Origin: a virus | Reading direction: 5' to 3' (one strand) | Virus record (IMG/VR): IMGVR_UViG_3300033149_002633 | Coordinates: 15,255-79,254 of that record | Length of the DNA stretch: 64,000 nucleotides | In this document: positions 1 to 64,000 of the stretch, piece after piece | How positions within the stretch are numbered: position 1 is the stretch's first letter | Layout: every line of letters begins with the position of its first letter | Made by a program: the position numbers and the translations under genes | Notes under the pieces: model-generated | What the model was told of the DNA's origin: nothing | The model's database searches: none | What the model saw: the letters and a program-made list of their open reading frames with translations, nothing else

Positions 1-2
1 AA

Positions 3-476
3 TGGAAAAAAGTCGTCTCTTCTGTAATAGATAAGAAGAATACTATTGAAATAAAGAATTATATTCATTGGAGAGTAAAAGGGAATAAAATAACAACAGA
101 AAAGATTTTGAATGGTTTAACACATTTAATTAAATTGAAAGATAAAGATTATCCAATAAAAAGATTAGATTCTTTTAGCATCCCAGATAATATATATGTT
201 ACTGTAGCCAACTCTGGACTTTTAGTAGTATATGTCTATAATTCTATTCCTAAAAGAGTTTTCTGGGATGATATTCTAAATGATATGAAAATATTTTTCA
301 ATAAAAGACCAATGTTTAGAGATATGAGACTTACAGAAGAAGGTTTTTTAGTCTCATTTTTAATAAAGACCAGAGAAGATGTCTCTATTGATGACTTATA
401 TTATATAGAAAGAAGCGAATACCTCGATTTTCTATCCTCTCGTAAAGATAAGGCTGGGAAACCCCAGCCTTATTAA
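3..476 (+). CDS. hypothetical protein, 5'-truncated by the window edge
   Basis: The frame of ORF 108..476 is open back to position 3 (WKKVVSSVIDKKNTIE...), so the real start lies outside the window. Confidence 0.7.
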   Translation, partial: WKKVVSSVIDKKNTIEIKNYIHWRVKGNKITTEKILNGLTHLIKLKDKDYPIKRLDSFSIPDNIYVTVANSGLLVVYVYNSIPKRVFWDDILNDMKIFFNKRPMFRDMRLTEEGFLVSFLIKTREDVSIDDLYYIERSEYLDFLSSRKDKAGKPQPY

Positions 477-491
477 GATGTTAAACGTTAG

Positions 492-513
492 AAGGTTTCG
501 AAACCTTTAAATA
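492..513 (+). promoter_or_regulatory. archaeal BRE/TATA promoter overlapped by a perfect 16-bp palindrome
   Basis: AAGGTTTCGAAACCTT (492-507) overlaps TTTAAATA (506-513); the ATG at 537 is ~24 nt downstream, as for a leaderless mRNA. Confidence 0.75.
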
Positions 514-536
514 TTGTTTTGTAATATTGTATTACG

Positions 537-1214
537 ATGACACCATACAACATATTTAAAGAATTTACGCTTCCAACTCGTAGTCAGTTGGTGTTGTTAA
601 AAGAAAAGTCATTTTTGACTGTAGAAGACGTATCGAAAATATTTGGATATAGTAAAGAGACTATACGGAAGAGAATAAGAGAAGGAGATATACCAGCTAA
701 GCGGGAAGTTACAAAATATTTGATACCATCTAAAGCTGTATATGATAAAACTTCAACGTTGCTTACTGCTCTGAAAAATATGGAGATAGAAACAACAATA
801 GTTCCAGAGATATACAATAGAGTATTCTATAAAGCAACAATACAACATCCAATAGATTTTACAATAAAGAATGAAGAAATTGTAATAATATTTGACGTAA
901 ATATAAAGAAAGAGACTACTCACTTTACGACTTTTGCATTAACTATTCTTTATGTAAATGGAGAAAAACCAAGTATATCTGGTGATAATATCATAGCAAC
1001 TATACATGTATTCTTTGACATTGATAATTCTGTTACTGGATTAGAGATAGAGAAAATGTGGGACAAAGAGAATAGATTTGATTATTCTCATACTCCAAAA
1101 GTCATAAGTAGAAAGTGGAGAACAGTCATATATTGGATAATCAATACATTTGTCTTGAAATTCTATAATACGGAGGATGAAAAATTTGTTAGAGAAAGAG
1201 AGATTAATAGTTAG
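537..1214 (+). CDS. excisionase/MerR-type helix-turn-helix DNA-binding protein
   Basis: FLTVEDVSKIFGYSKETIRKRIREGDIPAKR matches the HTH_17/Xis pattern. Confidence 0.75.
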   Translation: MTPYNIFKEFTLPTRSQLVLLKEKSFLTVEDVSKIFGYSKETIRKRIREGDIPAKREVTKYLIPSKAVYDKTSTLLTALKNMEIETTIVPEIYNRVFYKATIQHPIDFTIKNEEIVIIFDVNIKKETTHFTTFALTILYVNGEKPSISGDNIIATIHVFFDIDNSVTGLEIEKMWDKENRFDYSHTPKVISRKWRTVIYWIINTFVLKFYNTEDEKFVREREINS

Positions 1215-1569
1215 GACAATACGTTTCCCAGACGAGATACGTGATTACTTTGATTTGCGTGGTATTAGAATGAGTACTGTAATAAGGGATAGTCTTGATA
1301 TGGAAATAACACTAGAAGAAGTCAAAAAATATGATGAGATTTATAGAGAATTTGGTGTTCCTAAAAGCATTAGATTGACAGATAAAGACGTTGCTAAGCT
1401 GAAACAAGAAGCTTTTATCTTGGATACTCAAATTAGAGGAAAAACTATAGGATATACTTCATTATTGAGGTATAAAATAATCAAGTATTTTCATGAAGAA
1501 AATATGGAATATGATATCGATTATGGCAAGATAGAACAATTAAGAGAACAATTGGGGGAATTAAAATGA
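1177..1569 (+). CDS. putative tandem ribbon-helix-helix DNA-binding protein
   Basis: Two RHH-like units: RTIRFPDEI..MSTVIRDSL and KSIRLTDKDV..YTSLLRYKI. Confidence 0.5.
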   Translation: MKNLLEKERLIVRTIRFPDEIRDYFDLRGIRMSTVIRDSLDMEITLEEVKKYDEIYREFGVPKSIRLTDKDVAKLKQEAFILDTQIRGKTIGYTSLLRYKIIKYFHEENMEYDIDYGKIEQLREQLGELK

Positions 1570-1904
1570 ATGAAGAATATGAAATTGAAGAAGGTTATAT
1601 AGAAATAAAAAATGATAATGATGTTCCTATCAGTAAGGAGTTGTTAAATACGATATTAGATATTATCTCAAAGTGGGTCGAGAAAGAAGATTGGACTTCT
1701 TTTAAGATTCAATATAAGAAGATAAAAGATAATGAAGGACAAAAAATGTCTGGTAGATACGTGTTTGGAACTTGTGCTGATAGTGGAATATTTTTGACTG
1801 CAGATAATATATTAGAGGATTTACAACAAATAGATTGGAAGAAAAATACTAATAAATATATAAAAAGGGATGAAAAAAATGGCGACAAAGAAAGAACTAG
1901 CTGA
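1566..1904 (+). CDS. hypothetical protein
   Basis: ORF overlapping its neighbours in an operon. Confidence 0.6.
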   Translation: MNEEYEIEEGYIEIKNDNDVPISKELLNTILDIISKWVEKEDWTSFKIQYKKIKDNEGQKMSGRYVFGTCADSGIFLTADNILEDLQQIDWKKNTNKYIKRDEKNGDKERTS

Positions 1905-2289
1905 AATAAAAGAAAAAGGTGTGCTTGAGTTCCTCGCAGAACAGAAATCGAAGTTAGAAAGGGAAGATATAAATGGCGACATCATAGATGCTCTCTATGA
2001 AGACGAAGAAGTAAAAAGACTTATCTTACGTGCTAATGAGCTAAAGAAGGAGTTAAAAAGTATAGAAACTACACTTAAGGAAGTCGATAAAATAGCTCTT
2101 GATGCTCTTAAGAGACGTAAAATAAAGAAAGCTGAAACATCAACGTTTAAACTCACTTTAGTTCAACAGACAAGATATGAGCTGGATAAACAATCATTAC
2201 AAGAGTTCTTATCTATCAATGGTAAGACTTTAGAAGAGTTTCAGACAGAGAAGGAAGTGACATATATTAGGAGGACTATCAAGAAATGA
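1870..2289 (+). CDS. coiled-coil phage protein (loosely Gp157/Gam-like)
   Basis: Coiled coil followed by beta-rich KAETSTFKLTLVQQTRYELDK; family assignment is weak. Confidence 0.45.
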   Translation: MKKMATKKELAEIKEKGVLEFLAEQKSKLEREDINGDIIDALYEDEEVKRLILRANELKKELKSIETTLKEVDKIALDALKRRKIKKAETSTFKLTLVQQTRYELDKQSLQEFLSINGKTLEEFQTEKEVTYIRRTIKK

Positions 2290-2495
2290 GTTTGTCAGAT
2301 ACTTTATATCTTTTCTTTCTTTTTTTCAGTGGAATTATGGCTATACAAGGGTTTTATGCTGTTCTATATAACTTATTAGAAAAAGATAAAATCTTGAAAG
2401 TATCTACAGAAAAAGAGTATAGAATTAGTTTTTTATGGCAATTTTTATGGTTTATTTTTTGGTCTATTAGTTTTTTCTTTATTTATGCATCTTAG
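2286..2495 (+). CDS. small two-TM membrane protein
   Basis: Two hydrophobic segments; ATGA overlap with the upstream gene. Confidence 0.55.
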   Translation: MSLSDTLYLFFLFFSGIMAIQGFYAVLYNLLEKDKILKVSTEKEYRISFLWQFLWFIFWSISFFFIYAS

Positions 2496-2706
2496 TTTTA
2501 TGCATTGATAAACCTCGTTTAGAGCTAAACTCTCTTCCACAAATATCACATATGATTTTGTTACATTTACATTCTATTATAGAATTATTCTCTAATACTA
2601 CAGTTGTATCTACAGAAGTGTCTGTAATTTTTGAAACGGTAAATGGTATTTTGACTATTTTCTCTTCTTTTTCTTTCTTTTTTAGATTTTTAAACCATTT
2701 TAACAT
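2479..2706 (-). CDS. C2H2 zinc-finger protein
   Basis: CDICGREFSSKRGLSMHKTKMH is a classical C2H2 finger. Confidence 0.8.
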   Translation of the reverse strand: MLKWFKNLKKKEKEEKIVKIPFTVSKITDTSVDTTVVLENNSIIECKCNKIICDICGREFSSKRGLSMHKTKMHK

Positions 2707-3064
2707 TATTTCTCACCTTTTGTTCTCTTGCTTTCTTTATTGGTCTTAATTTTGTTCTTTTTGATGTCTTGATTTTACCAGACAAAATGGCTTCTTTTGT
2801 TTCAAAGTATTTCTTTTCTTTTTTCGGATTTATTCTATAGACTGGAACTTGGGGATTATTTTTATCATATTTCTCTTCTAACACTCCAGCTACATGAAGT
2901 GGATTAAGATGATGATGTATAGTCGAAGCTACTTTTTGAGCTCGTTGAGACAATTCTTTGACGCTCCAATATTGATATTGACCATTTTCGTCTTTTTCTT
3001 CAAGACAATTAAATACAATCATCTTAGTTTGTTCTTTTTGGACTTCTCCGTTGTTTAATGGCAT
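2690..3064 (-). CDS. winged-helix DNA-binding protein
   Basis: WSVKELSQRAQKVASTIHHHLNPLHVAGVLEE...YRIN (ArsR-like wHTH); TATA (TATTTAAA) at ~3076-3083 and TATATAAA at ~3099-3106 upstream. Confidence 0.7.
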   Translation of the reverse strand: MPLNNGEVQKEQTKMIVFNCLEEKDENGQYQYWSVKELSQRAQKVASTIHHHLNPLHVAGVLEEKYDKNNPQVPVYRINPKKEKKYFETKEAILSGKIKTSKRTKLRPIKKAREQKVRNNVKMV

Positions 3065-3136
3065 TTAAATCACCCTATTTAAAGATATTGAACATTTCTA
3101 TATAAATGTATCGTCTTAAACATTTCGAAAAAGGGT

Positions 3137-3499
3137 TTAAAATAAAAGTCCTATCTCTATTATTATTTGTAGTGTAAGAGAACCTATAGATTTAACAGAA
3201 ATATCTATATTGTCTAAAGTCATACCTTTTAATGACATTTTGTCTTTAATCAAATCTTTAATATTAGATATATCTTCGATGTCTATAATTACTTGTCGAG
3301 TATGTTCATTAGTTAAATCTATTTGGATATCTAATTCTTCTTTATGTGTTGCTGGTGTACATTCATTCCCATCATCGTATAGGTAATTATCGTAGGACAA
3401 TGACAAATTTTTTATTATTAGGTTATTGTCATTACAAAAGTTTAAGAGTATATCAAAAACTTCTCCTATTGTTTTGTTTTGTGTATAAATCATTTTCAC
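3137..3499 (-). CDS. hypothetical protein
   Basis: ORF coupled to the upstream MazG-like gene. Confidence 0.6.
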   Translation of the reverse strand: MKMIYTQNKTIGEVFDILLNFCNDNNLIIKNLSLSYDNYLYDDGNECTPATHKEELDIQIDLTNEHTRQVIIDIEDISNIKDLIKDKMSLKGMTLDNIDISVKSIGSLTLQIIIEIGLLF

Positions 3500-3807
3500 A
3501 CCTTTTTATTTCCATGTTTATATCCACGAGATTTATTTATCTCAAGTTTATGTAATATCTCTTTTTCAATATCAATCTTAAGACCAGAGCAAAGGTCTAA
3601 TATCCTTATCATGATGTCAGCTAATTCTACTTTGAATTTGTCAAAGTCATTGTTTCTAAATTCTTCTAAAGCTTCAGATGATTCACTTACTATTAGCATC
3701 AGTTTTGTTGGTATAAATGTTTCTTGTTCCCATGCATCTTCTGGTATTATCCACCCATTCATATCGTTTATTTCCCTTATTTTATTCATTATTTTGTTCA
3801 AATGCAT
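3496..3807 (-). CDS. MazG-like nucleotide pyrophosphohydrolase
   Basis: KLMLIVSESSEALEEFR...ELADIMIRILDL...KLEINKSR all-alpha NTP-PPase motifs. Confidence 0.85.
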   Translation of the reverse strand: MHLNKIMNKIREINDMNGWIIPEDAWEQETFIPTKLMLIVSESSEALEEFRNNDFDKFKVELADIMIRILDLCSGLKIDIEKEILHKLEINKSRGYKHGNKKV

Positions 3808-3859
3808 ATTATCACCTTTTAAACCTATTGAACCTTTCTATATAAATTTATTGTTTAAA

Positions 3860-3990
3860 AATAGATAAGGAAAGAGCATGAGGGAGGTGAAAAATAATGG
3901 AATTTTTCGAAATCTAAGTGTAAGCCTCATGCTCGTATATGGAGGTATTACGTGGTGTAGAGGTGTATGATAAATAATTTTCCTCCAGAA
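3860..3990 (-). ncRNA. candidate small RNA with two hairpins
   Basis: Inverted repeats GAGCATGAGG 3874-3883/CCTCATGCTC 3925-3934 and TGGAGG 3940-3945/CCTCCA 3982-3987; minus-strand BRE/TATA at 4008-4025; T-rich end. Confidence 0.4.
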
Positions 3991-4072
3991 ATAATATGGT
4001 TTTAATATTTTTAAAGTTTTCGAAAGCTCGGACATGGAAATTTTTTGTGGAAAATTTTTAAAAGAAAAGAAA

Positions 4073-4327
4073 TTAACGTCTATAAGGTTTCATGTAGTAA
4101 ATTCCTTCTTGACGTAATTTCTTTTCTTTTATAAGTAAAACGAGAGCTGTTTCAAGGTCAGAATATTTGGTATAAGGATAAAATCTACGACCATTAATTA
4201 ATCTGTGTATTTCTTTGATAGTAAGGGAATAACTATGTCCTTCGAAAACTCGTAAGATATTCTTTTTTATTTTTAGTATATGTCTTTCTTCTTTAGAGAT
4301 GACTTGGTCATTTCTTAATGGCATCAT
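4073..4327 (-). CDS. small winged-helix protein
   Basis: SLTIKEIHRLI...DLETALVLLIKEKKL wHTH-like pattern. Confidence 0.5.
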   Translation of the reverse strand: MMPLRNDQVISKEERHILKIKKNILRVFEGHSYSLTIKEIHRLINGRRFYPYTKYSDLETALVLLIKEKKLRQEGIYYMKPYRR

Positions 4328-7032
4328 AATCCCTCAAAATTTAGTTTTGTTTGAACTCTTTTTTTCTTCTTTACGCTATCTTTGATAGGATTTACTAATT
4401 GGTTATAGACACTACGAAGTATGTTAATATATTCATCTGGATTGATATCTTTCTTACTTGCAAGTTCAACTGGAAGAACTTCTTTCCTTGTTTGTTTTTT
4501 AGATTGTTTAAAAGTATATATGAATTCGATAACAGTACCCTTTTTTATGAGAAGATTCTCATCTATAGGTTGGCTACTGTTATTACGTATAGCTTCTACT
4601 AATTTTTCTGCAGCTTGGACTTGAGGAGGATTTGATTTATAATTCTTAAGTGTATTTGACATAGTAATTTTGATAGAATAATCACTTATATCTCCAAATC
4701 TGTTTTTTATTGCTTTTTCATAGTCATTTAACGAAGTCTCGAGTTTGTTGATAAGACATGGAATATCAGACGGTTTTCTCAGAGTTTCTTCTATTATTTT
4801 AGTCCATTTCTCAAATGCATCTCGTATGATTTTTGGTATATGTTTTTTCTTTCCTACTAATCCAGCAATAATTATATTTGTTTTACCGTTAGGTTTCTTT
4901 TCAACTATCAAATAGTTCTTCTTTTCTGACAAAACTATTGCATATCCCCTTTCTTCTATGGCTAAATCTACTCCATATCTCTGTTTAATATCCTTTACAA
5001 ATTCATCCCATCTTTCTTCTGTAACATTTATGAGGAAAACACTATCAGTATCACCATAGATTACTTCTGCTTCATCTTCTGTTTCAAAATAGTCTTTAAT
5101 AGCCATGATAGTTTGTCTTGCTGTAGCAGTTACACTTTCAGCTGCTGGACCGCAGAAAAGTGGAAAGACATCGAACCCATAAACACCATAGGAAGCATTG
5201 ATGATAACTTTTAGATATTGTTCTACTGCTTTATATCCTATAACTTTATTCTTATTTTTCTTAAAATAATAAACTCTCACATCTTTGATAAAGCCTATGA
5301 TTGTTGAAGTTAATCCATCAAATTTTTTACAGATATGATGTGTCATAGACTTCTCTGTTTCAGTCATATTTTCTTCTTTTAACTTATTGACTGGAAGACT
5401 ACTTATACTATACACTTTATTATCTTTACATTCTGGATGATTACAATTCATTGTGCTGTAACAGATGTTGTTATTGACTATCATAGAAGGATAAAGACTT
5501 GCTACGTCAGCTACAAGTAGATTAAAATGACAACCTCTTTTAGGTTCAAAAACTACTGCTCCAGCAAATTTTTTACCAGTGGCTGATTTTGAATAAATGG
5601 GTCCTATTTTCTCTAATTCTTTCTTGTTAATGTTAATCATGTTATAATATACCAGTATTCTGCGTGAAAGATTAAGTATAACTGCAGATACATATCTTCT
5701 ACAAGCACTTTCTAATGTTAATGTTCCTACTCTCATTGTGATAACTATTAATTGCATTACAATTTCATTGTCATGAGTAGCTAATTTTAGAACTAATGCA
5801 TTATCTTGAGCATTATAGTATGCTAATTCTGACATAGATAAATCCGTAATAGTATTCTCATAGACATATTTTTTCTCATTGAGTAGAGATTCTGTAATAT
5901 CGTCAAGAGAATTTTTCTCGTATGCAGCTTTGAAAGCATAGTTTTTGATTGATGGGTTCTTGAAGAACTCATATAAGTCTATGAGGAATTTGTTTTTTAT
6001 CCCTCTACTCTTTTTTATTACCTCTTTTCCACTATCAATGAATTCATTCTTATAACCCCAGATTTTATTTGATTTAACACCTAAATATCTCATCCTTGTA
6101 TCAAGATAAGGAATATCAAAATCATCTACGTTGAAACCTACGATAAATTTCTGTGGAAGACCACATAGATAAGATACAACATCTTTTAACATTTCTCTTT
6201 CGTTATCATATTCTCTAATGATGTGGTTTTCATGTTTCTTATTGAAACCTTTATCTATTCTTTTTCTCATTTCGTCTGATAAAATAAATGTTAAGTGATG
6301 TATATTGTCTTCCTTATACCAGCTTAATGTGACTGAAGATATAGGTGCTACTGCAGTATAAGCATCTATAGCATCTCTATAGTTGAAATCACACTCGATA
6401 TCTATTGCTAATATATGTTCTTTAAAGACTGGAAATGGTGTAGTGAATAATGATATTGCCCAATCAAAAGCTTTCTTTGGCATTTTTCCTTTATATTTCT
6501 CTATTTCTGGGATAGTATAGATTGGATGGCTTCTTATTTTTTCCCAATCTAATTCTGGTTCAAGTGTTTCGATGTTATATGGCATTCCTAAAGTATAATC
6601 ATTATCAAAATTGAATACATCAGCATAAGGTATATGGTTATTATACACAAATTCTGGTGCTATGAGCTGACTTAGACCAGTATATTTCTTGTTTGTGATA
6701 AAGTTTGGATTAGTTGTGCATACTTTAGTTAGCATGATTGGTTCTCTTGACCTTGGGTGTATCTTTTTAACTCTCTCGACTTTTACTACTTTTGATGCAT
6801 TCCAGACGAATTTCTTAGACAATGGAGATTTTATTACATATCTATATTTTTGTACTTTATCTATATTCATTATTTGTGATGGTGTAAGTACTGTATAGAA
6901 ATATGGGTAATGTCCTTCTGTTTTCTTAATTTCTGTTATTTTTCCAGTTTTATCATCCCAAAATAATAATATTTGTCCATTACTTTCCTTTTCACCTTTT
7001 GGATATTTCGTTGATATTAACCAATTCGTCAT
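4324..7032 (-). CDS. polB: family B DNA polymerase with 3'-5' exonuclease and C-terminal PIP-like box
   Basis: ExoI DIECD, ExoII FNVDDFD, ExoIII YNAQD; Pol motifs DVASLYPS, KVIINASYG, YGDTDS; C-terminal QTKLNF. Confidence 0.97.
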   Translation of the reverse strand: MTNWLISTKYPKGEKESNGQILLFWDDKTGKITEIKKTEGHYPYFYTVLTPSQIMNIDKVQKYRYVIKSPLSKKFVWNASKVVKVERVKKIHPRSREPIMLTKVCTTNPNFITNKKYTGLSQLIAPEFVYNNHIPYADVFNFDNDYTLGMPYNIETLEPELDWEKIRSHPIYTIPEIEKYKGKMPKKAFDWAISLFTTPFPVFKEHILAIDIECDFNYRDAIDAYTAVAPISSVTLSWYKEDNIHHLTFILSDEMRKRIDKGFNKKHENHIIREYDNEREMLKDVVSYLCGLPQKFIVGFNVDDFDIPYLDTRMRYLGVKSNKIWGYKNEFIDSGKEVIKKSRGIKNKFLIDLYEFFKNPSIKNYAFKAAYEKNSLDDITESLLNEKKYVYENTITDLSMSELAYYNAQDNALVLKLATHDNEIVMQLIVITMRVGTLTLESACRRYVSAVILNLSRRILVYYNMININKKELEKIGPIYSKSATGKKFAGAVVFEPKRGCHFNLLVADVASLYPSMIVNNNICYSTMNCNHPECKDNKVYSISSLPVNKLKEENMTETEKSMTHHICKKFDGLTSTIIGFIKDVRVYYFKKNKNKVIGYKAVEQYLKVIINASYGVYGFDVFPLFCGPAAESVTATARQTIMAIKDYFETEDEAEVIYGDTDSVFLINVTEERWDEFVKDIKQRYGVDLAIEERGYAIVLSEKKNYLIVEKKPNGKTNIIIAGLVGKKKHIPKIIRDAFEKWTKIIEETLRKPSDIPCLINKLETSLNDYEKAIKNRFGDISDYSIKITMSNTLKNYKSNPPQVQAAEKLVEAIRNNSSQPIDENLLIKKGTVIEFIYTFKQSKKQTRKEVLPVELASKKDINPDEYINILRSVYNQLVNPIKDSVKKKKRVQTKLNFEGL

Positions 7033-7061
7033 ATTCTCTCCTCTTCAAAGTAAAAATAGAA

Positions 7062-7292
7062 TTAGGTAAAGTATATTATAATTTGTTTTATTGTAAATAC
7101 TGTCATAAGTGCTACCACAAAGAATATTAAAATGTATAATATGAATATTGCTAATATTAGTAGTAATAATCTACTTATACCTAATTCTTCAATATCTATA
7201 TCTGGTTTCAGTTTTATTTCTAAACCAAATACGAACAACCATAGTGTTGTTGTTATGGAAATATACAATGATAACAATGTTATGTGTATCAT
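7062..7292 (-). CDS. small membrane protein
   Basis: Hydrophobic ORF starting ~22 nt after a strong minus-strand promoter. Confidence 0.55.
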   Translation of the reverse strand: MIHITLLSLYISITTTLWLFVFGLEIKLKPDIDIEELGISRLLLLILAIFILYILIFFVVALMTVFTIKQIIIYFT

Positions 7293-7312
7293 AATTTAAA
7301 ATATTCAATAGT

Positions 7313-7330
7313 GTATTTAAACCTTTCGAA
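7313..7330 (-). promoter_or_regulatory. BRE/TATA promoter (TTCGAAAGGTTTAAATAC)
   Basis: Reverse complement of GTATTTAAACCTTTCGAA; nearly identical to the promoters at 11974 and 54222. Confidence 0.75.
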
Positions 7331-7331
7331 A

Positions 7332-8195
7332 CTATTGATAAGAAATATAATGTTCAATATATTTCTTTTTTAATCTTCTATTTGTTGTCGATATCATTGC
7401 TTCTGAAATATCACAAACATAATAGTTACATCCTAAGTTTTTTGCGACAAAAGCTGTAGTTCCTCCTCCCACAAAACTATCATAAACAGTTAATCCATTA
7501 CCAAATTTAGGGTGTGACTTTAATGCGCATTCGACTAACATTGGTGGAAACTCGGCTGGATTATATTTTTTAATATATTGATTGTATTTCAGTATAGGTA
7601 TTACCCACACATCTCCAATATCCTTGAAGGCTCTACCAAATTTTTCTTTATACTTATCTATTACTTTCTTATATCTCTTGTCATTCAGATATTCTTCTGA
7701 CAAATTTTCTCCTATAAGGTCTTTCCTTATTTTTACGTTTCCCTTTCCGAATAATAATATCATCTCTTTATATGATGAGAATTTACTGATTACCTTGAAA
7801 GGGTCTAAATGTTGTTTATTCGGCATTACCCAACATATATCTTGTATGAATTTCCAGTTTGACATTTCTTCTATTTGCTCACCGATAAAAACAATTTCGG
7901 ATAATGATTGGAGTGGCTTGGAGCTGTTTATCTTCATGTTCAAATACATTAATGCTCCATCAGAACAAATTTTATCGGTAGGATAAAGAGAGTGTATAAT
8001 CATATCCATCCATTCACTATCTGGCTTGTTATCAATATAACCAGTATATGGAATTCCAATATTATATGGAGGAGATGTAATAATTATATCCACTTTAGGG
8101 TAATTATAGTATTCTATCAGAGAATAAATATAATTATGAAAAGAAATAGCATCATATTGTTTTATGACTTTATATTGTTTTACTACTTCGTTCAT
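7332..8195 (-). CDS. beta-class DNA methyltransferase (N4-cytosine likely)
   Basis: Catalytic TSPPY near the N-terminus; SAM-binding DSFVGGGTT near the C-terminus. Confidence 0.9.
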   Translation of the reverse strand: MNEVVKQYKVIKQYDAISFHNYIYSLIEYYNYPKVDIIITSPPYNIGIPYTGYIDNKPDSEWMDMIIHSLYPTDKICSDGALMYLNMKINSSKPLQSLSEIVFIGEQIEEMSNWKFIQDICWVMPNKQHLDPFKVISKFSSYKEMILLFGKGNVKIRKDLIGENLSEEYLNDKRYKKVIDKYKEKFGRAFKDIGDVWVIPILKYNQYIKKYNPAEFPPMLVECALKSHPKFGNGLTVYDSFVGGGTTAFVAKNLGCNYYVCDISEAMISTTNRRLKKKYIEHYISYQ

Positions 8196-8239
8196 CGTAT
8201 ATGTTTTAAGAGAAGATATTTTTAAAGCTTTTGAATGTT

Positions 8240-8330
8240 TCTATGCTGGAGAGGAGGAGAGGTAGATATAAAAATAGACCTCTCCCGCAGAAGAAGGAAG
8301 TGGTGATACCAAACACTACTTCTCTCTTAA
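8240..8330. ncRNA. candidate structured RNA or double-hairpin element
   Basis: GGAGAGGT 8256-8263/ACCTCTCC 8278-8285 and GAAGTGGTG 8297-8305/CACTACTTC 8314-8322; minus-strand TATA at 8353-8360. Confidence 0.35.
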
Positions 8331-8362
8331 CTAAAGAAAGATGAAAAAGGTGTATTTAAATG

Positions 8363-11300
8363 TTACTGTGTTGGTTGTAAAAGGAAATATATCTTTTGAG
8401 TAACTTTATCAGTTACAACTTCTATACCAAAATATTGTAAGACATCTTGAGAATGAATTAGTTCTTTGATATAGTCTAATGAACATTTTGCCTTTTTTGT
8501 TAAAGTTGTAATAGGAGCACTACCAACTCTTTCAAGATATTGGTAAATTTTTATAAATCTTGTATCTAATATAACACCAAACTTTGTCCAAGCTTTTCCA
8601 ATCATAGTCATATAATCATTAGAATTTTTCAGACCATGAGTATTTACGATATGAGGAATAGGAACATCATCATCCATTTGAATAATTTCTTTTATTTTTT
8701 TATAGCTGATACCCCAACAATATACTACACTGAATTTTTCAGCTTCTGGGTCTTTCACTCTACCTATAGTTTGGTAAAATGATTGGTGTTCATTCATTTG
8801 TTCAAGCTTCTTAGATAAAGCAATATGAGAAACACTACTTTCATCATCAGAATCTATAAAAAGTCCTTGTTCATGATAAAAATTAGCTAACCATAAAGAG
8901 GAGTTTCTTGGTGGGGTAGGAGGACAAATACAAATCATCACTCTTTCTTTTTTTTCTACTCCTATCGTTTGTGATGAACGATACCACGTATAATGAACTC
9001 GTGGTATTAGTCCTTTTTCTCTCATATCTATTAACATTGCAGTAGTAGAACGAGAGTTAGGAACAACAACTAAAACATTCTCAGTTCCATGAGCTGTACA
9101 AACTTTATTTATTAAACTGATTAAGTTCTTTTGATTTTCATTCATTGTTTCACCTTTTTTAGGTCTTTCAAGTAAATCACGAACTGACTTAGTTATTGTA
9201 TCTGTTATCACTAATTGTTTATTGCATGTATTTCTTGGGTCTCCTACTACAAACCTTTCAAAATCTATTCTAAATATATCACTCATCTTTACAAGTGGCA
9301 TAGTAGCATCAGTTACTATAATCTGTTTTCCAAGCCAATTCATTCTTTCAACAAAATCAGTTATTTTTTGTATTTTAGGAGATGTTACAAAATTTGCAGA
9401 AATCTTTTTCTCTGTTACGTTATCTACTGGTGTGCTTTGTAACCACCATGTATCACTCTGTAAAAGAATAATCATTTTTATGAGAGCATTCAACCTCTCA
9501 TTAGTCCTCTTAGTATAGTTAGACAAAAGAGAATAAAAGGCAAAAAACATTTCTCTGAACTCTTCTAATCTTTCTCTTCCATCTTTCAATAAAAAGTTCT
9601 CTATTTTCCAACAACTAACCCTATCAAATTCCCCACTAAATCTTTTCTCTCTTATAAATCTATCAAATGCACTGATAAAGTCTGTAGTTATTTGACGTAA
9701 CATATCCATAGTATGAGTTGAATAAGGTTCGAAACTATTTTCTTCAAACATGTTAGGTGGTTTGTCTAATTTGCTGAGCTCTGCATAGAGCTGAGAACAA
9801 AAATCTTCATAATGTATCTCTACTTGTGATGTTCCATTTATATCCTTTACTATCTGTTCATACATTGTTATTGTTAATGGAGAACTTTGTACTAGTGTAG
9901 ATACTTCATCTAAAAAGATTATATCGAATATATTTTCAATCAACTCTATAAATTCTCTTGCTTCTGCTTCTGTATTTAATAACATAGCTGCTAATTTATC
10001 GTATGTGATAAATATCACATCATAATTAGCTATCTTTTGCATAACTGTTTGATAAGCACAATAACCTTGTTTTACTTGTTGAATTTGATATTGTGTTGCA
10101 TCTGCTTCTATTATAGCATATGGAGTTCCATCTTTCCTTCTATGTGGGAAGTCGAATAAGTCATGATAATATTCACATTCTCTCCTTCTCCCCTCATTCA
10201 TTACTACACATGATGGTTTGCTATGGAATGGTAATTTTTCCCATTCAATATCACTACTTTGTCCCCAATCTGGATTTTTTTCTTTCTTTTTCCTCAAATC
10301 TTCTAACGTAAATTTGAGCTTTAGACATGATTTTATATTAGATGAGAGGACTGCTCCATCTATTTTCTCTCCATATTTCTTATATACTAATCTTAATGCT
10401 TTTCCAAATACTGACCGAGCTATTTCAGTAGTAGGAACAACAGCAAGTATCTTTTTGTTATGAAAAACAGCTGCACGTATTAAAGTAGTAGTTACTCCAG
10501 CTCTTGTAGTTTTTATTACTTCCAGATTTTTGTTTAACATTACCATTTGAGATGCGAGATTGGTTATTTCTTCAAATCCTACCTCATTTTTCTCCTCCTC
10601 ATCTTGTTTGTCTTGTTTGTATCTTATTATATTTGGCTGTGGTTGTTTAAATAAACAGTAATTTCTTTGACATCTACTTGCATCTGCTATTGGGTCACAA
10701 CAATAATATTGATGTTCTTTATCTTGATAAATTATACATCCAGAAGGTTTATCTGGTTCATGTGGGTCTCTCAAAAAGGTTATTATATTACTGAAAAGTC
10801 TGTTCTTGTTTTTAGGTAAATTATCTTCTTCATCATTTACCATAAATCTGAAAAATAATGCTAAATCATTCCATGAATATTCTTTACGTGGATATGAGTC
10901 TTTATATCTTAATGATGCGAGATAACGCAAGAGAATAACTTTCATCCAGTGTTCATCTCTTCTCATCCATGCATTGTATATACATGGAGGAGTGAATTTT
11001 GGATTTGGGTTTGATACTAATTTTCTCATCTCATCGAGTTTTTCTATTTGTTTCTTTGTTAGTTTTTCATCTGGTTCTGGTATATTAAATCTATAAGAGA
11101 CTTTTCTTTTATTCAATGTGCCTATTCTTTGATATCTACTAATTGTGTTTGTTGAGACTTCTTTTATTATTCTACTATTGAATTGGAATGATGGGATTAT
11201 AATATTTTCAACTACAAGATTTCTTAGCTCTGTTCTTTTGATTGTTTCTTCTTTGTCAAAATTTCCTTCTTTATCTTTTACTACTGGAACACAATAGAAA

Positions 11301-11935
11301 GTTTGATATCCATGTTTTAGATATGCACTATATGGTATTCTAAATACATGTCTTCCTTTCTTGTACAGAGCTAAATCAATTATTATTTTATATTCTACAT
11401 TATCAATAGTTATCTTATTTTCTATTCCACTTCCATTTTTTGATATCTTAAATCCTTCTGATTTTTTTAATATTCCATTATTTTTCTTATTTGTCCCCCA
11501 AAGTATTTCCAGAAAGTGTGTTTTGGGTATTGGTTTATCACATCTTTGAATTCTATACATTCCTTTTCCGCTTACATAATCAAAGAATTTGTATTCTGGA
11601 TGTTTTTTACTCCACTCTTCCCAAAAGGTCATTACTGCGTTAAGCTTCATTTTCCTTATTTCATCAACTGTTTTTAGTTCTTCTACATATTTGGTCATTA
11701 TCTTTACATCTGTATCTATTGCAAAGATAGTATGGTCAGTTCCTTCTAAAGTTCTAAAAATAGGTATTAACGGGTTTAATGACATTGGGTCGAAATTTTC
11801 TTGCCATTTCTGTATTTTTTCTCCTCCACCTTCCGACCTCAATCCAGACGTTATACTGTTTGCGTTTCTTATGAAATCACTCATTATTTTTTTTAGTTGT
11901 TTTATTTTTTCCTCTCCAGTCATTGTTAAATACAA
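8363..11935 (-). CDS. archaeo-eukaryotic primase (PriS + PriL-like Fe-S domain) fused to an SF2-type helicase domain
   Basis: AEP motifs AIDTD, SGKG, D...RHVFRIPYS; PriL-like PPCI...H..VILLRYL and Cys cluster; helicase-like TRAGVTT, LAVVPT, FLDEVS, QTIGRVKD. Confidence 0.75.
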   Translation of the reverse strand: MYLTMTGEEKIKQLKKIMSDFIRNANSITSGLRSEGGGEKIQKWQENFDPMSLNPLIPIFRTLEGTDHTIFAIDTDVKIMTKYVEELKTVDEIRKMKLNAVMTFWEEWSKKHPEYKFFDYVSGKGMYRIQRCDKPIPKTHFLEILWGTNKKNNGILKKSEGFKISKNGSGIENKITIDNVEYKIIIDLALYKKGRHVFRIPYSAYLKHGYQTFYCVPVVKDKEGNFDKEETIKRTELRNLVVENIIIPSFQFNSRIIKEVSTNTISRYQRIGTLNKRKVSYRFNIPEPDEKLTKKQIEKLDEMRKLVSNPNPKFTPPCIYNAWMRRDEHWMKVILLRYLASLRYKDSYPRKEYSWNDLALFFRFMVNDEEDNLPKNKNRLFSNIITFLRDPHEPDKPSGCIIYQDKEHQYYCCDPIADASRCQRNYCLFKQPQPNIIRYKQDKQDEEEKNEVGFEEITNLASQMVMLNKNLEVIKTTRAGVTTTLIRAAVFHNKKILAVVPTTEIARSVFGKALRLVYKKYGEKIDGAVLSSNIKSCLKLKFTLEDLRKKKEKNPDWGQSSDIEWEKLPFHSKPSCVVMNEGRRRECEYYHDLFDFPHRRKDGTPYAIIEADATQYQIQQVKQGYCAYQTVMQKIANYDVIFITYDKLAAMLLNTEAEAREFIELIENIFDIIFLDEVSTLVQSSPLTITMYEQIVKDINGTSQVEIHYEDFCSQLYAELSKLDKPPNMFEENSFEPYSTHTMDMLRQITTDFISAFDRFIREKRFSGEFDRVSCWKIENFLLKDGRERLEEFREMFFAFYSLLSNYTKRTNERLNALIKMIILLQSDTWWLQSTPVDNVTEKKISANFVTSPKIQKITDFVERMNWLGKQIIVTDATMPLVKMSDIFRIDFERFVVGDPRNTCNKQLVITDTITKSVRDLLERPKKGETMNENQKNLISLINKVCTAHGTENVLVVVPNSRSTTAMLIDMREKGLIPRVHYTWYRSSQTIGVEKKERVMICICPPTPPRNSSLWLANFYHEQGLFIDSDDESSVSHIALSKKLEQMNEHQSFYQTIGRVKDPEAEKFSVVYCWGISYKKIKEIIQMDDDVPIPHIVNTHGLKNSNDYMTMIGKAWTKFGVILDTRFIKIYQYLERVGSAPITTLTKKAKCSLDYIKELIHSQDVLQYFGIEVVTDKVTQKIYFLLQPTQ

Positions 11936-11973
11936 TCCATCATAATCAATTTAAAGGTTGTTATCAAGTTATA

Positions 11974-11990
11974 TTCGAAAGGTTTAAAAA
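11974..11990 (+). promoter_or_regulatory. BRE/TATA promoter for the recombination operon (divergent from the primase promoter at ~11949-11960)
   Basis: TTCGAAAGGTTTAAAAA. Confidence 0.7.
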
Positions 11991-12061
11991 GGTTATCATC
12001 TACTATAATTTGTCGAAACAAAGTTTCGAAAAAAGTGAAAAAGAAATAAAGTGTGAGAAAA

Positions 12062-13522
12062 ATGGCAGTTGATGAACTGTTTTTGATGAAAAAACTCAAG
12101 GAAGTTGAGTTGAAGGACTTTTGTACTGCAGCTATGCAGTATGTAAAAGAGCAAGGTGATTATGAAAAAATCTTTACATATTATTGTGAAGATGAAGAAG
12201 GTAGAACAGATGAAGGTATCTTAGCATATGAAGTAAATAGTACATGTGAAGGAATATTCGAAGATAAACTATACAGATTTGGAACTGTAAGAGGAGCTAT
12301 GAATGCAGTAGTAACAAAGTTAAGACAAGAAGTCTATAAGAATCTCGGAGAACAACAAGTAAAGGATAAAATCAACAGTGGAGATTATATCCAACAAAGT
12401 GGTATTCTTATCGGAAGCTATGATTGGGAAATACAAAAGAATGATGGAGGCTCATTTATTAAACAATTCATTGCTATGCAGACAGATGATGGAGTAATAG
12501 AGGTATCATTAATCGGCGATAAGATAGGTAGTAGAAGATATGGTGTCCCAGTTCCATGGATGAAAGAAGTTACATTAGCAATTGAACCAAGGAAATTCTT
12601 TAGAGCCAACCAGAAAGAAGATATAGATAATGCAATTATCAGAGTATTAGATGTAGTTGATGATGAATATATATTTGATGACCTTATCGCAATGGCTGAA
12701 GATAAAGACTTAATCTATGATATAGACAGAATCATAGAAGAGTTTCCACCAAATGGTAATCTTAAGATTGGTGATTGGTTCTGGTTCAAAGGAGTTGCTA
12801 AAGTGAATAGAGCTATGACTGCTTTTCCAGTATTCGAATTCAGACAACAAACTGGTGATTTCCATCATTTGACTGTCGTTGATAAGAATGGTTCATTAAG
12901 ATATACTTTCAATCTTGGTGTTAAAGGTAAGTTCCTAAAAGATGAAGGAAGAGGATATTATCCTACTGTTCGTATGCAACCAGTCCAAATAGCTAAAACA
13001 GATGTTGATTGGTCTGATGATTTAATCGAATTAGTAGATTACCTTAATCAATCATCTGAGACATTAACTCCAGAACAACAATTTGATACTCTTTCTAACA
13101 ATATAGTTGATAGAGTATTTTATGCTCTGGTAAAGCTAGTTAAGATTGAAAGAAGAGAAGGACCAAGTAATGACCCAGATGACCAAGATACAACTGTAGA
13201 ACGTTTCTTCATTAATCTTAATACTGTGTATGTAAAATTTACAGACAAATTTGATATACAAGTATCTTCTCAAGAAGAAACTGAGAAAGAAGATAAGAAG
13301 GAAACTAAAAGTGGGTCAAATGAACAAAAACCAAAAGTAAATATACCTCATAAATCGTGGAAACCTAAGCTAAAGAAAAAGATTGTTGAATGGTTAAGTG
13401 TGATGTCTGAAGCAACCTTTGAATCTCTAAAAGAAAATGGTGTATTTGACGACTTTAAAGATGTCCCAGATAGTGCTCTCAAAGAAGTTTTTGATGAAAT
13501 AAAGAAAGAGATGAGTGAGTAG
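12062..13522 (+). CDS. putative ssDNA-binding (RPA/OB-fold-like) protein
   Basis: Beta-rich body, acidic linker and small C-terminal helical domain; lies directly upstream of a Sak4-like ATPase; start taken at ATG 12062; function inferred from context. Confidence 0.4.
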   Translation: MAVDELFLMKKLKEVELKDFCTAAMQYVKEQGDYEKIFTYYCEDEEGRTDEGILAYEVNSTCEGIFEDKLYRFGTVRGAMNAVVTKLRQEVYKNLGEQQVKDKINSGDYIQQSGILIGSYDWEIQKNDGGSFIKQFIAMQTDDGVIEVSLIGDKIGSRRYGVPVPWMKEVTLAIEPRKFFRANQKEDIDNAIIRVLDVVDDEYIFDDLIAMAEDKDLIYDIDRIIEEFPPNGNLKIGDWFWFKGVAKVNRAMTAFPVFEFRQQTGDFHHLTVVDKNGSLRYTFNLGVKGKFLKDEGRGYYPTVRMQPVQIAKTDVDWSDDLIELVDYLNQSSETLTPEQQFDTLSNNIVDRVFYALVKLVKIERREGPSNDPDDQDTTVERFFINLNTVYVKFTDKFDIQVSSQEETEKEDKKETKSGSNEQKPKVNIPHKSWKPKLKKKIVEWLSVMSEATFESLKENGVFDDFKDVPDSALKEVFDEIKKEMSE

Positions 13523-14369
13523 AATGAGTAAAACTAATCCGAATATAACTCTTAAAGCAACATCAATGAGTAGTACTTACATACCATACGTTAAGTGTCT
13601 CATATTCGGAGGAACAAATATGGGTAAGACATATCTATGTCTTAACTCATATTTTGAATATGAGAAGGAGAAAAAAGTCATATTCATTAATACTGACCAG
13701 CCAGAAAACTTTGCAAAGAATTTTAATATGTTATCAGAAGATGAGCAGAAAAGGGTTATTCAACCTCATGATGGAAATGTTATGGGAGCAAGACTTGGAG
13801 ATAAAGATGCTATTAAATCTATAGTCAATGAAATATTAAAACCTCCTATTTCTACGCTAATTAGAAATGGTGAAGTCTCATTAATTGCAGTGGATAGCTT
13901 AGATGTAATCCAAGAGGCTTATGAAGATTGGGAAGTTGCTCATGATTTTGGCGGTACTCCAGATATGTTCCTCAAAGGAAGAGCTCGTAAAGCGATGGAA
14001 AAAGAATTCCTTGTTCCTTTAATTAATTTACCTTGTAACTTCATAGCTACTTCTTTCTATGAGAATGTCTATCCAGAGACTGGAGGACCGTTCAAACAAG
14101 TGTTGGAGGCAAAGATTGATAATGTCAAAGCTACTGTAAGAAGACCAGTATCCAATGGTAGATATTTCAAACATTTTACGAGTATAATGGAACTACGCAA
14201 CTTATTCCCTCATGATGCTGTTAAGTCTCAGATTAATGGATACTTTATCAAATCTAAATGGTTCCAAGGTTTGTATGGATATCATAAGATTTCTGGTGAC
14301 AAGAAGACTAAGAGAGGACCATCTTATGCTCAACTGCTTCAATATGATAGAGAGGGTAAAACCTCTTAA
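13515..14369 (+). CDS. RecA-family/AAA_24 (Sak4-like) ATPase
   Basis: Walker A GGTNMGKT, VIFINTD, Walker B LIAVDSL. Confidence 0.75.
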   Translation: MSRMSKTNPNITLKATSMSSTYIPYVKCLIFGGTNMGKTYLCLNSYFEYEKEKKVIFINTDQPENFAKNFNMLSEDEQKRVIQPHDGNVMGARLGDKDAIKSIVNEILKPPISTLIRNGEVSLIAVDSLDVIQEAYEDWEVAHDFGGTPDMFLKGRARKAMEKEFLVPLINLPCNFIATSFYENVYPETGGPFKQVLEAKIDNVKATVRRPVSNGRYFKHFTSIMELRNLFPHDAVKSQINGYFIKSKWFQGLYGYHKISGDKKTKRGPSYAQLLQYDREGKTS

Positions 14370-14391
14370 TTTTTTTATTTTAGGTGATTAA

Positions 14392-14754
14392 ATGAAAGAA
14401 GAAGAAAAATCTGATATACAATCAAATGATTTGATTATTTCTCTCAATTGGTTAAAAGGTACAGCGATAGATATTGATAAAATATCACGTCATGAAGAAG
14501 ATATAACTTTTAAGGTGATATATAAGATATTACCAGATATATATAACAGATTTGTAATCTTTAGAGTAGAAGTAGAAACAAAAATTAAAAAAGAAATCGA
14601 TGAAAGGGAAGTAAAGTATTTACGTGATTTGATAAAAAAATCAGTAGGAGAATTGTTTGAAACAGCACCATATAATATAATGACGACAGATAAAGGTACA
14701 GTTATAGTTTTTCCTTTTTATAGGATTATTGATTCTTCAGAAACTTTTAGATGA
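14392..14754 (+). CDS. hypothetical protein
   Basis: GGTGA ribosome-binding site upstream. Confidence 0.7.
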   Translation: MKEEEKSDIQSNDLIISLNWLKGTAIDIDKISRHEEDITFKVIYKILPDIYNRFVIFRVEVETKIKKEIDEREVKYLRDLIKKSVGELFETAPYNIMTTDKGTVIVFPFYRIIDSSETFR

Positions 14755-14763
14755 GGTGATACT

Positions 14764-15093
14764 ATGTCAATAAGTCTTTCTGATTTAACTGAGATAGACC
14801 AGTTTGATGTATGTAAAATGTTGTTAGATGGTAAAGAACCTATGTTCCATGGTAAGAGAGTTGAGATACCTAATATGCTTTCAGCTAGATATACTTGTAT
14901 TTCATGTGGTGATGTTATGACCCCTATGTTTTACAAATCTGACCTTAGTAACATTTCTAAGAGAGTTATGTGTTCTAAATGTATGAATTGGTCTGTTTTA
15001 CACTTTATTGGTACTCCAGTTCAACATGAAGTTAAAAAACTGAAAAAAGTTGTACAAAAACGTTTAATGGAATTTAATTTAGAAGGTGTATAA
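14764..15093 (+). CDS. zinc-ribbon protein with C-terminal PIP box
   Basis: CISC...CSKC; QKRLMEF fits QxxLxxF; GAGGTGA RBS. Confidence 0.7.
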   Translation: MSISLSDLTEIDQFDVCKMLLDGKEPMFHGKRVEIPNMLSARYTCISCGDVMTPMFYKSDLSNISKRVMCSKCMNWSVLHFIGTPVQHEVKKLKKVVQKRLMEFNLEGV

Positions 15094-15562
15094 GATGGAA
15101 GAAAAAGAAATATTTGAAAAGATAAAAGAGAGTAATATACAACATATTAAATTTTCTATTGAGGATGAGATTAAATGGTTATTTGAAAAATGTAATGAGG
15201 AAGAATTAAAGAGTCTGCGTTCTTTAATTCATGACTTTAAAAGGACTAAAGAGTTTCATATAAAGATGGAAGAAATAAAAGAGGATAAAATTTCTGATTA
15301 TTTCTTATTAGATGATTGTCCTTTTTTGTTTTTTGGTGCTACTGTCTATGTTCCTAAGTATTATCCATATAGAAATGCAGATTGGATTAAATTTAAAGTT
15401 ACGATGTTAGATAAAATACACATAGATACATTTGATATTTGGAGAGAATTGGCTGAAAAATTGGGAGTTGAATACTATGACTTAATAATTAGAGCTTCTA
15501 CTAATGGTATGTTTCAATATATTAATGAGATAATGAGGGAGAAAATACATGGGGAAAAATAG
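15086..15562 (+). CDS. hypothetical protein
   Basis: ORF in operon. Confidence 0.65.
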   Translation: MYKMEEKEIFEKIKESNIQHIKFSIEDEIKWLFEKCNEEELKSLRSLIHDFKRTKEFHIKMEEIKEDKISDYFLLDDCPFLFFGATVYVPKYYPYRNADWIKFKVTMLDKIHIDTFDIWRELAEKLGVEYYDLIIRASTNGMFQYINEIMREKIHGEK

Positions 15563-15609
15563 AACCGAAAACTATAAATCTCATCCTTTTCTTTTTTATA
15601 TTGATAACA

Positions 15610-15993
15610 ATGGAAATAAATTATGAACAAGCAATGTTTTGGCTTTGGGTAGCAACTGTAGGTGGAACATTTCTTGGTACTACACTTTTCGTTCTAATCA
15701 GAAAATTACAAGGGAAACCAGTTGCAGCTCCAGAATTGATTAAGCTTTTTCAAAATCATAATAGATTAATTATGTTGTGGTTTTGGAGAGCATTAGAAGA
15801 TGGAGTTATAACTAATGAAGAAGCAATGGAGTTTAAAACTATTGTAACACAAGGATTTCAAGATATTCTTTCATTTATTCTTACGACTTATGGGAAACCA
15901 GAGTTGAAAGAAACCAACGATAAAGTAGTCATTCCAGAGCCTCCTTCTGCTGAAGAAATAAGAAATGAACTACCTCCTCCAGAGCCAAAGTAA
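15610..15993 (+). CDS. single-TM membrane protein (holin-like candidate)
   Basis: N-terminal TM FWLWVATVGGTFLGTTLFVLI and Pro-rich tail; start taken at ATG 15610. Confidence 0.55.
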   Translation: MEINYEQAMFWLWVATVGGTFLGTTLFVLIRKLQGKPVAAPELIKLFQNHNRLIMLWFWRALEDGVITNEEAMEFKTIVTQGFQDILSFILTTYGKPELKETNDKVVIPEPPSAEEIRNELPPPEPK

Positions 15994-15996
15994 AAA

Positions 15997-16854
15997 TTAG
16001 ATTATTCTTTTTTTAGTTTTCTTTTTTCTTTGTTTCTTTCTATTATGAGTTATGAGAGCATTTTGTACTTCCCAAAGGTAATTAGGTAATTCAAATACTT
16101 CTTCTTCTTTATCTACGCCTAACATTTTCCCAAATATTTGAGGTGAGAAAACTACTATCATTGTAAATAATGATGCCATGATTATTACTAAAACAGAATT
16201 ATTTACAATCCATTCTACAAGAGCTGAATTGCTATTTAGTTGTTGATTTAAATAGCTTACAATAGCTACTAAGATAGAACCTCCCATACCTCCTAACAGA
16301 CCAGAATTTCTGGCTTTTCCTAATTCATTCTTAAAGGTATTGACCAGATTTTCGCTATTTTTAGCTATGTATGACATTTGAATTTTGGTTTCTTGTATGT
16401 CACATCTTGTATCTACTATCTCTTGCGATAGTTGTGCTAAACCTCTTTCTAAGTTATAGATTCTTTGGCGTAGTATATTTACTGTTACTTTATCGATATG
16501 CATTTCAATTTCTGCTAATAAGTTTGGAATGTTTATTGGTTTCTTGAAGACATTTTTAACACCGGCATTTAAAAACTCTTCATCATCATCATCGTTAAAA
16601 CCAGTGATACCTACTATAACTGCGTCTGGGTCGATTTTTAGTATTTCTTCTGTTGCTCTACTTCCACTCATAGTTGGCATGACTTTATCCATTAAGACTA
16701 TATCTGGCATAATCTTCCTATATGATTTTACGGCTTCGTCTCCGTTGTTTAATACTACTACTTCGAAACCACGTTCTTCAAATTTAGTGGCGAGTGCTTT
16801 TGCAAACTCATCATTATCATCTACAATCATGACGCAGTTTCTGTAACTCATCAA
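15997..16854 (-). CDS. response-regulator receiver fused to coiled coil and two TM helices
   Basis: CheY-like IVDD, phosphoacceptor VLMDKVMP, GITG, FKKP; then a coiled coil, two hydrophobic helices and a basic tail. Confidence 0.9.
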   Translation of the reverse strand: MMSYRNCVMIVDDNDEFAKALATKFEERGFEVVVLNNGDEAVKSYRKIMPDIVLMDKVMPTMSGSRATEEILKIDPDAVIVGITGFNDDDDEEFLNAGVKNVFKKPINIPNLLAEIEMHIDKVTVNILRQRIYNLERGLAQLSQEIVDTRCDIQETKIQMSYIAKNSENLVNTFKNELGKARNSGLLGGMGGSILVAIVSYLNQQLNSNSALVEWIVNNSVLVIIMASLFTMIVVFSPQIFGKMLGVDKEEEVFELPNYLWEVQNALITHNRKKQRKKKTKKRII

Positions 16855-16886
16855 TTTAAAGGTAGAAAAAAAATATAAAAATTTAT

Positions 16887-17894
16887 TTATGCTATTAATT
16901 CTGTCATATATTTCTCGATAGTTTCAAAGCTTTGTTTATCATCACTATAAGTGGATATCATCTCTATTTCTGGATAAGAAGGTGAATAGAAACCAAATTC
17001 TTCACATTCATATACATAACTACATACCATACAAAATTTCTGCATACCTACATTTCTTGTCAAATGGTTTATCGTGAGTGGTTGCGGGTCACGAAATTTT
17101 TTCTGAGCACGTTTGAAATCCTCCACTTTTATTGCATACCATTTAACTTGATATTTTGCACCTCCTAATAATACACACATTGTGTATGGTTTTCCGCTAT
17201 GGAAGTAATAAGGTATATTTTTTAACATCGCTGATAATTTTTTAAAGTATTCTGAACTTGTTAATAGATGAAAATATCCACATAATTGAATATAATGATT
17301 GGGTAGTGATGATACACTACTCTTCCAATCAATTATTAGGATTTTCCATCCTACTGGTGTCTTAAATAATGTTAATAAGTCTATGGTTCCAGAGAAAGAA
17401 TTTAATTCGTCTATAGTACCATCATCTTTTCTTACTATATGTCTTAATTTCTTTTCTATTGCTATTATCTTTATCTTGCCTTTATAGTCTCTCCAGAAAG
17501 ATACAAAGTTATTATATACTCTTTCTATTTCGTTTATGAATATGCTAAAGCGTTGTTTATTATTCATTAGTCTTGATAACAGTTTTCTATCTTCTGGTGA
17601 TAATACTACTTGTTCTGTTTGTAATCCTATTTGTTGTCTTAGAAAGTTCTCTATTTTACCATGAATTATTGTTCCAGCAATAGCCTTTAGGTTATTTCTT
17701 ATTTTTTTATCTTTATGTATCTTTTTCCAGTTTTCTATACCTACTCTATCTCTTTCATGGATAGGATGGAGATATCCACTCATCTCGCATACTATTGTCT
17801 GTGCTATCTCTGTAGTTCTTGGTATTAAGTATTCTCTATTGTTTTCTCTGTAAATATAAGGCATATTACTCTCCTTTTTGTTTATTTTGTACAA
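16887..17894 (-). CDS. Cas4-like PD-(D/E)XK exonuclease
   Basis: GTIIH, IEKKL, GTIDLL, IIDWKS, QLCGY and C-terminal CxxC-x5-C. Confidence 0.85.
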   Translation of the reverse strand: MYKINKKESNMPYIYRENNREYLIPRTTEIAQTIVCEMSGYLHPIHERDRVGIENWKKIHKDKKIRNNLKAIAGTIIHGKIENFLRQQIGLQTEQVVLSPEDRKLLSRLMNNKQRFSIFINEIERVYNNFVSFWRDYKGKIKIIAIEKKLRHIVRKDDGTIDELNSFSGTIDLLTLFKTPVGWKILIIDWKSSVSSLPNHYIQLCGYFHLLTSSEYFKKLSAMLKNIPYYFHSGKPYTMCVLLGGAKYQVKWYAIKVEDFKRAQKKFRDPQPLTINHLTRNVGMQKFCMVCSYVYECEEFGFYSPSYPEIEMISTYSDDKQSFETIEKYMTELIA

Positions 17895-18462
17895 GGTTAC
17901 TTAGTTTATTGATTTTCTTTTGAGCTTTTACAGCTATTTCTGAATAACCTTTCTTTTCTGCTTCTTTCATTATTGATTGTAGTCTTTTTATATCATTTGT
18001 TTTATCTATTTCTCCTTCCATCATTTTCATTTCTATTTCTGCTATTTTCTTTTCTGCTGGTTCTTCCACTTCCATCTCTTGTTTGAATTGTTCTTTAGTT
18101 CTCTTTGCTTCTAATCCTACAGCTTTTAAGACATCTCCAAGTTTAGCATAGCCTTTTTTAGGTGGTGGAGCTGGTGAATTTAATTCTTCCAGAGTTAATG
18201 ATGGAGGTTCTATTTCTATTTTTGACATTTTTCTAAGTGCTTCTTCTGTCCTCTTTTTTTCCTCTTGTATTTTATCTAGCTCTTCTTGTGTTACATAAAA
18301 ATCATATCTTGTCATGTAGATAGGGTTTCTAATGCATTGGTATTGACCACACCATCCCCAAGGTCTTTCTCTTTTTGTTTTGGGGTCAAATGCTCTGATA
18401 TATCGAGCACATCTTTCTTTTTTATTTTTTCCAACGAAAAATTCACATTCCATAATAATCAC
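17866..18462 (-). CDS. Cys-containing, charged hypothetical protein
   Basis: N-terminal Cys cluster and coiled-coil C-terminus. Confidence 0.65.
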   Translation of the reverse strand: MIIMECEFFVGKNKKERCARYIRAFDPKTKRERPWGWCGQYQCIRNPIYMTRYDFYVTQEELDKIQEEKKRTEEALRKMSKIEIEPPSLTLEELNSPAPPPKKGYAKLGDVLKAVGLEAKRTKEQFKQEMEVEEPAEKKIAEIEMKMMEGEIDKTNDIKRLQSIMKEAEKKGYSEIAVKAQKKINKLSNLVQNKQKGE

Positions 18463-18488
18463 TAACTAATTGAACATATTGAACAAAT

Positions 18489-18791
18489 TTAAACCTTTCT
18501 ATCCTCCTTAATGATTATGTCTATTTCAGTCTCGAACCCATCATAATCTACTTTTCTTCGATGTTCATTACATACTGCAACGAAAGATAGTTTATGTGTT
18601 ATTATATCTTCTATTAATAGAAGGTGAGTAGGAGGATTATTACAACCAATTCTGTTACATTTATTTTGATGTTTAATCCATTTGACTATCTTTTTTTGTT
18701 CATTGAGAGGTAAAGAAAAGAAAAGTAGATTGAGAGCTGATAGGTTTCCGATTTCTCTTGTTTCAGTCATCATAATCATCTCCTTCTTCAT
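18489..18791 (-). CDS. hypothetical Zn-binding protein
   Basis: CNRIGC...CNEH. Confidence 0.6.
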   Translation of the reverse strand: MKKEMIMMTETREIGNLSALNLLFFSLPLNEQKKIVKWIKHQNKCNRIGCNNPPTHLLLIEDIITHKLSFVAVCNEHRRKVDYDGFETEIDIIIKEDRKV

Positions 18792-20343
18792 CTACATTTA
18801 TATTTATCATATTCTCAAGAAAAGTATTTTTGACATCTATTGTAAATCCAGCTTCATACCATGCGAGTGCTCTATCTCTGCTATGTTCCCATAGATATTT
18901 TGTATTGTTAGCAAAATCAATGAATATGGCATCAGATTTTTCATGAGCCTTACGTATTAAACGACCTAATGATTGGATGGCTCTGGTTTTTGATTTCCAG
19001 CTTCCAGCTAATATCATAGCATTCATATCTGGAAAGTCAAATCCTTCTCCTACTAACTGGTATGTACATATCATTACTGACACGTTACCATATAAGAATT
19101 CGTTAAATTTCTCATTTCTTTTATTATCCTTTGAATGAGTATATACTACATCATCTTCATCCAAGTCATCTTCAGCAGATATAAAATTAGAGAATTGAAG
19201 TTTAAGTCTTTGACAATGAGCTATTCTATCGGTTAAAATCAATACTTTCCTTTTTTTCCTCATTAGTTTTATTGCTTCTGTTATTATCAGATTATTTCTA
19301 ATTTCATTTTGAATGATATAGTTCTCATATATATCATCATAGTTAAAGCTTCTGGGATAGTTTCTGGGTGGAACTGGTATGAATTTAATTGATGGTTTTA
19401 CAGCTTGTTCTAATTCTATTAGGTCTTTTTGTGTCAGATTACCAACGTTGGGTCCTAAGTATGCATGATAAACTAAATCACTACCATCAGAACGCATATC
19501 GGCTGTACCAGTCAAGCCTATTCTATGATAACAATTTAAGCTCTCGAGTATTTCTTTTGATTGCTTACTTGAAGCATGATGACATTCATCATAGATTACC
19601 AATCCACAATCATCTATAATCGCACGAAAACGCTCATATTCTTTCGATTTTGTTTTTGATTTACCATAGTATATGTTATGGACAAAACTCCTCGTAGCGA
19701 CCACGAAAAGTGGGTTATTTTCTAAATCTGTAACAAGTCTAACCTTCTTTACTACATTAAGCTCATTATCCAAACTGGTTATGAAATATCTTTGAATTCG
19801 TTCTAACCACTGTCGTTCTACTGTAGTGTTAGGAACAATGATTAAAGTAGTAGTCTGTAATATTGAAGCAAGATAAAGACCCATTTGTGTTTTACCAGCT
19901 CCAGTAGCTACATGTAATACACATCTTGCTCCAAGTTCAAGAGCTTCATTGACTATGTCTTTCTGATAACTCCTAAGTATGATTGGCTCCTTCATTGGAA
20001 ATATGACTTTTTTACTCGGAGGTATGAGGTTACTTTCAATTTTTACATCATCAAAAAGTCCAAGAACAACATACATTAACCCACTTGGAAAGATTCTTCT
20101 GTATTTATCATAAAGATGAATTTTTCCATCCCAATCTCTCCACCAATTCATCTTAGATTTCCACTTGAGTATTTCACTGTCTGTTTTAGCTTTCCATAGA
20201 TTTACTTCACATTGAGCTATCTTAGCATCTCTTACTCGTTCCTTTTCTTTTACATCATATGCAAGTATATCATATAGCTTCTGTCTCTCTTCTTGTGTTG
20301 CCTCTATAACTTCTGTATATAGATTACCTACTCTTACTTTCAT
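18763..20343 (-). CDS. superfamily 2 DEAH helicase (UvsW/XPB-like)
   Basis: LRSYQ, ATGAGKT, DECHH, LTGT, EGFD, QSLGRLIR. Confidence 0.93.
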   Translation of the reverse strand: MKVRVGNLYTEVIEATQEERQKLYDILAYDVKEKERVRDAKIAQCEVNLWKAKTDSEILKWKSKMNWWRDWDGKIHLYDKYRRIFPSGLMYVVLGLFDDVKIESNLIPPSKKVIFPMKEPIILRSYQKDIVNEALELGARCVLHVATGAGKTQMGLYLASILQTTTLIIVPNTTVERQWLERIQRYFITSLDNELNVVKKVRLVTDLENNPLFVVATRSFVHNIYYGKSKTKSKEYERFRAIIDDCGLVIYDECHHASSKQSKEILESLNCYHRIGLTGTADMRSDGSDLVYHAYLGPNVGNLTQKDLIELEQAVKPSIKFIPVPPRNYPRSFNYDDIYENYIIQNEIRNNLIITEAIKLMRKKRKVLILTDRIAHCQRLKLQFSNFISAEDDLDEDDVVYTHSKDNKRNEKFNEFLYGNVSVMICTYQLVGEGFDFPDMNAMILAGSWKSKTRAIQSLGRLIRKAHEKSDAIFIDFANNTKYLWEHSRDRALAWYEAGFTIDVKNTFLENMININVDEEGDDYDD

Positions 20344-20540
20344 ACTTCATCCTCCTTTATAAGTGAATATTTGTAAGGATAAACCTCTTTAAATTCGTCA
20401 AACTCTCTCATTTTGTATATTATAAGGACATATAACTTATCTCCTTCTCTAATGTCAAAATCATTTCTTGCCCATTCTGGAAATGTACATCTTCCATTTT
20501 TTCCTATTTTTAATCTTATTAAACAATCTTTCATACTCAT
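20340..20540 (-). CDS. AbrB/MazE-type DNA-binding protein
   Basis: IGKNGRCTFPEWARNDFDIREGDKL. Confidence 0.8.
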   Translation of the reverse strand: MSMKDCLIRLKIGKNGRCTFPEWARNDFDIREGDKLYVLIIYKMREFDEFKEVYPYKYSLIKEDEV

Positions 20541-21508
20541 AGGTCTATCACCATTGTTTCTGGATTGTTATCTATATAACTTAAATCACAAACAAATTCT
20601 GTTTGAAATTTGTCAAGTTCTAAAAAGTGCTGTAAGTGAAACATAATTTTATCATCTATTGAGAATAATGTATCTCTTTTTTTCCATTTAGAAACGAACA
20701 AATGTGTAGGACAAAAAGTCGTATCCATGAATACTGTTTTACCAAAGTCATAGAAGCCATGATAGAGATTTTCTATGTATTTAATTAGTCTTGTACTGTT
20801 CTCTCTTTCTCCGTATATTAGTTCTGGTGATGTAAAAACTATTAATCTAACATTATCATGTTGTATGAGATTATCTATTATCTTATCTCCATTAGGATAA
20901 ATCTCATCTATAATTACAGTAGCGTTTCTTTCTCCTACGTTATCTCTGAACTCGATATATTTCTTCATGTAGTCTTGTTGAGATGTAAAATGTATTATCC
21001 CAGAACCGTTTTTGATATATTCATAGGGTAGTGTATCTATCCACCATCTATAATGATAAAAGAATGTTTTCTTTCTATGTTTCTCATTACTAGCTATAAA
21101 TAAGACTGGTTCTTTTGATAAAATAGAAGCTAATGTTGCTGTCGTTGTTTTTCCAGTCATTCTCCCCCAAAGATGTATATATAATTCATATTGATTGATG
21201 TTCTCTATAACTTCTTTCTGTAAATCTGTAAGTTTAAAGCTTGTTGATTTTTTCTCTGTTACGGCTTCGAATAATGCAAGAGGTCTCCCTTTCGTGCTAA
21301 CTCTTAATGTCTTTCTTTGTACTAGTTTTTTTCTCATCAATATTGCTATGTGGTCATAAAGTGTAGTAGATGGTAAATCTATGTATTTTCTCAATTCATC
21401 TCTAAATGATGGTCCTTTAGCTTGTAAAATATTATAGATTGTTTTACAATAAATACAATCTAATGGATTTTTAAGAGCTTCATGATAATATCTAATTCTT
21501 CCTTTCAT
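20537..21508 (-). CDS. wHTH fused to a terminase-like ATPase domain (no nuclease domain)
   Basis: N-terminal wHTH (LPSTTLYDHIAILMRKKLV..GRP); LTDLQ, WGRMTGKTT, IIDE, ending FQTEFVC. Confidence 0.65.
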   Translation of the reverse strand: MKGRIRYYHEALKNPLDCIYCKTIYNILQAKGPSFRDELRKYIDLPSTTLYDHIAILMRKKLVQRKTLRVSTKGRPLALFEAVTEKKSTSFKLTDLQKEVIENINQYELYIHLWGRMTGKTTTATLASILSKEPVLFIASNEKHRKKTFFYHYRWWIDTLPYEYIKNGSGIIHFTSQQDYMKKYIEFRDNVGERNATVIIDEIYPNGDKIIDNLIQHDNVRLIVFTSPELIYGERENSTRLIKYIENLYHGFYDFGKTVFMDTTFCPTHLFVSKWKKRDTLFSIDDKIMFHLQHFLELDKFQTEFVCDLSYIDNNPETMVIDL

Positions 21509-21571
21509 ATCGAAAGGTTCGCATACATCTATTTAAAGGTTTCGATAAAAATGATTAGAGGAATTTTATCG

Positions 21572-22186
21572 TTATTCCTCTTCTACTTTATTATCTCGCA
21601 TATTAGCAAGGAAAACAGAAAAGCTTTCTATATCATTTCCACCTTTAACAGAACCAGATTGTTTAATCCGTTCTTTTCTTGTGGCGGCAAGTTCTTTGAG
21701 AACACTAAGAAGTTGTTTAGTATGGTCATTGACACTCTTATGAAGGAATTTGGATATCTCAAGTTTTATCTTACTTCCAGTTTCATATGCATCCATTTCA
21801 TAGTCTTCATGATATACGGCGATTTTAGCTGCACTCCTCCATAATTCTTTGAGCTGGATAAAACTTGCTAATACGAGAGCTTTATCACGTAATCCAGCTC
21901 CTTCTCTTTGAAGGTCTCTTAGATGTTCTCGTAATAGATTACGTTCTATTTGACAAGTATCATGAGATTGATAAAAGTCACAACCAAATCTCCTAATAAA
22001 ACAACTATCACATCTTGTATATAGAAAAGATGTATATTCATTAAGTGTCATTGCCACTACAAGGTCATCAGTAGTAACTGCTACAGATGGAGTTTCCGTA
22101 AATTTTTCATCCTCTAAATCAGTTAGCATGTTTGGTACTTCAACTTTTTCTCCCTCATTTTGTTGTGTATCATTTTCTTCCGTCAT
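21572..22186 (-). CDS. hypothetical protein, possible terminase small subunit
   Basis: Cys cluster and helical body ending ELAATRKER; lies next to TerL but on the opposite strand. Confidence 0.4.
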   Translation of the reverse strand: MTEENDTQQNEGEKVEVPNMLTDLEDEKFTETPSVAVTTDDLVVAMTLNEYTSFLYTRCDSCFIRRFGCDFYQSHDTCQIERNLLREHLRDLQREGAGLRDKALVLASFIQLKELWRSAAKIAVYHEDYEMDAYETGSKIKLEISKFLHKSVNDHTKQLLSVLKELAATRKERIKQSGSVKGGNDIESFSVFLANMRDNKVEEE

Positions 22187-22249
22187 TATGCCTATTTAAG
22201 CAGAAAATATATATAAGTATTCTGTGTTTAACAATTAGGTGATAATATT

Positions 22250-22618
22250 ATGGGTGAAACATTAGTTGATAGAAATATACGTTTGCTTAAAGAGAGGGTT
22301 ACAAAATTAGAAGAGATGATTGGAACTGACTTAGTAGAAAAGCTCAATAATTTTAAACCAGAGAAAGTAGATTTGATGCCTTTAGAAGCAAAAATAAATT
22401 CTGTAAATACACATATTACTGAGATGGAAAAGAAGTATAACAGTTTGATTGAGCAGCTTAAATCAGTTATAAATGCTAAGACTAATGAACTCAGTACCAA
22501 AATTCTGGAAGTTAGTAAGAAGCTAGAAATTACTGAAGCAAAGCTACAAAAACAATTAGATGAACTATTCGAACATCCTTCTATCAAAATTATAGAAGAT
22601 GAACCCCCTTCTGAATGA
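22250..22618 (+). CDS. coiled-coil protein
   Basis: Heptad-rich ORF with GGTGA RBS. Confidence 0.7.
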   Translation: MGETLVDRNIRLLKERVTKLEEMIGTDLVEKLNNFKPEKVDLMPLEAKINSVNTHITEMEKKYNSLIEQLKSVINAKTNELSTKILEVSKKLEITEAKLQKQLDELFEHPSIKIIEDEPPSE

Positions 22619-22671
22619 TTTTGTATTGTAACATAAAAACCTTTTAATATTTATTTTATCTTTTTTAATAT

Positions 22672-24297
22672 ATGGATGACGAGATGCTACGTAAGTTAGC
22701 ACAAGGGATGTTAAATGACCCAGTCCTTTTTGTTCAGAAAACCACTGGAAATATACCTTATTTTTATCAAGAAGAATTATTGAGATGTAATGATAGATTT
22801 ATAGCAGCTTGTTGGGCAAGACAGTTAGGCAAAAGCTGGATAGTAAGAATGAAGGCAATATATCAAGCTTTCACTTATCCAGACCAACTTATCATAATCA
22901 TTTCAGCTACTGAAAAACAAGCATTACATTTCTATCGTTTGTTAATGAAGGAAATACAAGACTCTGATTTATTACGTAATGAGATAGCTAGATATACTAA
23001 AACTATGGCTGTTTTAAAGAATGGTAGCCAAATTATTTGTCTTGCACCTTCAGAGAAATCAGTAAGAGGTTATTCTGCTGATTTAGTTATTATAGATGAA
23101 GCAGACTTTGTTGCCAGAGAAGTAATAGTAGCTGTAGAACAATGTATTACAGCAAGATATGGTAAAATGATACTTATTTCTACTCCTTCTCCAGAAGGTA
23201 TTGGTTCATTATTCTATCAATATTTTAATGATGGGTTAAGAGCTCAGAGAGAAGGATTGGTAGGAACTGATGAACATAAATTCAAGTATAGAGTTTTCCA
23301 TTATACTTATGAAGTTGGATTACAAGTAACAAGAGTTGAACGAGGTCAAAGACGTACCCAATTAGACCCGCATATGATTGCTATCAAACGCAAGACCATG
23401 GCTGAATGGGAATGGAAAAGAGAATATATGGCAGAATGGGCTGATAGTGTAGGTACTTACTACAATAGACTACACATAGAATCTTGTACGGATAAAAATT
23501 ATAGAATGATGGAAAATCAACTTGGGAAAGGAATGAAAGAATATATAGGAGAGTTTGAATATTATTCAGATTGTATCTATTTTGCTGGTGCGGACTTTGC
23601 TAAACAGATAGACAAAACAGTTTTAGCTATTTGTAGAACTATGTCAGATGGAGGTTATAAGATAGTTTATTTCTTTGAAGCTCAAGGAGTAGATTATACA
23701 ATACAAGGATATTATATTGTTAAAGCACTTGGCAGATATAAAGTTTCTATGGCTTGGGGAGATAAAAGCGGAGTAGGAGAGCCATTTATCGACTATATCA
23801 GTAGATTAGCTAGAGAAGACCCAGAATGTGATAACTTACAAAAAATTGAACCAGTAGCTCTTACAAATCTAAAGAAGCAAGAAATCTTTGGTAATACCAT
23901 TCCAATTGTAGCTCAACAACATATAGTGTTTCCTAACCATCCTCAATTCTTACAAGAAATGATTTATCTTAAAAGAGAACTAACTCCAGAAGGAATGTTA
24001 AAAATCAACGGTCCCACTGAAATGGATGATATTAATGATGACTATCCTATGGCTTTTGCACTAATGATGATGTGCGAACTTAAGAGTAACTATTCCAGAG
24101 ACTTTTTTGTTACTGCTACTCCACAATATGCAGAAATGATTAAAGACGATAGGAGAAGAGATGCTTTTGGAGAAACAACTTCATTATATGACAAAGACGA
24201 AATGTCCTTTTTCTATACTCCAGATGGATTAGATAGTACTATGGCTTTTTCCTTTAATAGAGGAATAAAAAGAACGAGAAGTAGAAGATTATTCTAA
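22672..24297 (+). CDS. terL: terminase large subunit
   Basis: YFYQ, ARQLGKS, IIDEA, ISTP, RNase H-like GADFAK..D, DDYPMA. Confidence 0.95.
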   Translation: MDDEMLRKLAQGMLNDPVLFVQKTTGNIPYFYQEELLRCNDRFIAACWARQLGKSWIVRMKAIYQAFTYPDQLIIIISATEKQALHFYRLLMKEIQDSDLLRNEIARYTKTMAVLKNGSQIICLAPSEKSVRGYSADLVIIDEADFVAREVIVAVEQCITARYGKMILISTPSPEGIGSLFYQYFNDGLRAQREGLVGTDEHKFKYRVFHYTYEVGLQVTRVERGQRRTQLDPHMIAIKRKTMAEWEWKREYMAEWADSVGTYYNRLHIESCTDKNYRMMENQLGKGMKEYIGEFEYYSDCIYFAGADFAKQIDKTVLAICRTMSDGGYKIVYFFEAQGVDYTIQGYYIVKALGRYKVSMAWGDKSGVGEPFIDYISRLAREDPECDNLQKIEPVALTNLKKQEIFGNTIPIVAQQHIVFPNHPQFLQEMIYLKRELTPEGMLKINGPTEMDDINDDYPMAFALMMMCELKSNYSRDFFVTATPQYAEMIKDDRRRDAFGETTSLYDKDEMSFFYTPDGLDSTMAFSFNRGIKRTRSRRLF

Positions 24298-26438
24298 ATC
24301 TTCTCATCGTAATAAATCACTATTCTTCCAATTTTACAATGTATATCATTTTTAGTCAATGTGCCAAGTGCTTGATTGTTTATATTTACAAATAGTTCTA
24401 ATAAGTAAATACATCCATCGTCTGCATCTGAATCAGCAACACTATTCCAATTTCCAGTAAGTTCGAATTCTCCCCATCCATTATTAGCAGATGTTATTGC
24501 AGCTATTTGCTCACCATTTATTATTGTATATTTGGTACCATAGTAAGGTTGCGTAGCATTAGCATACCATTGATAGAGATAAACTTTAATTTCTATAGAA
24601 CTTGTATCCCAATTTGCTGGTTCAATACAATAAGCATTTACTCCTATTTTTATTCCTTTAAACGTAGTTTTAGATGATTTAATATCGATTTTGAATGGGG
24701 TTCTAAAGTATGCTTGACCTATACCATTATCATCTTTATGGAAATCTGGTAAAATAATATCACCAGTTAAGTCTCCAAAAGCATCTTCTTCTGTCATTGA
24801 GAAATTACAATCATAAGTATCGGATATTTTAATCCAGAATGGATACTGAAAAATTGAAGCATTTATTGATGAGAAGCTTTGAGAACTTGCATCGTTAGGT
24901 GCATCTATACTACTGCTTATATAGTGCCAAGCTCCAAAACCACCAAGAGTGATAGATTTCGATGTTGTAGTTATTATTTCTCCATCAACATAAAGGTTTG
25001 TTGGTATTCTAACACCATTTAAACCACTTAATTCAAGCTCTGTATTAGCATTTATCTTTAAATCTCCATCTTCTCCAAATTCTATAATTGCACCAGAGAC
25101 ACTAATTTGTGATGAGTTTAGAACTATAGAGGTAGGACTTATAATGTTTATACCACTACCAGATAATGTCAAAGAACCAACAGTATTTTTGATGGAAGTA
25201 TTAAGCTGGTTCATCTCAATATTTCCAGAGAAGGTAGCTAAGCCAGATATAGTAATATCTCCGTTAATTGTTGCTCCACTATCTGCTGTTAGCCAATTTG
25301 TAGATATACCAGTGTCTCCATCAATAGTTACTGTTACATTACCAAGCGTATTAAAGGCACTTAATTGTCCAGCAGAAGAAATGTAAATGCTTGGATTTAA
25401 ACCATAAGGAACTGAAAGTGTCTGGAATAAACCATTTTCAAATTCTGCACTTGAACCACTTACTGTTGTACCAGCAGTAAATTCAACTATTCCTCCACTC
25501 ACATCATCTATTTCATTGACATAAATCTTTTTACCAGCAGTGATGGTCACATTATCATTAAGCGTAATTGGTGCTCCAGAAATTGTTATTGAAGTATCAA
25601 AGTCTATATAGCTTCCATTTTGAGCTGTTATTTTATTAGGGTCAAAAATCATAGAGTTTAATGAGAGAGATGTAGCGTTGTCTAAAATAATTGTATCAAC
25701 AGCTAATGAACCACTAACTATTAGGTTATTTTTTATGAGTGCATCATTATCTGCTGTAAAATTATATACGTCTATATTATTAGAACCTAAATCTACATTA
25801 TAATTAAATGTAATACCAGAAGTATTGAACTCAGCAATAACTTCTCCCTTATATGATTTTATACGAACACTATAACTGTTTTTTGCTATTATATCATTTA
25901 CTCTTGTTTCTGGATATCCAGTAGTATGAACATTTATAATACTACTAATATCTAAAGTTGTTTCTGCTCTGGTATAGGTAGCTAATAATATTTCATCATC
26001 TTCTATAGTATCAGTTATAGCTTTTTCTACTAATACAAAACTTTCGTTTTCTACTTCTCTTAAATTTCCATCTATTTGCCAATCATCAGCGGACTCAAGT
26101 ATTTTAGCTACAAGTAATCTATTACCACTTGTTACAGTTCCACTTAATTGTGTAGTAGTAAAGTCTTCTGATGACGCTTGTCTTAACCATCTACCATTAA
26201 TCATTAAGTTTCCAGCAGCTAAATGAATAGTAGAATCGGTATTAGTAATCTCACAACCATTTCTAATCCTTGATAATACACCAACATCCATCATATCTTC
26301 TATGATACGTTGGGTATTCTTGAAAACTGACTGGTCAGAGGTTAGAGCTGACCATTTGATATTCTCAATAACAATAGGTGATTGTTCTACTATATCACTT
26401 TCCGTTATATGTTCCTTAGATAATGTTTTATATGACAT
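24294..26438 (-). CDS. tail fibre or baseplate-attached fibre protein
   Basis: Follows baseplate J/I genes; beta-repeat, Ser/Gly/Thr-rich. Confidence 0.7.
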   Translation of the reverse strand: MSYKTLSKEHITESDIVEQSPIVIENIKWSALTSDQSVFKNTQRIIEDMMDVGVLSRIRNGCEITNTDSTIHLAAGNLMINGRWLRQASSEDFTTTQLSGTVTSGNRLLVAKILESADDWQIDGNLREVENESFVLVEKAITDTIEDDEILLATYTRAETTLDISSIINVHTTGYPETRVNDIIAKNSYSVRIKSYKGEVIAEFNTSGITFNYNVDLGSNNIDVYNFTADNDALIKNNLIVSGSLAVDTIILDNATSLSLNSMIFDPNKITAQNGSYIDFDTSITISGAPITLNDNVTITAGKKIYVNEIDDVSGGIVEFTAGTTVSGSSAEFENGLFQTLSVPYGLNPSIYISSAGQLSAFNTLGNVTVTIDGDTGISTNWLTADSGATINGDITISGLATFSGNIEMNQLNTSIKNTVGSLTLSGSGINIISPTSIVLNSSQISVSGAIIEFGEDGDLKINANTELELSGLNGVRIPTNLYVDGEIITTTSKSITLGGFGAWHYISSSIDAPNDASSQSFSSINASIFQYPFWIKISDTYDCNFSMTEEDAFGDLTGDIILPDFHKDDNGIGQAYFRTPFKIDIKSSKTTFKGIKIGVNAYCIEPANWDTSSIEIKVYLYQWYANATQPYYGTKYTIINGEQIAAITSANNGWGEFELTGNWNSVADSDADDGCIYLLELFVNINNQALGTLTKNDIHCKIGRIVIYYDEKI

Positions 26439-26450
26439 TTTTATTTACTC

Positions 26451-27152
26451 CTATATTACTATTGGCTGTAATGTTATTTTATATCTTATGCCTAAAGGTC
26501 TCACTTCATCTACTACTTGTTTAAGTAGGACTTTCTTTTCTTCTTGATTCCAATATTGATAATAATCCCTATTTTGAATAGAATTACTTGTTGTTCCACT
26601 AACCAATTTTATAATTATTTCAGCACCATAAATTTCTCCTTCTAAAGATGACCAATAACCTATTTCTAATCCATTATAGGTACTTCCCCAATATGAAGTA
26701 GAGCCACTACTTACATCATTCCAATAAGATATCAAACCACTCAATCTTGGTTCATTTATAATTATCCTATTAGTTTCTGACCACCCCTCATAACCAAAAG
26801 CTCCTTCTCCTATAAAATCATATATTACTCGTTTTATACTATTTTTATTTCCCCCTCCTTCAAATGATTTCCAATAAGTAGAAGCTCTAATAGCTAAACT
26901 TTCACTATCTTCCATAGGAAATTCATAAACTCCAAAATATTTAGATGCATCTGTTAAAACCCAATCACTGGCATTAACAACTAATTTTTCTTCATTTCTA
27001 ATATCTTGTCTTATATTTTCAGTATCTACAGCACAAGATATAGCCATCATAAATTTATAAATGACACTATCTTCATTACTGACAAAAGATTGTGGTAGAT
27101 AATTCCACACACCACTACTAACTATCTCACTAAAATCTTTACTCCATGCCAT
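26451..27152 (-). CDS. baseplate wedge protein (P2 gpI-like)
   Basis: Position after gpJ; GGNKNSIK and C-terminal DEVRPLG. Confidence 0.7.
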   Translation of the reverse strand: MAWSKDFSEIVSSGVWNYLPQSFVSNEDSVIYKFMMAISCAVDTENIRQDIRNEEKLVVNASDWVLTDASKYFGVYEFPMEDSESLAIRASTYWKSFEGGGNKNSIKRVIYDFIGEGAFGYEGWSETNRIIINEPRLSGLISYWNDVSSGSTSYWGSTYNGLEIGYWSSLEGEIYGAEIIIKLVSGTTSNSIQNRDYYQYWNQEEKKVLLKQVVDEVRPLGIRYKITLQPIVI

Positions 27153-29464
27153 TATCTCACCTTAGGTACTGCTGTACTGTCTATTCTAAATAATGATGCT
27201 ACTTCTGTTTTCCAGATTTGGTAATCTACAGAGGCATTATTTGTTCCACTAATAGGCATCATTACCATGAAACGCATAGGTCGAGGAGTTATTTCCCATG
27301 AACCACTTGTAGCAATATAAAACAATTCTCCAGAAATAGGTCTATCATACCATGCATTAGTTCCTAAAAATAGAGAACCACTTGCACTTACACCAGAGAC
27401 TACTACCCAATGTTTTTCATCTCTTTGTGTTACGGTTAAAACATCATCGAACTCTACAAAATAATCTTGTGCTATACTACTATCTAACGTTATCGTACCA
27501 GATGTTAAAAGGTCAGTGGGTCCAGAATTTGTTCCAGACCAAACAGAGACAGAAACTTGGTCTCCTATTGTCCCAGATAGATTTACTACTACTCCTACTA
27601 TTTTATCATATTCATAGTTCTCGTAAATGAATAGTAAATCTTCTCCATCTTGTAATGAAGCTTCATTACTACCAGATATACTATCAACTATAGTTATTGA
27701 AGTTGGAGTATGGCTGTCATAATAATTATTGACATATAATGGGTTGCGTATCCAGTTACCGTCATTATCTTGTAAAGCACGATAAACCAATGGAGTTGAA
27801 ACTGTAACCCCAGTTATATTTGACCCACTCATTACATAGGTATTAGAGCCAGATACATATTGATAAACATCTGAATATGATTTAGTTCCCATGTAAAATT
27901 GTTGAGCAAAACGAGTTCCACTTGCTGTTCCAGCTCCACTACCTAAATCTATCACATATTCTAATCCATATGGAGTAAATTCATAGGTTGAAATATAGAA
28001 TTTATTTATTTGTGTAGAATAGACTCCTATAACATTCATCGATACATCCATTAGCTTTGAATAAACTACATCTTCTCCTATTTTCAAATCAGCAATATAA
28101 TCATTTATCTTGTTCTCTACATTCAGTAAGATATTATTTCTATCATGCCAATATCCATCATCTGGCATAATAGACAAATCAAGATAAACATATTTAAACG
28201 TAGGATGATAAATTGTATGTCTTGTACCTACTGGTTTCTTTTCTTTTATTACTTCTTCAACTCTATTGATAGTATTGATATTAGTTATCTGTTTATTATC
28301 TCCGAGAATAAATACTTGGATATAGCTTTCAGCAATAAAAGGTTTGTTTTCTATATCATAGACTTTACATTCTGCTATACCTTCTATACTTTCTATTGCT
28401 CCTTCTATGGCACTATAAGTTGCTGAACCTTGTTTTAATGAAGCGTTCAAAATCCTTGAACGCAATTCTTCATCTGTTTCTCTATCCGAACCATTATTGA
28501 AATAATTCTGTTGTCCTAAATGGGTAGGAGGATTAAAAACTCTAACATTACTTTCTTCAGTTGTTAAAGAACTATCAGTCCATATTTTTGTTATGGTCAT
28601 TGGTGCAACATTTTGGGAAGCACCAGTTGTAGTAGCTCTAACTGTTATATATCCCGTTTTTCCAGCTTCTAATGTGATAAATGATGTTGGTTGAAAAATA
28701 GCGGACTTATCTACTGTAGAAAATCTATGAGAAGCTGATACTGTAAAACTTTCTGTCGAACTTTGATTTTCTATATACAAATATCCACTTGTATAGGTAG
28801 ACTCTCTTCTTACTACTCCCCATGGATATGCTAATTCATCTAATGCATCTCCATCAGCAGTTCTAACAAAACTATCTAAAAAGTTATCATAATTTTTAGC
28901 ATCAACATTCGCTAAGACCATTGAGATAGCTTCTATTATAGTAGTTAGAACTGTTCCATCACTAAAATTATTAGCATCACAAATCTTACTACTATCAAAA
29001 TACTTGTAATTAATTCTAAACAAAGTTCCGTCTTTCGGATGATAACCAGAAGTGGTATTCCATCTTATAGCATTATACATTGGCTGTCCATGATAGACTG
29101 AACCAGAAGATGAAACATTCATCCTTGACCCACTCCAATATAACCAGTAATTAACACTCGGGTCATCATCTGTTGGAGGATTATAATATTCACTATCTTG
29201 TAATATTTGTCCTCTTCCTTGTTTCCATGCATCTACACCCTTAAAAGAACCTTCTAAAGGAACCCAATTTCCATCTTCATTTATCCCTTCTACTGAAAGG
29301 ATTTCTACAATTGTTGGGTTAGTTGCAGAAGCTCCACTAAGAATATATATATCATTATCATCACTATAAACGTATTCCTCGCTCTCAATTAAAACTATAC
29401 CATCTCTTAACTGTTCTATGATTTGTTGTTTAATCTCTGAAGATGTTCTTGGATTATAAGACAT
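27152..29464 (-). CDS. baseplate J-like protein
   Basis: TADGDALDELA...GVVR, GSDRETDEELRSRI, KKPVG, LKIGEDV. Confidence 0.9.
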   Translation of the reverse strand: MSYNPRTSSEIKQQIIEQLRDGIVLIESEEYVYSDDNDIYILSGASATNPTIVEILSVEGINEDGNWVPLEGSFKGVDAWKQGRGQILQDSEYYNPPTDDDPSVNYWLYWSGSRMNVSSSGSVYHGQPMYNAIRWNTTSGYHPKDGTLFRINYKYFDSSKICDANNFSDGTVLTTIIEAISMVLANVDAKNYDNFLDSFVRTADGDALDELAYPWGVVRRESTYTSGYLYIENQSSTESFTVSASHRFSTVDKSAIFQPTSFITLEAGKTGYITVRATTTGASQNVAPMTITKIWTDSSLTTEESNVRVFNPPTHLGQQNYFNNGSDRETDEELRSRILNASLKQGSATYSAIEGAIESIEGIAECKVYDIENKPFIAESYIQVFILGDNKQITNINTINRVEEVIKEKKPVGTRHTIYHPTFKYVYLDLSIMPDDGYWHDRNNILLNVENKINDYIADLKIGEDVVYSKLMDVSMNVIGVYSTQINKFYISTYEFTPYGLEYVIDLGSGAGTASGTRFAQQFYMGTKSYSDVYQYVSGSNTYVMSGSNITGVTVSTPLVYRALQDNDGNWIRNPLYVNNYYDSHTPTSITIVDSISGSNEASLQDGEDLLFIYENYEYDKIVGVVVNLSGTIGDQVSVSVWSGTNSGPTDLLTSGTITLDSSIAQDYFVEFDDVLTVTQRDEKHWVVVSGVSASGSLFLGTNAWYDRPISGELFYIATSGSWEITPRPMRFMVMMPISGTNNASVDYQIWKTEVASLFRIDSTAVPKVR

Positions 29465-29910
29465 TATACTGTCACCCCTAATGTAGCTGTTCCTCCACTT
29501 ATAATAGTTAATATAATTTCAAAATATAATTCTCCACTTGTAGTAGCATATGTATTTGAAAATTCTATTGAAGTAATGATATTACTGTAATATTTCATGA
29601 TAGAGTTAATAACTTCCACTTGCATTATTTCTATAAACTCTTCATCTGGGATAGGGTTTAAAGTTAAATATTTAAAAGTAGAACCAAAATCTGGGTGAAA
29701 AGGTAATTCTCCTTCTCCAGTTACTGGATTATAAACCGTATTTAATAAAAGTGTTACAACGTTAAGGGTTAGTTCTGCTAAACCATCAGTGAGTTTTAAG
29801 TCACCATCACCCTTAACGTCTAAATCTAAACTTCCATCTATTGCTCTTAGTTTTAAATCTCTTCCATATATTTCATTTTCTTCGGCATTGGTCATTAACT
29901 TAGGAGACAT
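29464..29910 (-). CDS. baseplate wedge/sheath initiator (gp25/gpW-like)
   Basis: GDLKL..G, GELPFHPDFGS. Confidence 0.85.
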   Translation of the reverse strand: MSPKLMTNAEENEIYGRDLKLRAIDGSLDLDVKGDGDLKLTDGLAELTLNVVTLLLNTVYNPVTGEGELPFHPDFGSTFKYLTLNPIPDEEFIEIMQVEVINSIMKYYSNIITSIEFSNTYATTSGELYFEIILTIISGGTATLGVTV

Positions 29911-29931
29911 CTAAATATATTTGTATTATTC

Positions 29932-31047
29932 TTATATATTTCTTTTGCGTTTTCTTAGGGTTATAGACAATATTCCTATTCCAATCAATCCAAAAGTTAA
30001 TGAGACTGGTGTTTCTTTCGTTTCAAATTCGTAAGTAGAATTTTGTATATCAAAGTCTATTAATTTCATTATCAGTTTTGGTAGTTTATATGTAGTAGAT
30101 AATTTCACATCATTAAATGATGGAGTAGATAATGTTTTTTCTATCGATAATGGTAATCCTATCTCATAAGTATATGTCCATATTTCCTTAAATGATATAA
30201 AATCTATTGGTAAATATCCTACGCTCCAATATTCTATTGGTACTCCGTAATCACCTTCACTAAAACTACCAAAAGTTATTTCTTCTATATACATATCAGT
30301 AGTTGTTATTGTTATATTTCTGCACCTAACATCATTTAGTATAAATTCATTACTTGCTTCGTACCTTTCTTCAATAGATAATTTAAATGTAATAACCTTC
30401 ATACTTCCATCATTTATTATCCCATTATCAATGTAATAATCATCATAAGGATTTAGTACAAATGTCCTTTTGTTTGTCTGTACTGTTCCAGTAGCTATTG
30501 TTTCAACAATTGAAGGATTACTACATTCTTCTATTACATTTACATTGGTCAATGAAATTATAGTATCATTAATTCTGTTTCCATTATAAATTATATCAAT
30601 AAATGATATGTTCAACGAAAAGTTAGTCATTCTTTTATATAATATGTTTCCTCGTGATGATTTGTAAATTTGGTCATCTATTGGATTGTAGAAATTTATT
30701 TTCATTTGTAATGTAGCATCTTTTCCACTTTGTTCTTTCATGTCTATTATTTTACTATTAAATTCATATACCTTGTACTCATCTATTGTTTTATTGGATT
30801 CTATTTTATTTACCTTCATTTCTTCGTCTTCATTGTCTAATGCTGGTAAGTAATCAATATCTGTTACATTAAAGACAACTATTTCATTACTTTCAGTAGC
30901 CTTGTAATTACTGTTAGTATTATATTGTATATTATATAGCCAATTATCTCCTTTTGATATTTCTATTAGCGGTTCAGCATTACTATTTATTCCAAGTAAT
31001 GGTAATACAATCATTAAAATTATAATTATTGACTTCTTCTTGTTCAT
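29932..31047 (-). CDS. secreted, C-terminally anchored cell-surface protein (moron-like insertion)
   Basis: Signal peptide MNKKKSIIIILMIVLPLLG; C-terminal ETPVSLTFGLIGIGILSITLRKRKR; own promoter (GAAAAGGTTTATAA) at ~31078-31091. Confidence 0.75.
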   Translation of the reverse strand: MNKKKSIIIILMIVLPLLGINSNAEPLIEISKGDNWLYNIQYNTNSNYKATESNEIVVFNVTDIDYLPALDNEDEEMKVNKIESNKTIDEYKVYEFNSKIIDMKEQSGKDATLQMKINFYNPIDDQIYKSSRGNILYKRMTNFSLNISFIDIIYNGNRINDTIISLTNVNVIEECSNPSIVETIATGTVQTNKRTFVLNPYDDYYIDNGIINDGSMKVITFKLSIEERYEASNEFILNDVRCRNITITTTDMYIEEITFGSFSEGDYGVPIEYWSVGYLPIDFISFKEIWTYTYEIGLPLSIEKTLSTPSFNDVKLSTTYKLPKLIMKLIDFDIQNSTYEFETKETPVSLTFGLIGIGILSITLRKRKRNI

Positions 31048-31096
31048 TTTTATCAGTCTAATTATTATTTATGAAACTTATAAACCTTTTCATAAT

Positions 31097-31756
31097 CTAT
31101 GCATAATAACACTGTAATAACGGAGGACTATATTCTAAGTATCCAGCAGTAGCAACTATTGATACTATCTTTATTGTAACCATATGATATATGGAAACAT
31201 CAATAGCAGTAAATGTTTCTGTTTTTAAACCAATAGTATTGTATTCAGCACTTGTATATATCAATGGAATTCCAGTATCTGTCATACCATAAATATAAAC
31301 TCTACAATAATTTGAAGTATCAGCATCAGAAACTGACAATTTTAATCCACTTATGTATAATTTAAGAGCACCTTTTGCAGTAGGTAAAGGTAAAACCCAA
31401 TAAGTCGAATAATCTGTTCCCCCTTCATTACCTACACGACCATTCGTAGCTTTGAAATATAAAGCTCCAGTACTTTCCATATAATATGGACAAGGTACCC
31501 AAGCTGCGTTAGCTGACCCAAACATGACAAAATCAGAAAGTTTCTTAGTTGAACCTCCATTATAAAACTCAAAATCATTATTAGCAGTAACAGTTTTATT
31601 AAAATAAAACTTAGGTATATCAGTATTAGTATTAAAATGACACCAATTAGCATTTTGTGGTCCTATATCTACATAACCATTAGTTGTTTTTACTCTGGTT
31701 ACACCAGTAGTTTGTATCCTTAAATAACCACTTGAACCACTATGAATTAAGAACAA
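31097..31756 (-). CDS. tail-fibre distal/receptor-binding domain, probably the frameshifted 3' part of 31747..35412
   Basis: Has only a TTG start, and its frame is open upstream to ~31804; GYVDIGPQNANWCHFNT echoes IRIGAGNTTYAHLTT in the upstream fibre. Confidence 0.65.
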   Translation of the reverse strand: MFLIHSGSSGYLRIQTTGVTRVKTTNGYVDIGPQNANWCHFNTNTDIPKFYFNKTVTANNDFEFYNGGSTKKLSDFVMFGSANAAWVPCPYYMESTGALYFKATNGRVGNEGGTDYSTYWVLPLPTAKGALKLYISGLKLSVSDADTSNYCRVYIYGMTDTGIPLIYTSAEYNTIGLKTETFTAIDVSIYHMVTIKIVSIVATAGYLEYSPPLLQCYYA

Positions 31757-34700
31757 TGCACCACTATTATCATCACTTTTAGTACTAATATTCCAATAAC
31801 CAACTCATCTCTATAAATATTTACTTTATCATTTGAAGCTCTTAAAATAACATCTTCTCCACTTGCACCAGCAGTACCATCATTAGCTCTTAACTCTACA
31901 TAACCATTAGCAGTACGGTTACATAAAGCAACTACTTTGTTAGTAGAATCAAAGAATAAACCATATCTTGTATCAGTATCTCCAGTCGGTTTATAGGTTA
32001 TACCATATTGAGCACTTTCCATAAAAAAGTCTATACCCGTTTTATCAATATCTATTAATTTTGTATTATCACTATCCCCGTCATATAAAGTTAAATAATG
32101 ACGACTATTTTTAGCAGATATCTCTAAAGCTTTTTTAATATACGATGTACCATAATTTTCTAAATAAACTTCTAATCCAAACCCGTTGCCTCCATCTTCT
32201 GCATCTTGAGCTCGTGTTCTTAACCAAGACAAAACGGTATAATTAGTTGAATTATACCAAGCATTTCCTTTCAAAGTTAATCTTGGACTATATGCATCAG
32301 CATCAGTAGTTGTATTTACAAGAACGAAACCATCTGTAGCAATAGTTTTTTTAATAACTATTGCATCAGATTCTTCCATCATTATACTATCAGTTAAAAC
32401 ACCAGTACTTTCCCATTTAGGGATATAACCAGTGGTTACATTAGTACCTTGTGAAATATCTCCAGTTCCAGCATCTCCATTTATCCAATTTCCAGTTCCA
32501 CTATCATATACAAGCACTTGACCATCAGAAAGGGATGATATATTTACATCACTTAAATCGTCTAAAGCGTGGGTATGACTTATAGAAGCATATTTAGAAC
32601 TTAAAGAAGCTCCTCCTTCATAGATAGTTCCAGAAACTGATAAATCTTCGATTATATCAACACTATTATCAAATAAAGCATCTCCACCTACTTCTAATCC
32701 ATAACCAGTAGATACACTAGTACTACCTCGATTTATACTTGTTATTCCAGTTAGCCATTGTCTATCATCATAAATATAAGCACCAACACTCCCATCATTT
32801 CCTTTTATCATTAAACCATCAGTCAATGGAGCAATGATTCCACCATTAGTTGGAGGAGAGCCTATTGTTATAGTATTAGTATTAATAATATCATTAGAAT
32901 AAATTGTAGCCCATCTTTTATTACTTGAACCTAAACCAGCTATATTATCAGAATATGGTGTTATATTTCCATTTACTGCTACATTATTTCCAAACCAAAA
33001 ACCACTATTTGCATCTGTTGTTAAATGAGCATATGTTGTATTACCAGCTCCTATTCTAATAGTTTTACCAGATGTAGCATTATAAATACCTAAAGAAGCT
33101 CCATAACCACTATCATCTGGTTGTAAAGTAATATCTAATGCGTCACTTAATAATATACTTTTACTAATTAATTTATTCCATCTGTTTGATGTTGTTCCTA
33201 AATCAGCTCCTCCATCAGTATAAGGTCTAAATAATTTATTAACATACATAGCATAGGGAGTTATAACTAAAAAATTATCCCATGAAAAAGTATTACCAGC
33301 TGTTCCACTTACTGCTACTTTTAAGTAAATTTCTCCATTACAACCTTCAAAATTTTGCTCGATAGCAGTTGCACCATTATTAGTTGTCTCATAAATATAA
33401 CCACTGTTATAATAACAACCTCCTCTAAAATTCCAATTTCCACCCCCATCATTACAAGTAATCTTTTTTATTCCCTTACCAGAATCTCCAGTATTATCCA
33501 TAGAAAGATAGGCAGAACCATGTGTTAGTTTCAAATGTTGTGCAGAAATAGTTAATGTGTTAGAAAAGTTCCAACTACCACTTATTGTTTCATCTTGACC
33601 TAAATGAGCGTATTGTGGGTGGTCATCATCATTCAAACCTAATAAATTACCATGGTCAATAGAAGATTCAGTAAAGTGAATGCTACTGTCAGATATATGA
33701 TTGTCTATATCTGTATGAGAATTAACTCCTATATTTTTTAAATCATTATGGTCTATACCAACAGTTGAGCCACTGAAAGATACTGAACCACTAAAAACTG
33801 TTGAACCACTAAATGTCCAATCTCCAGTAATAGTTTCATTCTCACTTAAAGCTGCAAAATAACTACTATCATATCCGTCTAAAGTATCGGCGTTTAATCC
33901 TACCTCATCTACTGCAATAGTTAAAGTGTTAGCTACATCATCATAAGTTAATGAGATGTTACTACCAGCTACTAACAGATTACTTACTCTATCATCAACC
34001 CGTTCATCAGTATAATATAGATTTGTTGTTCCTTCTACTATATTGTCTGTTGTCTTTCCAGAGAGCCATGTATCAGCTCTTCCGTCAGTATGGTATTGGG
34101 GATGGTCGTCATCTGTTAAACCAGCTAAATCTCCATGGTCAATTATGTTAGGCTTAGTATATTCTATTGAGAATGTTGTTCTAACGTCTATCCATGCATC
34201 GCTTGGGAAAGGAGGAAGTTCAGTATCTCCTTCTTGTGTTATAAGAGCTATTGATTTAGGTAAAATACTTAATCCATCTGGTATATTAGGTAAAGCACCA
34301 TTTACAGCATCAGCAAAGTTGTTGAAATATTCTTGTGGATAAATCCAATGAATTTCAGTTGGAGAAACAATAAACAAGCTTTTAACATATTTATTAACTG
34401 GTAAAGCAGCTAAACCAGTTCCAGTATCATAATTAACAGTGTCTATTGTAGAACTTGTATCAGAAACCCAGTTACCAGAAGCGTCATGATACCATCTTCT
34501 TATCAGTGTTACTGTACTATCTATTGATGGTACAGTAACTTTAACATTCATATTTTCATAATATTCTCCACCATCTGTTTTAACTGCTAAAGCTGTAACA
34601 CCTTGTGGCTCTACTATTAAACCTTTCTTAACAAATTCTGGGAATAAATCTTTAAGAGCTTTAAACCCATCATTAAACGCAAATGATACACTATTCTCTT

Positions 34701-35412
34701 GATGTATCCTATAAATACTACCATTGACACATGATACTCTACCAAGTAGAATATGGTTAAAATTAGGAAAAGTAGTAGATACTTGAACACCTAATCCTTC
34801 ATTGGCATAATCTATATACAGATAATTTACTGCATTATCTGTTAGAGTTGCTGAACCACTTTCAAAGCTTTTTACATCATTACTATATATGTTGTTATAA
34901 TGACCTTCAGTCCATGATATAGTCAATCCTCCAAGCGAACTTAATTCTCCTCCTTGAAGGAGCCAATTAGGTGTAACATGTTCAAACATGTCATGGACTG
35001 TATGAACTGTTGAACCATCACTATCATAATGATGTGCTATTAATTTTGCACCAAATCCATCTCCAATAGAATATAAATCAGCTCTTAAAGTAGCATCCGA
35101 AGAACCAGAACCCCATTCCTCAAAAGGTCTAGCTACACCACTAACTATAGCATAAACATTATTTTCATTAGCAAAAATACCGAATTTTGTTCCAGTTAAA
35201 ATAGTATCCTTAACATTTCCTAAAGTTCCAGAACCAAATCCAATGACTACTTTGTTAGCATCGAATTCTATAAAACCACTACTACTATCCCATGTTTTTC
35301 CACTTAATACTCCAGATGAAGTAAGCTCGTAACCATCTATATCTATAAATAAAGCTGAATAAGCTTCATTTGCTCCACTTGTAATATAGTCTGATGATAT
35401 ATAAAATGTCAT
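31747..35412 (-). CDS. long tail fibre protein
   Basis: Repeated DHGxLxGLxDDDHPQY, LGxxxxRW repeats, LDDLSDV; Ser/Gly/Thr-rich. Confidence 0.85.
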   Translation of the reverse strand: MTFYISSDYITSGANEAYSALFIDIDGYELTSSGVLSGKTWDSSSGFIEFDANKVVIGFGSGTLGNVKDTILTGTKFGIFANENNVYAIVSGVARPFEEWGSGSSDATLRADLYSIGDGFGAKLIAHHYDSDGSTVHTVHDMFEHVTPNWLLQGGELSSLGGLTISWTEGHYNNIYSNDVKSFESGSATLTDNAVNYLYIDYANEGLGVQVSTTFPNFNHILLGRVSCVNGSIYRIHQENSVSFAFNDGFKALKDLFPEFVKKGLIVEPQGVTALAVKTDGGEYYENMNVKVTVPSIDSTVTLIRRWYHDASGNWVSDTSSTIDTVNYDTGTGLAALPVNKYVKSLFIVSPTEIHWIYPQEYFNNFADAVNGALPNIPDGLSILPKSIALITQEGDTELPPFPSDAWIDVRTTFSIEYTKPNIIDHGDLAGLTDDDHPQYHTDGRADTWLSGKTTDNIVEGTTNLYYTDERVDDRVSNLLVAGSNISLTYDDVANTLTIAVDEVGLNADTLDGYDSSYFAALSENETITGDWTFSGSTVFSGSVSFSGSTVGIDHNDLKNIGVNSHTDIDNHISDSSIHFTESSIDHGNLLGLNDDDHPQYAHLGQDETISGSWNFSNTLTISAQHLKLTHGSAYLSMDNTGDSGKGIKKITCNDGGGNWNFRGGCYYNSGYIYETTNNGATAIEQNFEGCNGEIYLKVAVSGTAGNTFSWDNFLVITPYAMYVNKLFRPYTDGGADLGTTSNRWNKLISKSILLSDALDITLQPDDSGYGASLGIYNATSGKTIRIGAGNTTYAHLTTDANSGFWFGNNVAVNGNITPYSDNIAGLGSSNKRWATIYSNDIINTNTITIGSPPTNGGIIAPLTDGLMIKGNDGSVGAYIYDDRQWLTGITSINRGSTSVSTGYGLEVGGDALFDNSVDIIEDLSVSGTIYEGGASLSSKYASISHTHALDDLSDVNISSLSDGQVLVYDSGTGNWINGDAGTGDISQGTNVTTGYIPKWESTGVLTDSIMMEESDAIVIKKTIATDGFVLVNTTTDADAYSPRLTLKGNAWYNSTNYTVLSWLRTRAQDAEDGGNGFGLEVYLENYGTSYIKKALEISAKNSRHYLTLYDGDSDNTKLIDIDKTGIDFFMESAQYGITYKPTGDTDTRYGLFFDSTNKVVALCNRTANGYVELRANDGTAGASGEDVILRASNDKVNIYRDELVIGILVLKVMIIVVHCS

Positions 35413-36284
35413 GCTGGTTCAACCTTCTCCTTTCTATTCGGACTATTTAATGTTCCATTACTTATATTTATTTGTCCATTTTGGTGTTGTATAGAAGTAA
35501 ATGTTAAAGTTGATGGTGTTGAAACTGGGATAGGAGAACCTATTGGTGACATAGTTATTTGTCCAGCAGTAATAGTCATTACACCATTTGTTATTTGATA
35601 AGTTCCTCCATTAATATCTACCGTATCTCCATCAGCAGCTACACTTTTTCCATTCTCACTATCAGTATTAAAGTAAATACCATTATTAGTATCAAAATAG
35701 ACTTCATTATTAATATTAAAACGAATATCCTTACTTGTTTCTATTATTACAGACCCATTTGCCATAGTAATAGATACCATATCTTCTCCATCTTTTCTTA
35801 TAACTATTACCCCTTCATCTGGTAAGCTTGGTATCTCTGTAGCGTCTCTTTGGTCGAATTCATCATCAATATACTGTTTATTTGTTTGTAAAGTCCAATC
35901 TTTATATTCTTCTCCACTAACAATACTTATCCTATCCCCAGATATAGTAACATTACCAGTAGTACTTCCACTGGTAGGAGACTCTGGTCTAGCTCCTAAA
36001 TGTATCATAGCACCTTCTGGATTTACAGCTAGAAATTCTCCATCTAAAGGGTCTATAGAATTAGGTATTGAACCAATAATATAACTTAATGTATCACTAA
36101 TAGCTATTATTACCCTATCATTAACTCTATAGCTAGGAACAAGACCAGTTCCATAATCTTTACTTGTCATATAAGACAATGGAGTACAAATATATTTATC
36201 ATTCTCTTCTCCAACGAAGCCTAAATCAACTTCATATAAATTCCTACCAACAATTTTAGTGATAACTCCCATTTCTGTCCTCAT
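35409..36284 (-). CDS. baseplate central spike (gpV/gp5-like)
   Basis: N-terminal OB-fold pattern (PSYRVNDRVIIA..YIIGSI) followed by beta repeats. Confidence 0.7.
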   Translation of the reverse strand: MRTEMGVITKIVGRNLYEVDLGFVGEENDKYICTPLSYMTSKDYGTGLVPSYRVNDRVIIAISDTLSYIIGSIPNSIDPLDGEFLAVNPEGAMIHLGARPESPTSGSTTGNVTISGDRISIVSGEEYKDWTLQTNKQYIDDEFDQRDATEIPSLPDEGVIVIRKDGEDMVSITMANGSVIIETSKDIRFNINNEVYFDTNNGIYFNTDSENGKSVAADGDTVDINGGTYQITNGVMTITAGQITMSPIGSPIPVSTPSTLTFTSIQHQNGQINISNGTLNSPNRKEKVEPA

Positions 36285-39200
36285 TATCCTAATAACCTCC
36301 TTGTAGAGATAGAAGCATGTTCCGATAAACCAGCACGTTGTAAGAAAGTAGATAATTCTCTTGTAACAACATTATCTTCATCAAAAGGTATATTACTGAG
36401 TAAAGGATTATCTGTAATATAAATTTTTGACATGAAACCACTTGTTATACCAAAATTACCAGCATAAATGATATGTCTATAAACGAACCAACGAGGTATA
36501 TCTTCCTTTGGTATCTTAAGACTTTTTAAATCTGATATATTTATTCCATCTTCAAAGAATATTTTTCCTTCCCCATTCTCTATAAAATCTCTATTAACTT
36601 TTATTACTCCTCCAGAAATCCAATCAGCTAATCTTCCTTTACTTGTAATGGTATTACCTATTAATTGTGAGATTTTAGTCTTGTACTCTATTCCACCATC
36701 TGGTCTGGCATATCTAAGCTTTCTGCTCAAATGTTCTATTGCTCTACCTCTGCTTTCTTCAAATAATATTATTTCATCTCCTACTTGTATATCAATTGCA
36801 GAAGGCATATAAATAGAACCATTTCTTCCTTCCATTGCAATAAGGTCATTAATCATTATACCTATTGTCTCTATACCTAACCTTATTATATCTAATACTA
36901 TCTGAATAGCATTTCGTTTAAGCACTGCAATACTGTTTATAAAACTACCTCTCTTTAAATCGTCTCCATATTTAGTAATGATTTGAGTATATTTATTTTT
37001 ATCTTCTTCTAATATTCTTGTTATTCTTGCATTTCTTTCTTCTATAGATACTGATAATGCTGTAATGGGATTTGTTTTTTTCGTAGCTTCTAAAAACAAT
37101 CTAAAAATTTTCTTTCTGTGTGACAAAGAATTTCTTAGTGCATCTTCTCTAAAAGGATTGATGAACATGAAATAGTCTCTTGTAATTCCTCTTTCCTCGT
37201 AAAATTTAGCAGATGTAAGCTCAAAAAAGTTTTTACATATATTATCTAAACAATCAAAAAAGCTTTTTGCATATATTGAAAAATCATGTAAAGTCATAGG
37301 TATAGTAGGTATAGTAAATCTAATTGGTGAATTTGGTAATTTAAAAGATATCCAATTATCCTTATCATTGTTATTCCAACATATATGAAAACCCTCATTA
37401 AAGTTAAATAGAATTTGAATATCTTTAAACGAACCACCAGCTTCTCTAACCTTATATTTTAATTGTTCAAACATATTTACTTTGCCACTATCTTCTTCCT
37501 CTTTAGTGGTTATATTAGTAATTGCATTGTATAAATCATTTACTTGTAATTTTAAGTTCTCTACCTCATTTGAATATATAATATTCCCATTTTTGTAAGT
37601 AATCAAGTCTTTCTTTGAGCTAATACTGGTTACTTTTCCTCTTAATTGACCATCAGAATGATGAGCTCTAACAGAAGGGTTTTTTAGAATACATGAAACA
37701 TTTAAAGGATTAATATAATCATCATATAATTCACATGAACTTACATTTCCTCTTCTATTTATTTCATAAATATCTAATTCTGCTATCTCATCAAGATAAA
37801 TTTCATGGGTATATCCAGAATTCTTTATTTTTCCAGAGTACCAATCTTTTCCAGAATATGTAAATAATAAAGTTAAGACTATACCTTTATCTTTTATAAA
37901 CACATTAGAACTTACCCAAACATTTTTCCTAATATTCCCCATAACTTTCTGAGTATTATTAAATAATCTACTTATCCATGAAATTATGAAATCTATTAAA
38001 GATGGAGTATTCCTACTTGCAAATAAACGAGGTTGAGTAAATAAGTCAATAGCATCTGGATTAAACCTTTCGCTTGTAAAAGATGTGAATTTACTAATAG
38101 GTTGAGTAAGAGCTTCAGCTAAAGCATAATTAGAAGGATAATCATCTTGATTTAAATCTAATTGTATTTGTAATGAACCGTTATTATCATCTGATGCTGG
38201 AATTTTCTTAAACTTAATTCTGGATTTTGAAATACTTACACTATCAATATATTTTCTTATGTTATAATCAAAAGATATTAATAGATAATTATATGGTCTC
38301 CCATAATCTTTTTCTATATTTATACTATTCTCATAGACTGTTTGTGATAATACTCTAAAGAAATCTTCTGGAATAACAAAATAATTATTAGTCTCTTCTT
38401 CAATAGCCAGTCCTAAATCTATACATTTATAGAATGCTTTTTTACATGTTTCCCAGAAGAAATTCTTGTTATATTCATTTACATCATATTTAGTCCCTTC
38501 TTCATCGTCTTCAAACCCATAATCAATCTTTAAATGTTGAAACATTCTAGCTGGGTCCATCCCACTCATTCTTAGTTGTGCTGTCCTAGCTAAATGATAG
38601 TTTTTAACAGTTATAAAACCAGCAAAATGAGGTACTTCTTTATAATTAGGATTAATAACTCTATCTCTTATATAATATTTACCAGCAAAACATAATTCAT
38701 CAATTAAATTACCATATTTTAAGAGATTTGACCCAACAGATACTTTTATTTTATCATCATAATAATCAACCATATCAACTTGAAACCTTTTTTGACTATA
38801 AAATTTTGCTAAATTAAATAATGGAATAGGAACTGAAGTAGGTGCAATAGCTTGTGATGTTAAAGATTTAGGAATTTTAACTACCCAAAGATACATAATA
38901 TCATTTGTCTTAATAAGACGATATAACAATCTTTGGTAATCTGAAAAGCTTATTTCTATTTTTGTTCCAAATCGTGATGATTTATCGATTTGAAGACCAA
39001 GTAAAGTATTATCAGAACCATATCCACTGGAACCTAAAACAAAGTTACCTACAGTCTTAGTTAATTTTCCAACTTTCTTTAAAGTTGTTCCTATATTACT
39101 CTTTATCGTACCCATTAGGTTCATATCTTCTAAAGCTTTCTGTTCTGATTTACTTAAAACACTATAATCTATTTCATATTTATAATAAGGTTTAATATCT

Positions 39201-39313
39201 ATAAACTTCTTATACCTCCCCTCATGATATCGCCATATTTCACATGCTACAGCTACTATTTCATCATCTGTTGAAAATACAATATCTTTATAGAGACTTA
39301 AATCTTTACTCAT
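36284..39313 (-). CDS. putative baseplate hub protein
   Basis: Position before the spike; FAGFIT..LRMSGMD and IDIQVGDEI patterns. Confidence 0.55.
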   Translation of the reverse strand: MSKDLSLYKDIVFSTDDEIVAVACEIWRYHEGRYKKFIDIKPYYKYEIDYSVLSKSEQKALEDMNLMGTIKSNIGTTLKKVGKLTKTVGNFVLGSSGYGSDNTLLGLQIDKSSRFGTKIEISFSDYQRLLYRLIKTNDIMYLWVVKIPKSLTSQAIAPTSVPIPLFNLAKFYSQKRFQVDMVDYYDDKIKVSVGSNLLKYGNLIDELCFAGKYYIRDRVINPNYKEVPHFAGFITVKNYHLARTAQLRMSGMDPARMFQHLKIDYGFEDDEEGTKYDVNEYNKNFFWETCKKAFYKCIDLGLAIEEETNNYFVIPEDFFRVLSQTVYENSINIEKDYGRPYNYLLISFDYNIRKYIDSVSISKSRIKFKKIPASDDNNGSLQIQLDLNQDDYPSNYALAEALTQPISKFTSFTSERFNPDAIDLFTQPRLFASRNTPSLIDFIISWISRLFNNTQKVMGNIRKNVWVSSNVFIKDKGIVLTLLFTYSGKDWYSGKIKNSGYTHEIYLDEIAELDIYEINRRGNVSSCELYDDYINPLNVSCILKNPSVRAHHSDGQLRGKVTSISSKKDLITYKNGNIIYSNEVENLKLQVNDLYNAITNITTKEEEDSGKVNMFEQLKYKVREAGGSFKDIQILFNFNEGFHICWNNNDKDNWISFKLPNSPIRFTIPTIPMTLHDFSIYAKSFFDCLDNICKNFFELTSAKFYEERGITRDYFMFINPFREDALRNSLSHRKKIFRLFLEATKKTNPITALSVSIEERNARITRILEEDKNKYTQIITKYGDDLKRGSFINSIAVLKRNAIQIVLDIIRLGIETIGIMINDLIAMEGRNGSIYMPSAIDIQVGDEIILFEESRGRAIEHLSRKLRYARPDGGIEYKTKISQLIGNTITSKGRLADWISGGVIKVNRDFIENGEGKIFFEDGINISDLKSLKIPKEDIPRWFVYRHIIYAGNFGITSGFMSKIYITDNPLLSNIPFDEDNVVTRELSTFLQRAGLSEHASISTRRLLG

Positions 39314-39322
39314 ATAATCACC

Positions 39323-39859
39323 TTACCAAAGACCAACCTTTACTGGGAACTTAACCATTATTGGCAATCTTCTAATCTCATACAAATCTATAATATATGA
39401 TACTCTCATCCTTTTATCTCCATGTAATTCCCATTCCATTCTATCTATAGTAACAAATGATATGTCATAATCGGCTCTCATAAGAATAGGTAAATCATAA
39501 GTATAAAGATATTCCATGATGTATTTAACAGTCCGAGGGTCAAATAATGAATCAGCTTTTAGGTTACCTAATCCCTTAAAATATTTATTCCACTTCCTAA
39601 AATAATTTTCGAAGTTTAAATCTCCCTTAATTTTGAAATGTGTAGATTTAGTTCCAAACTTCTGTCTGATAGAACCTATCCTACCAATTGGATTTACCTC
39701 ATTTACTCTTTTCTCATATATTCCACTCCAAAACTGTGCTTGTGGGTCAATTATGAAATATGGAGGTGCCCATAAAATCACTCTTCTTGTATTCTTAGTA
39801 GGGAATATTTCCCTATTCATACCTATGAAATCTTTCCTTATTGTACTTTCTGATGACAT
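39323..39859 (-). CDS. tail tube initiator-like protein
   Basis: Position after the tape measure; beta-rich, ending YIIDLYE. Confidence 0.5.
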   Translation of the reverse strand: MSSESTIRKDFIGMNREIFPTKNTRRVILWAPPYFIIDPQAQFWSGIYEKRVNEVNPIGRIGSIRQKFGTKSTHFKIKGDLNFENYFRKWNKYFKGLGNLKADSLFDPRTVKYIMEYLYTYDLPILMRADYDISFVTIDRMEWELHGDKRMRVSYIIDLYEIRRLPIMVKFPVKVGLW

Positions 39860-41326
39860 TTAACTACCTCCTACTGGAAGCCTTAATGATTTTAAGATAT
39901 CCAATATTCTCTCAACAACTTCTGGGTTTGACACTCTACTTAACTCTCCAATCAATTTCTCTGTTAATATTGCTTGGTTTTTCTGGAACTCTTGAATTGA
40001 TGTAAGATTAGACATAATTTCAATTTTCTCTTCTTCTGTAAATCCCCAATTTGTTTGTGTTAATCTCTCTATAAGTCTATCAAACTTTTCTCTTTCTTCC
40101 TTCGATAAAATAGACATAGCTCCACGATATAATTTTTCACTTTCTATTCCTTCTCTGGCAGAAATTGGAACATAACCAAGTTTAGCAACATGTTTTTCTC
40201 CAGCTTGAAGTACCATATAGCTTTTTTCTTCACCCCTCATCCATCTTATAGTTAGACTTTCCATAAACTTGTCAAATGCTCTTTTAAGTTCATCATCTTT
40301 AATTTGTCCTTTAACTACTTCTTCCAATTGATTTTTTATAGCAGATAAAACTATATTCTTAGCTTCAGATGATTCATAAATACCTTCTTGTCCTCCAACA
40401 AAAGATTCTGCTAAAAGAGCTAGGACTTTGTCACTATAATATTTAGAGAAGATTTCAGTAAATTGTCTAATAGCATCTTTACCTTTTACCCCTCTCATTT
40501 CTTCAGTCATACGCTCATATTCTCCTCGGGGTAATAATCCTAAATACTCGATTTTTTGTCCTTCATCTCTAATAAAACTTGATACTCGTTTAGTGAGTAT
40601 AGAAGCTAAAGAAAATAAAATATGGTCTGTATATATATCTAAAAATTTAATTCTACCTTTTCCTCCCATAGTAAATTCTTTTTGAGCATGTTTGAATATT
40701 TCTTCTATCAATTCATATACCATATTTTGTAACTTTGCTTCTCCTTTAGAAATAAATTTACTAAGAAATTCTTGGCTTAAGACTGATAACTCTAATTCTT
40801 TTCCTCTTTTCCTTGGACCAAATTCAGATAGAATGTTGGATAGTTTTCCAAAATGAGCTAATAAAATATCCATAGCCTTTTGAACTTTCTTGAATTCTGA
40901 AGTCTCTCCTTCTTCTATTGCTTTAATTAATCTAACTCTGGCAACTTCAATTATTTCATCTATCTTTTTTCTTCCTCCTTCTAACATTTCATCTAAAATT
41001 TCATCATCAAATTTCTCAAGGTTTTTCTCCACTTCTTCTATCTTAGAAAATATGGTTTGAATTCCAGCATGACCAGAAACTGGTTTAATATAAGGTAACA
41101 TACTCCTTATTAACATTTTAGTAGTTAAAATCATTCTTTTTATATCTTCAAAGTATCCTACTGTATCTTTTCCAGCCTTAACTTCTATAGGTTCTCCAGC
41201 AAAAGCCTCTTGAATAGCTTTTCTTATATCATCTCCTAATCTATCAAAATCTTTAAACATATCTTTTATTTGTTTAAGATTAGTTATCTCTGTTTCTGCT
41301 TTCAATTTTATAGTTATATCAGCCAT
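39860..41326 (-). CDS. putative tape measure protein (short)
   Basis: All-helical, N-terminal MADITIKLKAE, directly after the frameshifted tail chaperone. Confidence 0.6.
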   Translation of the reverse strand: MADITIKLKAETEITNLKQIKDMFKDFDRLGDDIRKAIQEAFAGEPIEVKAGKDTVGYFEDIKRMILTTKMLIRSMLPYIKPVSGHAGIQTIFSKIEEVEKNLEKFDDEILDEMLEGGRKKIDEIIEVARVRLIKAIEEGETSEFKKVQKAMDILLAHFGKLSNILSEFGPRKRGKELELSVLSQEFLSKFISKGEAKLQNMVYELIEEIFKHAQKEFTMGGKGRIKFLDIYTDHILFSLASILTKRVSSFIRDEGQKIEYLGLLPRGEYERMTEEMRGVKGKDAIRQFTEIFSKYYSDKVLALLAESFVGGQEGIYESSEAKNIVLSAIKNQLEEVVKGQIKDDELKRAFDKFMESLTIRWMRGEEKSYMVLQAGEKHVAKLGYVPISAREGIESEKLYRGAMSILSKEEREKFDRLIERLTQTNWGFTEEEKIEIMSNLTSIQEFQKNQAILTEKLIGELSRVSNPEVVERILDILKSLRLPVGGS

Positions 41327-41341
41327 CTTAAACCCTTAAAT

Positions 41342-41505
41342 TCATGCTTCATATAATGATATACATTCAATTATAAAAAGCATTTCTGTGATATTCATAT
41401 CCAATATCTGTTTAGGAGATAAACCAGTCATTTTACACAGAGTATAAATTCTCTTACCTATTTCACTACGAGCTAATCGTCTAATTTCTCCCGCCCCACT
41501 TTGTG
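41342..41505 (-). CDS. -1 frame extension of the tail assembly chaperone (gpGT-like)
   Basis: After T-TTT-TTT (A7 at 41506-41512 on +) the -1 frame reads SQSGAGEIRRLARSEIGKRIYTLCKMTGLSPKQILDMNITEMLFIIECISLYEA*. Confidence 0.8.
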
Positions 41506-41892
41506 AAAAAAAGACAATTGCTCTATTGTTTTAGTTAAAACCTCCATCATTCCTAAAGGCATCATATCAATTTCAGCATATGATATTGGTCTTCCATCTT
41601 CCGTAGTTACTAATCTACTTATTATATGTCTATCTCTTTCCATTTTTGTTTTGAATATTTCAGTCTCCATTTCAATTTTTACAGTCATAGGCTTAACTAT
41701 AAAAGTTATCTCTTCATCTATATCATCATATCTTATAGTAACTTTCTCTTTCCTTTCTTCAGTTATAGATTTTAGTATTTCTCTAAATGCTTCTCCTTCT
41801 CTTTGACTTATAGCTAAAGTCTTTCTTAAATCTCCTAATGTAAGTTTAACATCTTTCTGATTTTCTGTTTCCTTACTCATAACATCACCCAT
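41473..41892 (-). CDS. tail assembly chaperone (gpG-like)
   Basis: Between tube genes and tape measure; slippery heptamer near the 3' end. Confidence 0.8.
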   Translation of the reverse strand: MGDVMSKETENQKDVKLTLGDLRKTLAISQREGEAFREILKSITEERKEKVTIRYDDIDEEITFIVKPMTVKIEMETEIFKTKMERDRHIISRLVTTEDGRPISYAEIDMMPLGMMEVLTKTIEQLSFFHKVGREKLDD

Positions 41893-41915
41893 TTAAACCA
41901 TTTGAAGCTTTCAAT

Positions 41916-42410
41916 TTATAAACTTACCTTTTCTACTCTCGAAGCAATGAATGATATTTTTTCACGAGCAAATTCCCCTTCATCTATTCCTCCATCAACA
42001 TCAGTAATAATTATACGACTAAATTCATAACCTTCATTCAAACTAATAGCATAAAAAACTAAATTAACAGATGAATAAGGAAAAGTAATAGAAGGAAATC
42101 TTGGATGTTTAATTTCACCTAATATTAACATAGCTCCTAAATCTATTAAATCTTGTCTAACATCTCTATGTTTCTTAAGCACTAACTTTTCTAATTCTCC
42201 TTCAGCTACAAATTTATCTCTAAAAATTTCGGAGGGAAACATATCATCTCCTATAGCATAATAAGGTTCAGCAGTCCATCTATATCTCCATCTAATACGT
42301 TGAGCATCTCCTATAGGGAAATATTCAAGTCCTTCTTTATCTTCACATCTCAAAGCTATATAAACTTCATCAGAGTGGAGATAATTATATGGTTTATGAT
42401 AACTCATCAA
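41916..42410 (-). CDS. tail tube-like protein 2
   Basis: EPYYAIG..P.EI, ending EKISFIA; tube-fold pattern. Confidence 0.6.
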   Translation of the reverse strand: MMSYHKPYNYLHSDEVYIALRCEDKEGLEYFPIGDAQRIRWRYRWTAEPYYAIGDDMFPSEIFRDKFVAEGELEKLVLKKHRDVRQDLIDLGAMLILGEIKHPRFPSITFPYSSVNLVFYAISLNEGYEFSRIIITDVDGGIDEGEFAREKISFIASRVEKVSL

Positions 42411-42447
42411 TATAAAAAAGAGAATAAAAATTAAAAAGTTTTCTTAA

Positions 42448-43038
42448 CTATGTCCCAGTATATGTTTCATTATTAACTATGTCAGAACTCATAAGACTAT
42501 AATCATATTCTCCTTCAAGCTCCATAATAGTGAATTCTCCTTCTCTGACTTCTTTAACTCGTCTGGTAAATTTCACGTTATAAAGTTCATCCATATAGCC
42601 AGTTCTAACATTACGGATTTGAATTTTGAAAGAATAAGGTACAAAATATTTAGTATCAGAAAGAATAAAAGGTATAGTATCGTCACCACTAAATAAACCG
42701 TCTATTATAAGGGAGCTATTTTCTGGCGTAATCTCTTCTCCAGAAGAAACAAAAGCACCAAGAGCATATTGTATAATACCCATATTGATAGCAGTAGGTT
42801 TAAGAGTACATCTAAGTATTCCTCTAAATCTTGTAGTTCTACTATCTATACGAAATTTTGAACCTATACCTCTAGCTTCTTTTAATTCTTCACTATCTTC
42901 ATATCTTATAGTTTCCATTCTTCCTATATTGAATTCTACTGTTGAACCCGCAATCTTAGCATCTGGAACAATAAATTTGAGGATGATATCATCCCCAAAT
43001 TCTGTGCTGAATTTTTTAACACTTGCATCATAACTCAT
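42448..43038 (-). CDS. tail tube protein
   Basis: Follows the sheath; IGRME..EARGIG..LYNVKF pattern. Confidence 0.65.
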   Translation of the reverse strand: MSYDASVKKFSTEFGDDIILKFIVPDAKIAGSTVEFNIGRMETIRYEDSEELKEARGIGSKFRIDSRTTRFRGILRCTLKPTAINMGIIQYALGAFVSSGEEITPENSSLIIDGLFSGDDTIPFILSDTKYFVPYSFKIQIRNVRTGYMDELYNVKFTRRVKEVREGEFTIMELEGEYDYSLMSSDIVNNETYTGT

Positions 43039-43049
43039 TTTTCTTCACC

Positions 43050-44360
43050 TCATAATGATAATGTAGCAGTTAAATCTATTACAACTTTCAAAGTCTCGAA
43101 CACTGGAACAAAGACTATTTTACATCTCATAATGTTATTAACCTCATCTTCAGCAGAAGCATAGACTTTAGTACCAAAATTCTTTATCATTCCTTCGTTC
43201 TTACGTTGTGTTAATTTATCTCTAATAGCACTATTAGCTGAAGCTCTTGAAGAAACAGTATTAGCTTTAAATAAGTATCGTCTCATAATACTACGAGCAT
43301 CTTTAGCAAGAGTATCCATGATTTGTCTTGTAGTTATCAAAGTTGGCATTTCATTTCCATTAGCATCTTCTGGTTTATCAGTAACAGTAAATAACCAACC
43401 TCTATCGAATGACCAGCTTTCAGCTCCACCAGAAACCCATCTACGTGGAAACAGAACATGGTCATTCCACATACTTTTTAACTTAACATTATTTAATGCA
43501 GCTTTATTCTTGTTACCTTGATAAGATGGAGTCCAATCAGAGATATAGCTTAATGGCACATGAGCATCTTGACTTGATAATTTCCCAGCTATATAAGCTG
43601 CTAAGAAATTACCTCCAATCTCATGAGTACCAGATGACCATAATTCTCCAGACCATAAATGACTGTCAGTAATATCTCCAGTAGCATAAGTAAATTTCCA
43701 AGTAGTATTAGCTACAACACAAATAACTCTACCATTATCATCTTTTAAATTAGAAGCTATGCTGGGTAATGAATAAGACATATCTGAACCAGAGAAAGCT
43801 CTATTCCAAGATACACCAGTAACATAAACCCTTTCCTTTCCTTCTTCTCGACTTGATGCTGTTAATACTTCTGATTTAACTGTAGCGATAGGTTCATAAC
43901 CAGCAAGAACAACGTAATAGACATCATCAAAAGCTCTTAAAGCTTGAAGTGCTTCAGTTAATCCATCTGGAGTAGTAGTAGGTCCAGCTCCGCTACCAGA
44001 TAAAACACAACCATAAACCCTTTTAGCTCCACCAGCAAATGCTAATTCTACTGCTCTCATAAAATTAGTTGAAGGGTCAAAAGGTGCTTCGCCTAAAGCT
44101 CCACTACCAAAAGTGCCTACACTCCAGTCATCTCCAGTAGCAAGTCCCATCTTATTTTTAAAGTCAAGGATATTTTCATAAACAAATACAGTACCTACTT
44201 GTCCATTAGCAAATTTGTCATTATCTTGAAGGTTATAATCAGCAGACCCAGATAACATATGACCAATGATAGCGACATATCTTCCAGTATCTACTGCAGA
44301 AGGCGATATACCTTCCGAACTTTGTTCTACATATACACCAGCAAGAGTATAATTGCTCAT
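43050..44360 (-). CDS. contractile tail sheath protein
   Basis: GVYVE N-terminus; C-terminal ITTRQIMD..RYLFKAN..IVFVPV. Confidence 0.9.
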   Translation of the reverse strand: MSNYTLAGVYVEQSSEGISPSAVDTGRYVAIIGHMLSGSADYNLQDNDKFANGQVGTVFVYENILDFKNKMGLATGDDWSVGTFGSGALGEAPFDPSTNFMRAVELAFAGGAKRVYGCVLSGSGAGPTTTPDGLTEALQALRAFDDVYYVVLAGYEPIATVKSEVLTASSREEGKERVYVTGVSWNRAFSGSDMSYSLPSIASNLKDDNGRVICVVANTTWKFTYATGDITDSHLWSGELWSSGTHEIGGNFLAAYIAGKLSSQDAHVPLSYISDWTPSYQGNKNKAALNNVKLKSMWNDHVLFPRRWVSGGAESWSFDRGWLFTVTDKPEDANGNEMPTLITTRQIMDTLAKDARSIMRRYLFKANTVSSRASANSAIRDKLTQRKNEGMIKNFGTKVYASAEDEVNNIMRCKIVFVPVFETLKVVIDLTATLSL

Positions 44361-44398
44361 AAGTTAAACTTCATTTGATGAATATAAAAGCTTTATCC

Positions 44399-45121
44399 TC
44401 ACCCACTTCCAGAGACTGTACCAGAAGCAACCAGATTATCATAAGTAGTACCACTTGCTGATGAATAGACTTCATAAACAATTTCTCCAATAAGATAAAT
44501 ATTAGGTTCTACTTTTGGAACTATTCTAACATCAGCATTAATAAGAGCCAAAACTTCTCTACGATAGATAGTATCAACTCCTACATGATAAGATACATCT
44601 TTGATATATCTATCAGTTTGGTCATAACCTATCAGCTCTGAACCTATAACCCTAATATTCCTTATACCTTTATCATACATATCATTAACATATGGAGAAC
44701 TGGCATATCTAAGAAGATTTTGTAATTCCCAATCAATCATATCTCTAATCATAGTATTAGAAGTCCAAATATCAAATCTTACTAAGAATTCATATTCACC
44801 ACCATAGACTGCATCATAACTACCAGAAGCAGCTATACCAGAAGCAGTATCAGTATAATCAAACAGAAAATTACCAATATATCTATTACGTTCTACTTCT
44901 TTCTGAATAGTAACAATGATAGAAGGTAAATGCATATTTTCTGCTTTTTGATAATCTCCCCAACACTTTATTTCAGCTGGAGTTGAACCAGACGTAACTA
45001 AGATAGTAGAAAGGTTATCTCTAATATATTGGACAAGATGAGCTTTTAAAGCATCACCAGCTAAACCTAATCTCCCTTCATAAGGAGAAAGAACTGCACC
45101 ATTATAATCTTCCCAACTCAT
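44399..45121 (-). CDS. tail completion/terminator protein
   Basis: Position before the sheath; PSIIV...FDIW. Confidence 0.6.
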   Translation of the reverse strand: MSWEDYNGAVLSPYEGRLGLAGDALKAHLVQYIRDNLSTILVTSGSTPAEIKCWGDYQKAENMHLPSIIVTIQKEVERNRYIGNFLFDYTDTASGIAASGSYDAVYGGEYEFLVRFDIWTSNTMIRDMIDWELQNLLRYASSPYVNDMYDKGIRNIRVIGSELIGYDQTDRYIKDVSYHVGVDTIYRREVLALINADVRIVPKVEPNIYLIGEIVYEVYSSASGTTYDNLVASGTVSGSG

Positions 45122-45720
45122 TTCGCATCATCCCATGATTTGACTATAATTCTCTTACTATCTATTAAGAATTCTCCTAAAGTAGCAAGTTTAAGAGGTC
45201 TCTTTCCAGATTTATCCCATTGAACTATATAATCAATACTAACTTTTAATTCCCCTTTTCCAGTAGTCGAAAGTCTTTCAGTAATAACAGACACTTTTCC
45301 TATATTGGCACTAACTTGACCTATGTCAATCGGACTAATAGATGAACTCCAAGAAACATCAGATGACCTACCTATACCTCCTCTTGCTATTCTTTTTATA
45401 GCTCGTTCAGCAGCTCCAGAAAAATACATCGCCTCTGGAATATAGGGGTCAGCATATCTTCTATAATATTTTTCTGTCTCTGGTTTTCTTGATATAAATC
45501 CATAACTTTTATAAGTTCCATATGCTCCCATTAAAACATTATGCATTTTTTTAGCTGTCTCAGCACCTAAATTATTTATAAAATCTTTAAAAGTGTCATC
45601 TAATAATGATAGAGAACCTCTATTATAAGTAATTTTAAACTGAAATTTTAAATCTTTGAATTTGTTTGAGAATTGTCTCATAATTTTATTGACAATATCT
45701 CGTTTAGTCATACTTACCAT
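45118..45720 (-). CDS. putative neck/tail-completion protein
   Basis: Position in the head-tail region. Confidence 0.45.
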   Translation of the reverse strand: MVSMTKRDIVNKIMRQFSNKFKDLKFQFKITYNRGSLSLLDDTFKDFINNLGAETAKKMHNVLMGAYGTYKSYGFISRKPETEKYYRRYADPYIPEAMYFSGAAERAIKRIARGGIGRSSDVSWSSSISPIDIGQVSANIGKVSVITERLSTTGKGELKVSIDYIVQWDKSGKRPLKLATLGEFLIDSKRIIVKSWDDAK

Positions 45721-45761
45721 ACTAAATAAAAAAAGGGAAAAAAGTATTAAATCTTTTCTTC

Positions 45762-46925
45762 TTATCCGACATTCGTTATCACATCAGCTAGTTTTTTAGC
45801 AGCTGATTGCCATGACCATTGTTTTATGTCTTCAAGACCTTTGTCAGCCTTCCTCTTAAGTATATTAGGATTATCTACTACATATCTCATTGTTTCTCTG
45901 ATTTCTTCAATAGAAGGAATAGCCCATTTTAGACCATGAATAGGAGCATACCAATTAGCTCCATCAGTCATTCTCATCTCTTTTGGATTTATTAAAAATG
46001 AATTCCCATCATTCATATAATCGAGATGACCGCCATATCTTTGTGCTATCGATGGAACACCACAAGCCATAGACTGAATATAAGGCAATCCCCAACTTTC
46101 TCCTTTACTTACCAGTATAAAACAATTAGCAGAATTGTAAAGTTTCCTCATTCCTTCTTCAGTGAGCATCTGACCATGTACTACAACATTTGGAGGATTA
46201 ATAACATTCATAGTATAGCTTTTATTCTTGATGGAATTTACAATATTAATCATAGTTGGAAAAGTATTATCTCTACCATATGTCTTTATAATTAAAATTA
46301 CATCATCGTCTCCAGAGAATTCCTTATAATAAGCCTCTAACATCTCTTCAAATCCTTTTCTTCTTATCCATTGACCAACACATAAGAAGACAAAAGTATC
46401 ATCACCAAACTTATATAATGGGTCGTTTTTATCTGGAAAATAAATCTTAGTATCTACACCATGAGGGACAATATGAATTTGTTTATCAATAGGTTCTTTT
46501 CCAGACATTACTTTCATAGTTCTATTGTACAAATCCAAAGAGTTGTGTATAGATTGTTTGCAAAATTCAGTATTAGTAATATATTCATCGTATGGTTCTA
46601 TATAGTTTAGCCATGATGGTGGTAAGTAATCTAATTCCCATACAAATTTTAACAAGTTTCTTTTATGGTCTGGAGCTGGTGCTGAAGCAAACACTGGAGG
46701 AGTACCATACCTTAACAATGGAACATCTTTACTATATTCAGCATTTAGCATATCATTGAAAATCTTTGTCTCTTCTGAAGTAAGCCTAATTTGCATTACA
46801 TCCATCTTTCTCTCATAAAGACTAACCTTTATTCCTTCATCAACTAATCCAAGTAGTAATTTTCTAGCTGCATAAGCATAACCACTTGGAGCAAATACAG
46901 TTGTATCTATTCTTACATCTACCAT
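45762..46925 (-). CDS. glycosyltransferase, GT-B (GT4-like)
   Basis: SGYA, VPHGVD, RKG, SKGESWGLPYIQSMACG. Confidence 0.93.
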   Translation of the reverse strand: MVDVRIDTTVFAPSGYAYAARKLLLGLVDEGIKVSLYERKMDVMQIRLTSEETKIFNDMLNAEYSKDVPLLRYGTPPVFASAPAPDHKRNLLKFVWELDYLPPSWLNYIEPYDEYITNTEFCKQSIHNSLDLYNRTMKVMSGKEPIDKQIHIVPHGVDTKIYFPDKNDPLYKFGDDTFVFLCVGQWIRRKGFEEMLEAYYKEFSGDDDVILIIKTYGRDNTFPTMINIVNSIKNKSYTMNVINPPNVVVHGQMLTEEGMRKLYNSANCFILVSKGESWGLPYIQSMACGVPSIAQRYGGHLDYMNDGNSFLINPKEMRMTDGANWYAPIHGLKWAIPSIEEIRETMRYVVDNPNILKRKADKGLEDIKQWSWQSAAKKLADVITNVG

Positions 46926-46926
46926 T

Positions 46927-48243
46927 TTACATCACCAAATGAACTTTAGTATTTATTTTATCAAATATAGGTTTCCACATTTTTTCTACTACTTCCCAAT
47001 CATAGTGTTTAACTGCCCATTCTCTCGCTTTTTCTCCATGTATCTTAGCTAATTCTGGAGCCATGTAGTATTTTTCCATTGCTTTAGCAAATTCTTTTAC
47101 ATCTACCCATGCTTTCTTAACTCCACACATTTCCATATATAGTCTGCTTGGTGGGACTAATGTACCTCTTAGGTCTTCTGGTTTGACATATTTCCCATTA
47201 TCACCAATAGCCATGAATTCAGTAGAAGTAGTGTAATCAGTTAGAATGTTAGGAAGACCACAAGCCATAGCTTCAACAATAGGTATTCCAAATCCTTCTC
47301 CACCAGTAGGTAATACATGAACATCGAAAGCATTGTACAATAAAGACATATCAGCTTCTGGGATACCATTTATATAACTATATGTCTTGTTTTGAGGATT
47401 GAATTGTGGAGTTATAATTACATTGTTAGCAATACCTCTAACTTCTATTTGTTCAAGGAAGAAATAATCATGATTAGGGTCTCCAATATATAGAGCATCT
47501 TTAGGGTCAAGATGTAGATATAAGTAACAATTCTTTCTTCTCTCTTCATCTTTCTCAAGGAAAATCCTAAATGCCTCAAGCAACCTCATATGGTGTTTTC
47601 GTTTGTTTAATCTTGCTACACAACCAAAGATAAAAGCTTCATCTGGGTCAATAGGTAATCTTATTCCTAACTTTGCAAAAATTTCTCTTCTTGCAACTTT
47701 CTTGTTTATTGGAGAAAAGAGTTTTGTATCTACACCATGAGGAACATATTCAACACTAATACCTAATTGTTTTCTTGTTAATGCTTGCCCAAAACGTGAC
47801 ATCGCAACTCTTACATCAGCTCTTTTTATGACACTGGCAATTTGTGTATTAATTGGGTCTCCATCTAATGGGTAATAACAAATCCAGAATGGTCGAGGTT
47901 TCATAGCCAATACATCAACCATATGTGCGTCTCCTTGTGTAAATATAGCATCTGGTGATATTTTCTTAAAGAAATTATCATAACTATCTTTTCCAAAAGC
48001 TGCTCTACCTTCTACTCCATGTATCTTAAAGTCAAATCCTTTAATCTCTGGATTACCTCTGGTTTGCCAACCAAGATAATGAACATCCCATCCCCATTTA
48101 ACAGCAAAACTAGCTATCTTACTGCATTGTACAGCAAATCCAGTCGGATAGTAAGGACTGTCACTTGCAAATCCTATAACTGGTTTTTTTATAACCTTCA
48201 TTTGTTCTTTTATCTTTACTTCTGGTTTATTATGTCTTGACAT
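46927..48243 (-). CDS. glycosyltransferase, GT-B (GT4-like)
   Basis: TGFA, VPHGVD, RK, GEGFGIPIVEAMACG; promoter-like TCAAAAGTTTTAAATAA at ~48265-48281. Confidence 0.93.
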   Translation of the reverse strand: MSRHNKPEVKIKEQMKVIKKPVIGFASDSPYYPTGFAVQCSKIASFAVKWGWDVHYLGWQTRGNPEIKGFDFKIHGVEGRAAFGKDSYDNFFKKISPDAIFTQGDAHMVDVLAMKPRPFWICYYPLDGDPINTQIASVIKRADVRVAMSRFGQALTRKQLGISVEYVPHGVDTKLFSPINKKVARREIFAKLGIRLPIDPDEAFIFGCVARLNKRKHHMRLLEAFRIFLEKDEERRKNCYLYLHLDPKDALYIGDPNHDYFFLEQIEVRGIANNVIITPQFNPQNKTYSYINGIPEADMSLLYNAFDVHVLPTGGEGFGIPIVEAMACGLPNILTDYTTSTEFMAIGDNGKYVKPEDLRGTLVPPSRLYMEMCGVKKAWVDVKEFAKAMEKYYMAPELAKIHGEKAREWAVKHYDWEVVEKMWKPIFDKINTKVHLVM

Positions 48244-48287
48244 GAAAACAATTATAACAACAATTTATTTAAAACTTTTGATATTTT

Positions 48288-48806
48288 TTATCCTATCGGT
48301 GATGGTTTAGTAGGGTCAGTTTCTCCAGTTTCAGCATAAGGCTTACGCATAAGATACAATCGAGTATAAACTTTTTTACCATGTGTCCCAATCATAGTTA
48401 GAACATTAATAACATCATGTTCAAACTTAATACCATCAATAGGGTGAATGATTGTATCTCCTACAGCGATTTTTTCTCCTTCATGTCCATAAGTCCATAG
48501 AATGTGATTATAACGCTGGACTGGTCCAGCTTGGGTAATAAAATCAGCTATTTCATTTCTTCCTTGAGGTTCTATAGGTCTAATATATGCATCAATGATT
48601 CTTTCTTCGTAAATCCAACCATTATTACATAGAGGACAAAACCTATCTGGTTGTCCAGTTATATCATCCCAACATGTACATTTAGTAGCAGTATATTTAG
48701 ACCTATGAATGACTTTAACACCATGAATAGTTAAAATCATCTGGAATTCTCTACCATCAATTCGTGGAAAATGAGGTGTACCAAGATTTAATTGTCTAAA
48801 AGCCAT
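48288..48806 (-). CDS. head closure/head-tail joining protein
   Basis: CTC..CPLC..GW motif typical of myovirus neck proteins; position after the adaptor. Confidence 0.65.
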   Translation of the reverse strand: MAFRQLNLGTPHFPRIDGREFQMILTIHGVKVIHRSKYTATKCTCWDDITGQPDRFCPLCNNGWIYEERIIDAYIRPIEPQGRNEIADFITQAGPVQRYNHILWTYGHEGEKIAVGDTIIHPIDGIKFEHDVINVLTMIGTHGKKVYTRLYLMRKPYAETGETDPTKPSPIG

Positions 48807-48811
48807 TTAAA

Positions 48812-49663
48812 TCACCCATCTAAAATATTCAAACCAGTAAGCCAACCTTCGTAAATCTTACCATCACCTACAACATATACTTTTCCACTATCGCTAAATA
48901 TAGCTGCATTATATACTGTAGCTTTTTCTACATTAGCTGGAAAAGCTCTATGTTGGTAAGGAGCAGAAATAGAACGTCTATTTATAATTACTACTGGAGC
49001 TCCATCGTATGCAAGTTTCAAGTTATTCTTTAAGACTTTAATTTTATCCTCATAAAGTCTGAACAACTCTCCCATAGACATACCTTCTCCCCATAACTTA
49101 GTCTGTACATCCAAATCTCCTAATTTGTAACTAAATCCACCTTGTATAGCATTAGAACTGTTTAATGATAAGATACAATACTTTACAGCTATAGCATACA
49201 TGGTTAGAATAGCTAATTGATGAACAGTATCAGTAGTATTAACATCGAAAGTCCAATTCATATCAAACTCATGGTTTATCTCTTGTTTTGCACTTTCTAC
49301 TTCCATATTTATTTGACTATCAGTTAAACCAGCTTGAAAACGATAAGTTACATAAACTTCATCTCCAGCAGATATATCTACAGATGCTCCAGACATTAAA
49401 ATTATTTTCCCACTATTCTCTTCAATATATGACCCACTTGCAGTATTATAATAATTGACTCCAGAATGAGTAGGAGATGTCCATATACCAGCACAATCAG
49501 CTAATGGAGGATTAAAAATATGAACATATAATCCATCTGAACCAGAATAAACAATCTGTGCTTCATCCTTTACTGTAATATGCTGGACTATACCAGCTTG
49601 TGTTAGCATATTTCTTACATTTGTTATGTGAGCAGTATTAGCTGTTACACTTAAGAAACTCAT
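48812..49663 (-). CDS. head-tail adaptor protein
   Basis: Follows the MCP; LTDSQI..., SYKLGDLDV. Confidence 0.65.
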   Translation of the reverse strand: MSFLSVTANTAHITNVRNMLTQAGIVQHITVKDEAQIVYSGSDGLYVHIFNPPLADCAGIWTSPTHSGVNYYNTASGSYIEENSGKIILMSGASVDISAGDEVYVTYRFQAGLTDSQINMEVESAKQEINHEFDMNWTFDVNTTDTVHQLAILTMYAIAVKYCILSLNSSNAIQGGFSYKLGDLDVQTKLWGEGMSMGELFRLYEDKIKVLKNNLKLAYDGAPVVIINRRSISAPYQHRAFPANVEKATVYNAAIFSDSGKVYVVGDGKIYEGWLTGLNILDG

Positions 49664-49736
49664 TAAGTTACTATCTTAATAATGAGTAAAAAAAGATAAC
49701 GGTTACAAAAAAAGAAAGAAGGAAAAAAGATTAAAT

Positions 49737-50762
49737 CTAACCAGTATAGTTGGATGGGTCTACTGGAACAATGTTGTCGATACGACAAGCTGCATCGGGA
49801 TTGACTACACCTACACCTACTCTTGAAGTCATATAAATGACCATACTATCATGAGAGATGATAGATTTCTGGTCAACCGATAATGGTCGTCTAACGAAAC
49901 GGATAGCATACCTTTCAGTATTCAAGAACAAAGCCTTATCATTGTCCATCCATGGTGTCGAAATAATGTTAAGACCAGCAATAGGATACATCTGACTTGT
50001 TCTAAATGTTCTCTGTTGGTCGGGAGGGAGGAATTGCCAAACATTGTTAGACATAAATTGTTCCATCTGAAGTAGTTGTACTAGTACAAATGGATGAATG
50101 ACTAAAGTGTTGTAAGGAACACCTTCAGCAGTACCTATGGCTAATGCCATTTGTATCTTTTCCCAGTCAAGCTTACCCGCAGTACCAGACCATTGAGCGT
50201 CTTGAGCATCAAGTACATGATTAGGTACATTTTGTCCAGTCTTAAATTCACTGGATTCGTCAGAAACACCATTTATCAAAGCTTGCATAATCATCTTATT
50301 CTCAAATCTTGCACAAGCATCCATACCCATACTAATTTGTCTTTGAACTAAATCAAAGCTTTGAACATCTTCAATGGCTTCATTAGTAATAGATACACCG
50401 ATACCGAATTTCTGCACTCGTACAGTAACTTTACCGTACTTTGACTTAGCAATTGGTATCTCAACACCTTCTCCCAAAGGCACCGCATCAAATCCTTGTT
50501 CAAAAGGATATGAGATGACTGGAGAATTAACGTTGATTGTATCCACGAGATTCATAGCAACTAAGTCTGGAATATATTCAGTGAAGAATTCACGATTGAA
50601 AGCTTCAGTTATGTAAAGTAGAACATCTTCTCTACTCATATATTGAGTAAGTTCGAATAGGTTTCTTGGTGATTTAACCATTTTACCTTTATAAGGGATA
50701 AATCCATGCATACCCCATTGTCTAGCTCTTTGTTGTTGTATTGTTATTGTCATTTTTACCAA
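49737..50762 (-). CDS. major capsid protein (HK97 fold)
   Basis: GEGVEIP, KFGIGVSITNEAIED, LVIHP, GLNIISTP, RVGVGVVNP; ATG at 50753 is an alternative start. Confidence 0.92.
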   Translation of the reverse strand: MVKMTITIQQQRARQWGMHGFIPYKGKMVKSPRNLFELTQYMSREDVLLYITEAFNREFFTEYIPDLVAMNLVDTINVNSPVISYPFEQGFDAVPLGEGVEIPIAKSKYGKVTVRVQKFGIGVSITNEAIEDVQSFDLVQRQISMGMDACARFENKMIMQALINGVSDESSEFKTGQNVPNHVLDAQDAQWSGTAGKLDWEKIQMALAIGTAEGVPYNTLVIHPFVLVQLLQMEQFMSNNVWQFLPPDQQRTFRTSQMYPIAGLNIISTPWMDNDKALFLNTERYAIRFVRRPLSVDQKSIISHDSMVIYMTSRVGVGVVNPDAACRIDNIVPVDPSNYTG

Positions 50763-51364
50763 CCTCTCTTATATGTTGGGTCAACAAGACATTTCGGTGT
50801 GGGACCACTACCAGTCCAGACTTGAGGACCTTCAGACCCGCTTGAGACTTGTATAATCTTTCCAATGATTATATAACCATCGGGGTTTGTACTCTGTGAC
50901 AAAGCTTCTACATAACCGTCTGAACCAGAACTTGGAATAGCCCAGTCTCCTACATTAGGTGTAGCTCCACTATATGGCATCCAAATCATTTCATCATTGA
51001 CATAGCCAAAGATATAGAGATTCTCGAATACATCAGTATTCTGGAACCAGTTGTCTATTTCCACTGGGTTACCAGTTTGCATAAAGTTCAGAGGTGCATC
51101 AGTTGTAGCAATACCAAGAATGTTATAATTAGCTCCACTTGCCATTACTCCACTTACAGCTACATCAGCAGCTGATAGAACTTTAGCTCTTGGATAAATT
51201 TGAACTGTACCATCACTGTACCATTGTGTGCTATTGTCTTGTCCCGCAGCTTTTACCAGAATAGAACCACAAATCCATGATGCCCCACTAGCTAGTTGGC
51301 ACATCTTAACGTTCTTGGGAGCATAATGGAGACCACTACGATAATCTTTTTTAAACTTAGGCAT
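50756..51364 (-). CDS. capsid decoration/cement protein
   Basis: Between protease and MCP; ILGIA..., IIGKI beta-tulip-like pattern. Confidence 0.65.
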   Translation of the reverse strand: MPKFKKDYRSGLHYAPKNVKMCQLASGASWICGSILVKAAGQDNSTQWYSDGTVQIYPRAKVLSAADVAVSGVMASGANYNILGIATTDAPLNFMQTGNPVEIDNWFQNTDVFENLYIFGYVNDEMIWMPYSGATPNVGDWAIPSSGSDGYVEALSQSTNPDGYIIIGKIIQVSSGSEGPQVWTGSGPTPKCLVDPTYKRGW

Positions 51365-51365
51365 T

Positions 51366-52514
51366 TTATCTTACCTCCTCTTTTACATTTCCGAATCTTA
51401 TCATTTCTCTTTGCGAGATTTCTCGAATTTTCCTTTTGTCTTCTTGTCTGATTTCCTTGAAACGATTCTTTAGATTGAATAATTCATTGAAGAATTTAAC
51501 GCCTTCTTCAAAATCATCGTATTGTTGTACTACTGGTTGTTTAGTAGAAAAGTTCCCTTCAGTACTTACTTGTTCAGCTGTTTCTACAGTATCATATTTC
51601 TTTTTCAATTTCATTACACTCTGTTTAATTTTCTCTAAAGATGAGATTGACATATTTTCGTATATCTTGGGGTCTTCGCCACTAATATCACAAATCTGTG
51701 AAATTAGTTTAGATTTTTTCTCGTCTTCGTATTGTTGGATGAATTTTTGTGCTTCTTCCAGTTGTTTCTGTAATGCAGAAATTTCTGCTTCACGTTGCTT
51801 AATCTCCGCTTCATTCTCTTTCTTTAGAGTGTTTATGAGTGACTGCTGGAGTTTCTCAAACTCCTCTTGAGAGATTTTATTCTCGTTCGCCATTTTCTTT
51901 TCACCAATTTTCTTGACTTCTAAGCTATTAATATTTTGAATTAATAACGTCATTCTTTTTTGGTTTTCAGCCTTTATACTCTGTGCCACAGCAGTATCAG
52001 ATGCGTATGGGTCTGCTGGTCTGGTAACGAATGACAAATGAACCCAATCGAGATGATGAACAATCCCCGAGCATATTTGTCCTTCATAGTTTTCCAACAG
52101 ACGGTGATAACATTCCCCTAGCTGAGAACCACAGATTGAACATCTCACATCATTGCTATAAGCCTTAATACTCACAGAATTTATGTCTCCTCGTTCAAGT
52201 GCTTTAGCAATACCAGATGGATGGTCTGGATTGATATCAGCTTCGTATAATAGTCTTCCATTCTCAAACCATGCATTTATGACTCTTCCTACTACATTTG
52301 TCACTTTATCTTCATGGTCCATCACCATGGGGAATCCTTTGAGAGACGAGGCATACTGTTGCAAGGTCTTATGGGGGTACTTGAACCCATTTAAATTGGG
52401 GTAATCATTTATACTTGCAATAGCAGTACCCCTTACCTTTATGCCTTTTACTCCATCTTGTTGAGGCACAGAGCACTCTATTGGCTGTACAGAGTTGATT
52501 ACCTCGTATCTCAT
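51366..52514 (-). CDS. prohead protease with C-terminal scaffold
   Basis: DHE..VVGRV, SVSI, CSICG..C.H, LSFVTRPAD, then a coiled coil. Confidence 0.88.
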   Translation of the reverse strand: MRYEVINSVQPIECSVPQQDGVKGIKVRGTAIASINDYPNLNGFKYPHKTLQQYASSLKGFPMVMDHEDKVTNVVGRVINAWFENGRLLYEADINPDHPSGIAKALERGDINSVSIKAYSNDVRCSICGSQLGECYHRLLENYEGQICSGIVHHLDWVHLSFVTRPADPYASDTAVAQSIKAENQKRMTLLIQNINSLEVKKIGEKKMANENKISQEEFEKLQQSLINTLKKENEAEIKQREAEISALQKQLEEAQKFIQQYEDEKKSKLISQICDISGEDPKIYENMSISSLEKIKQSVMKLKKKYDTVETAEQVSTEGNFSTKQPVVQQYDDFEEGVKFFNELFNLKNRFKEIRQEDKRKIREISQREMIRFGNVKEEVR

Positions 52515-52633
52515 GTGTTAATATTCTCATGTTTAATATAAATAAATACTTAAAAATACAACTTAGAAGGTTGGAAATTGAAAAAAGAGTATAAGAAAGG
52601 GGAAATCTTTGGTTTCTGTTTTTATCGGAAAGG

Positions 52634-54172
52634 TCATTCATTCGTATTTGTAGGCTTCTTAGATTGTTGTTCAGCTTGTTTTTTCTGAACTTCTAACTGT
52701 TTTTTCTGTATTTCGAGTGCTTCAATCGCCGCTTTAGCTTGAGCCTCATAATATCTCGCTTGAGCAAGATACATCTGTAATTGAGGATGTAAAGCATCTT
52801 CACGTATGATTTGATTTCTCCCAAATTCCTCTTTAGCTTCGAGCATATCAATGGCACCACCTATCAGCTCACTTTCTACTCTTAATCTTCTATTGGATAA
52901 ATCTTCTATTTCATTAAATCTTAAAACTGGTAAATCTTGATATTTCTTATAAGTTACTCCTTCTCTAACCAGTTCAGTACCAGTACTCTTTCTCAAATCA
53001 TTTGGATGAAATAGAAATATATCTCTAAATATCTCATTTACAATTTTATTGGAAATATATTGTTGTTCAGCCAATATCCTTCTACGAAACATCTCAAGTT
53101 TTATTTCAGCTTCAGCTTGATTACCAGAACCTCCTAAACCAAATAAAGTATCTGGAATACCTAAACCAGCTATAATTTGACGTAAAATATGGTTCATGAA
53201 AGGTTCAACATAAGTTATATTCTTCCCACTTTCTACTACATTTACTTCTACTCTCCCATCTATAGCTATATCGCTTCCTTGAGCAAGACCACTCATAATT
53301 TGAGATGCAATTTTTCTCATCTGTTTTACAGCCATAGGATGTTCTGCATCACCCATACGCCAAACTGTTAAAGGTCTTGCTGTTGTTCTAATGATATCAG
53401 CTATATCATCCTCTATACCTAACATAATGTTTATAGTTTCTTTCAATGGTCTAATTTGAGAATTACCATAAGTAGCATTAGTCAAATCTCTCGCTTTAAA
53501 ATGAACTACAGTATGTGGAGGAGCTTCTCTTATTCTGTTATCATCTTCTTTATTTTTATTACTCCTTGACTTCCCTCCAGTAGATAAAGGAGAAAATATT
53601 CCCGTTCCACCTTTCAATTTATAAGGTTCTTGTACATATTTTATTACTCTACCATACTCATCTTCCTCTATAGAAACAGTATCTGGATGAACTAACTTTA
53701 ATCTTTTTATTCCCCATCCCCCTTCTGCATATGATTTCTTATCATAAACTTTCTCTACGAATGCATCACCATAAGTATTCATACATGCTGATATTTTCCT
53801 TATTATCTCTGTTAGTTCTACATATCTTGACCAATAACTCAAAAATTTAATTTTTTCTCTTTGGAATTCCTTTAACTCAGTATCAGTATCATATTTAAAT
53901 GTATAACCATAAGCTACTACCATATCAGCTTTTAACCATATAGCTGCAGAAACAATAGGTACAGTATTCATTGCTGTCTCGTAGCTCATAATATTATCTT
54001 GTCTTGCTTCAGCAAATCTTATATATCGTCTCGGATGAACAAAGAAATTACCTTCTGAAGGTCTTCTTCCTTGAGTTATAGTTGCATATCTATCAAATGC
54101 AAATGCATATACATCATCAAGCAGTTTTCCAGTTAATTCTGTCTGTTCTACTACACTCATCATCTTCTTCAA
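52634..54172 (-). CDS. portal protein
   Basis: VPIVSAAI, YGDAFVE, VVHFK...YGNS, GLGIP..LFG. Confidence 0.9.
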   Translation of the reverse strand: MKKMMSVVEQTELTGKLLDDVYAFAFDRYATITQGRRPSEGNFFVHPRRYIRFAEARQDNIMSYETAMNTVPIVSAAIWLKADMVVAYGYTFKYDTDTELKEFQREKIKFLSYWSRYVELTEIIRKISACMNTYGDAFVEKVYDKKSYAEGGWGIKRLKLVHPDTVSIEEDEYGRVIKYVQEPYKLKGGTGIFSPLSTGGKSRSNKNKEDDNRIREAPPHTVVHFKARDLTNATYGNSQIRPLKETINIMLGIEDDIADIIRTTARPLTVWRMGDAEHPMAVKQMRKIASQIMSGLAQGSDIAIDGRVEVNVVESGKNITYVEPFMNHILRQIIAGLGIPDTLFGLGGSGNQAEAEIKLEMFRRRILAEQQYISNKIVNEIFRDIFLFHPNDLRKSTGTELVREGVTYKKYQDLPVLRFNEIEDLSNRRLRVESELIGGAIDMLEAKEEFGRNQIIREDALHPQLQMYLAQARYYEAQAKAAIEALEIQKKQLEVQKKQAEQQSKKPTNTNE

Positions 54173-54221
54173 TTGTATTAGGTCAAAATAGATTTATTTA
54201 CTTTTCTACAACACAGAAATG

Positions 54222-54238
54222 TTCGAAAGGTTTAAATA
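54222..54238 (+). promoter_or_regulatory. BRE/TATA promoter
   Basis: TTCGAAAGGTTTAAATA upstream of the + strand operon. Confidence 0.75.
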
Positions 54239-54280
54239 GATAGTTAAGAATGTTAAAACAAAATAATTAGGAGGATAAAA

Positions 54281-54454
54281 ATGAATGAAAAAATACCTAA
54301 ATATTGTATTTATTGTTCTGGAGCACCATTAATGAAAACGATGATTAATACTATACTCAAATGTCCTAACTGTAATAGAACCTATCATATAGCTCATGAT
54401 AATGAAGGGGGACAAACATACATCAAAATAAATCATAAGGTGATAGTAAAATGA
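54281..54454 (+). CDS. 57-aa zinc-ribbon protein (not in ORF track)
   Basis: MNEKIPKYCIYCSGAPLMKTMINTILKCPNCNRTYH...; GGAGG RBS; ATGA overlap with the next gene. Confidence 0.75.
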   Translation: MNEKIPKYCIYCSGAPLMKTMINTILKCPNCNRTYHIAHDNEGGQTYIKINHKVIVK

Positions 54455-54738
54455 GTACAACTACATTAATCGAATGTTGCAATTGTGGTAAAGTTATGCA
54501 ACAAATCTTTATTAAAACTATCATAGAAGCAGATGGTAAAGTAACAGAACTTCAACTCTGTGCAGAATGTTACACAAAAATCTGTACAATAGAAAAATGC
54601 ATTCAACCATCAACGACGATTATGTTCAAAAATTATCGACCAGAAAGCGAAATAATATTTACCAAAAAAGATGACACTGTCAATGCTAACACTAAAACTA
54701 AGAATGAGACTATCAGATATAATGAGGTGAAAAAATGA
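54451..54738 (+). CDS. zinc-finger protein
   Basis: CCNC...LCAEC. Confidence 0.7.
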   Translation: MSTTTLIECCNCGKVMQQIFIKTIIEADGKVTELQLCAECYTKICTIEKCIQPSTTIMFKNYRPESEIIFTKKDDTVNANTKTKNETIRYNEVKK

Positions 54739-55592
54739 TTATCTATGGAGATGCATTTGAAAGATTAGAAGAAATAAAAGACAATTCTATTGACCATGTG
54801 ATAACAGACAGTCCTTTCGGAATCGAATTTGGAGAATTGAAAAAAACTTATAATCGTAGTAATTCCCAAGTTATCAAAGGTTATCGTGAATGGACAGTAG
54901 TCGATTATGAACGGAATTGGTATCAACTTTTTGGTGAATATGGCGAAAAAAGTCCTCTTCTTAGAGTCCTTAAACCTAATGCTAATATAATCATTTTTTC
55001 TTCATGGACAAATCTTCCATATCTCTTTTATGCTATGCAACGTACTGATTTTAGTTACAATACACAATATCAACATCATATCATCTGGAAATACCAATTT
55101 GGTGTTCATACTAATTCTATCATCACCAGTCATTATCATATTCTCTGGTTCAGAAACTTAATTGGTACCAAAAGTAATTCCAAACCTATCTTCAATCAAT
55201 TTGCAGTCTATGATAAAGATGATAAAGATGAAATGGGAAGAAAGTTACATTATCTTGATAGAGAAAGCGTATGGTACATTAAAAGACCTTACAAAACTGG
55301 TAAGACGAGATATAAAACTGAACTTCCTCCCAAACTCTGCGAGAAACTGGTAAAATACTTTACTCGAGAAGGAGACATTATCCTTGACCTTTTCGCTGGT
55401 AGTGGTAGAATAGCCCAAGCAGCTCAAAAACTCAATAGAAGACATGTATCTATTGAATCTAATAAAGAAGTTATACCCTATATGGCTAATAACATCTGGG
55501 GTATTAACATTGGTCCTTGGGATGGTAATCCTTACATTATAGACCATAACAACTTAAAAGATGAGGTAATCAAATATGAGCGGAAAAATTAG
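54735..55592 (+). CDS. beta-class amino (N6A/N4C) DNA methyltransferase
   Basis: Catalytic ITDSPF; SAM-binding ILDLFAGSG. Confidence 0.9.
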   Translation: MIIYGDAFERLEEIKDNSIDHVITDSPFGIEFGELKKTYNRSNSQVIKGYREWTVVDYERNWYQLFGEYGEKSPLLRVLKPNANIIIFSSWTNLPYLFYAMQRTDFSYNTQYQHHIIWKYQFGVHTNSIITSHYHILWFRNLIGTKSNSKPIFNQFAVYDKDDKDEMGRKLHYLDRESVWYIKRPYKTGKTRYKTELPPKLCEKLVKYFTREGDIILDLFAGSGRIAQAAQKLNRRHVSIESNKEVIPYMANNIWGINIGPWDGNPYIIDHNNLKDEVIKYERKN

Positions 55593-55770
55593 TAAGAAAT
55601 CAGAAAAAATATTCAAACATATTATAAACAAACTGAAACATGAAGAAAATCTTGTGCAATATATCATCATAGAAAATCTTATGGACTATCTACAACGCAT
55701 GAAAGTAGTATTACTTAAAAGAATGGAAGAAGTAGTACTTAAAAGAATGGAAGAAAAGGTGAGACAATAA
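55576..55770 (+). CDS. hypothetical protein
   Basis: ORF in operon with an internal LKRMEE duplication. Confidence 0.55.
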   Translation: MSGKISKKSEKIFKHIINKLKHEENLVQYIIIENLMDYLQRMKVVLLKRMEEVVLKRMEEKVRQ

Positions 55771-56156
55771 TGGGTACATATACTGAATTACATCTAACTG
55801 TCCAATTAAAACTGGAAACACCTAAAGAAGTTATCGAGTTTTTGAACGATGTTTTTAATGTTAAAAGCTTCAATGACTTAAACAAACTTTCTTTACCTAA
55901 TCATCCCTTTTTCAAGACCCATAGATGGATGCATGTCTTCCTTGGAGATTGTTATTATTTCCAATTCCAGAACCATTCTGACTTCAAGAGAAACATGTAT
56001 CTTATGATTCACTCCAGTTTCAAAAACTATGATAATGAGATAGAACTATTCTTAGATTGGATTTCTCCTTATGTGAGATATAAAGACGAAATCGTTGGAT
56101 ATTATAGATGTGAATTAACTCCAAATGAAGCAGATTGGATAATTTTTCGTGATTAG
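55770..56156 (+). CDS. phage hypothetical protein
   Basis: MGTYTEL...KNYDNEIELFLDWISPY..GYYR.E resembles a recurrent phage family (from memory, not searched). Confidence 0.7.
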   Translation: MGTYTELHLTVQLKLETPKEVIEFLNDVFNVKSFNDLNKLSLPNHPFFKTHRWMHVFLGDCYYFQFQNHSDFKRNMYLMIHSSFKNYDNEIELFLDWISPYVRYKDEIVGYYRCELTPNEADWIIFRD

Positions 56157-56277
56157 GTGATTATATGACTGATAATAATACATTCCTTTTTGTAATACTT
56201 TTCTCTTTTTTAATCTTCTTTTTAACCTTAAATGAGGTTAAACATTACATTAAACAACTTGAGAACCATGAAGAAGA

Positions 56278-57177
56278 CTAAACTTGGTATTCTAATAATA
56301 ATTGAAGTATTTTTCTCCACTCATCAAATGAGACGTAACAATAAAACATTAATCCACTAAGCGTATAGTTGTAAAGTATTGATTTATGATATTCATCCCA
56401 TTCATCGAACGTTACAGCATTAGATTTGTTATATGATGTATCAAACTTCTTTTCTATGGCACTAACGTCAAATTGTTGGTCAATACCTAACATTTTATTT
56501 ACAAAATACTTCATCCCAATAGGAGTAAATAAGTTTTCAAACCTAACTAAATAAGATATACCACCTTTATCTCTTATATCTATCAGACTTTGATAAGTTA
56601 TATGATTGAGAATGTTCCAATACCACGATGCATGTGCAATCATAACCTCTTCGTTATTATCTATTTTAATACCATGTTTATCAATTCTTTCTATGGTTTC
56701 ATATAATTGGTCATATCCATTCCATGTATATTTTACAGCTTCTACAAACTTATTTTGTCTTATTCTAAAATGATGGGGTTTAATTATACCAATAAAATTT
56801 TCTCTTTTAAACCACCCACCCTTATTTCTAACTGATGCTACTACATCTCTTGCATCTCTAACAATATGAATAAAAATAGCATCTGGGAAAGCCTCATATA
56901 CACAATCGAGTAGAGGTGTTAATGCCCAATTACATTCAACAAATGTTCCACTGCCTTGGAATATCTTAGACCTCGTCTCTTTTATAGTATCAATTACTTC
57001 TTCTCTACTTATTCGGTTATTATAATATTCATCTACAACTTTTCTGAGCCTTGGATTAGGTTCATGAAAAGCTTTTACACCATCAAATTTATCTAAAAAT
57101 CTGGATAAAAATCCAGTTCCCGTTCTTCCAGTGCTTACAATAAATATTTTTCTTTGTTCCTTTTCCAATCTCATCAC
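56278..57177 (-). CDS. PAPS-dependent sulfotransferase
   Basis: 5'-PSB loop STGRTGT, HEP, 3'-PB HIVRDARDVVAS, VRFENL. Confidence 0.88.
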   Translation of the reverse strand: MMRLEKEQRKIFIVSTGRTGTGFLSRFLDKFDGVKAFHEPNPRLRKVVDEYYNNRISREEVIDTIKETRSKIFQGSGTFVECNWALTPLLDCVYEAFPDAIFIHIVRDARDVVASVRNKGGWFKRENFIGIIKPHHFRIRQNKFVEAVKYTWNGYDQLYETIERIDKHGIKIDNNEEVMIAHASWYWNILNHITYQSLIDIRDKGGISYLVRFENLFTPIGMKYFVNKMLGIDQQFDVSAIEKKFDTSYNKSNAVTFDEWDEYHKSILYNYTLSGLMFYCYVSFDEWRKILQLLLEYQV

Positions 57178-57779
57178 TTATAATTAATGTCTAATCCCTT
57201 TTTTACTCTTGCCCTACTTGGCATTATAACTGGATTTGATATATATCTCGTGGGGTATTTCTTTGTAACAAATTTTATAATATCTACCATGTTGGTTATT
57301 AATCCTTCCCAATTTTCTCTATCTACTCTATACGCATAATGTGGAATAGTTACTGGATGATGTCCCCAATCATTATGAAAATTTACATGTTCAATTGTTG
57401 GAAATGTGATTATATAGTATTCTGAAGACTCTACGATTAAAGTGTATAATATCTTCTGTTTTTCTGGTTTTAGATGTTCTAATATTTCTGATGCCCATAT
57501 ATAATGATACGGTTTTTCTATTGAACGATTAATTATTTTATTTGACAGAAACTCCATCATATCTTCTGATATATATCTACATCTTCCTTCTTTCCAGCTC
57601 CTCTCAAATCTATTATCAATAAAATCTATCAATTTCGGATTTCTACTTAGTAACAATGATTTGTATGGAACCGTTATTCCACATCCTATATCACATATTT
57701 TTCTTTTTTCTTCAAAAAATTTTATTAATTCAACTTTTTGTGATTGAACACCTTCACAATTCATATCATTGTTATTCAT
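57174..57779 (-). CDS. class I SAM-dependent methyltransferase
   Basis: ICDIGCG, ASEILEHL, ITFP. Confidence 0.8.
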   Translation of the reverse strand: MNNNDMNCEGVQSQKVELIKFFEEKRKICDIGCGITVPYKSLLLSRNPKLIDFIDNRFERSWKEGRCRYISEDMMEFLSNKIINRSIEKPYHYIWASEILEHLKPEKQKILYTLIVESSEYYIITFPTIEHVNFHNDWGHHPVTIPHYAYRVDRENWEGLITNMVDIIKFVTKKYPTRYISNPVIMPSRARVKKGLDINYK

Positions 57780-57903
57780 ATCATCTTCCTCTTCTAAACT
57801 AACGGATAAATTTTATCAATTTAAACCTTTTGATGGTATCTATTACCGACACCTTTTTTTATTTAGATAAATACTATAACCTAACTTAGGAGCTTAGATT
57901 AAT

Positions 57904-59400
57904 ATGATAAAAAAAGTCATAGAAGTATTGTTAGTTGATGATGAAAAAGAATTACTTAACGCTACTAAAGAGTATTTAGAAAAACATATCAATGATGATT
58001 ATGAATTCCACATTACTGCTGTTCTTAAAGCTCAAGAAGCTCTGGAACTTATCAAGACACAAAGATTCGAATGTATAGTATCTGATTATAAAATGGAAGA
58101 GATGGATGGTCTAAAATTCCTCGAAGAAGTCAGAAAAATTGATAAATCTATTCCTTTCATTATCTTTACTGGCAGAGGCAGAGAAGAAGTAGTTATTAAA
58201 GCTCTCAACCTTGGAGCAACCTATTATCTTAAAAAAGGTTCAGACTATCATTCTCAATTCATCGAACTCAGTAATTTTATCAAACAAAGTGTAGAAAAAG
58301 TTCGTTTGATTAAAGAACTTAATGTTACTAAGACTTGTCTAATCCAGAAAATTAATTTTATTAAATCCCGTCATTTCATGGATATAAATATGCTCGAAAG
58401 TCTTGTTGTTATTATCAAGTCTGATGAAACTATTGAAACTGTTAATAGTAATTTTTGTGAGGTTTTAGGTTACACTAAAAATGAGCTTATAGGTAAAAAT
58501 TGGTTTAATACTGTCATTCCTCGTATTGATAAAGAGCGTATGCGTTTCATTTTCAACAAAATCTTGAGTGGTGACCGAACTTATCTCTGGGGTAGGAGCA
58601 CTCTCAAAACCAAAGAAGGTAAAGACCTTACCATTCGTTGGCACAGTTCTCTTACTAAAACTGATGATGATATTCTTAGGGTTGTCTCTATTGGCAACAT
58701 CATCACTCCCGAAGAAGAACTCAGTCTTAAGGAACAACGTGACGAACTCGAATTCTTTGCTCGTACTGTCGCCCATGATTTGAACAATAAATTATCCATT
58801 CTCTCTCTTTACAACAACCTCCAGTCTAACGGTTCTCCTATGTCTCCTTATTCCCGTAAAATCGACACTACTATCAAGGAGATTAGCGAGTTTCTTGACA
58901 ATCTCCTTTTTCTGGCTAAACGGGGTGAAAAACTTGGTCCCACCACCAAGGTTGATTTAAACGAGCTTGTCAATAAGATTATTCAAGACTATCAACCTTT
59001 TTCTGTTGATATGCGTTTTATTGTCCATCCTCTTCCTATTCTTATTGGTCATCCTACCAAACTCGAGCAACTTTTCAGCAACTTGATTTTGAACGTTATC
59101 AACCACGCCCAAGCTTCCAAGCTCACTATCTGGTCTAAACGTGACACCGAACGTGGCTGGATGAAGATTTTCCTTCGTGATGATGGTAAGGGTATTGCTC
59201 CTTTCCACCAGCAACGTATTCGTGCTATCTGGAACCGTCATAAAATCAGTGATACTTCTCATGGTCTTGGTCTTCTTATTGTCAAGAAGATTGTTGAGGC
59301 TCATGGTGGTCGTATCAGTTTTTCCAGTGGTCATGTCAATGGTACCACTTTCCTTCTCGAATTCCCTCTTTCCCGTCTTTCCCGTTCTTCTCCAGTCTAA
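57904..59400 (+). CDS. hybrid sensor histidine kinase REC-PAS-HisKA-HATPase
   Basis: REC LLVDDE/VSDYKM/FTG/LKK; PAS VNSNFCEVLGYTKNELIGKNW; H-box VAHDLNN; N-box NLILN; DDGKGI; GLGL. Confidence 0.95.
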   Translation: MIKKVIEVLLVDDEKELLNATKEYLEKHINDDYEFHITAVLKAQEALELIKTQRFECIVSDYKMEEMDGLKFLEEVRKIDKSIPFIIFTGRGREEVVIKALNLGATYYLKKGSDYHSQFIELSNFIKQSVEKVRLIKELNVTKTCLIQKINFIKSRHFMDINMLESLVVIIKSDETIETVNSNFCEVLGYTKNELIGKNWFNTVIPRIDKERMRFIFNKILSGDRTYLWGRSTLKTKEGKDLTIRWHSSLTKTDDDILRVVSIGNIITPEEELSLKEQRDELEFFARTVAHDLNNKLSILSLYNNLQSNGSPMSPYSRKIDTTIKEISEFLDNLLFLAKRGEKLGPTTKVDLNELVNKIIQDYQPFSVDMRFIVHPLPILIGHPTKLEQLFSNLILNVINHAQASKLTIWSKRDTERGWMKIFLRDDGKGIAPFHQQRIRAIWNRHKISDTSHGLGLLIVKKIVEAHGGRISFSSGHVNGTTFLLEFPLSRLSRSSPV

Positions 59401-59533
59401 AAAAACATTTTTCTTCTTTATTTTTACATCTTTTTGTTTTTCTTCCTCCCCATTCTACTTCTTCTACTTCTCTTCCGCAGTATGGACAGTATTTAACCCT
59501 TTCATACTCTACGAACGCTCTTTCTATTCCCAT
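59336..59533 (-). CDS. small zinc-ribbon protein
   Basis: CPYCG...RC..C; overlaps the 3' end of the kinase convergently. Confidence 0.55.
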   Translation of the reverse strand: MGIERAFVEYERVKYCPYCGREVEEVEWGGRKTKRCKNKEEKCFFRLEKNGKDGKEGIREGKWYH

Positions 59534-59654
59534 TTCTTTTCTTTCTTTTTTTCTTCTTTCTCCTTTTTCTTTTTTTCCTTTTTTTCCTTTTTTTCCTTTT
59601 TCTCCCTTTTCCTTCTCTTATATACAGCAACACATCTCCTCTTGTCGTACTCAT
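59502..59654 (-). CDS. 50-aa protamine-like peptide (not in ORF track)
   Basis: MSTTRGDVLLYIREGKGRKRKKRKKRKKRKRRKKKKRKKRNGNRKSVRRV*; ATGA overlap with the upstream peptide gene. Confidence 0.55.
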   Translation of the reverse strand: MSTTRGDVLLYIREGKGRKRKKRKKRKKRKRRKKKKRKKRNGNRKSVRRV

Positions 59655-59815
59655 CTTTTTCTCCTCTTCTTCCTCCTTTTTGTTTTTGTCCTTGTTTTTG
59701 TCTTTGTCCCGTAATAAGCTCTTTCTATTGCTCTTCTCTTAGCCTCGCTAACGTTTTTCCCATATTTCCTTTTTCCGAACCACCAATTGCCTTTTTTATC
59801 TCTTCTCCATGGCAT
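59651..59815 (-). CDS. 54-aa highly basic peptide (not in ORF track)
   Basis: MPWRRDKKGNWWFGKRKYGKNVSEAKRRAIERAYYGTKTKTRTKTKRRKKRRKR*. Confidence 0.7.
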   Translation of the reverse strand: MPWRRDKKGNWWFGKRKYGKNVSEAKRRAIERAYYGTKTKTRTKTKRRKKRRKR

Positions 59816-59830
59816 CTTCTTTCATCTCAT

Positions 59831-60073
59831 CTATCTTCTCTTCTTTTTCCCTTTCCCTTTCCCTTTCCCTTTCCCTTTCCCTTTTCTTTTCTTCCCCTTC
59901 GCCGCCATCTTCTGGAATTTCTTTTTTCCATACTTTTTCCTTCCTATCGCCGCCGCTACCGCAGCTGGGTCTCTTACTCCTTTCTTTTTCAGTTGTCTCT
60001 CTAACCTTCTGAACCTCTCTCCCGTTCCTAACTTCGGTTTCTTTTTCTTTCCTTTTTTCTTCTTTTGAACCAT
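59831..60073 (-). CDS. 80-aa highly basic protein
   Basis: LGTGERF..L...L.KKGVRDPAAVAAAIGRKKYGKKKFQKMAAKG core with Lys/Gly tails; GGTGA RBS. Confidence 0.8.
   Translation of the reverse strand: MVQKKKKGKKKKPKLGTGERFRRLERQLKKKGVRDPAAVAAAIGRKKYGKKKFQKMAAKGKKRKGKGKGKGKGKGKKKRR
59846..59884 (-). repeat. (GGGAAA)n hexamer repeat encoding a Gly-Lys tail
   Basis: About six TTTCCC units on the + strand. Confidence 0.85.
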
Positions 60074-60279
60074 ATTTTGTTCACCAATCTCTCTATCTTC
60101 TTCCGCCTATTTATCTTTTTCTTAAACCATTTTATCATCCACACCAACTCTTCTTTCGTCAATTCTACCCCCTCGCCTTCAAAAACTATCTTCTTCAAGT
60201 TCTTCGTTACTATTACCCTATTATACAACTCTTCATTCAGCTTTAACGATAACCCATATCCATAATTTTCTTCCGTCAT
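60028..60279 (-). CDS. hypothetical protein, first gene of the basic-peptide operon
   Basis: ATG 60279 (MTEENY...) lies ~23 nt below the minus-strand promoter CCGAAACCTTTTTAACC at 60300-60316. Confidence 0.65.
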   Translation of the reverse strand: MTEENYGYGLSLKLNEELYNRVIVTKNLKKIVFEGEGVELTKEELVWMIKWFKKKINRRKKIERLVNKIWFKRRKKERKRNRS

Positions 60280-60443
60280 AAATATAGATTCTCTCGAAAG
60301 GTTAAAAAGGTTTCGGATGCGGGGTTTTAAAAAATGGGAGTGCGAGACCAATTCAAGGTTTTCACATTTTTCATTTCACAGAACCTTTTTCCCCTCCACC
60401 CCCCAATCCAAAAACAGACTAACAAAGAAAAAAAAGAAGGCTT

Positions 60444-61436
60444 TCAGTTTTCAGAAAGCCACTTTTCGCCTAACTTTATCACTCTTTTAGCATCAGAAAC
60501 GAGTTTCTCATTCTTTGAGGTTTCTATGACTTTTGAAGCTTTTTTCATAAAATAGATTATAAAGCCTTCTAGCTCTGTATTCTGAGCTAGAAGAATGAGT
60601 TTTCTTCCACCCATTGAACAATTATCGAATTCTTTTTCCTCTACAAGCCACTCAAAGAATTCAACAGTGTAATTCGCAAAATTTGTTTGTTTTTGGAATA
60701 GCTCCAATTCAGCAAAATAAGCTTCCAGAACTGCTAAAAGTCTGTTCTTTCCGCTTGTTATATCTTTGTCATTCAGATAAATCTTCTTATGATTTATATA
60801 AGCATATTGTAATAATTTCAGTAGCTCAACGAGATTTCTCGAAAGACGAGATATCTCTGAAACAAAAATAACCTTGAATTCTTTTAACAATAGTTTCACG
60901 ACTTGAGCACTGTAAAAACCCGAAAAATCTTCGAGTTTCAACACATAAGGCTTGTCGAACCCTAATCTTTTCGCTTTTCTCTTTAAACTCTCTTCCATAG
61001 CGAAATATCGCACTTCTGCAGATTTTGAAGTACTTTGACGCTCATACACACAACAATTATATTCTTTTGCGTTTTTAAGAGCTGTTTTCACTAATTCAGC
61101 GTTCTTTTTCTTCTTGTATTCTATTTCTTCGTCTTCTTGCTCTTCTTGTTCTTTTTCAATCATCTCATATATTGACATAGAATTATTGTTTTCACTTCTC
61201 AAAGCTAAAAACTGCGAAAAAGTAAATTCAAGATTTCTTTTTCTAGCTTTTTCAACACTATCAAGAGAGCGAAGAAGATAATTTCTTACACTTCTAACAT
61301 CAGAATTCATTAGTTTTACAGCTGTTGAGCCATAAATCCTAATTTCGAACTCTTTTTCAAAATCCTCATAAACTTCAACCCTACGGTCTGAAACTATGTA
61401 TTTCAAACCATATTCATCATCAAAATACTCTTTCAT
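60444..61436 (-). CDS. serine recombinase (resolvase/invertase catalytic domain) with N- and C-terminal extensions
   Basis: VYERQST (catalytic Ser), EDFSG, IFVSEISRLSRN, helix E LLAVLEAYFAELE. Confidence 0.85.
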   Translation of the reverse strand: MKEYFDDEYGLKYIVSDRRVEVYEDFEKEFEIRIYGSTAVKLMNSDVRSVRNYLLRSLDSVEKARKRNLEFTFSQFLALRSENNNSMSIYEMIEKEQEEQEDEEIEYKKKKNAELVKTALKNAKEYNCCVYERQSTSKSAEVRYFAMEESLKRKAKRLGFDKPYVLKLEDFSGFYSAQVVKLLLKEFKVIFVSEISRLSRNLVELLKLLQYAYINHKKIYLNDKDITSGKNRLLAVLEAYFAELELFQKQTNFANYTVEFFEWLVEEKEFDNCSMGGRKLILLAQNTELEGFIIYFMKKASKVIETSKNEKLVSDAKRVIKLGEKWLSEN

Positions 61437-61503
61437 TTCTACACCACGTTTTTACTTGCTGTATATACAGTATTTGCAAAGTTATTTAAAGGTTTCGAGA
61501 ATT

Positions 61504-61552
61504 CGGAAATTCGGAACAATCGAACCCATGGTAGAAGAAATACGAATTTCCG
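61504..61552. repeat. dyad site A
   Basis: CGGAAATTCGG-N11-CCATGG-N10-ACGAATTTCCG; minus-strand TATA at 61483-61490. Confidence 0.85.
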
Positions 61553-61695
61553 CACTTTTTCGACTTGTTTATATAGAATGAATGAAAACATCAATTAGAG
61601 AGTTTGAAACTCAAAAATCTGTTTTTCTTAATATTCTCTTATAGAGAATATCTTTAACTCAAAAATATAAGATGTAAGATGTGAGAGGGAAAAAA

Positions 61696-62064
61696 TTAAA
61701 CAGTCAAATAAATAGATTGATTATTTTTATAGTCATAAATAGCTTTCTGTTCCCACATTTTACCTAACTCAATAGCTAGGTCTTTTTGAATTATAGAAAC
61801 AGAAACATCGAAATAAGCTATATCGTTATCTATCCACACTCCTATATACTTATCATCTTCAACAAGTTCAGTATATTCTCTTATGAGTGATTGAAAAACT
61901 GGAAAAGTCAATAGTTTTAATGGGATTTGTGTTTCAAAGTTTGGAGTAGAAACGATATAATCAAGATTAGAAACCTTCTCAAGTTTCTTATTCACTGTAA
62001 AACCATTGTTATTATACAATGCTTTGAACAACTGTTCAATCTTCATTTTGATATCACCTAACAA
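61696..62064 (-). CDS. hypothetical protein, distant resemblance to phage SAM-lyase-like proteins
   Basis: GVWID...YFDVS...AIELGKMWEQKAIYD; likely start at ATG 62046. Confidence 0.6.
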   Translation of the reverse strand: MLGDIKMKIEQLFKALYNNNGFTVNKKLEKVSNLDYIVSTPNFETQIPLKLLTFPVFQSLIREYTELVEDDKYIGVWIDNDIAYFDVSVSIIQKDLAIELGKMWEQKAIYDYKNNQSIYLTV

Positions 62065-62371
62065 GTTTCCTCTTAAAAACTCTCAACATATTATTTTGTA
62101 TATCAAAGAAATACAAGTATTCACAATAGATATCGCTGTTTTCATCATAGATTTTACGGTATATAAGAGCTGAAGTCTCAAAACTAAAGAAAACATCTAC
62201 TTCAGTATGAGGCACATTCTCGTAATATGTTTCTTCAACTATACAATCACCAGCCAAAATTTTATATTCGTCTTTCCTAAAATACAAAGTTCCTATTCCA
62301 TATTGAAGAGTTATATTAAGTGTAGGACTTTCGAGTTTTATCTCATTTGCTTGTTTCCATACATCTGTCAT
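62054..62371 (-). CDS. hypothetical protein
   Basis: GGTGA RBS; first gene after the site-B promoter. Confidence 0.7.
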   Translation of the reverse strand: MTDVWKQANEIKLESPTLNITLQYGIGTLYFRKDEYKILAGDCIVEETYYENVPHTEVDVFFSFETSALIYRKIYDENSDIYCEYLYFFDIQNNMLRVFKRKLVR

Positions 62372-62428
62372 TTTGTTATCACCTACACTATAAACAGTAT
62401 ATGAATATTTAAAGGGATTGAAAAAATA

Positions 62429-62476
62429 CGGAAATTCGGAATAATCAAATCATGACACCAGAAAACCGAAAAACCG
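62429..62476. repeat. dyad site B
   Basis: CGGAAATTCGG-N10-TCATGA-N10-CCGAAAAACCG; minus-strand TATA at 62406-62413. Confidence 0.9.
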
Positions 62477-62517
62477 AAATTTGAAAAAAAAGAATATTAA
62501 GATGTAGATGATAGATA

Positions 62518-62730
62518 CTAATTTCTCTCTATTTCCCACGAATTTTGAATATATTCATTTTCAGTATCAATGAATTCGTTATTATAAGGCACAAGTGTTT
62601 TTCCGTTCAAATCTTTTTCTTCTAAAACAAGCTTTTCAGCTTGTTCCTTTGAATACGCTTCAATTTCATAGTAATAATCTCTCGCTTCTATTCTTGTTAC
62701 AATTACTTTAAACTTCTTTAGCTTTGCCAT
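62518..62730 (-). CDS. small DpnD/PcfM-like protein
   Basis: KKFKVIVTR...EIEAYSKEQAEKLV; start taken at MAKLK after a GGAGTGA RBS. Confidence 0.6.
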   Translation of the reverse strand: MAKLKKFKVIVTRIEARDYYYEIEAYSKEQAEKLVLEEKDLNGKTLVPYNNEFIDTENEYIQNSWEIERN

Positions 62731-62735
62731 TTCAA

Positions 62736-63182
62736 TCACTCCCAAGTATATGAAATACACAAGGAGCCAATATCAAGCCAAACCTTACGCATTAGTTTAT
62801 ACTCATCAAGAGCGTCTTTGTCTTCACTATCTGGTCTCTTTAACATAAAACTATTTAAGAAGTTATCTACTTCTTCTTCATTTGCCACAATCATTATGAA
62901 ATCTCGTTGTTCAAATTTATGTCCAACTATTTTATTCATTTGTTCTTCACTCAAAAGGTCAAAGCTTTCAGAAATGTTGAATATTTTCAGCAGATGCTTA
63001 TGTCTATCGTAATATTCTTTTCTGCTAATACTTCCACAATTAAAAGCATATGAGAAAAGAACAAAAAGTAATATAGGACTATCACCTTCGTGACAAAAAT
63101 CTGGAAGTTTTCTGTAAAAATTCTTATATTCATTTGTCTTTTGTATCTGAAACTTGATTTCTTTTACTAATTTTTCATTCAT
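62736..63182 (-). CDS. hypothetical protein
   Basis: GGTGG RBS. Confidence 0.7.
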   Translation of the reverse strand: MNEKLVKEIKFQIQKTNEYKNFYRKLPDFCHEGDSPILLFVLFSYAFNCGSISRKEYYDRHKHLLKIFNISESFDLLSEEQMNKIVGHKFEQRDFIMIVANEEEVDNFLNSFMLKRPDSEDKDALDEYKLMRKVWLDIGSLCISYTWE

Positions 63183-63220
63183 TTTGAACCACCTAAAGAT
63201 GAATAAAAAAGGAAGAGTAA

Positions 63221-63502
63221 TTATTTACTCCTCTTTTTTATCTTTATCTGCTTGATTTGACGATAGAGATTTACAGATAGCTTTAACTGTTCTTTCTTAT
63301 CTCCATTGACATTTTCGTCAATGATTTGATTTCCACGACTTGTCGCAATCATTTCATTACCTTTATCCGTTAGATACAGATAATCATCTAAATTCTCAAT
63401 CTCTATTGTCAATTTGTTCTTACTCTTATCAAGTGAGTACTTGACATTTGAGCCAACGAAACCAGTTATTGCTTTTGATACTGTTTTTGTTGTTGTTGCC
63501 AT
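63221..63502 (-). CDS. small hypothetical protein
   Basis: NVKYS..KLTIEI...IATSRGN...LSVNLYR; start MATTT after a GGTGA RBS. Confidence 0.7.
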   Translation of the reverse strand: MATTTKTVSKAITGFVGSNVKYSLDKSKNKLTIEIENLDDYLYLTDKGNEMIATSRGNQIIDENVNGDKKEQLKLSVNLYRQIKQIKIKKRSK

Positions 63503-63560
63503 TTTTGGTATCACCATTATACACACTATTCACACACTATTTAAAGATATTGAAAAATTT

Positions 63561-63608
63561 CGGAAATTCGGTTAAGCTCAATCATGACTTGAAACAACCG
63601 AAAAACCG
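63561..63608. repeat. dyad site C
   Basis: CGGAAATTCGG-N10-TCATGA-N10-CCGAAAAACCG; minus-strand TATA at 63538-63545. Confidence 0.9.
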
Positions 63609-63670
63609 AATTTTAGGAAAAAGAAAAAATTGAAACAACCGAAAAACCGAATTTTAGGAAAAAGAAAAAA
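63589..63670. repeat. perfect 41-bp tandem duplication of the right arm of site C
   Basis: TTGAAACAACCGAAAAACCGAATTTTAGGAAAAAGAAAAAA at 63589-63629 and 63630-63670. Confidence 0.95.
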
Positions 63671-63678
63671 TAGAAAAA

Positions 63679-63879
63679 TTATAACTCGTTTCGTTCTCCA
63701 GTCCTTCTATTCATTTCAGCTACTATTATTCCCCGTGTTTGCTCAAAACAGTGAGGACAAAATGATAGACCACCAGCATATTTATGAAAAGTAATCAATA
63801 TTTCGTCTTCTGAAAACTCTTTGTTGCAATGCTCACATTTGTATATATCACACCACTCTTCTTCGCTCATCTTAATCAT
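63679..63879 (-). CDS. zinc-ribbon protein
   Basis: CEHC...CPHC. Confidence 0.7.
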   Translation of the reverse strand: MIKMSEEEWCDIYKCEHCNKEFSEDEILITFHKYAGGLSFCPHCFEQTRGIIVAEMNRRTGERNEL

Positions 63880-63999
63880 CTAGTACTCTTCAATATCTAT
63901 AAGATGTTCAGTAGTTATATATTCCACTTTACTAAATGTTATTCTATGTATTCTGCATTGGTGCTTATAAAATAATTCTCTATCTTTGATGTTATGTAC
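63880..63999 (-). CDS. 3' end of a gene truncated by the window edge
   Basis: Open frame ...VHNIKDRELFYKHQCRIHRITFSKVEYNITTEHLIDIEEY*. Confidence 0.55.
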   Translation of the reverse strand, partial: VHNIKDRELFYKHQCRIHRITFSKVEYITTEHLIDIEEY

Positions 64000-64000
64000 C

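What the first reader, a model, noticed from the sequence alone, without database searches (positions are those of the whole stretch)
24294..57779. Ser-Gly sequons on external virion proteins plus viral glycosyltransferases and a sulfotransferase: possible proteoglycan-like sulfated virion coat
Seen (manual counts of SG dipeptides): decoration protein 8/202 aa, tail terminator 7/240, baseplate J ~19/770, sheath 8/436, adaptor 6/283, fibre 24294 ~13/714, long fibre ~20+/1221. These are often hydrophobic/small-S-G-S/T/A. Controls are low: MCP 1/341, tape measure 1/488, TerL 1/541, PolB 1/902. Two GT4-like genes sit inside the morphogenesis block, and a sulfotransferase-methyltransferase pair lies at 56278-57779. 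Known: Ser-Gly is the O-glycan attachment sequon of eukaryotic proteoglycans, and virion glycosylation is documented in some phages. Inference: a virus-encoded pathway O-glycosylates, sulfates and methylates Ser-Gly sites over the outer virion surface, which would be notable if the host is Asgard.
Basis: partly seen in the sequence, partly recalled or inferred. Interest (0 to 1): 0.8.

Follow-up and report, generated by a model that had tools for sequence, protein, structure and literature searches.

The report
Ser-Gly motif on outer virion proteins
An uncultured tailed virus carries a short Ser-Gly-Ser/Thr/Ala motif five to seven times too often on its outward-facing particle proteins and keeps two sugar-adding enzymes among its particle-assembly genes, so it probably sugar-coats its particles, but no tool here can show that the motif is the attachment site.

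Summary
Every Ser-Gly count was reproduced. SG is the most over-represented of all 400 dipeptides in the virion proteins (118 observed, 56 expected, z 9.5). The real signal is an order-specific tripeptide, S-G-[S/T/A]. It is 5-7x enriched (z 11-19) in three related genomes. It sits in the same eight proteins: fibres, baseplate J and its neighbour, sheath, and the genes placed as terminator, adaptor and decoration. It is absent from the portal, protease, GT4 enzymes and presumed tube and tape measure, from non-structural proteins, and from T4, P2, D6E and phiPsal1 virion proteins.

The GT4 pair is real, lies in the head-tail module of every relative found, and is better conserved than the sheath. 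One relative carries an intein in it. The sulfotransferase is real but accessory: a sister genome places it beside methyltransferases and a sugar epimerase between capsid and adaptor genes, while another lacks it yet keeps the motif.

The proteoglycan analogy fails: no acidic context, no SGxG excess, no GT14-type enzyme seen in the window or the sister genome's island. A DNA-level cause was tested and is minor.

Best reading (~0.4): cytoplasmic O-glycosylation of virion proteins, with S-G-[S/T/A] as candidate acceptor. A purely structural turn motif (~0.3) is not excluded. The host is unknown.

The parts
46927..48243 (-). GT4-1, a retaining GT-B glycosyltransferase with an intact E-x7-E motif
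   Evidence: Pfam PF00534 at 64.9 bits and phrog_2170. E-x7-E is invariant in 6 orthologs. AF2 model pLDDT 94; best PDB match is chlorovirus GT4 3oy2, followed by generic GT4 enzymes. It is 44-61% identical in all relatives, more than the sheath.
45762..46925 (-). GT4-2, a paralog of GT4-1 (27% identity) whose motif reads E-x7-Q/N
   Evidence: Pfam PF00534 at 50.1 bits. Alignment and paralogy. Top PDB sequence hit is the chlorovirus GT 3oy2. The ortholog in L004/G002 carries an intein directly after this motif.
56278..57177 (-). PAPS-type sulfotransferase (accessory)
   Evidence: Pfam PF13469 at 41.6 bits and PF17784. TGRTGTGFL and RDARDVVAS resemble the 5'-PSB and 3'-PB PAPS-binding motifs, by eye. 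A homolog in G001 lies inside the head module. None in G002. No APS kinase in any of the three genomes.
57174..57779 (-). Probable divergent class I SAM methyltransferase (weak evidence)
   Evidence: No Pfam, PHROG or PDB sequence hit. A DIGCG stretch aligns with motif I of the L003 methyltransferase at E 0.03. Atlas nearest clusters are class I SAM methyltransferases (score 0.97, TM 0.6-0.67).
50756..51364 (-). Protein between protease and MCP genes ('decoration', named by position): 8 SG, 5 S-G-[STA]
   Evidence: Four SG are invariant in 10 homologs. In a weak AF2 model (pLDDT 56), SGs 26, 132, 146 and 175 lie just after beta strands and the other four (10, 71, 76, 186) in loops, at a helix end or in the unmodelled N-terminus.
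48812..49663 (-). 'Adaptor' (named by position): 6 SG, 3 S-G-[STA]
   Evidence: SG sites are largely conserved in 3 relatives.
44399..45121 (-). 'Tail terminator' (named by position): 7 SG, 5 S-G-[STA], including a C-terminal SG-rich tail
   Evidence: The SG-bearing insertion and the C-terminal tails are specific to this clade and vary between relatives.
43050..44360 (-). Tail sheath: 8 SG, 6 S-G-[STA]
   Evidence: PF17482 and sheath PHROGs. Of the five SG sites that align across remote homologs, two align with DG, NG or TG and none with PG.
27152..29464 (-). Baseplate J-like wedge protein: 19 SG, 14 S-G-[STA], all but one outside the conserved J domain
   Evidence: PF04865 covers residues 205-472. 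Site list. Counts of 14, 18 and 12 in the three genomes.
26451..27152 (-). Small baseplate protein after J: 4 SG, 2 S-G-[STA]
24294..26438 (-). Fibre: 14 SG, 7 S-G-[STA]
31747..35412 (-). Long fibre or spike: 23 SG, 11 S-G-[STA], including an F-S-G-S-x-V hexad repeat at residues 535-547
   Evidence: Weak endosialidase tail-spike domain hit.
39860..43038 (-). Internal controls within the same operon: presumed tape measure, two small proteins and tube, with 0 S-G-[STA]
   Evidence: Names are by position only; no family hits.
49737..50762 (-). Major capsid protein: 1 SG
   Evidence: Major head protein PHROGs. Counts.

Best explanation
The virus encodes a late, cytoplasmic protein-glycosylation module whose core is a pair of GT4 glycosyltransferases sitting between the head-completion and tail genes. 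The module most likely adds short O-linked glycans to folded virion proteins before or during assembly. The best candidate acceptor is the Ser of an S-G-[S/T/A] turn, often preceded by a hydrophobic residue. This motif has accumulated independently on eight unrelated, outward-facing virion proteins. GT4-1 (E-x7-E intact) would start or carry out the transfer from a host nucleotide sugar. GT4-2 (E-x7-Q/N) would extend the glycan or act as a partner subunit. The sulfotransferase and methyltransferase(s) are optional tailoring enzymes present in some members, using host PAPS and SAM.

Shown here: the motif statistics and their distribution, the enzyme families, and the synteny. Inferred: that virion proteins are the substrate, that the motif is the acceptor, and the roles of the two GT4s.
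For: 1. Motif strength. S-G-[ST] is 44 vs 9.0 (z 11.6), 73 vs 10.8 (z 19.4) and 53 vs 8.9 (z 15.6) in the virion proteins of three genomes. It is order- and residue-specific: TGS, TGT and AGS are not enriched, and SGT:TGS is 15:1, 39:5 and 28:4. It is robust to local shuffling.
2. Distribution. The same eight outward-facing proteins carry the motif in all three genomes. Portal, protease, presumed tube and tape measure, the GTs and the non-structural proteins have almost none.
3. Independent origin. The motif-bearing proteins share no detectable sequence similarity, so the motif arose independently in each. This points to a common trans-acting cause.
4. Turnover. Only 36-42% of SG sites are positionally conserved between genomes, yet totals stay at 95-132. 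Ser in SG is more conserved than other Ser (0.45-0.48 vs 0.28-0.34). Clade-specific insertions and C-terminal tails are SG-rich.
5. Controls. T4 (4 vs 7.8), P2, D6E and phiPsal1 virion proteins lack the motif excess.
6. The GT4 pair lies at the same place in every relative found, including a distant clade with sheath ~30% identical, where GT4-1 is 44-46% identical. An intein sits in GT4-2 of one relative.
7. Sister genome G001 has an epimerase/dehydratase, a GT2-like gene and methyltransferase-sulfotransferase-methyltransferase between the MCP and adaptor genes.
8. Precedent. GT genes beside capsid genes, and capsid-attached glycans, are reported for mycobacteriophages Che8 and Rita (PMC11256854). 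Pontimonas phage phiPsal1 has MCP-GT4-MTase-GT2-neck. Archaeal virus GT loci are read the same way (PMC13700489).
Against: - No direct evidence of any glycan.
- The GT4-1 model resembles generic GT4 enzymes with small-molecule, lipid or sugar acceptors as well as a viral GT4. It shows no specific likeness to known protein O-glycosyltransferases.
- The distant clade keeps the GT4 pair but has only a 3x S-G-[ST] excess, and there SG equals GS. Motif density is therefore not tied tightly to GT presence.
- Many SG sites are invariant, with conserved neighbours. In a weak model four of the eight SG sites in one protein follow beta strands directly, and one run is a hexad repeat. A structural turn motif would look the same.
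- phiPsal1, which has a similar GT cassette, shows no such motif.
- Surface exposure could not be computed because no model coordinates are returned.
Confidence: 0.4

Rival explanations
1. S-G-[S/T/A] is a lineage-specific structural device: a strand-end turn or fibre repeat in beta-rich surface proteins that is never modified. The GT4 pair glycosylates other sites or does something else.
For: - Four of eight SG in the decoration protein are invariant with conserved flanks.
- In the weak AF2 model four of its eight SG sites follow beta strands directly.
- The long fibre has an F-S-G-S-x-V hexad repeat.
- In remote sheath homologs two of the sites hold DG, NG or TG, which are classic turn dipeptides.
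- P2 virion proteins over-use a different small-residue-Gly dipeptide, TG (49 vs 29.5, z 4.0). HGTV-1 shows a mild SG excess.
Against: - The motif recurs in eight proteins with no mutual similarity, and at a strength (z 11-19) not seen in five control virion proteomes.
- Thr is not tolerated at position 1.
- More than half of the sites turn over while the density is kept.
- SG-rich flexible C-terminal tails are not turns.
Confidence: 0.3
2. The GT4 pair, sulfotransferase and methyltransferase act on something other than virion proteins. Candidates are host envelope glycans or lipids (receptor masking, superinfection exclusion) or a free saccharide. On this reading the motif is unrelated to them.
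For: - The structural neighbours of GT4-1 mostly use lipid, sugar or small-molecule acceptors.
- PHROGs files these GTs under 'moron, auxiliary metabolic gene and host takeover'.
- In the window, the sulfotransferase operon lies outside the structural block, in its own unit.
Against: - The GT4 pair keeps a fixed position between head-completion and tail genes across deep divergence, and is more conserved than the sheath. That is unusual for a moron.
- G001 moves the tailoring genes into the head module.
- GT4-2 of one relative carries an intein.
Confidence: 0.15
3. One reading: a proteoglycan-like coat, with Ser-Gly acting as a eukaryote-type glycosaminoglycan attachment sequon and sulfated chains over the whole virion.
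For: A sulfotransferase with PAPS-type motifs is present. In G001 it lies in the head module next to methyltransferases and an epimerase.
Against: - Acidic residues are depleted at positions -2 to +1 around SG (0.03-0.08 against a background of 0.13). SGxG, [DE]xSG and SG[DE] are at expectation.
- Only GT4 enzymes (plus a weak GT2-like gene in G001) were found among the proteins scanned, and no GT14-type or polymerising enzyme among them.
- G002 has the motif but no sulfotransferase.
Confidence: 0.07
4. The SG excess is a by-product of DNA-level constraints. The genome bans CAGG/CCTG, CCGG and GATC, which makes Pro-Gly impossible to encode and restricts Thr-Gly and Ala-Gly codons, so Ser takes their place before Gly.
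For: - CAGG 0 vs 218 expected, GATC 0 vs 233, GGCC 0, CCGG 1.
- PG is 0 against 20 expected. TCA-GGN is never used.
- The SG > GS asymmetry is seen in the three CAGG-free genomes but not in the distant clade that has CAGG.
Against: - Non-structural proteins of the same genomes obey the same bans (PG 0 against 21-30 expected) but show no SG excess.
- In the distant clade without the ban, PG is already rare (5 vs 19.9), so few PG were there to convert.
- More than half of the SG Ser codons are AGT, which cannot come from CCN by one change.
- None of the sheath SG sites that align across remote homologs aligns with PG there; two align with DG, NG or TG.
- The tripeptide and order specificity have no DNA-level explanation.
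Confidence: 0.05

Closest known systems
Virion glycosylation of mycobacteriophages (Che8, Rita; Freeman et al. 2023, as cited in PMC11256854)
   Same: A tailed virus encodes its own glycosyltransferases, and glycans are attached to virion proteins made in the cytoplasm. The cultured actinophage phiPsal1 has MCP-GT4-methyltransferase-GT2-neck. This is the same kind of cassette in the same kind of place as here and in G001.
   Different: Here there is a paralogous GT4 pair conserved across a deep, uncultured clade. A sulfotransferase is present in some members. A sharply defined candidate motif is spread over at least eight tail, baseplate and head-surface proteins. phiPsal1 virion proteins show no S-G-[ST] excess. 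The primary paper was not held, so its acceptor sites were not compared.
Glycosyltransferase loci of archaeal viruses (rudivirus and Adnaviria GT next to the MCP gene; Asgard virus GuangzhiV1 locus with three GTs, GDP-mannose dehydratase and a SAM methyltransferase; PMC13700489)
   Same: GT plus sugar-modifying plus methyltransferase genes, read as modification of virion or host proteins. A rudivirus GT is a weak tblastn hit of GT4-1.
   Different: No sequon has been proposed there, and no sulfotransferase is mentioned in that paper (0 occurrences). The archaeal host of the present virus is not established.
GtfA/GtfB-type two-component O-GlcNAc transferases of serine-rich repeat adhesins (known from the literature; Gtf1 structure 4pqg)
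   Same: Two adjacent GT4-type paralogs, one with a degenerate catalytic motif, acting in the cytoplasm on Ser of a folded or unfolded protein substrate. Gtf1 is a weak sequence hit of GT4-1 (E 3.7e-4).
   Different: There is no specific structural likeness: 4pqg is not among the top Foldseek matches. The substrates here are not serine-rich repeats. Heterodimer formation was not tested.
Eukaryotic proteoglycan Ser-Gly attachment sites (known from the literature)
   Same: A Ser-Gly dipeptide, with possible sulfation of the glycan.
   Different: The context is opposite: hydrophobic before and S/T/A after, acidic residues depleted, no SGxG. The enzyme families also differ.
Chlorovirus-encoded GT4 (B736L-type, PDB 3oy2)
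   Same: Best structural match of GT4-1 and best sequence match of GT4-2 among solved structures. It is a virus-encoded GT4.
   Different: Identity is 15%. It comes from a eukaryotic giant virus, and its acceptor is not defined by the entry title ('putative glycosyltransferase').

Membership tests
CAZy GT4-type (Pfam Glycos_transf_1) retaining GT-B glycosyltransferase | Pfam PF00534 above the gathering score | tested here: met
   64.9 and 50.1 bits against a cut-off of 26.4. Both also match phrog_2170.
CAZy GT4-type (Pfam Glycos_transf_1) retaining GT-B glycosyltransferase | GT-B two-Rossmann fold | tested here: met
   GT4-1 model pLDDT 94. Top 50 PDB matches include many characterised GT4 enzymes and other GT-B relatives such as trehalose-6-phosphate and glycogen synthases, TM 0.6-0.77. 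GT4-2 was not modelled.
CAZy GT4-type (Pfam Glycos_transf_1) retaining GT-B glycosyltransferase | E-x7-E motif in the C-terminal domain | tested here: met
   GT4-1: E-x7-E is invariant in 6 orthologs. GT4-2: the second Glu is Q or N in all 6 orthologs, so the motif is not met for GT4-2.
PAPS-dependent sulfotransferase | Pfam sulfotransferase domain above the cut-off | tested here: met
   PF13469 at 41.6 bits against 27; PF17784 at 25.2 against 22.8.
PAPS-dependent sulfotransferase | 5'-phosphosulfate and 3'-phosphate binding motifs | tested here: inconclusive
   TGRTGTGFL near the N-terminus and RDARDVVAS were read by eye in the translation and compared with motifs recalled from the literature. 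No structural check was made.
Class I SAM methyltransferase (57174-57779) | Family profile match | tested here: not met
   No Pfam, PHROG or PDB sequence hit. Support is limited to Atlas look-alikes and a DIGCG stretch.
Eukaryote-type glycosaminoglycan attachment sequon | Acidic residues flanking Ser-Gly, and SGxG | tested here: not met
   Acidic fraction is 0.03-0.08 at positions -2 to +1 against a background of 0.13. SG.G is 9 vs 4.4 (z 2.1), 9 vs 4.9 and 6 vs 4.0. [DE].SG, [DE]SG and SG[DE] are at expectation.
Eukaryote-type glycosaminoglycan attachment sequon | Initiating xylosyltransferase (GT14) and chain polymerases | tested here: not met
   Only GT4 (and a weak GT2-like gene in G001) were found among the proteins scanned. 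These were most ORFs from window position 24294 on, the larger ORFs of the first 15 kb of the genome, and the G001 island. The replication-side ORFs were not all scanned.
Phage-encoded virion glycosylation (actinophage type) | GT genes inside or next to the structural gene block | tested here: met
   The GT4 pair lies between adaptor and terminator genes in G000, G001, G002, L005, L012 and L013; in L015 the contig begins at the pair, directly upstream of the terminator and sheath genes.
Phage-encoded virion glycosylation (actinophage type) | Glycan covalently attached to capsid or tail proteins | not testable with these tools
   Needs mass spectrometry or glycan staining of virions or co-expressed proteins.
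GtfA/GtfB two-subunit protein O-glycosyltransferase | Adjacent GT4 paralogs, one of them catalytically degenerate | tested here: inconclusive
   The two are adjacent paralogs (27% identity). GT4-2 has E-x7-Q/N but keeps the R/K phosphate-binding residues.
GtfA/GtfB two-subunit protein O-glycosyltransferase | Specific similarity to GtfA/Gtf1 | tested here: not met
   4pqg is only a weak sequence hit (E 3.7e-4) and is absent from the top Foldseek ranks.

The most novel reading that the evidence does not exclude
S-G-[S/T/A] is the acceptor sequon of a virus-encoded cytoplasmic protein O-glycosylation system, formed by a GT4 pair and kept as a hallmark of the morphogenesis module of a deep, uncultured myovirus lineage. 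The system coats every outward-facing virion protein. In some members the glycan is further sulfated and methylated. This would be the first defined O-glycosylation sequon of a prokaryotic virus and the first sulfated phage glycan.
Probability: 0.15. Interest if true: 0.85.

Novelty: new variant of a known kind. Interest (0 to 1): 0.6.

Why it matters
Virion glycosylation by phage-encoded enzymes has so far been reported mainly for a few actinophages, where it shields particles from antibodies. If this lineage does the same, three things follow.
- The trait extends to a deep, uncultured virus group, possibly archaeal.
- It offers a concrete, testable acceptor motif. This would allow glycosylated virion surfaces to be predicted from sequence alone.
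- It adds sulfation and methylation to the known chemistry of virus particles.

The test needs no culture. Co-expressing two GT4 genes with one 202-residue substrate protein and measuring its mass would decide it.

Tried and rejected
1. Pro-Gly to Ser-Gly replacement driven by the CAGG/CCGG ban. I raised this after finding PG = 0. I rejected it as the main cause for four reasons. Non-structural proteins show no SG excess under the same ban. PG is already rare in the ban-free distant clade. AGT encodes most SG serines. No sheath SG site that aligns across remote homologs aligns with PG there, and two align with DG, NG or TG.

2. Local S/G-rich composition. Rejected by shuffling within 8- to 40-residue windows and by permutation counts.

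3. A shared homologous domain carrying the motif. Rejected: all-against-all BLAST of the structural proteins finds only the GT4 paralogs.

4. The 'relatives without GTs' test. Every relative whose DNA could be fetched has the GT4 pair.

5. Surface exposure. The decoration-protein model is poor (pLDDT 56) and no coordinates are returned, so only secondary structure could be read.

6. Host. No provirus was found in genome contigs with the sheath profile. Histidine-kinase relatives are scattered over bacteria and archaea at 24-35% identity. TerL has only remote hits of 22-27%.

7. Acceptor type from the GT4-1 fold. The matches are generic GT4 enzymes.

8. The primary paper on mycobacteriophage glycosylation was not held.

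Full report
WHAT THE WINDOW IS

The window is bases 15255-79254 of a 79,254-bp IMG/VR virus record with direct terminal repeats. GC content is about 31%. It encodes a myovirus-type morphogenesis block on the minus strand. The following assignments are confirmed by family searches:
- portal, major capsid protein, TerL and family-B DNA polymerase, by PHROGs;
- a protease-like protein;
- tail sheath and a baseplate J-like protein.

The names 'decoration', 'adaptor', 'terminator', 'tube' and 'tape measure' rest on gene order only. None has a family hit.

CHECK OF THE OBSERVATION

Shuffling each protein gives p <= 0.005 for six of the seven named proteins and p = 0.014 for the sheath.

Pooled over 22 structural proteins, SG is 118 against 55.7 expected (z 9.5). 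That is the strongest of all 400 dipeptides. GS is 73 against 55. The excess survives shuffling within windows of 8 to 40 residues, so it is not a matter of S/G-rich patches. The 71 other ORFs of the genome show nothing (41 vs 34).

THE MOTIF IS A TRIPEPTIDE

The residue after SG is Ser or Thr in 38-56% of cases, against a background of 15-17%. Charged residues are depleted around it.

S-G-[S/T] counts in the virion proteins of this genome and two whole related genomes (G001, G002):
- G000: 44 against 9.0 (z 11.6);
- G001: 73 against 10.8 (z 19.4);
- G002: 53 against 8.9 (z 15.6).

T-G-S, T-G-T, A-G-S and A-G-T sit at or below expectation. Among permutations of the same three residues, SGT:TGS is 15:1, 39:5 and 28:4. 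SGS exceeds SSG and GSS.

The motif is concentrated in the same eight proteins in all three genomes. S-G-[STA] counts are:

| Protein | G000 | G001 | G002 |
|---|---|---|---|
| fibre | 7 | 10 | 9 |
| small baseplate protein | 2 | 2 | 5 |
| baseplate J | 14 | 18 | 12 |
| long fibre | 11 | 21 | 9 |
| sheath | 6 | 6 | 6 |
| terminator | 5 | 7 | 7 |
| adaptor | 3 | 5 | 5 |
| decoration | 5 | 6 | 6 |

It is absent, or occurs once, in portal, protease, tube, tape measure, the small tail proteins, the MCP and both GTs. These eight proteins share no detectable similarity with one another. In baseplate J, all but one SG lie outside the conserved J domain.

Control virion proteomes lack the S-G-[ST] excess:
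- T4: 4 against 7.8;
- P2: 2 against 3.1;
- D6E: 4 against 2.3;
- phiPsal1: 1 against 1.9;
- haloarchaeal HGTV-1: a mild 18 against 9.0.

A DNA-LEVEL CAUSE, RAISED AND MOSTLY DISMISSED

The dipeptide table also showed Pro-Gly at 0 against 20 expected. The reason lies in the DNA. The whole genome has no CAGG/CCTG at all (218 expected). It also has no GATC (233 expected) and no GGCC, and only one or two each of CCGG, CGCG and GCGC. G001 and G002 likewise have zero CAGG and zero GATC. All four Pro codons followed by GG create a banned word. So does any NCA codon before Gly. Accordingly, TCA never encodes the Ser of SG.

I tested whether SG is what Pro-Gly (or Thr-Gly, Ala-Gly) became under this ban. 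It is at most a minor part, for five reasons.
- Non-structural proteins obey the same ban (PG 0 against 21-30) without any SG excess.
- A distant clade without the ban (L013: CAGG 157 against 65 expected) already has few PG (5 against 19.9).
- AGT, which cannot arise from CCN in one step, encodes 64 of the 118 SG serines.
- Among the sheath SG sites that align across remote homologs, two align with DG, NG or TG and none with PG.
- No DNA constraint explains the third position or the order specificity.

One correlation remains. SG > GS holds in the three CAGG-free genomes but not in the distant clade (61 vs 59). I cannot fully explain this.

THE ENZYMES

The two genes at 46927-48243 and 45762-46925 are GT4-type glycosyltransferases and are paralogs at 27% identity. 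GT4-1 keeps E-x7-E. GT4-2 reads E-x7-Q/N in every ortholog.

A model of GT4-1 is confident (pLDDT 94). Its best solved match is a chlorovirus GT4 (3oy2), followed by generic GT4 enzymes. This says nothing about the acceptor.

The pair lies between the head-completion and tail genes in every relative whose DNA could be fetched. This includes a clade whose sheath is only about 30% identical; there GT4-1 is 44-46% identical, more than the sheath or the terminator. In G002/L004, GT4-2 is interrupted directly after its nucleotide-sugar motif by an intein. The intein has an N-terminal Cys, a C-terminal His-Asn and a +1 Cys. GT4-1 has 351 homologs at E <= 1e-20, against ten for the sheath in the same kind of search. 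Some are fused to methyltransferase domains. Its Atlas look-alikes are almost all viral.

The gene at 56278-57177 is a sulfotransferase, with stretches that read like the two PAPS-binding motifs. No APS kinase is encoded, so PAPS would have to come from the host. The neighbouring 57174-57779 is only weakly supported as a class I SAM methyltransferase.

SYNTENY THAT BEARS ON THE INTERPRETATION

In sister genome G001, the following genes lie between the MCP and adaptor genes, a few genes from the GT4 pair:
- a methyltransferase, a sulfotransferase homolog and a second methyltransferase;
- a GT2-like gene (below threshold);
- an NAD-dependent sugar epimerase/dehydratase.

This links the tailoring enzymes to virion assembly. 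G002, however, has no sulfotransferase in 80 kb and still shows the full motif excess. Sulfation is therefore optional.

HOW THE SITES EVOLVE

Between G000 and G001 or G002 (41% and 35% overall identity in aligned virion proteins), only 42% and 36% of SG pairs keep their position. Totals stay at 118, 132 and 95. Ser within SG is more conserved than other Ser (0.48 and 0.45 against 0.34 and 0.28).

Some sites are invariant with conserved flanks. Others sit in clade-specific insertions and variable C-terminal tails of the terminator. The only structure attempted for a substrate protein was poor (pLDDT 56). It places four of the eight SGs (26, 132, 146, 175) directly after beta strands, and the others in loops, at a helix end or in the unmodelled N-terminus.

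INTERPRETATION

The context is hydrophobic-S-G-S/T/A with acidic residues depleted. SGxG and acidic flanks are not enriched. The enzymes are of the wrong families.

The broader idea, that the virus glycosylates its own particle, fits three things:
- the fixed place and strong conservation of the GT4 pair;
- the G001 island;
- known precedent in actinophages (PMC11256854; phiPsal1 cassette) and the usual reading of archaeal virus GT loci (PMC13700489).

One short, order-specific motif has accumulated independently on eight unrelated outward-facing proteins and nowhere else. That is what an acceptor sequon for a shared enzyme would look like. It is also what a favoured surface turn could look like. 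I put the sequon reading at about 0.4 and the purely structural reading at about 0.3.

NOT DONE

- Relatives without the GT pair were not found.
- Exposure could not be computed.
- The host is unknown.

Noticed in passing
whole window and genome G000; also G001 (L016-L020) and G002 (L021-L024): The non-palindromic tetramer CAGG/CCTG is completely absent on both strands: 0 against 218, 289 and 264 expected in three related genomes. CTGG/CCAG is 2.0-2.4x over-represented. A distant relative, L013, has CAGG at 157 against 65. I know of no 4-bp restriction site CAGG, and a review of archaeal R-M systems does not mention it. One consequence is that Pro-Gly cannot be encoded anywhere in these genomes.
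   Followed up: partly
whole genome G000: Broad palindrome avoidance: GATC 0/233, GGCC 0/51, CCGG 1/51, CGCG 1/51, GCGC 2/51, CTAG 42/233, GANTC 51/233, GCNNGC 5/51. The set differs between relatives: G001 has CTAG 5, G002 has CTAG 131 and GGCC 18. It also explains the depletion of the Arg-Ser dipeptide (AGA-TCN contains GATC; 8 vs 27).
   Followed up: partly
L004:6162-8174 (same gene as G002:C1:6874-8886): The GT4-2 ortholog is 670 aa because of an intein of about 283 aa. It is inserted right after the E-x7-Q motif, starts with Cys, and ends with His-Asn followed by a +1 Cys. I know of no other intein reported in a glycosyltransferase; I did not search the literature for one.
   Followed up: partly
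G001:C1:61230-67604 (L019:1230-7604): A glycan-tailoring island lies between the MCP and adaptor genes: methyltransferase, sulfotransferase, methyltransferase, two unknown plus-strand ORFs, a GT2-like ORF (below threshold) and an NAD-dependent epimerase/dehydratase at E 1e-38.
   Followed up: partly
homologs of window 46927-48243 (P0137, P0144, P0156): Some relatives of GT4-1 are fused to SAM or FkbM methyltransferase domains (629-668 aa). This suggests that methylated sugars are common products in this viral GT4 family.
   Followed up: no
structural proteins, window 24294-54172: The dipeptide His-Pro is the second most over-represented: 14 against 3.8, z 5.3. No explanation was sought.
   Followed up: no
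window 54735-55592 (+): An N6/N4 DNA methyltransferase (PF01555, E 1e-27) in a genome that otherwise relies on site avoidance. Its target site is unknown.
   Followed up: no
window 15997-16854 (-), 57904-59400 (+), 60444-61436 (-): A response-regulator receiver protein (PF00072, E 3e-20) and a resolvase-type serine recombinase (PF00239). A histidine-kinase-like protein has nearest cellular relatives scattered over bacteria and archaea at 24-35% identity, which gives no clue to the host.
   Followed up: partly
L008 (phage P2), L028 (HGTV-1): Other virion proteomes have their own favoured small-residue-Gly dipeptide. P2 has TG at 49 against 29.5 (z 4.0). HGTV-1 has SG at 89 against 59.8 (z 4.0). 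Lineage-specific X-Gly preferences in tail proteins may be general.
   Followed up: no

Follow-up and report, generated by a model that had tools for sequence, protein, structure and literature searches.

The locus presented here raises the question of what an array of symmetric DNA sites, lying next to a gene for a serine-recombinase homologue, does in a virus of archaea. The window, which is the whole stretch of 64,000 nucleotides analyzed, covers positions 15255-79254 of a 79-kb virus record and ends where the record ends. The record carries a 114-bp terminal repeat and is circular or terminally redundant. An earlier sequence-only reading had described three symmetric sites and proposed an integron- or shufflon-like cassette system operated by a serine recombinase, with upstream activator sites as the alternative. 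It had also assigned the virus to archaea, which is in line with the predicted BRE/TATA promoters and the tailed-virus genes.

The claimed sites proved to be real and non-random, with conserved arms and core, but their number had to be corrected, as across the record junction the array comprises five sites, namely four full dyads and one half-site. The full dyad pattern (TTCGG-N3-TTCGG, N10, TCATGA, N10, CCGAA-N3-CCGAA) is about 52 bp long. Each flank carries two TTCGG pentamers 8 bp apart, and the two flanks are inverted around the TCATGA center. The sites and an associated duplication are located as follows:

61502-61554, no strand: site A, the most symmetric copy, with arms CGGAAATTCGG and ACGAATTTCCG and a CCATGG core
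62427-62478, no strand: site B, a full dyad (core TCATGA), exact pattern match
63559-63610, no strand: site C, a full dyad (core TCATGA), exact pattern match
63589-63670, no strand: exact 41-bp tandem duplication repeating the far arm of site C
Record 1414-1461, beyond the record junction: site D, a full dyad
Record 2382-2394: site E, a half-site with the promoter-side arm only, adjoining a 0.85-kb non-coding, origin-like region

Sites B and C, for which exact spacing had been reported at 62429-62476 and 63561-63608, match the full pattern, and the expected number of such matches was 0 in 100 dinucleotide shuffles. Site A had rightly been described (61504-61552) as a variant, since it combines the CCATGG core with an exact left arm and a right arm that deviates from the inverted left arm by a single mismatch. 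No further arm copies were found within ~150 bp of it. A scan of the whole 79-kb genome, as the sequence-only reading had suggested, placed all arm pairs at five adjacent promoters within one 5-kb block and detected none outside it. The dyads stand singly at distances of 0.9-1.7 kb, each at a different promoter, and all sites are oriented alike relative to their own promoters. Oligo-T tracts precede the far arms, and the sites thus fall between a terminator and the next promoter.

Each of the sites A, B, and C is situated upstream of a minus-strand TTTAAATA box. The promoter elements are:

61483-61490, minus strand: TATA box of the recombinase promoter, TTTAAATA, preceded by a BRE-like CGAAACC
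62406-62413, minus strand: TATA box of cassette B, a TTTAAATA box
63538-63545, minus strand: TATA box of cassette C, a TTTAAATA box
Record 1393: promoter of cassette D
61568-61575, plus strand: TATA-like box TTTATATA, separated from the far arm of site A by exactly 13 nt

If an arm is taken to be a 13-nt stretch holding two pentamers, the gap from the promoter-side arm to the TATA box measures 13 nt at sites B and C, compared with 11 nt at site A, in agreement with the earlier observation that every copy lies near a minus-strand TATA box. The gap is exactly 13 nt at eight of the nine promoters of two viruses (4/5 here, 4/4 in an 85.6-kb relative), and the bases between arm and TATA box differ among promoters despite this constant distance. 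Both viruses also possess a promoter-side half-site, lacking core and far arm, at the same 13 nt (record 2382-2394 here and 1764-1788 in the relative). The plus-strand box beyond site A, the single case of its kind, may represent a divergent promoter. Weaker BREs at the site-bearing promoters were considered as a sign of activator dependence, and this idea was set aside because the comparison with the other promoters of the genome was not clear-cut.

Between the sites there are complete, unrelated ORFs, while the sites themselves are intergenic. The units are modular (site, promoter, one to four ORFan genes, terminator), each with its own BRE/TATA promoter, and they correspond to the self-contained units claimed before, with two genes in B, three in C, and oligo-T tracts ahead of the next site:

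61696-62371, minus strand: cassette B, with genes B1 and B2
62054-62371, minus strand: gene B1, 105 aa
61696-62046, minus strand: gene B2, 116 aa, whose homologue adjoins the recombinase gene in the 85.6-kb relative
62518-63502, minus strand: cassette C, with genes C1, C2, and C3, all ORFans
63221-63502, minus strand: gene C1
62736-63182, minus strand: gene C2
62518-62730, minus strand: gene C3
63679-64000, minus strand: 3' part of cassette D, with a Zn-ribbon gene and the end of a 269-aa gene that spans the record junction
63679-63879, minus strand: the Zn-ribbon gene of cassette D

The cassette proteins belong to no Pfam family, and their PHROG matches are weak and all of unknown function. 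B2 folded confidently (pLDDT 87) and gave no structural match with Z of at least 5; the cassette proteins tested, of which B2 alone was folded, thus yielded no regulator. As ORFans beside the likely origin, these genes occupy a position where host-takeover or anti-defence genes are usually found. There were no Rfam matches in the array region, the spacers lack co-variation, and the terminator T-tracts precede the sites, for which reasons a role of the dyads as RNA or terminator hairpins was rejected.

The gene behind site A had been called a serine recombinase, and profile and structure comparisons confirm the homology:

60444-61436, minus strand: serine-recombinase-family gene, 330 aa, divergent, with its promoter at site A

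The protein scores 27.4 bits against Pfam PF00239 (cut-off 23.3, E-value 4e-6), is called integrase/invertase by PHROG (phrog_95 integrase, 6e-9), and in profile comparison with the PDB matches the TP901-1 integrase at 3e-6, followed by Sin and TnpX. Its AlphaFold2 model aligns (VIA-align) with the catalytic domain of Sin at Z 11.9 (rmsd 2.5 over 108 residues), with a large serine integrase at Z 11.4, and with IS1535 TnpA at Z 9.9. On sequence family and predicted catalytic-domain fold, it is a member of PF00239. In Tn3 resolvase, R8, S10, D36, R68, and R71 are the most critical catalytic residues, while D67 has been reported as non-essential (PMC2794168). Their equivalents R133, S135, D170, R197, and R200 are conserved in the family alignments and also align to the TP901-1 motifs, and the D67 equivalent is Ser. 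The RQS, D-x-SG, RLSRN, and E-helix motifs are kept in 19 family representatives. The catalytic domain (aa 128-248) is followed by a confidently modeled 4-helix C-terminal domain (aa 255-329), which matches generic helical bundles only, and preceded by ~100 N-terminal residues with a pLDDT below 50 that vary across the family. No Pfam match lies outside aa 130-246, and no HTH or other DNA-binding domain was found in the flanking domains by Pfam, Foldseek, VIA-align, or ESM Atlas; both flanking domains are acidic (pI 5.1 and 5.5). Judged by its sequence, this is a small serine-recombinase family that has diverged strongly, retains its catalytic residues, and carries no known DNA-binding domain. 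Among 1.8 billion proteins, about 19 represent it; one of these comes from a Heimdallarchaeaceae MAG, which is the sole evidence that the virus may be Asgard-linked.

Searches of viral, metagenome, and genome contigs with the recombinase and its homologues, the portal, and the motif led to one relative, the 85.6-kb virus (45-74% protein identity), and to no others; tblastn against GenBank phages recovered no further one. The relative shares the architecture beside a homologous recombinase gene, with five minimal dyads, all at 80.4-84.6 kb (0.01 expected in shuffles). Its arms differ, consisting of TCGCT repeats, while the CATG core is identical and is invariant in 9/9 full dyads of both viruses. 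The site alignments of both viruses show conserved arms, core, and TATA box and variable spacers, which are unrelated between sites. CATG is mildly depleted in the genomes (0.65-0.76 of expectation; 187 and 301 copies), and a role as a rare restriction-type word was discarded, since rarity this mild does not account for its presence. Homologous genes follow the same order in both viruses (219/201-aa, 269-aa, 122/132-aa, recombinase), and the recombinase gene itself is inverted between them while the neighboring genes keep their orientation. In the relative, this gene is flanked by two dyads, of which one, complete and located at 81624-81664 at the 3' end of the gene, has no adjacent TATA box. 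A simple inversion between these two dyads was tried as the cause of the opposite gene orientation and rejected, because the reconstructed product does not match the layout found here. The sequence-only reading had expected breakpoints at the CATG core; instead, gene gains and losses relative to the 85.6-kb virus fall inside the cassettes, as insertions between promoter and conserved gene (B1, D1-D2) or at the 3' end (D4). Cassette C has no counterpart unit in the relative, where a weak C1 homologue (E-value 0.003) is the first gene of another cassette. In both viruses the array abuts a non-coding, repeat-rich region of 0.4-0.85 kb, and the relative has one half-site ~2.5 kb beyond it.

On balance, the dyads are probably promoter-coupled operators or upstream activating sites (UAS) forming a regulon, a reading in which we place slightly more belief than doubt and which takes up the alternative named earlier. 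A transcription-factor site is favored because the promoter-side arm keeps its exact distance to the TATA box at all promoters but one; half-sites without a core likewise suit a transcription factor and not strand exchange. The confinement of the array to one block in both viruses, the position of the sites between a terminator and the next promoter, the variability of the spacers against conserved arms, core, and TATA box, and the location of gene-content differences inside cassettes argue in the same direction. One virus-specific regulator would then control five consecutive small-gene operons, the recombinase gene included. The dyad geometry would suit an oligomer, such as a dimer of dimers, bound just upstream of BRE/TATA, at about -45 to -95 relative to the transcription start, from where it could recruit or block TBP/TFB. 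Since the two viruses differ in their arms but share their basal promoter elements, the virus itself probably encodes the binding factor, the candidates being the adjacent recombinase-family protein and a viral HTH_17 protein. Against control sites stand the relative's complete dyad lacking a TATA box and the invariance of CATG despite wholly changed arms, which a crossover site needs and a transcription factor does not obviously need. Moreover, with two related genomes only, the co-occurrence of promoter and site is not independent evidence.

Precedents for promoter-coupled control exist in archaea and their viruses. UAS such as those of Ptr2 of Methanocaldococcus and GvpE of haloarchaea consist of repeated motifs immediately upstream of BRE/TATA at a fixed distance, as is the case here; they are, however, shorter and belong to cellular regulators, and we know of no link between them and a recombinase or a conserved central palindrome. 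A further precedent is offered by halovirus HF2: promoters lie within its class I intergenic repeats, which have also been proposed to contain sites for viral regulators (PMC8707807). The class I/II repeats of HF2 and other haloferacalesviruses resemble the dyads in being virus-specific, tens of bp long, and present only before operons of an archaeal myovirus, in having motif blocks split by variable positions and coupled to a TATA box, and in keeping their position among relatives, with virus-encoded regulators proposed as binders (PMC8707807). Judged from sequence, our dyads are a repeat of the same type: genome-specific, found only before operons, TATA-coupled, and conserved in position in the relative. 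On the other hand, the HF2 repeats contain the promoter itself, form no long dyads around a palindromic core, and are spread over ~30 kb instead of being clustered beside a recombinase gene, and the swap of arms between relatives around an invariant CATG center has no counterpart in the HF2 paper (PMC8707807).

The proximity of the recombinase gene, which directly adjoins the array in both viruses, leads to a second reading. In Tn3/gamma-delta res, Sin, and the beta-recombinase, the sites lie beside the recombinase gene, overlap its own promoter region, and have a palindromic AT center. The dyads could similarly be dual-purpose sites at which the recombinase regulates promoters, including its own, and exchanges strands at the central AT of CATG, possibly resolving genome multimers or inverting its own segment. 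We regard this as unlikely, though worth keeping in view. The conserved equivalents of the five catalytic residues, the invariant core with its palindromic AT while the arms co-vary with the virus, the inverted gene between unaltered neighbors, and its two flanking dyads in the relative, one of them promoterless, speak for it, and the variability of the arms could have its match in that of the family's N-terminal region. As in res systems, a single protein could be both regulator and recombinase. However, res forms a single compact locus, ~120 bp long and composed of three 25-34-bp subsites, whereas here single 52-bp dyads lie ~1 kb apart at different promoters, and no compact cluster of crossover and accessory subsites is present beside the recombinase gene. 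Small serine recombinases have crossover sites of 26-32 bp, unlike the paired-pentamer geometry seen here, and the protein has no recognizable C-terminal HTH domain, nor was any DNA-binding domain detected in its acidic flanks. Neither the half-sites nor the strict promoter phasing would be explained by recombination, recombination among four or five directly ordered sites would remove the intervening operons, and undoing the inversion between the relative's dyads on paper does not recreate the present arrangement. A likeness also exists to the IS607-family TnpA, which has extra sequence N-terminal to its catalytic domain and acts on short, directly repeated motifs bound by several dimers (PMC6188088). 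The N-terminal extension, the sites of short repeated motifs, and the fold likeness to IS1535 TnpA (Z 9.9) are shared, but no MerR-like N-terminal domain was detected here, the dyads lie at promoters and not at transposon ends, and there is neither a tnpB gene nor a sign of transposition. A bolder version, quite doubtful in our view, is that a serine-recombinase family of archaeal viruses not described before works on the dyads and acts at their CATG center, with the arms read by the variable N-terminal region or a partner protein; the gene segment would be invertible and its rearrangement coupled to promoter control of the accessory operons.

The integron- or shufflon-like system originally proposed, in which the serine recombinase would excise, reorder, or acquire core-to-core units of promoter and genes, now appears very improbable. 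The modularity of the units, the absence of a counterpart to cassette C, and the displaced C1 homologue are compatible with it. Nevertheless, gene order is conserved, the differences are insertions within cassettes or at their 3' ends and not at the cores, the mutually unrelated spacers give no sign of recent exchange, and no site departs from the common orientation relative to its promoter. The defining features of both systems are also lacking: the block holds a single recombinase, which is a serine enzyme and not a tyrosine recombinase IntI, every unit has its own BRE/TATA promoter in place of promoterless attC cassettes served by a common promoter beside attI, and the repeats are intergenic and in one orientation, whereas shufflon crossover repeats occur in both orientations and split the segments of one gene. 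Equally hard to credit are genome-maintenance sites (replication-origin iterons, partition sites, or packaging signals) that merely happen to lie near promoters. The array does abut the non-coding, repeat-rich region in both viruses, but the sites are distributed along 4-5 kb of coding DNA, with one exactly phased site at each promoter, the relative's half-site lies well past that region, and no initiator or ParB-like gene was identified nearby.

To our knowledge, hardly anything has been learned about how uncultivated archaeal tailed viruses control transcription. Read as promoter-coupled control sites, the locus is a cleanly defined putative regulon, comprising five promoters and a composite site of 52 bp that is phased at exactly 13 nt to the TATA box. 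Should the recombinase act on the dyads, they would constitute a new site architecture for serine recombinases. The two viruses together offer a natural swap of specificity that keeps the architecture and the CATG center, on which in vitro tests of the site with archaeal TBP/TFB/RNAP and a few viral proteins could build.

The symmetric dyads that the sequence-only reading had noted beside three promoters were confirmed, and the set was extended from three sites to five promoters across the record junction. At sites B and C the claimed pattern was matched exactly (0 matches in 100 shuffles), and site A proved to be the variant that had been described. Each arm consists of two TTCGG pentamers with a spacing of 8 bp, and the full element spans approximately 52 bp (TTCGG-N3-TTCGG, N10, TCATGA, N10, CCGAA-N3-CCGAA). 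The record (G000, 79,254 bp, in which the window occupies 15255-79254) carries 114 bp repeated at both ends; since this repeat falls within an ORF, the record represents a circular or circularly permuted genome with an arbitrary cut point, and the array at the window end runs on from record position 1. Past the junction, site D (record 1414-1461) is the fourth full dyad, while the fifth promoter of the array, E (record 2382-2394), has the promoter-side arm only, without CATG and without a far arm. No further arm pairs were found in the 79 kb outside the five-promoter array. All five sites are located upstream of consecutive minus-strand operons of 1-4 small ORFan genes, a series that starts beside 0.85 kb of repeat-rich non-coding DNA (record 2.4-3.25 kb) and ends with the recombinase gene, with oligo-T tracts between the final stop codon of each unit and the next site. 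The promoters are of the BRE/TATA type, (T)TCGAAAGG-TTTAAATA, with GGTGAT ribosome-binding sites after them, and G000, with a G+C content of about 30%, is an archaeal tailed virus for which no close relatives were found in GenBank phage records. Through an exact tandem duplication of 41 bp (window 63589-63670), site C has gained another far arm, 41 bp more distant than the first. Site A has a TTTATATA box on the opposite strand, exactly 13 nt past its far arm (window 61568-61630), with a short hairpin and a T-run behind it; a short RNA, antisense or non-coding, may be made from a divergent promoter here.

The site comparison covers two genomes, G000 and a related virus, G001 (IMGVR_UViG_3300028883_000041, 85,587 bp). 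The latter has a 136-bp end repeat with one mismatch (positions 1-136 and 14911-15046 of its stretches L011 and L005) and is thus probably complete, despite its linear class in IMG/VR. The genomes are collinear, with a protein identity of 45-74% across replication and virion genes, and G001 also encodes a member of the recombinase family (P0020). When this relative was scanned for the motif, as the sequence-only reading had advised, a like array was found adjoining the recombinase gene, with different arms and the CATG kept (TCGCT-N5-TCGCT, N9-10, CATG, N7, AGCGAC). The minimal G001 dyad occurs in exactly five copies, on a single strand, at 80.4-84.6 kb (shuffle mean 0.01), and a sixth promoter (1764-1788) carries TCGCT three times but lacks a core. 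Neither the G000 arm pair in G001 nor the G001 arm pair in G000 was found, and the central CATG is present in 9/9 full dyads. Architecture and centre are therefore conserved between the two viruses, with the recognition sequence replaced.

Other features of the two genomes were also recorded. A tRNA gene of G001 (L005 7497-7570, minus strand, Rfam 56 bits) lies ~2.5 kb from its recombinase gene. Restriction-type palindromes are strongly avoided in both viruses: GATC and GGCC have zero copies, CCGG, CGCG and GCGC 0-2 copies, and CTAG 42 (G000) and 5 (G001) copies versus more than 200 expected. A 14-mer, TAAGATGTAAGATG, is kept across about 50% protein divergence, with exact copies in both viruses on the plus strand only, at minus-strand cassette 3' ends, in the non-coding regions that resemble an origin and immediately ahead of a conserved plus-strand gene:

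G000, window 61668-61681 and record 2553 and 15237, plus strand: exact copies
G001, 6375, 10472, 83784 and 83791, plus strand: exact copies
G001, 1903, 81759 and 84669: variants

With moderate confidence, we read the dyads as a promoter-coupled array of regulatory sites, because of their phasing, the half-sites, their position between terminator and promoter, and a halovirus precedent. Counting both viruses, the promoter-side arm stands exactly 13 nt from the TATA box in 8/9 promoters, site A being the exception with 11 nt, and the bases of this gap are not conserved; that this phasing has been kept over some 50% protein divergence means that the bound factor would act jointly with the basal promoter. 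The promoter-side half-site, which is unable to serve strand exchange, keeps the same distance from TATA in both genomes. The sites fall in the interval between one unit's terminator and the next promoter, about 45 to 95 bp ahead of the transcription start. Archaeal activator sites occupy this same position, while archaeal repressors usually overlap the TATA box or the start. Candidates for the site-binding protein are the recombinase and a conserved 225-aa protein (window 537-1214, plus strand; 43% identical in G001) with an excisionase/MerR-type HTH_17 domain (6e-8), the latter a candidate to regulate one set of promoter motifs in G000. Halovirus HF2 has virus-specific, promoter-carrying repeats that its relatives share and that are proposed to be bound by regulators of the virus (PMC8707807), and the present dyads resemble them in being virus-specific, promoter-linked and conserved in position between G000 and G001. 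A second conserved module follows the TATA box (window 62372-62405 and 63503-63537; 1356-1392 and 2329-2362 of L004, the start of the G000 record; G001 promoters s2-s4), made up in G000 of repeats of the TAGTGTR type that surround the expected start, and in G001 of TGTAATACA immediately after the TATA box.

The gene behind the site A promoter encodes a serine-recombinase homologue, in line with what had been proposed, with a resolvase-type catalytic domain in its 330-aa product. The AlphaFold2 model, for which 19 family members were used, has high confidence over residues 100-330 and can be superposed on Sin (Z 11.9), a large serine integrase (Z 11.4) and IS1535 TnpA (Z 9.9). Equivalents of R8, S10, D36, R68 and R71, the residues of strongest effect in Tn3 resolvase (PMC2794168), are conserved, and so the protein looks catalytically competent. 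No DNA-binding domain was found in its C- or N-terminal part: the C-terminal domain forms a bundle of four helices that matched nothing specific, the first 100 residues vary across the family and were modelled with low confidence, and both regions are acidic. The family is tiny and highly divergent (19 representatives, none above 41% identity, when 1.84 billion proteins were searched exhaustively with HMMER; one from a Heimdallarchaeaceae MAG), and is new and poorly understood. Between a histidine kinase gene and the recombinase lies a run of small, extremely Lys/Arg-rich minus-strand ORFs (50-80 aa; window 59336-60073), one with (KG)n and K-runs, for which no Pfam family was found.

The main rival is a dual role, regulatory and recombinational, of the neighbouring recombinase at the dyads, which we regard as rather unlikely. 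The CATG centre, with the palindromic AT dinucleotide within it, is invariant although the arms have been exchanged, and the recombinase gene points in opposite directions in G000 and G001, with its flanking genes oriented alike in both. In G001 the gene is bracketed by two dyads:

80427-80456: dyad upstream of the recombinase gene
81624-81664: complete dyad, promoterless, at the 3' end of the recombinase gene

The promoterless site is left unexplained by a pure promoter element; however, reversing on paper an inversion between the two dyads fails to restore the arrangement seen in G000, and that no DNA-binding domain was found in the protein also counts against this role. The integron- or shufflon-like cassette system of the sequence-only reading is very improbable, the traits that define integrons and shufflons being absent. 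Extra genes do stand between promoter and conserved gene (B1, D1-D2) or at the 3' end (D4) when G000 is compared with G001, and the whole unit C is missing in G001, where a weak C1-like gene heads another cassette, but none of the differences breaks at the CATG core, where breakpoints had been expected. The order of homologous genes (219/201-aa, 269-aa, 122/132-aa, recombinase) is unchanged, and spacers of different sites are unrelated to one another in site alignments. The 269-aa gene of G000, which crosses the record junction (window 63880-64000 joined to L004 1-803), is three separate ORFs in G001 (140, 110 and 113 aa, 82426-83518), the outcome of either a fusion or a split of one gene. On the favoured reading as promoter-coupled regulatory sites, the array would be a new variant of a known viral promoter repeat, beside a new recombinase family.
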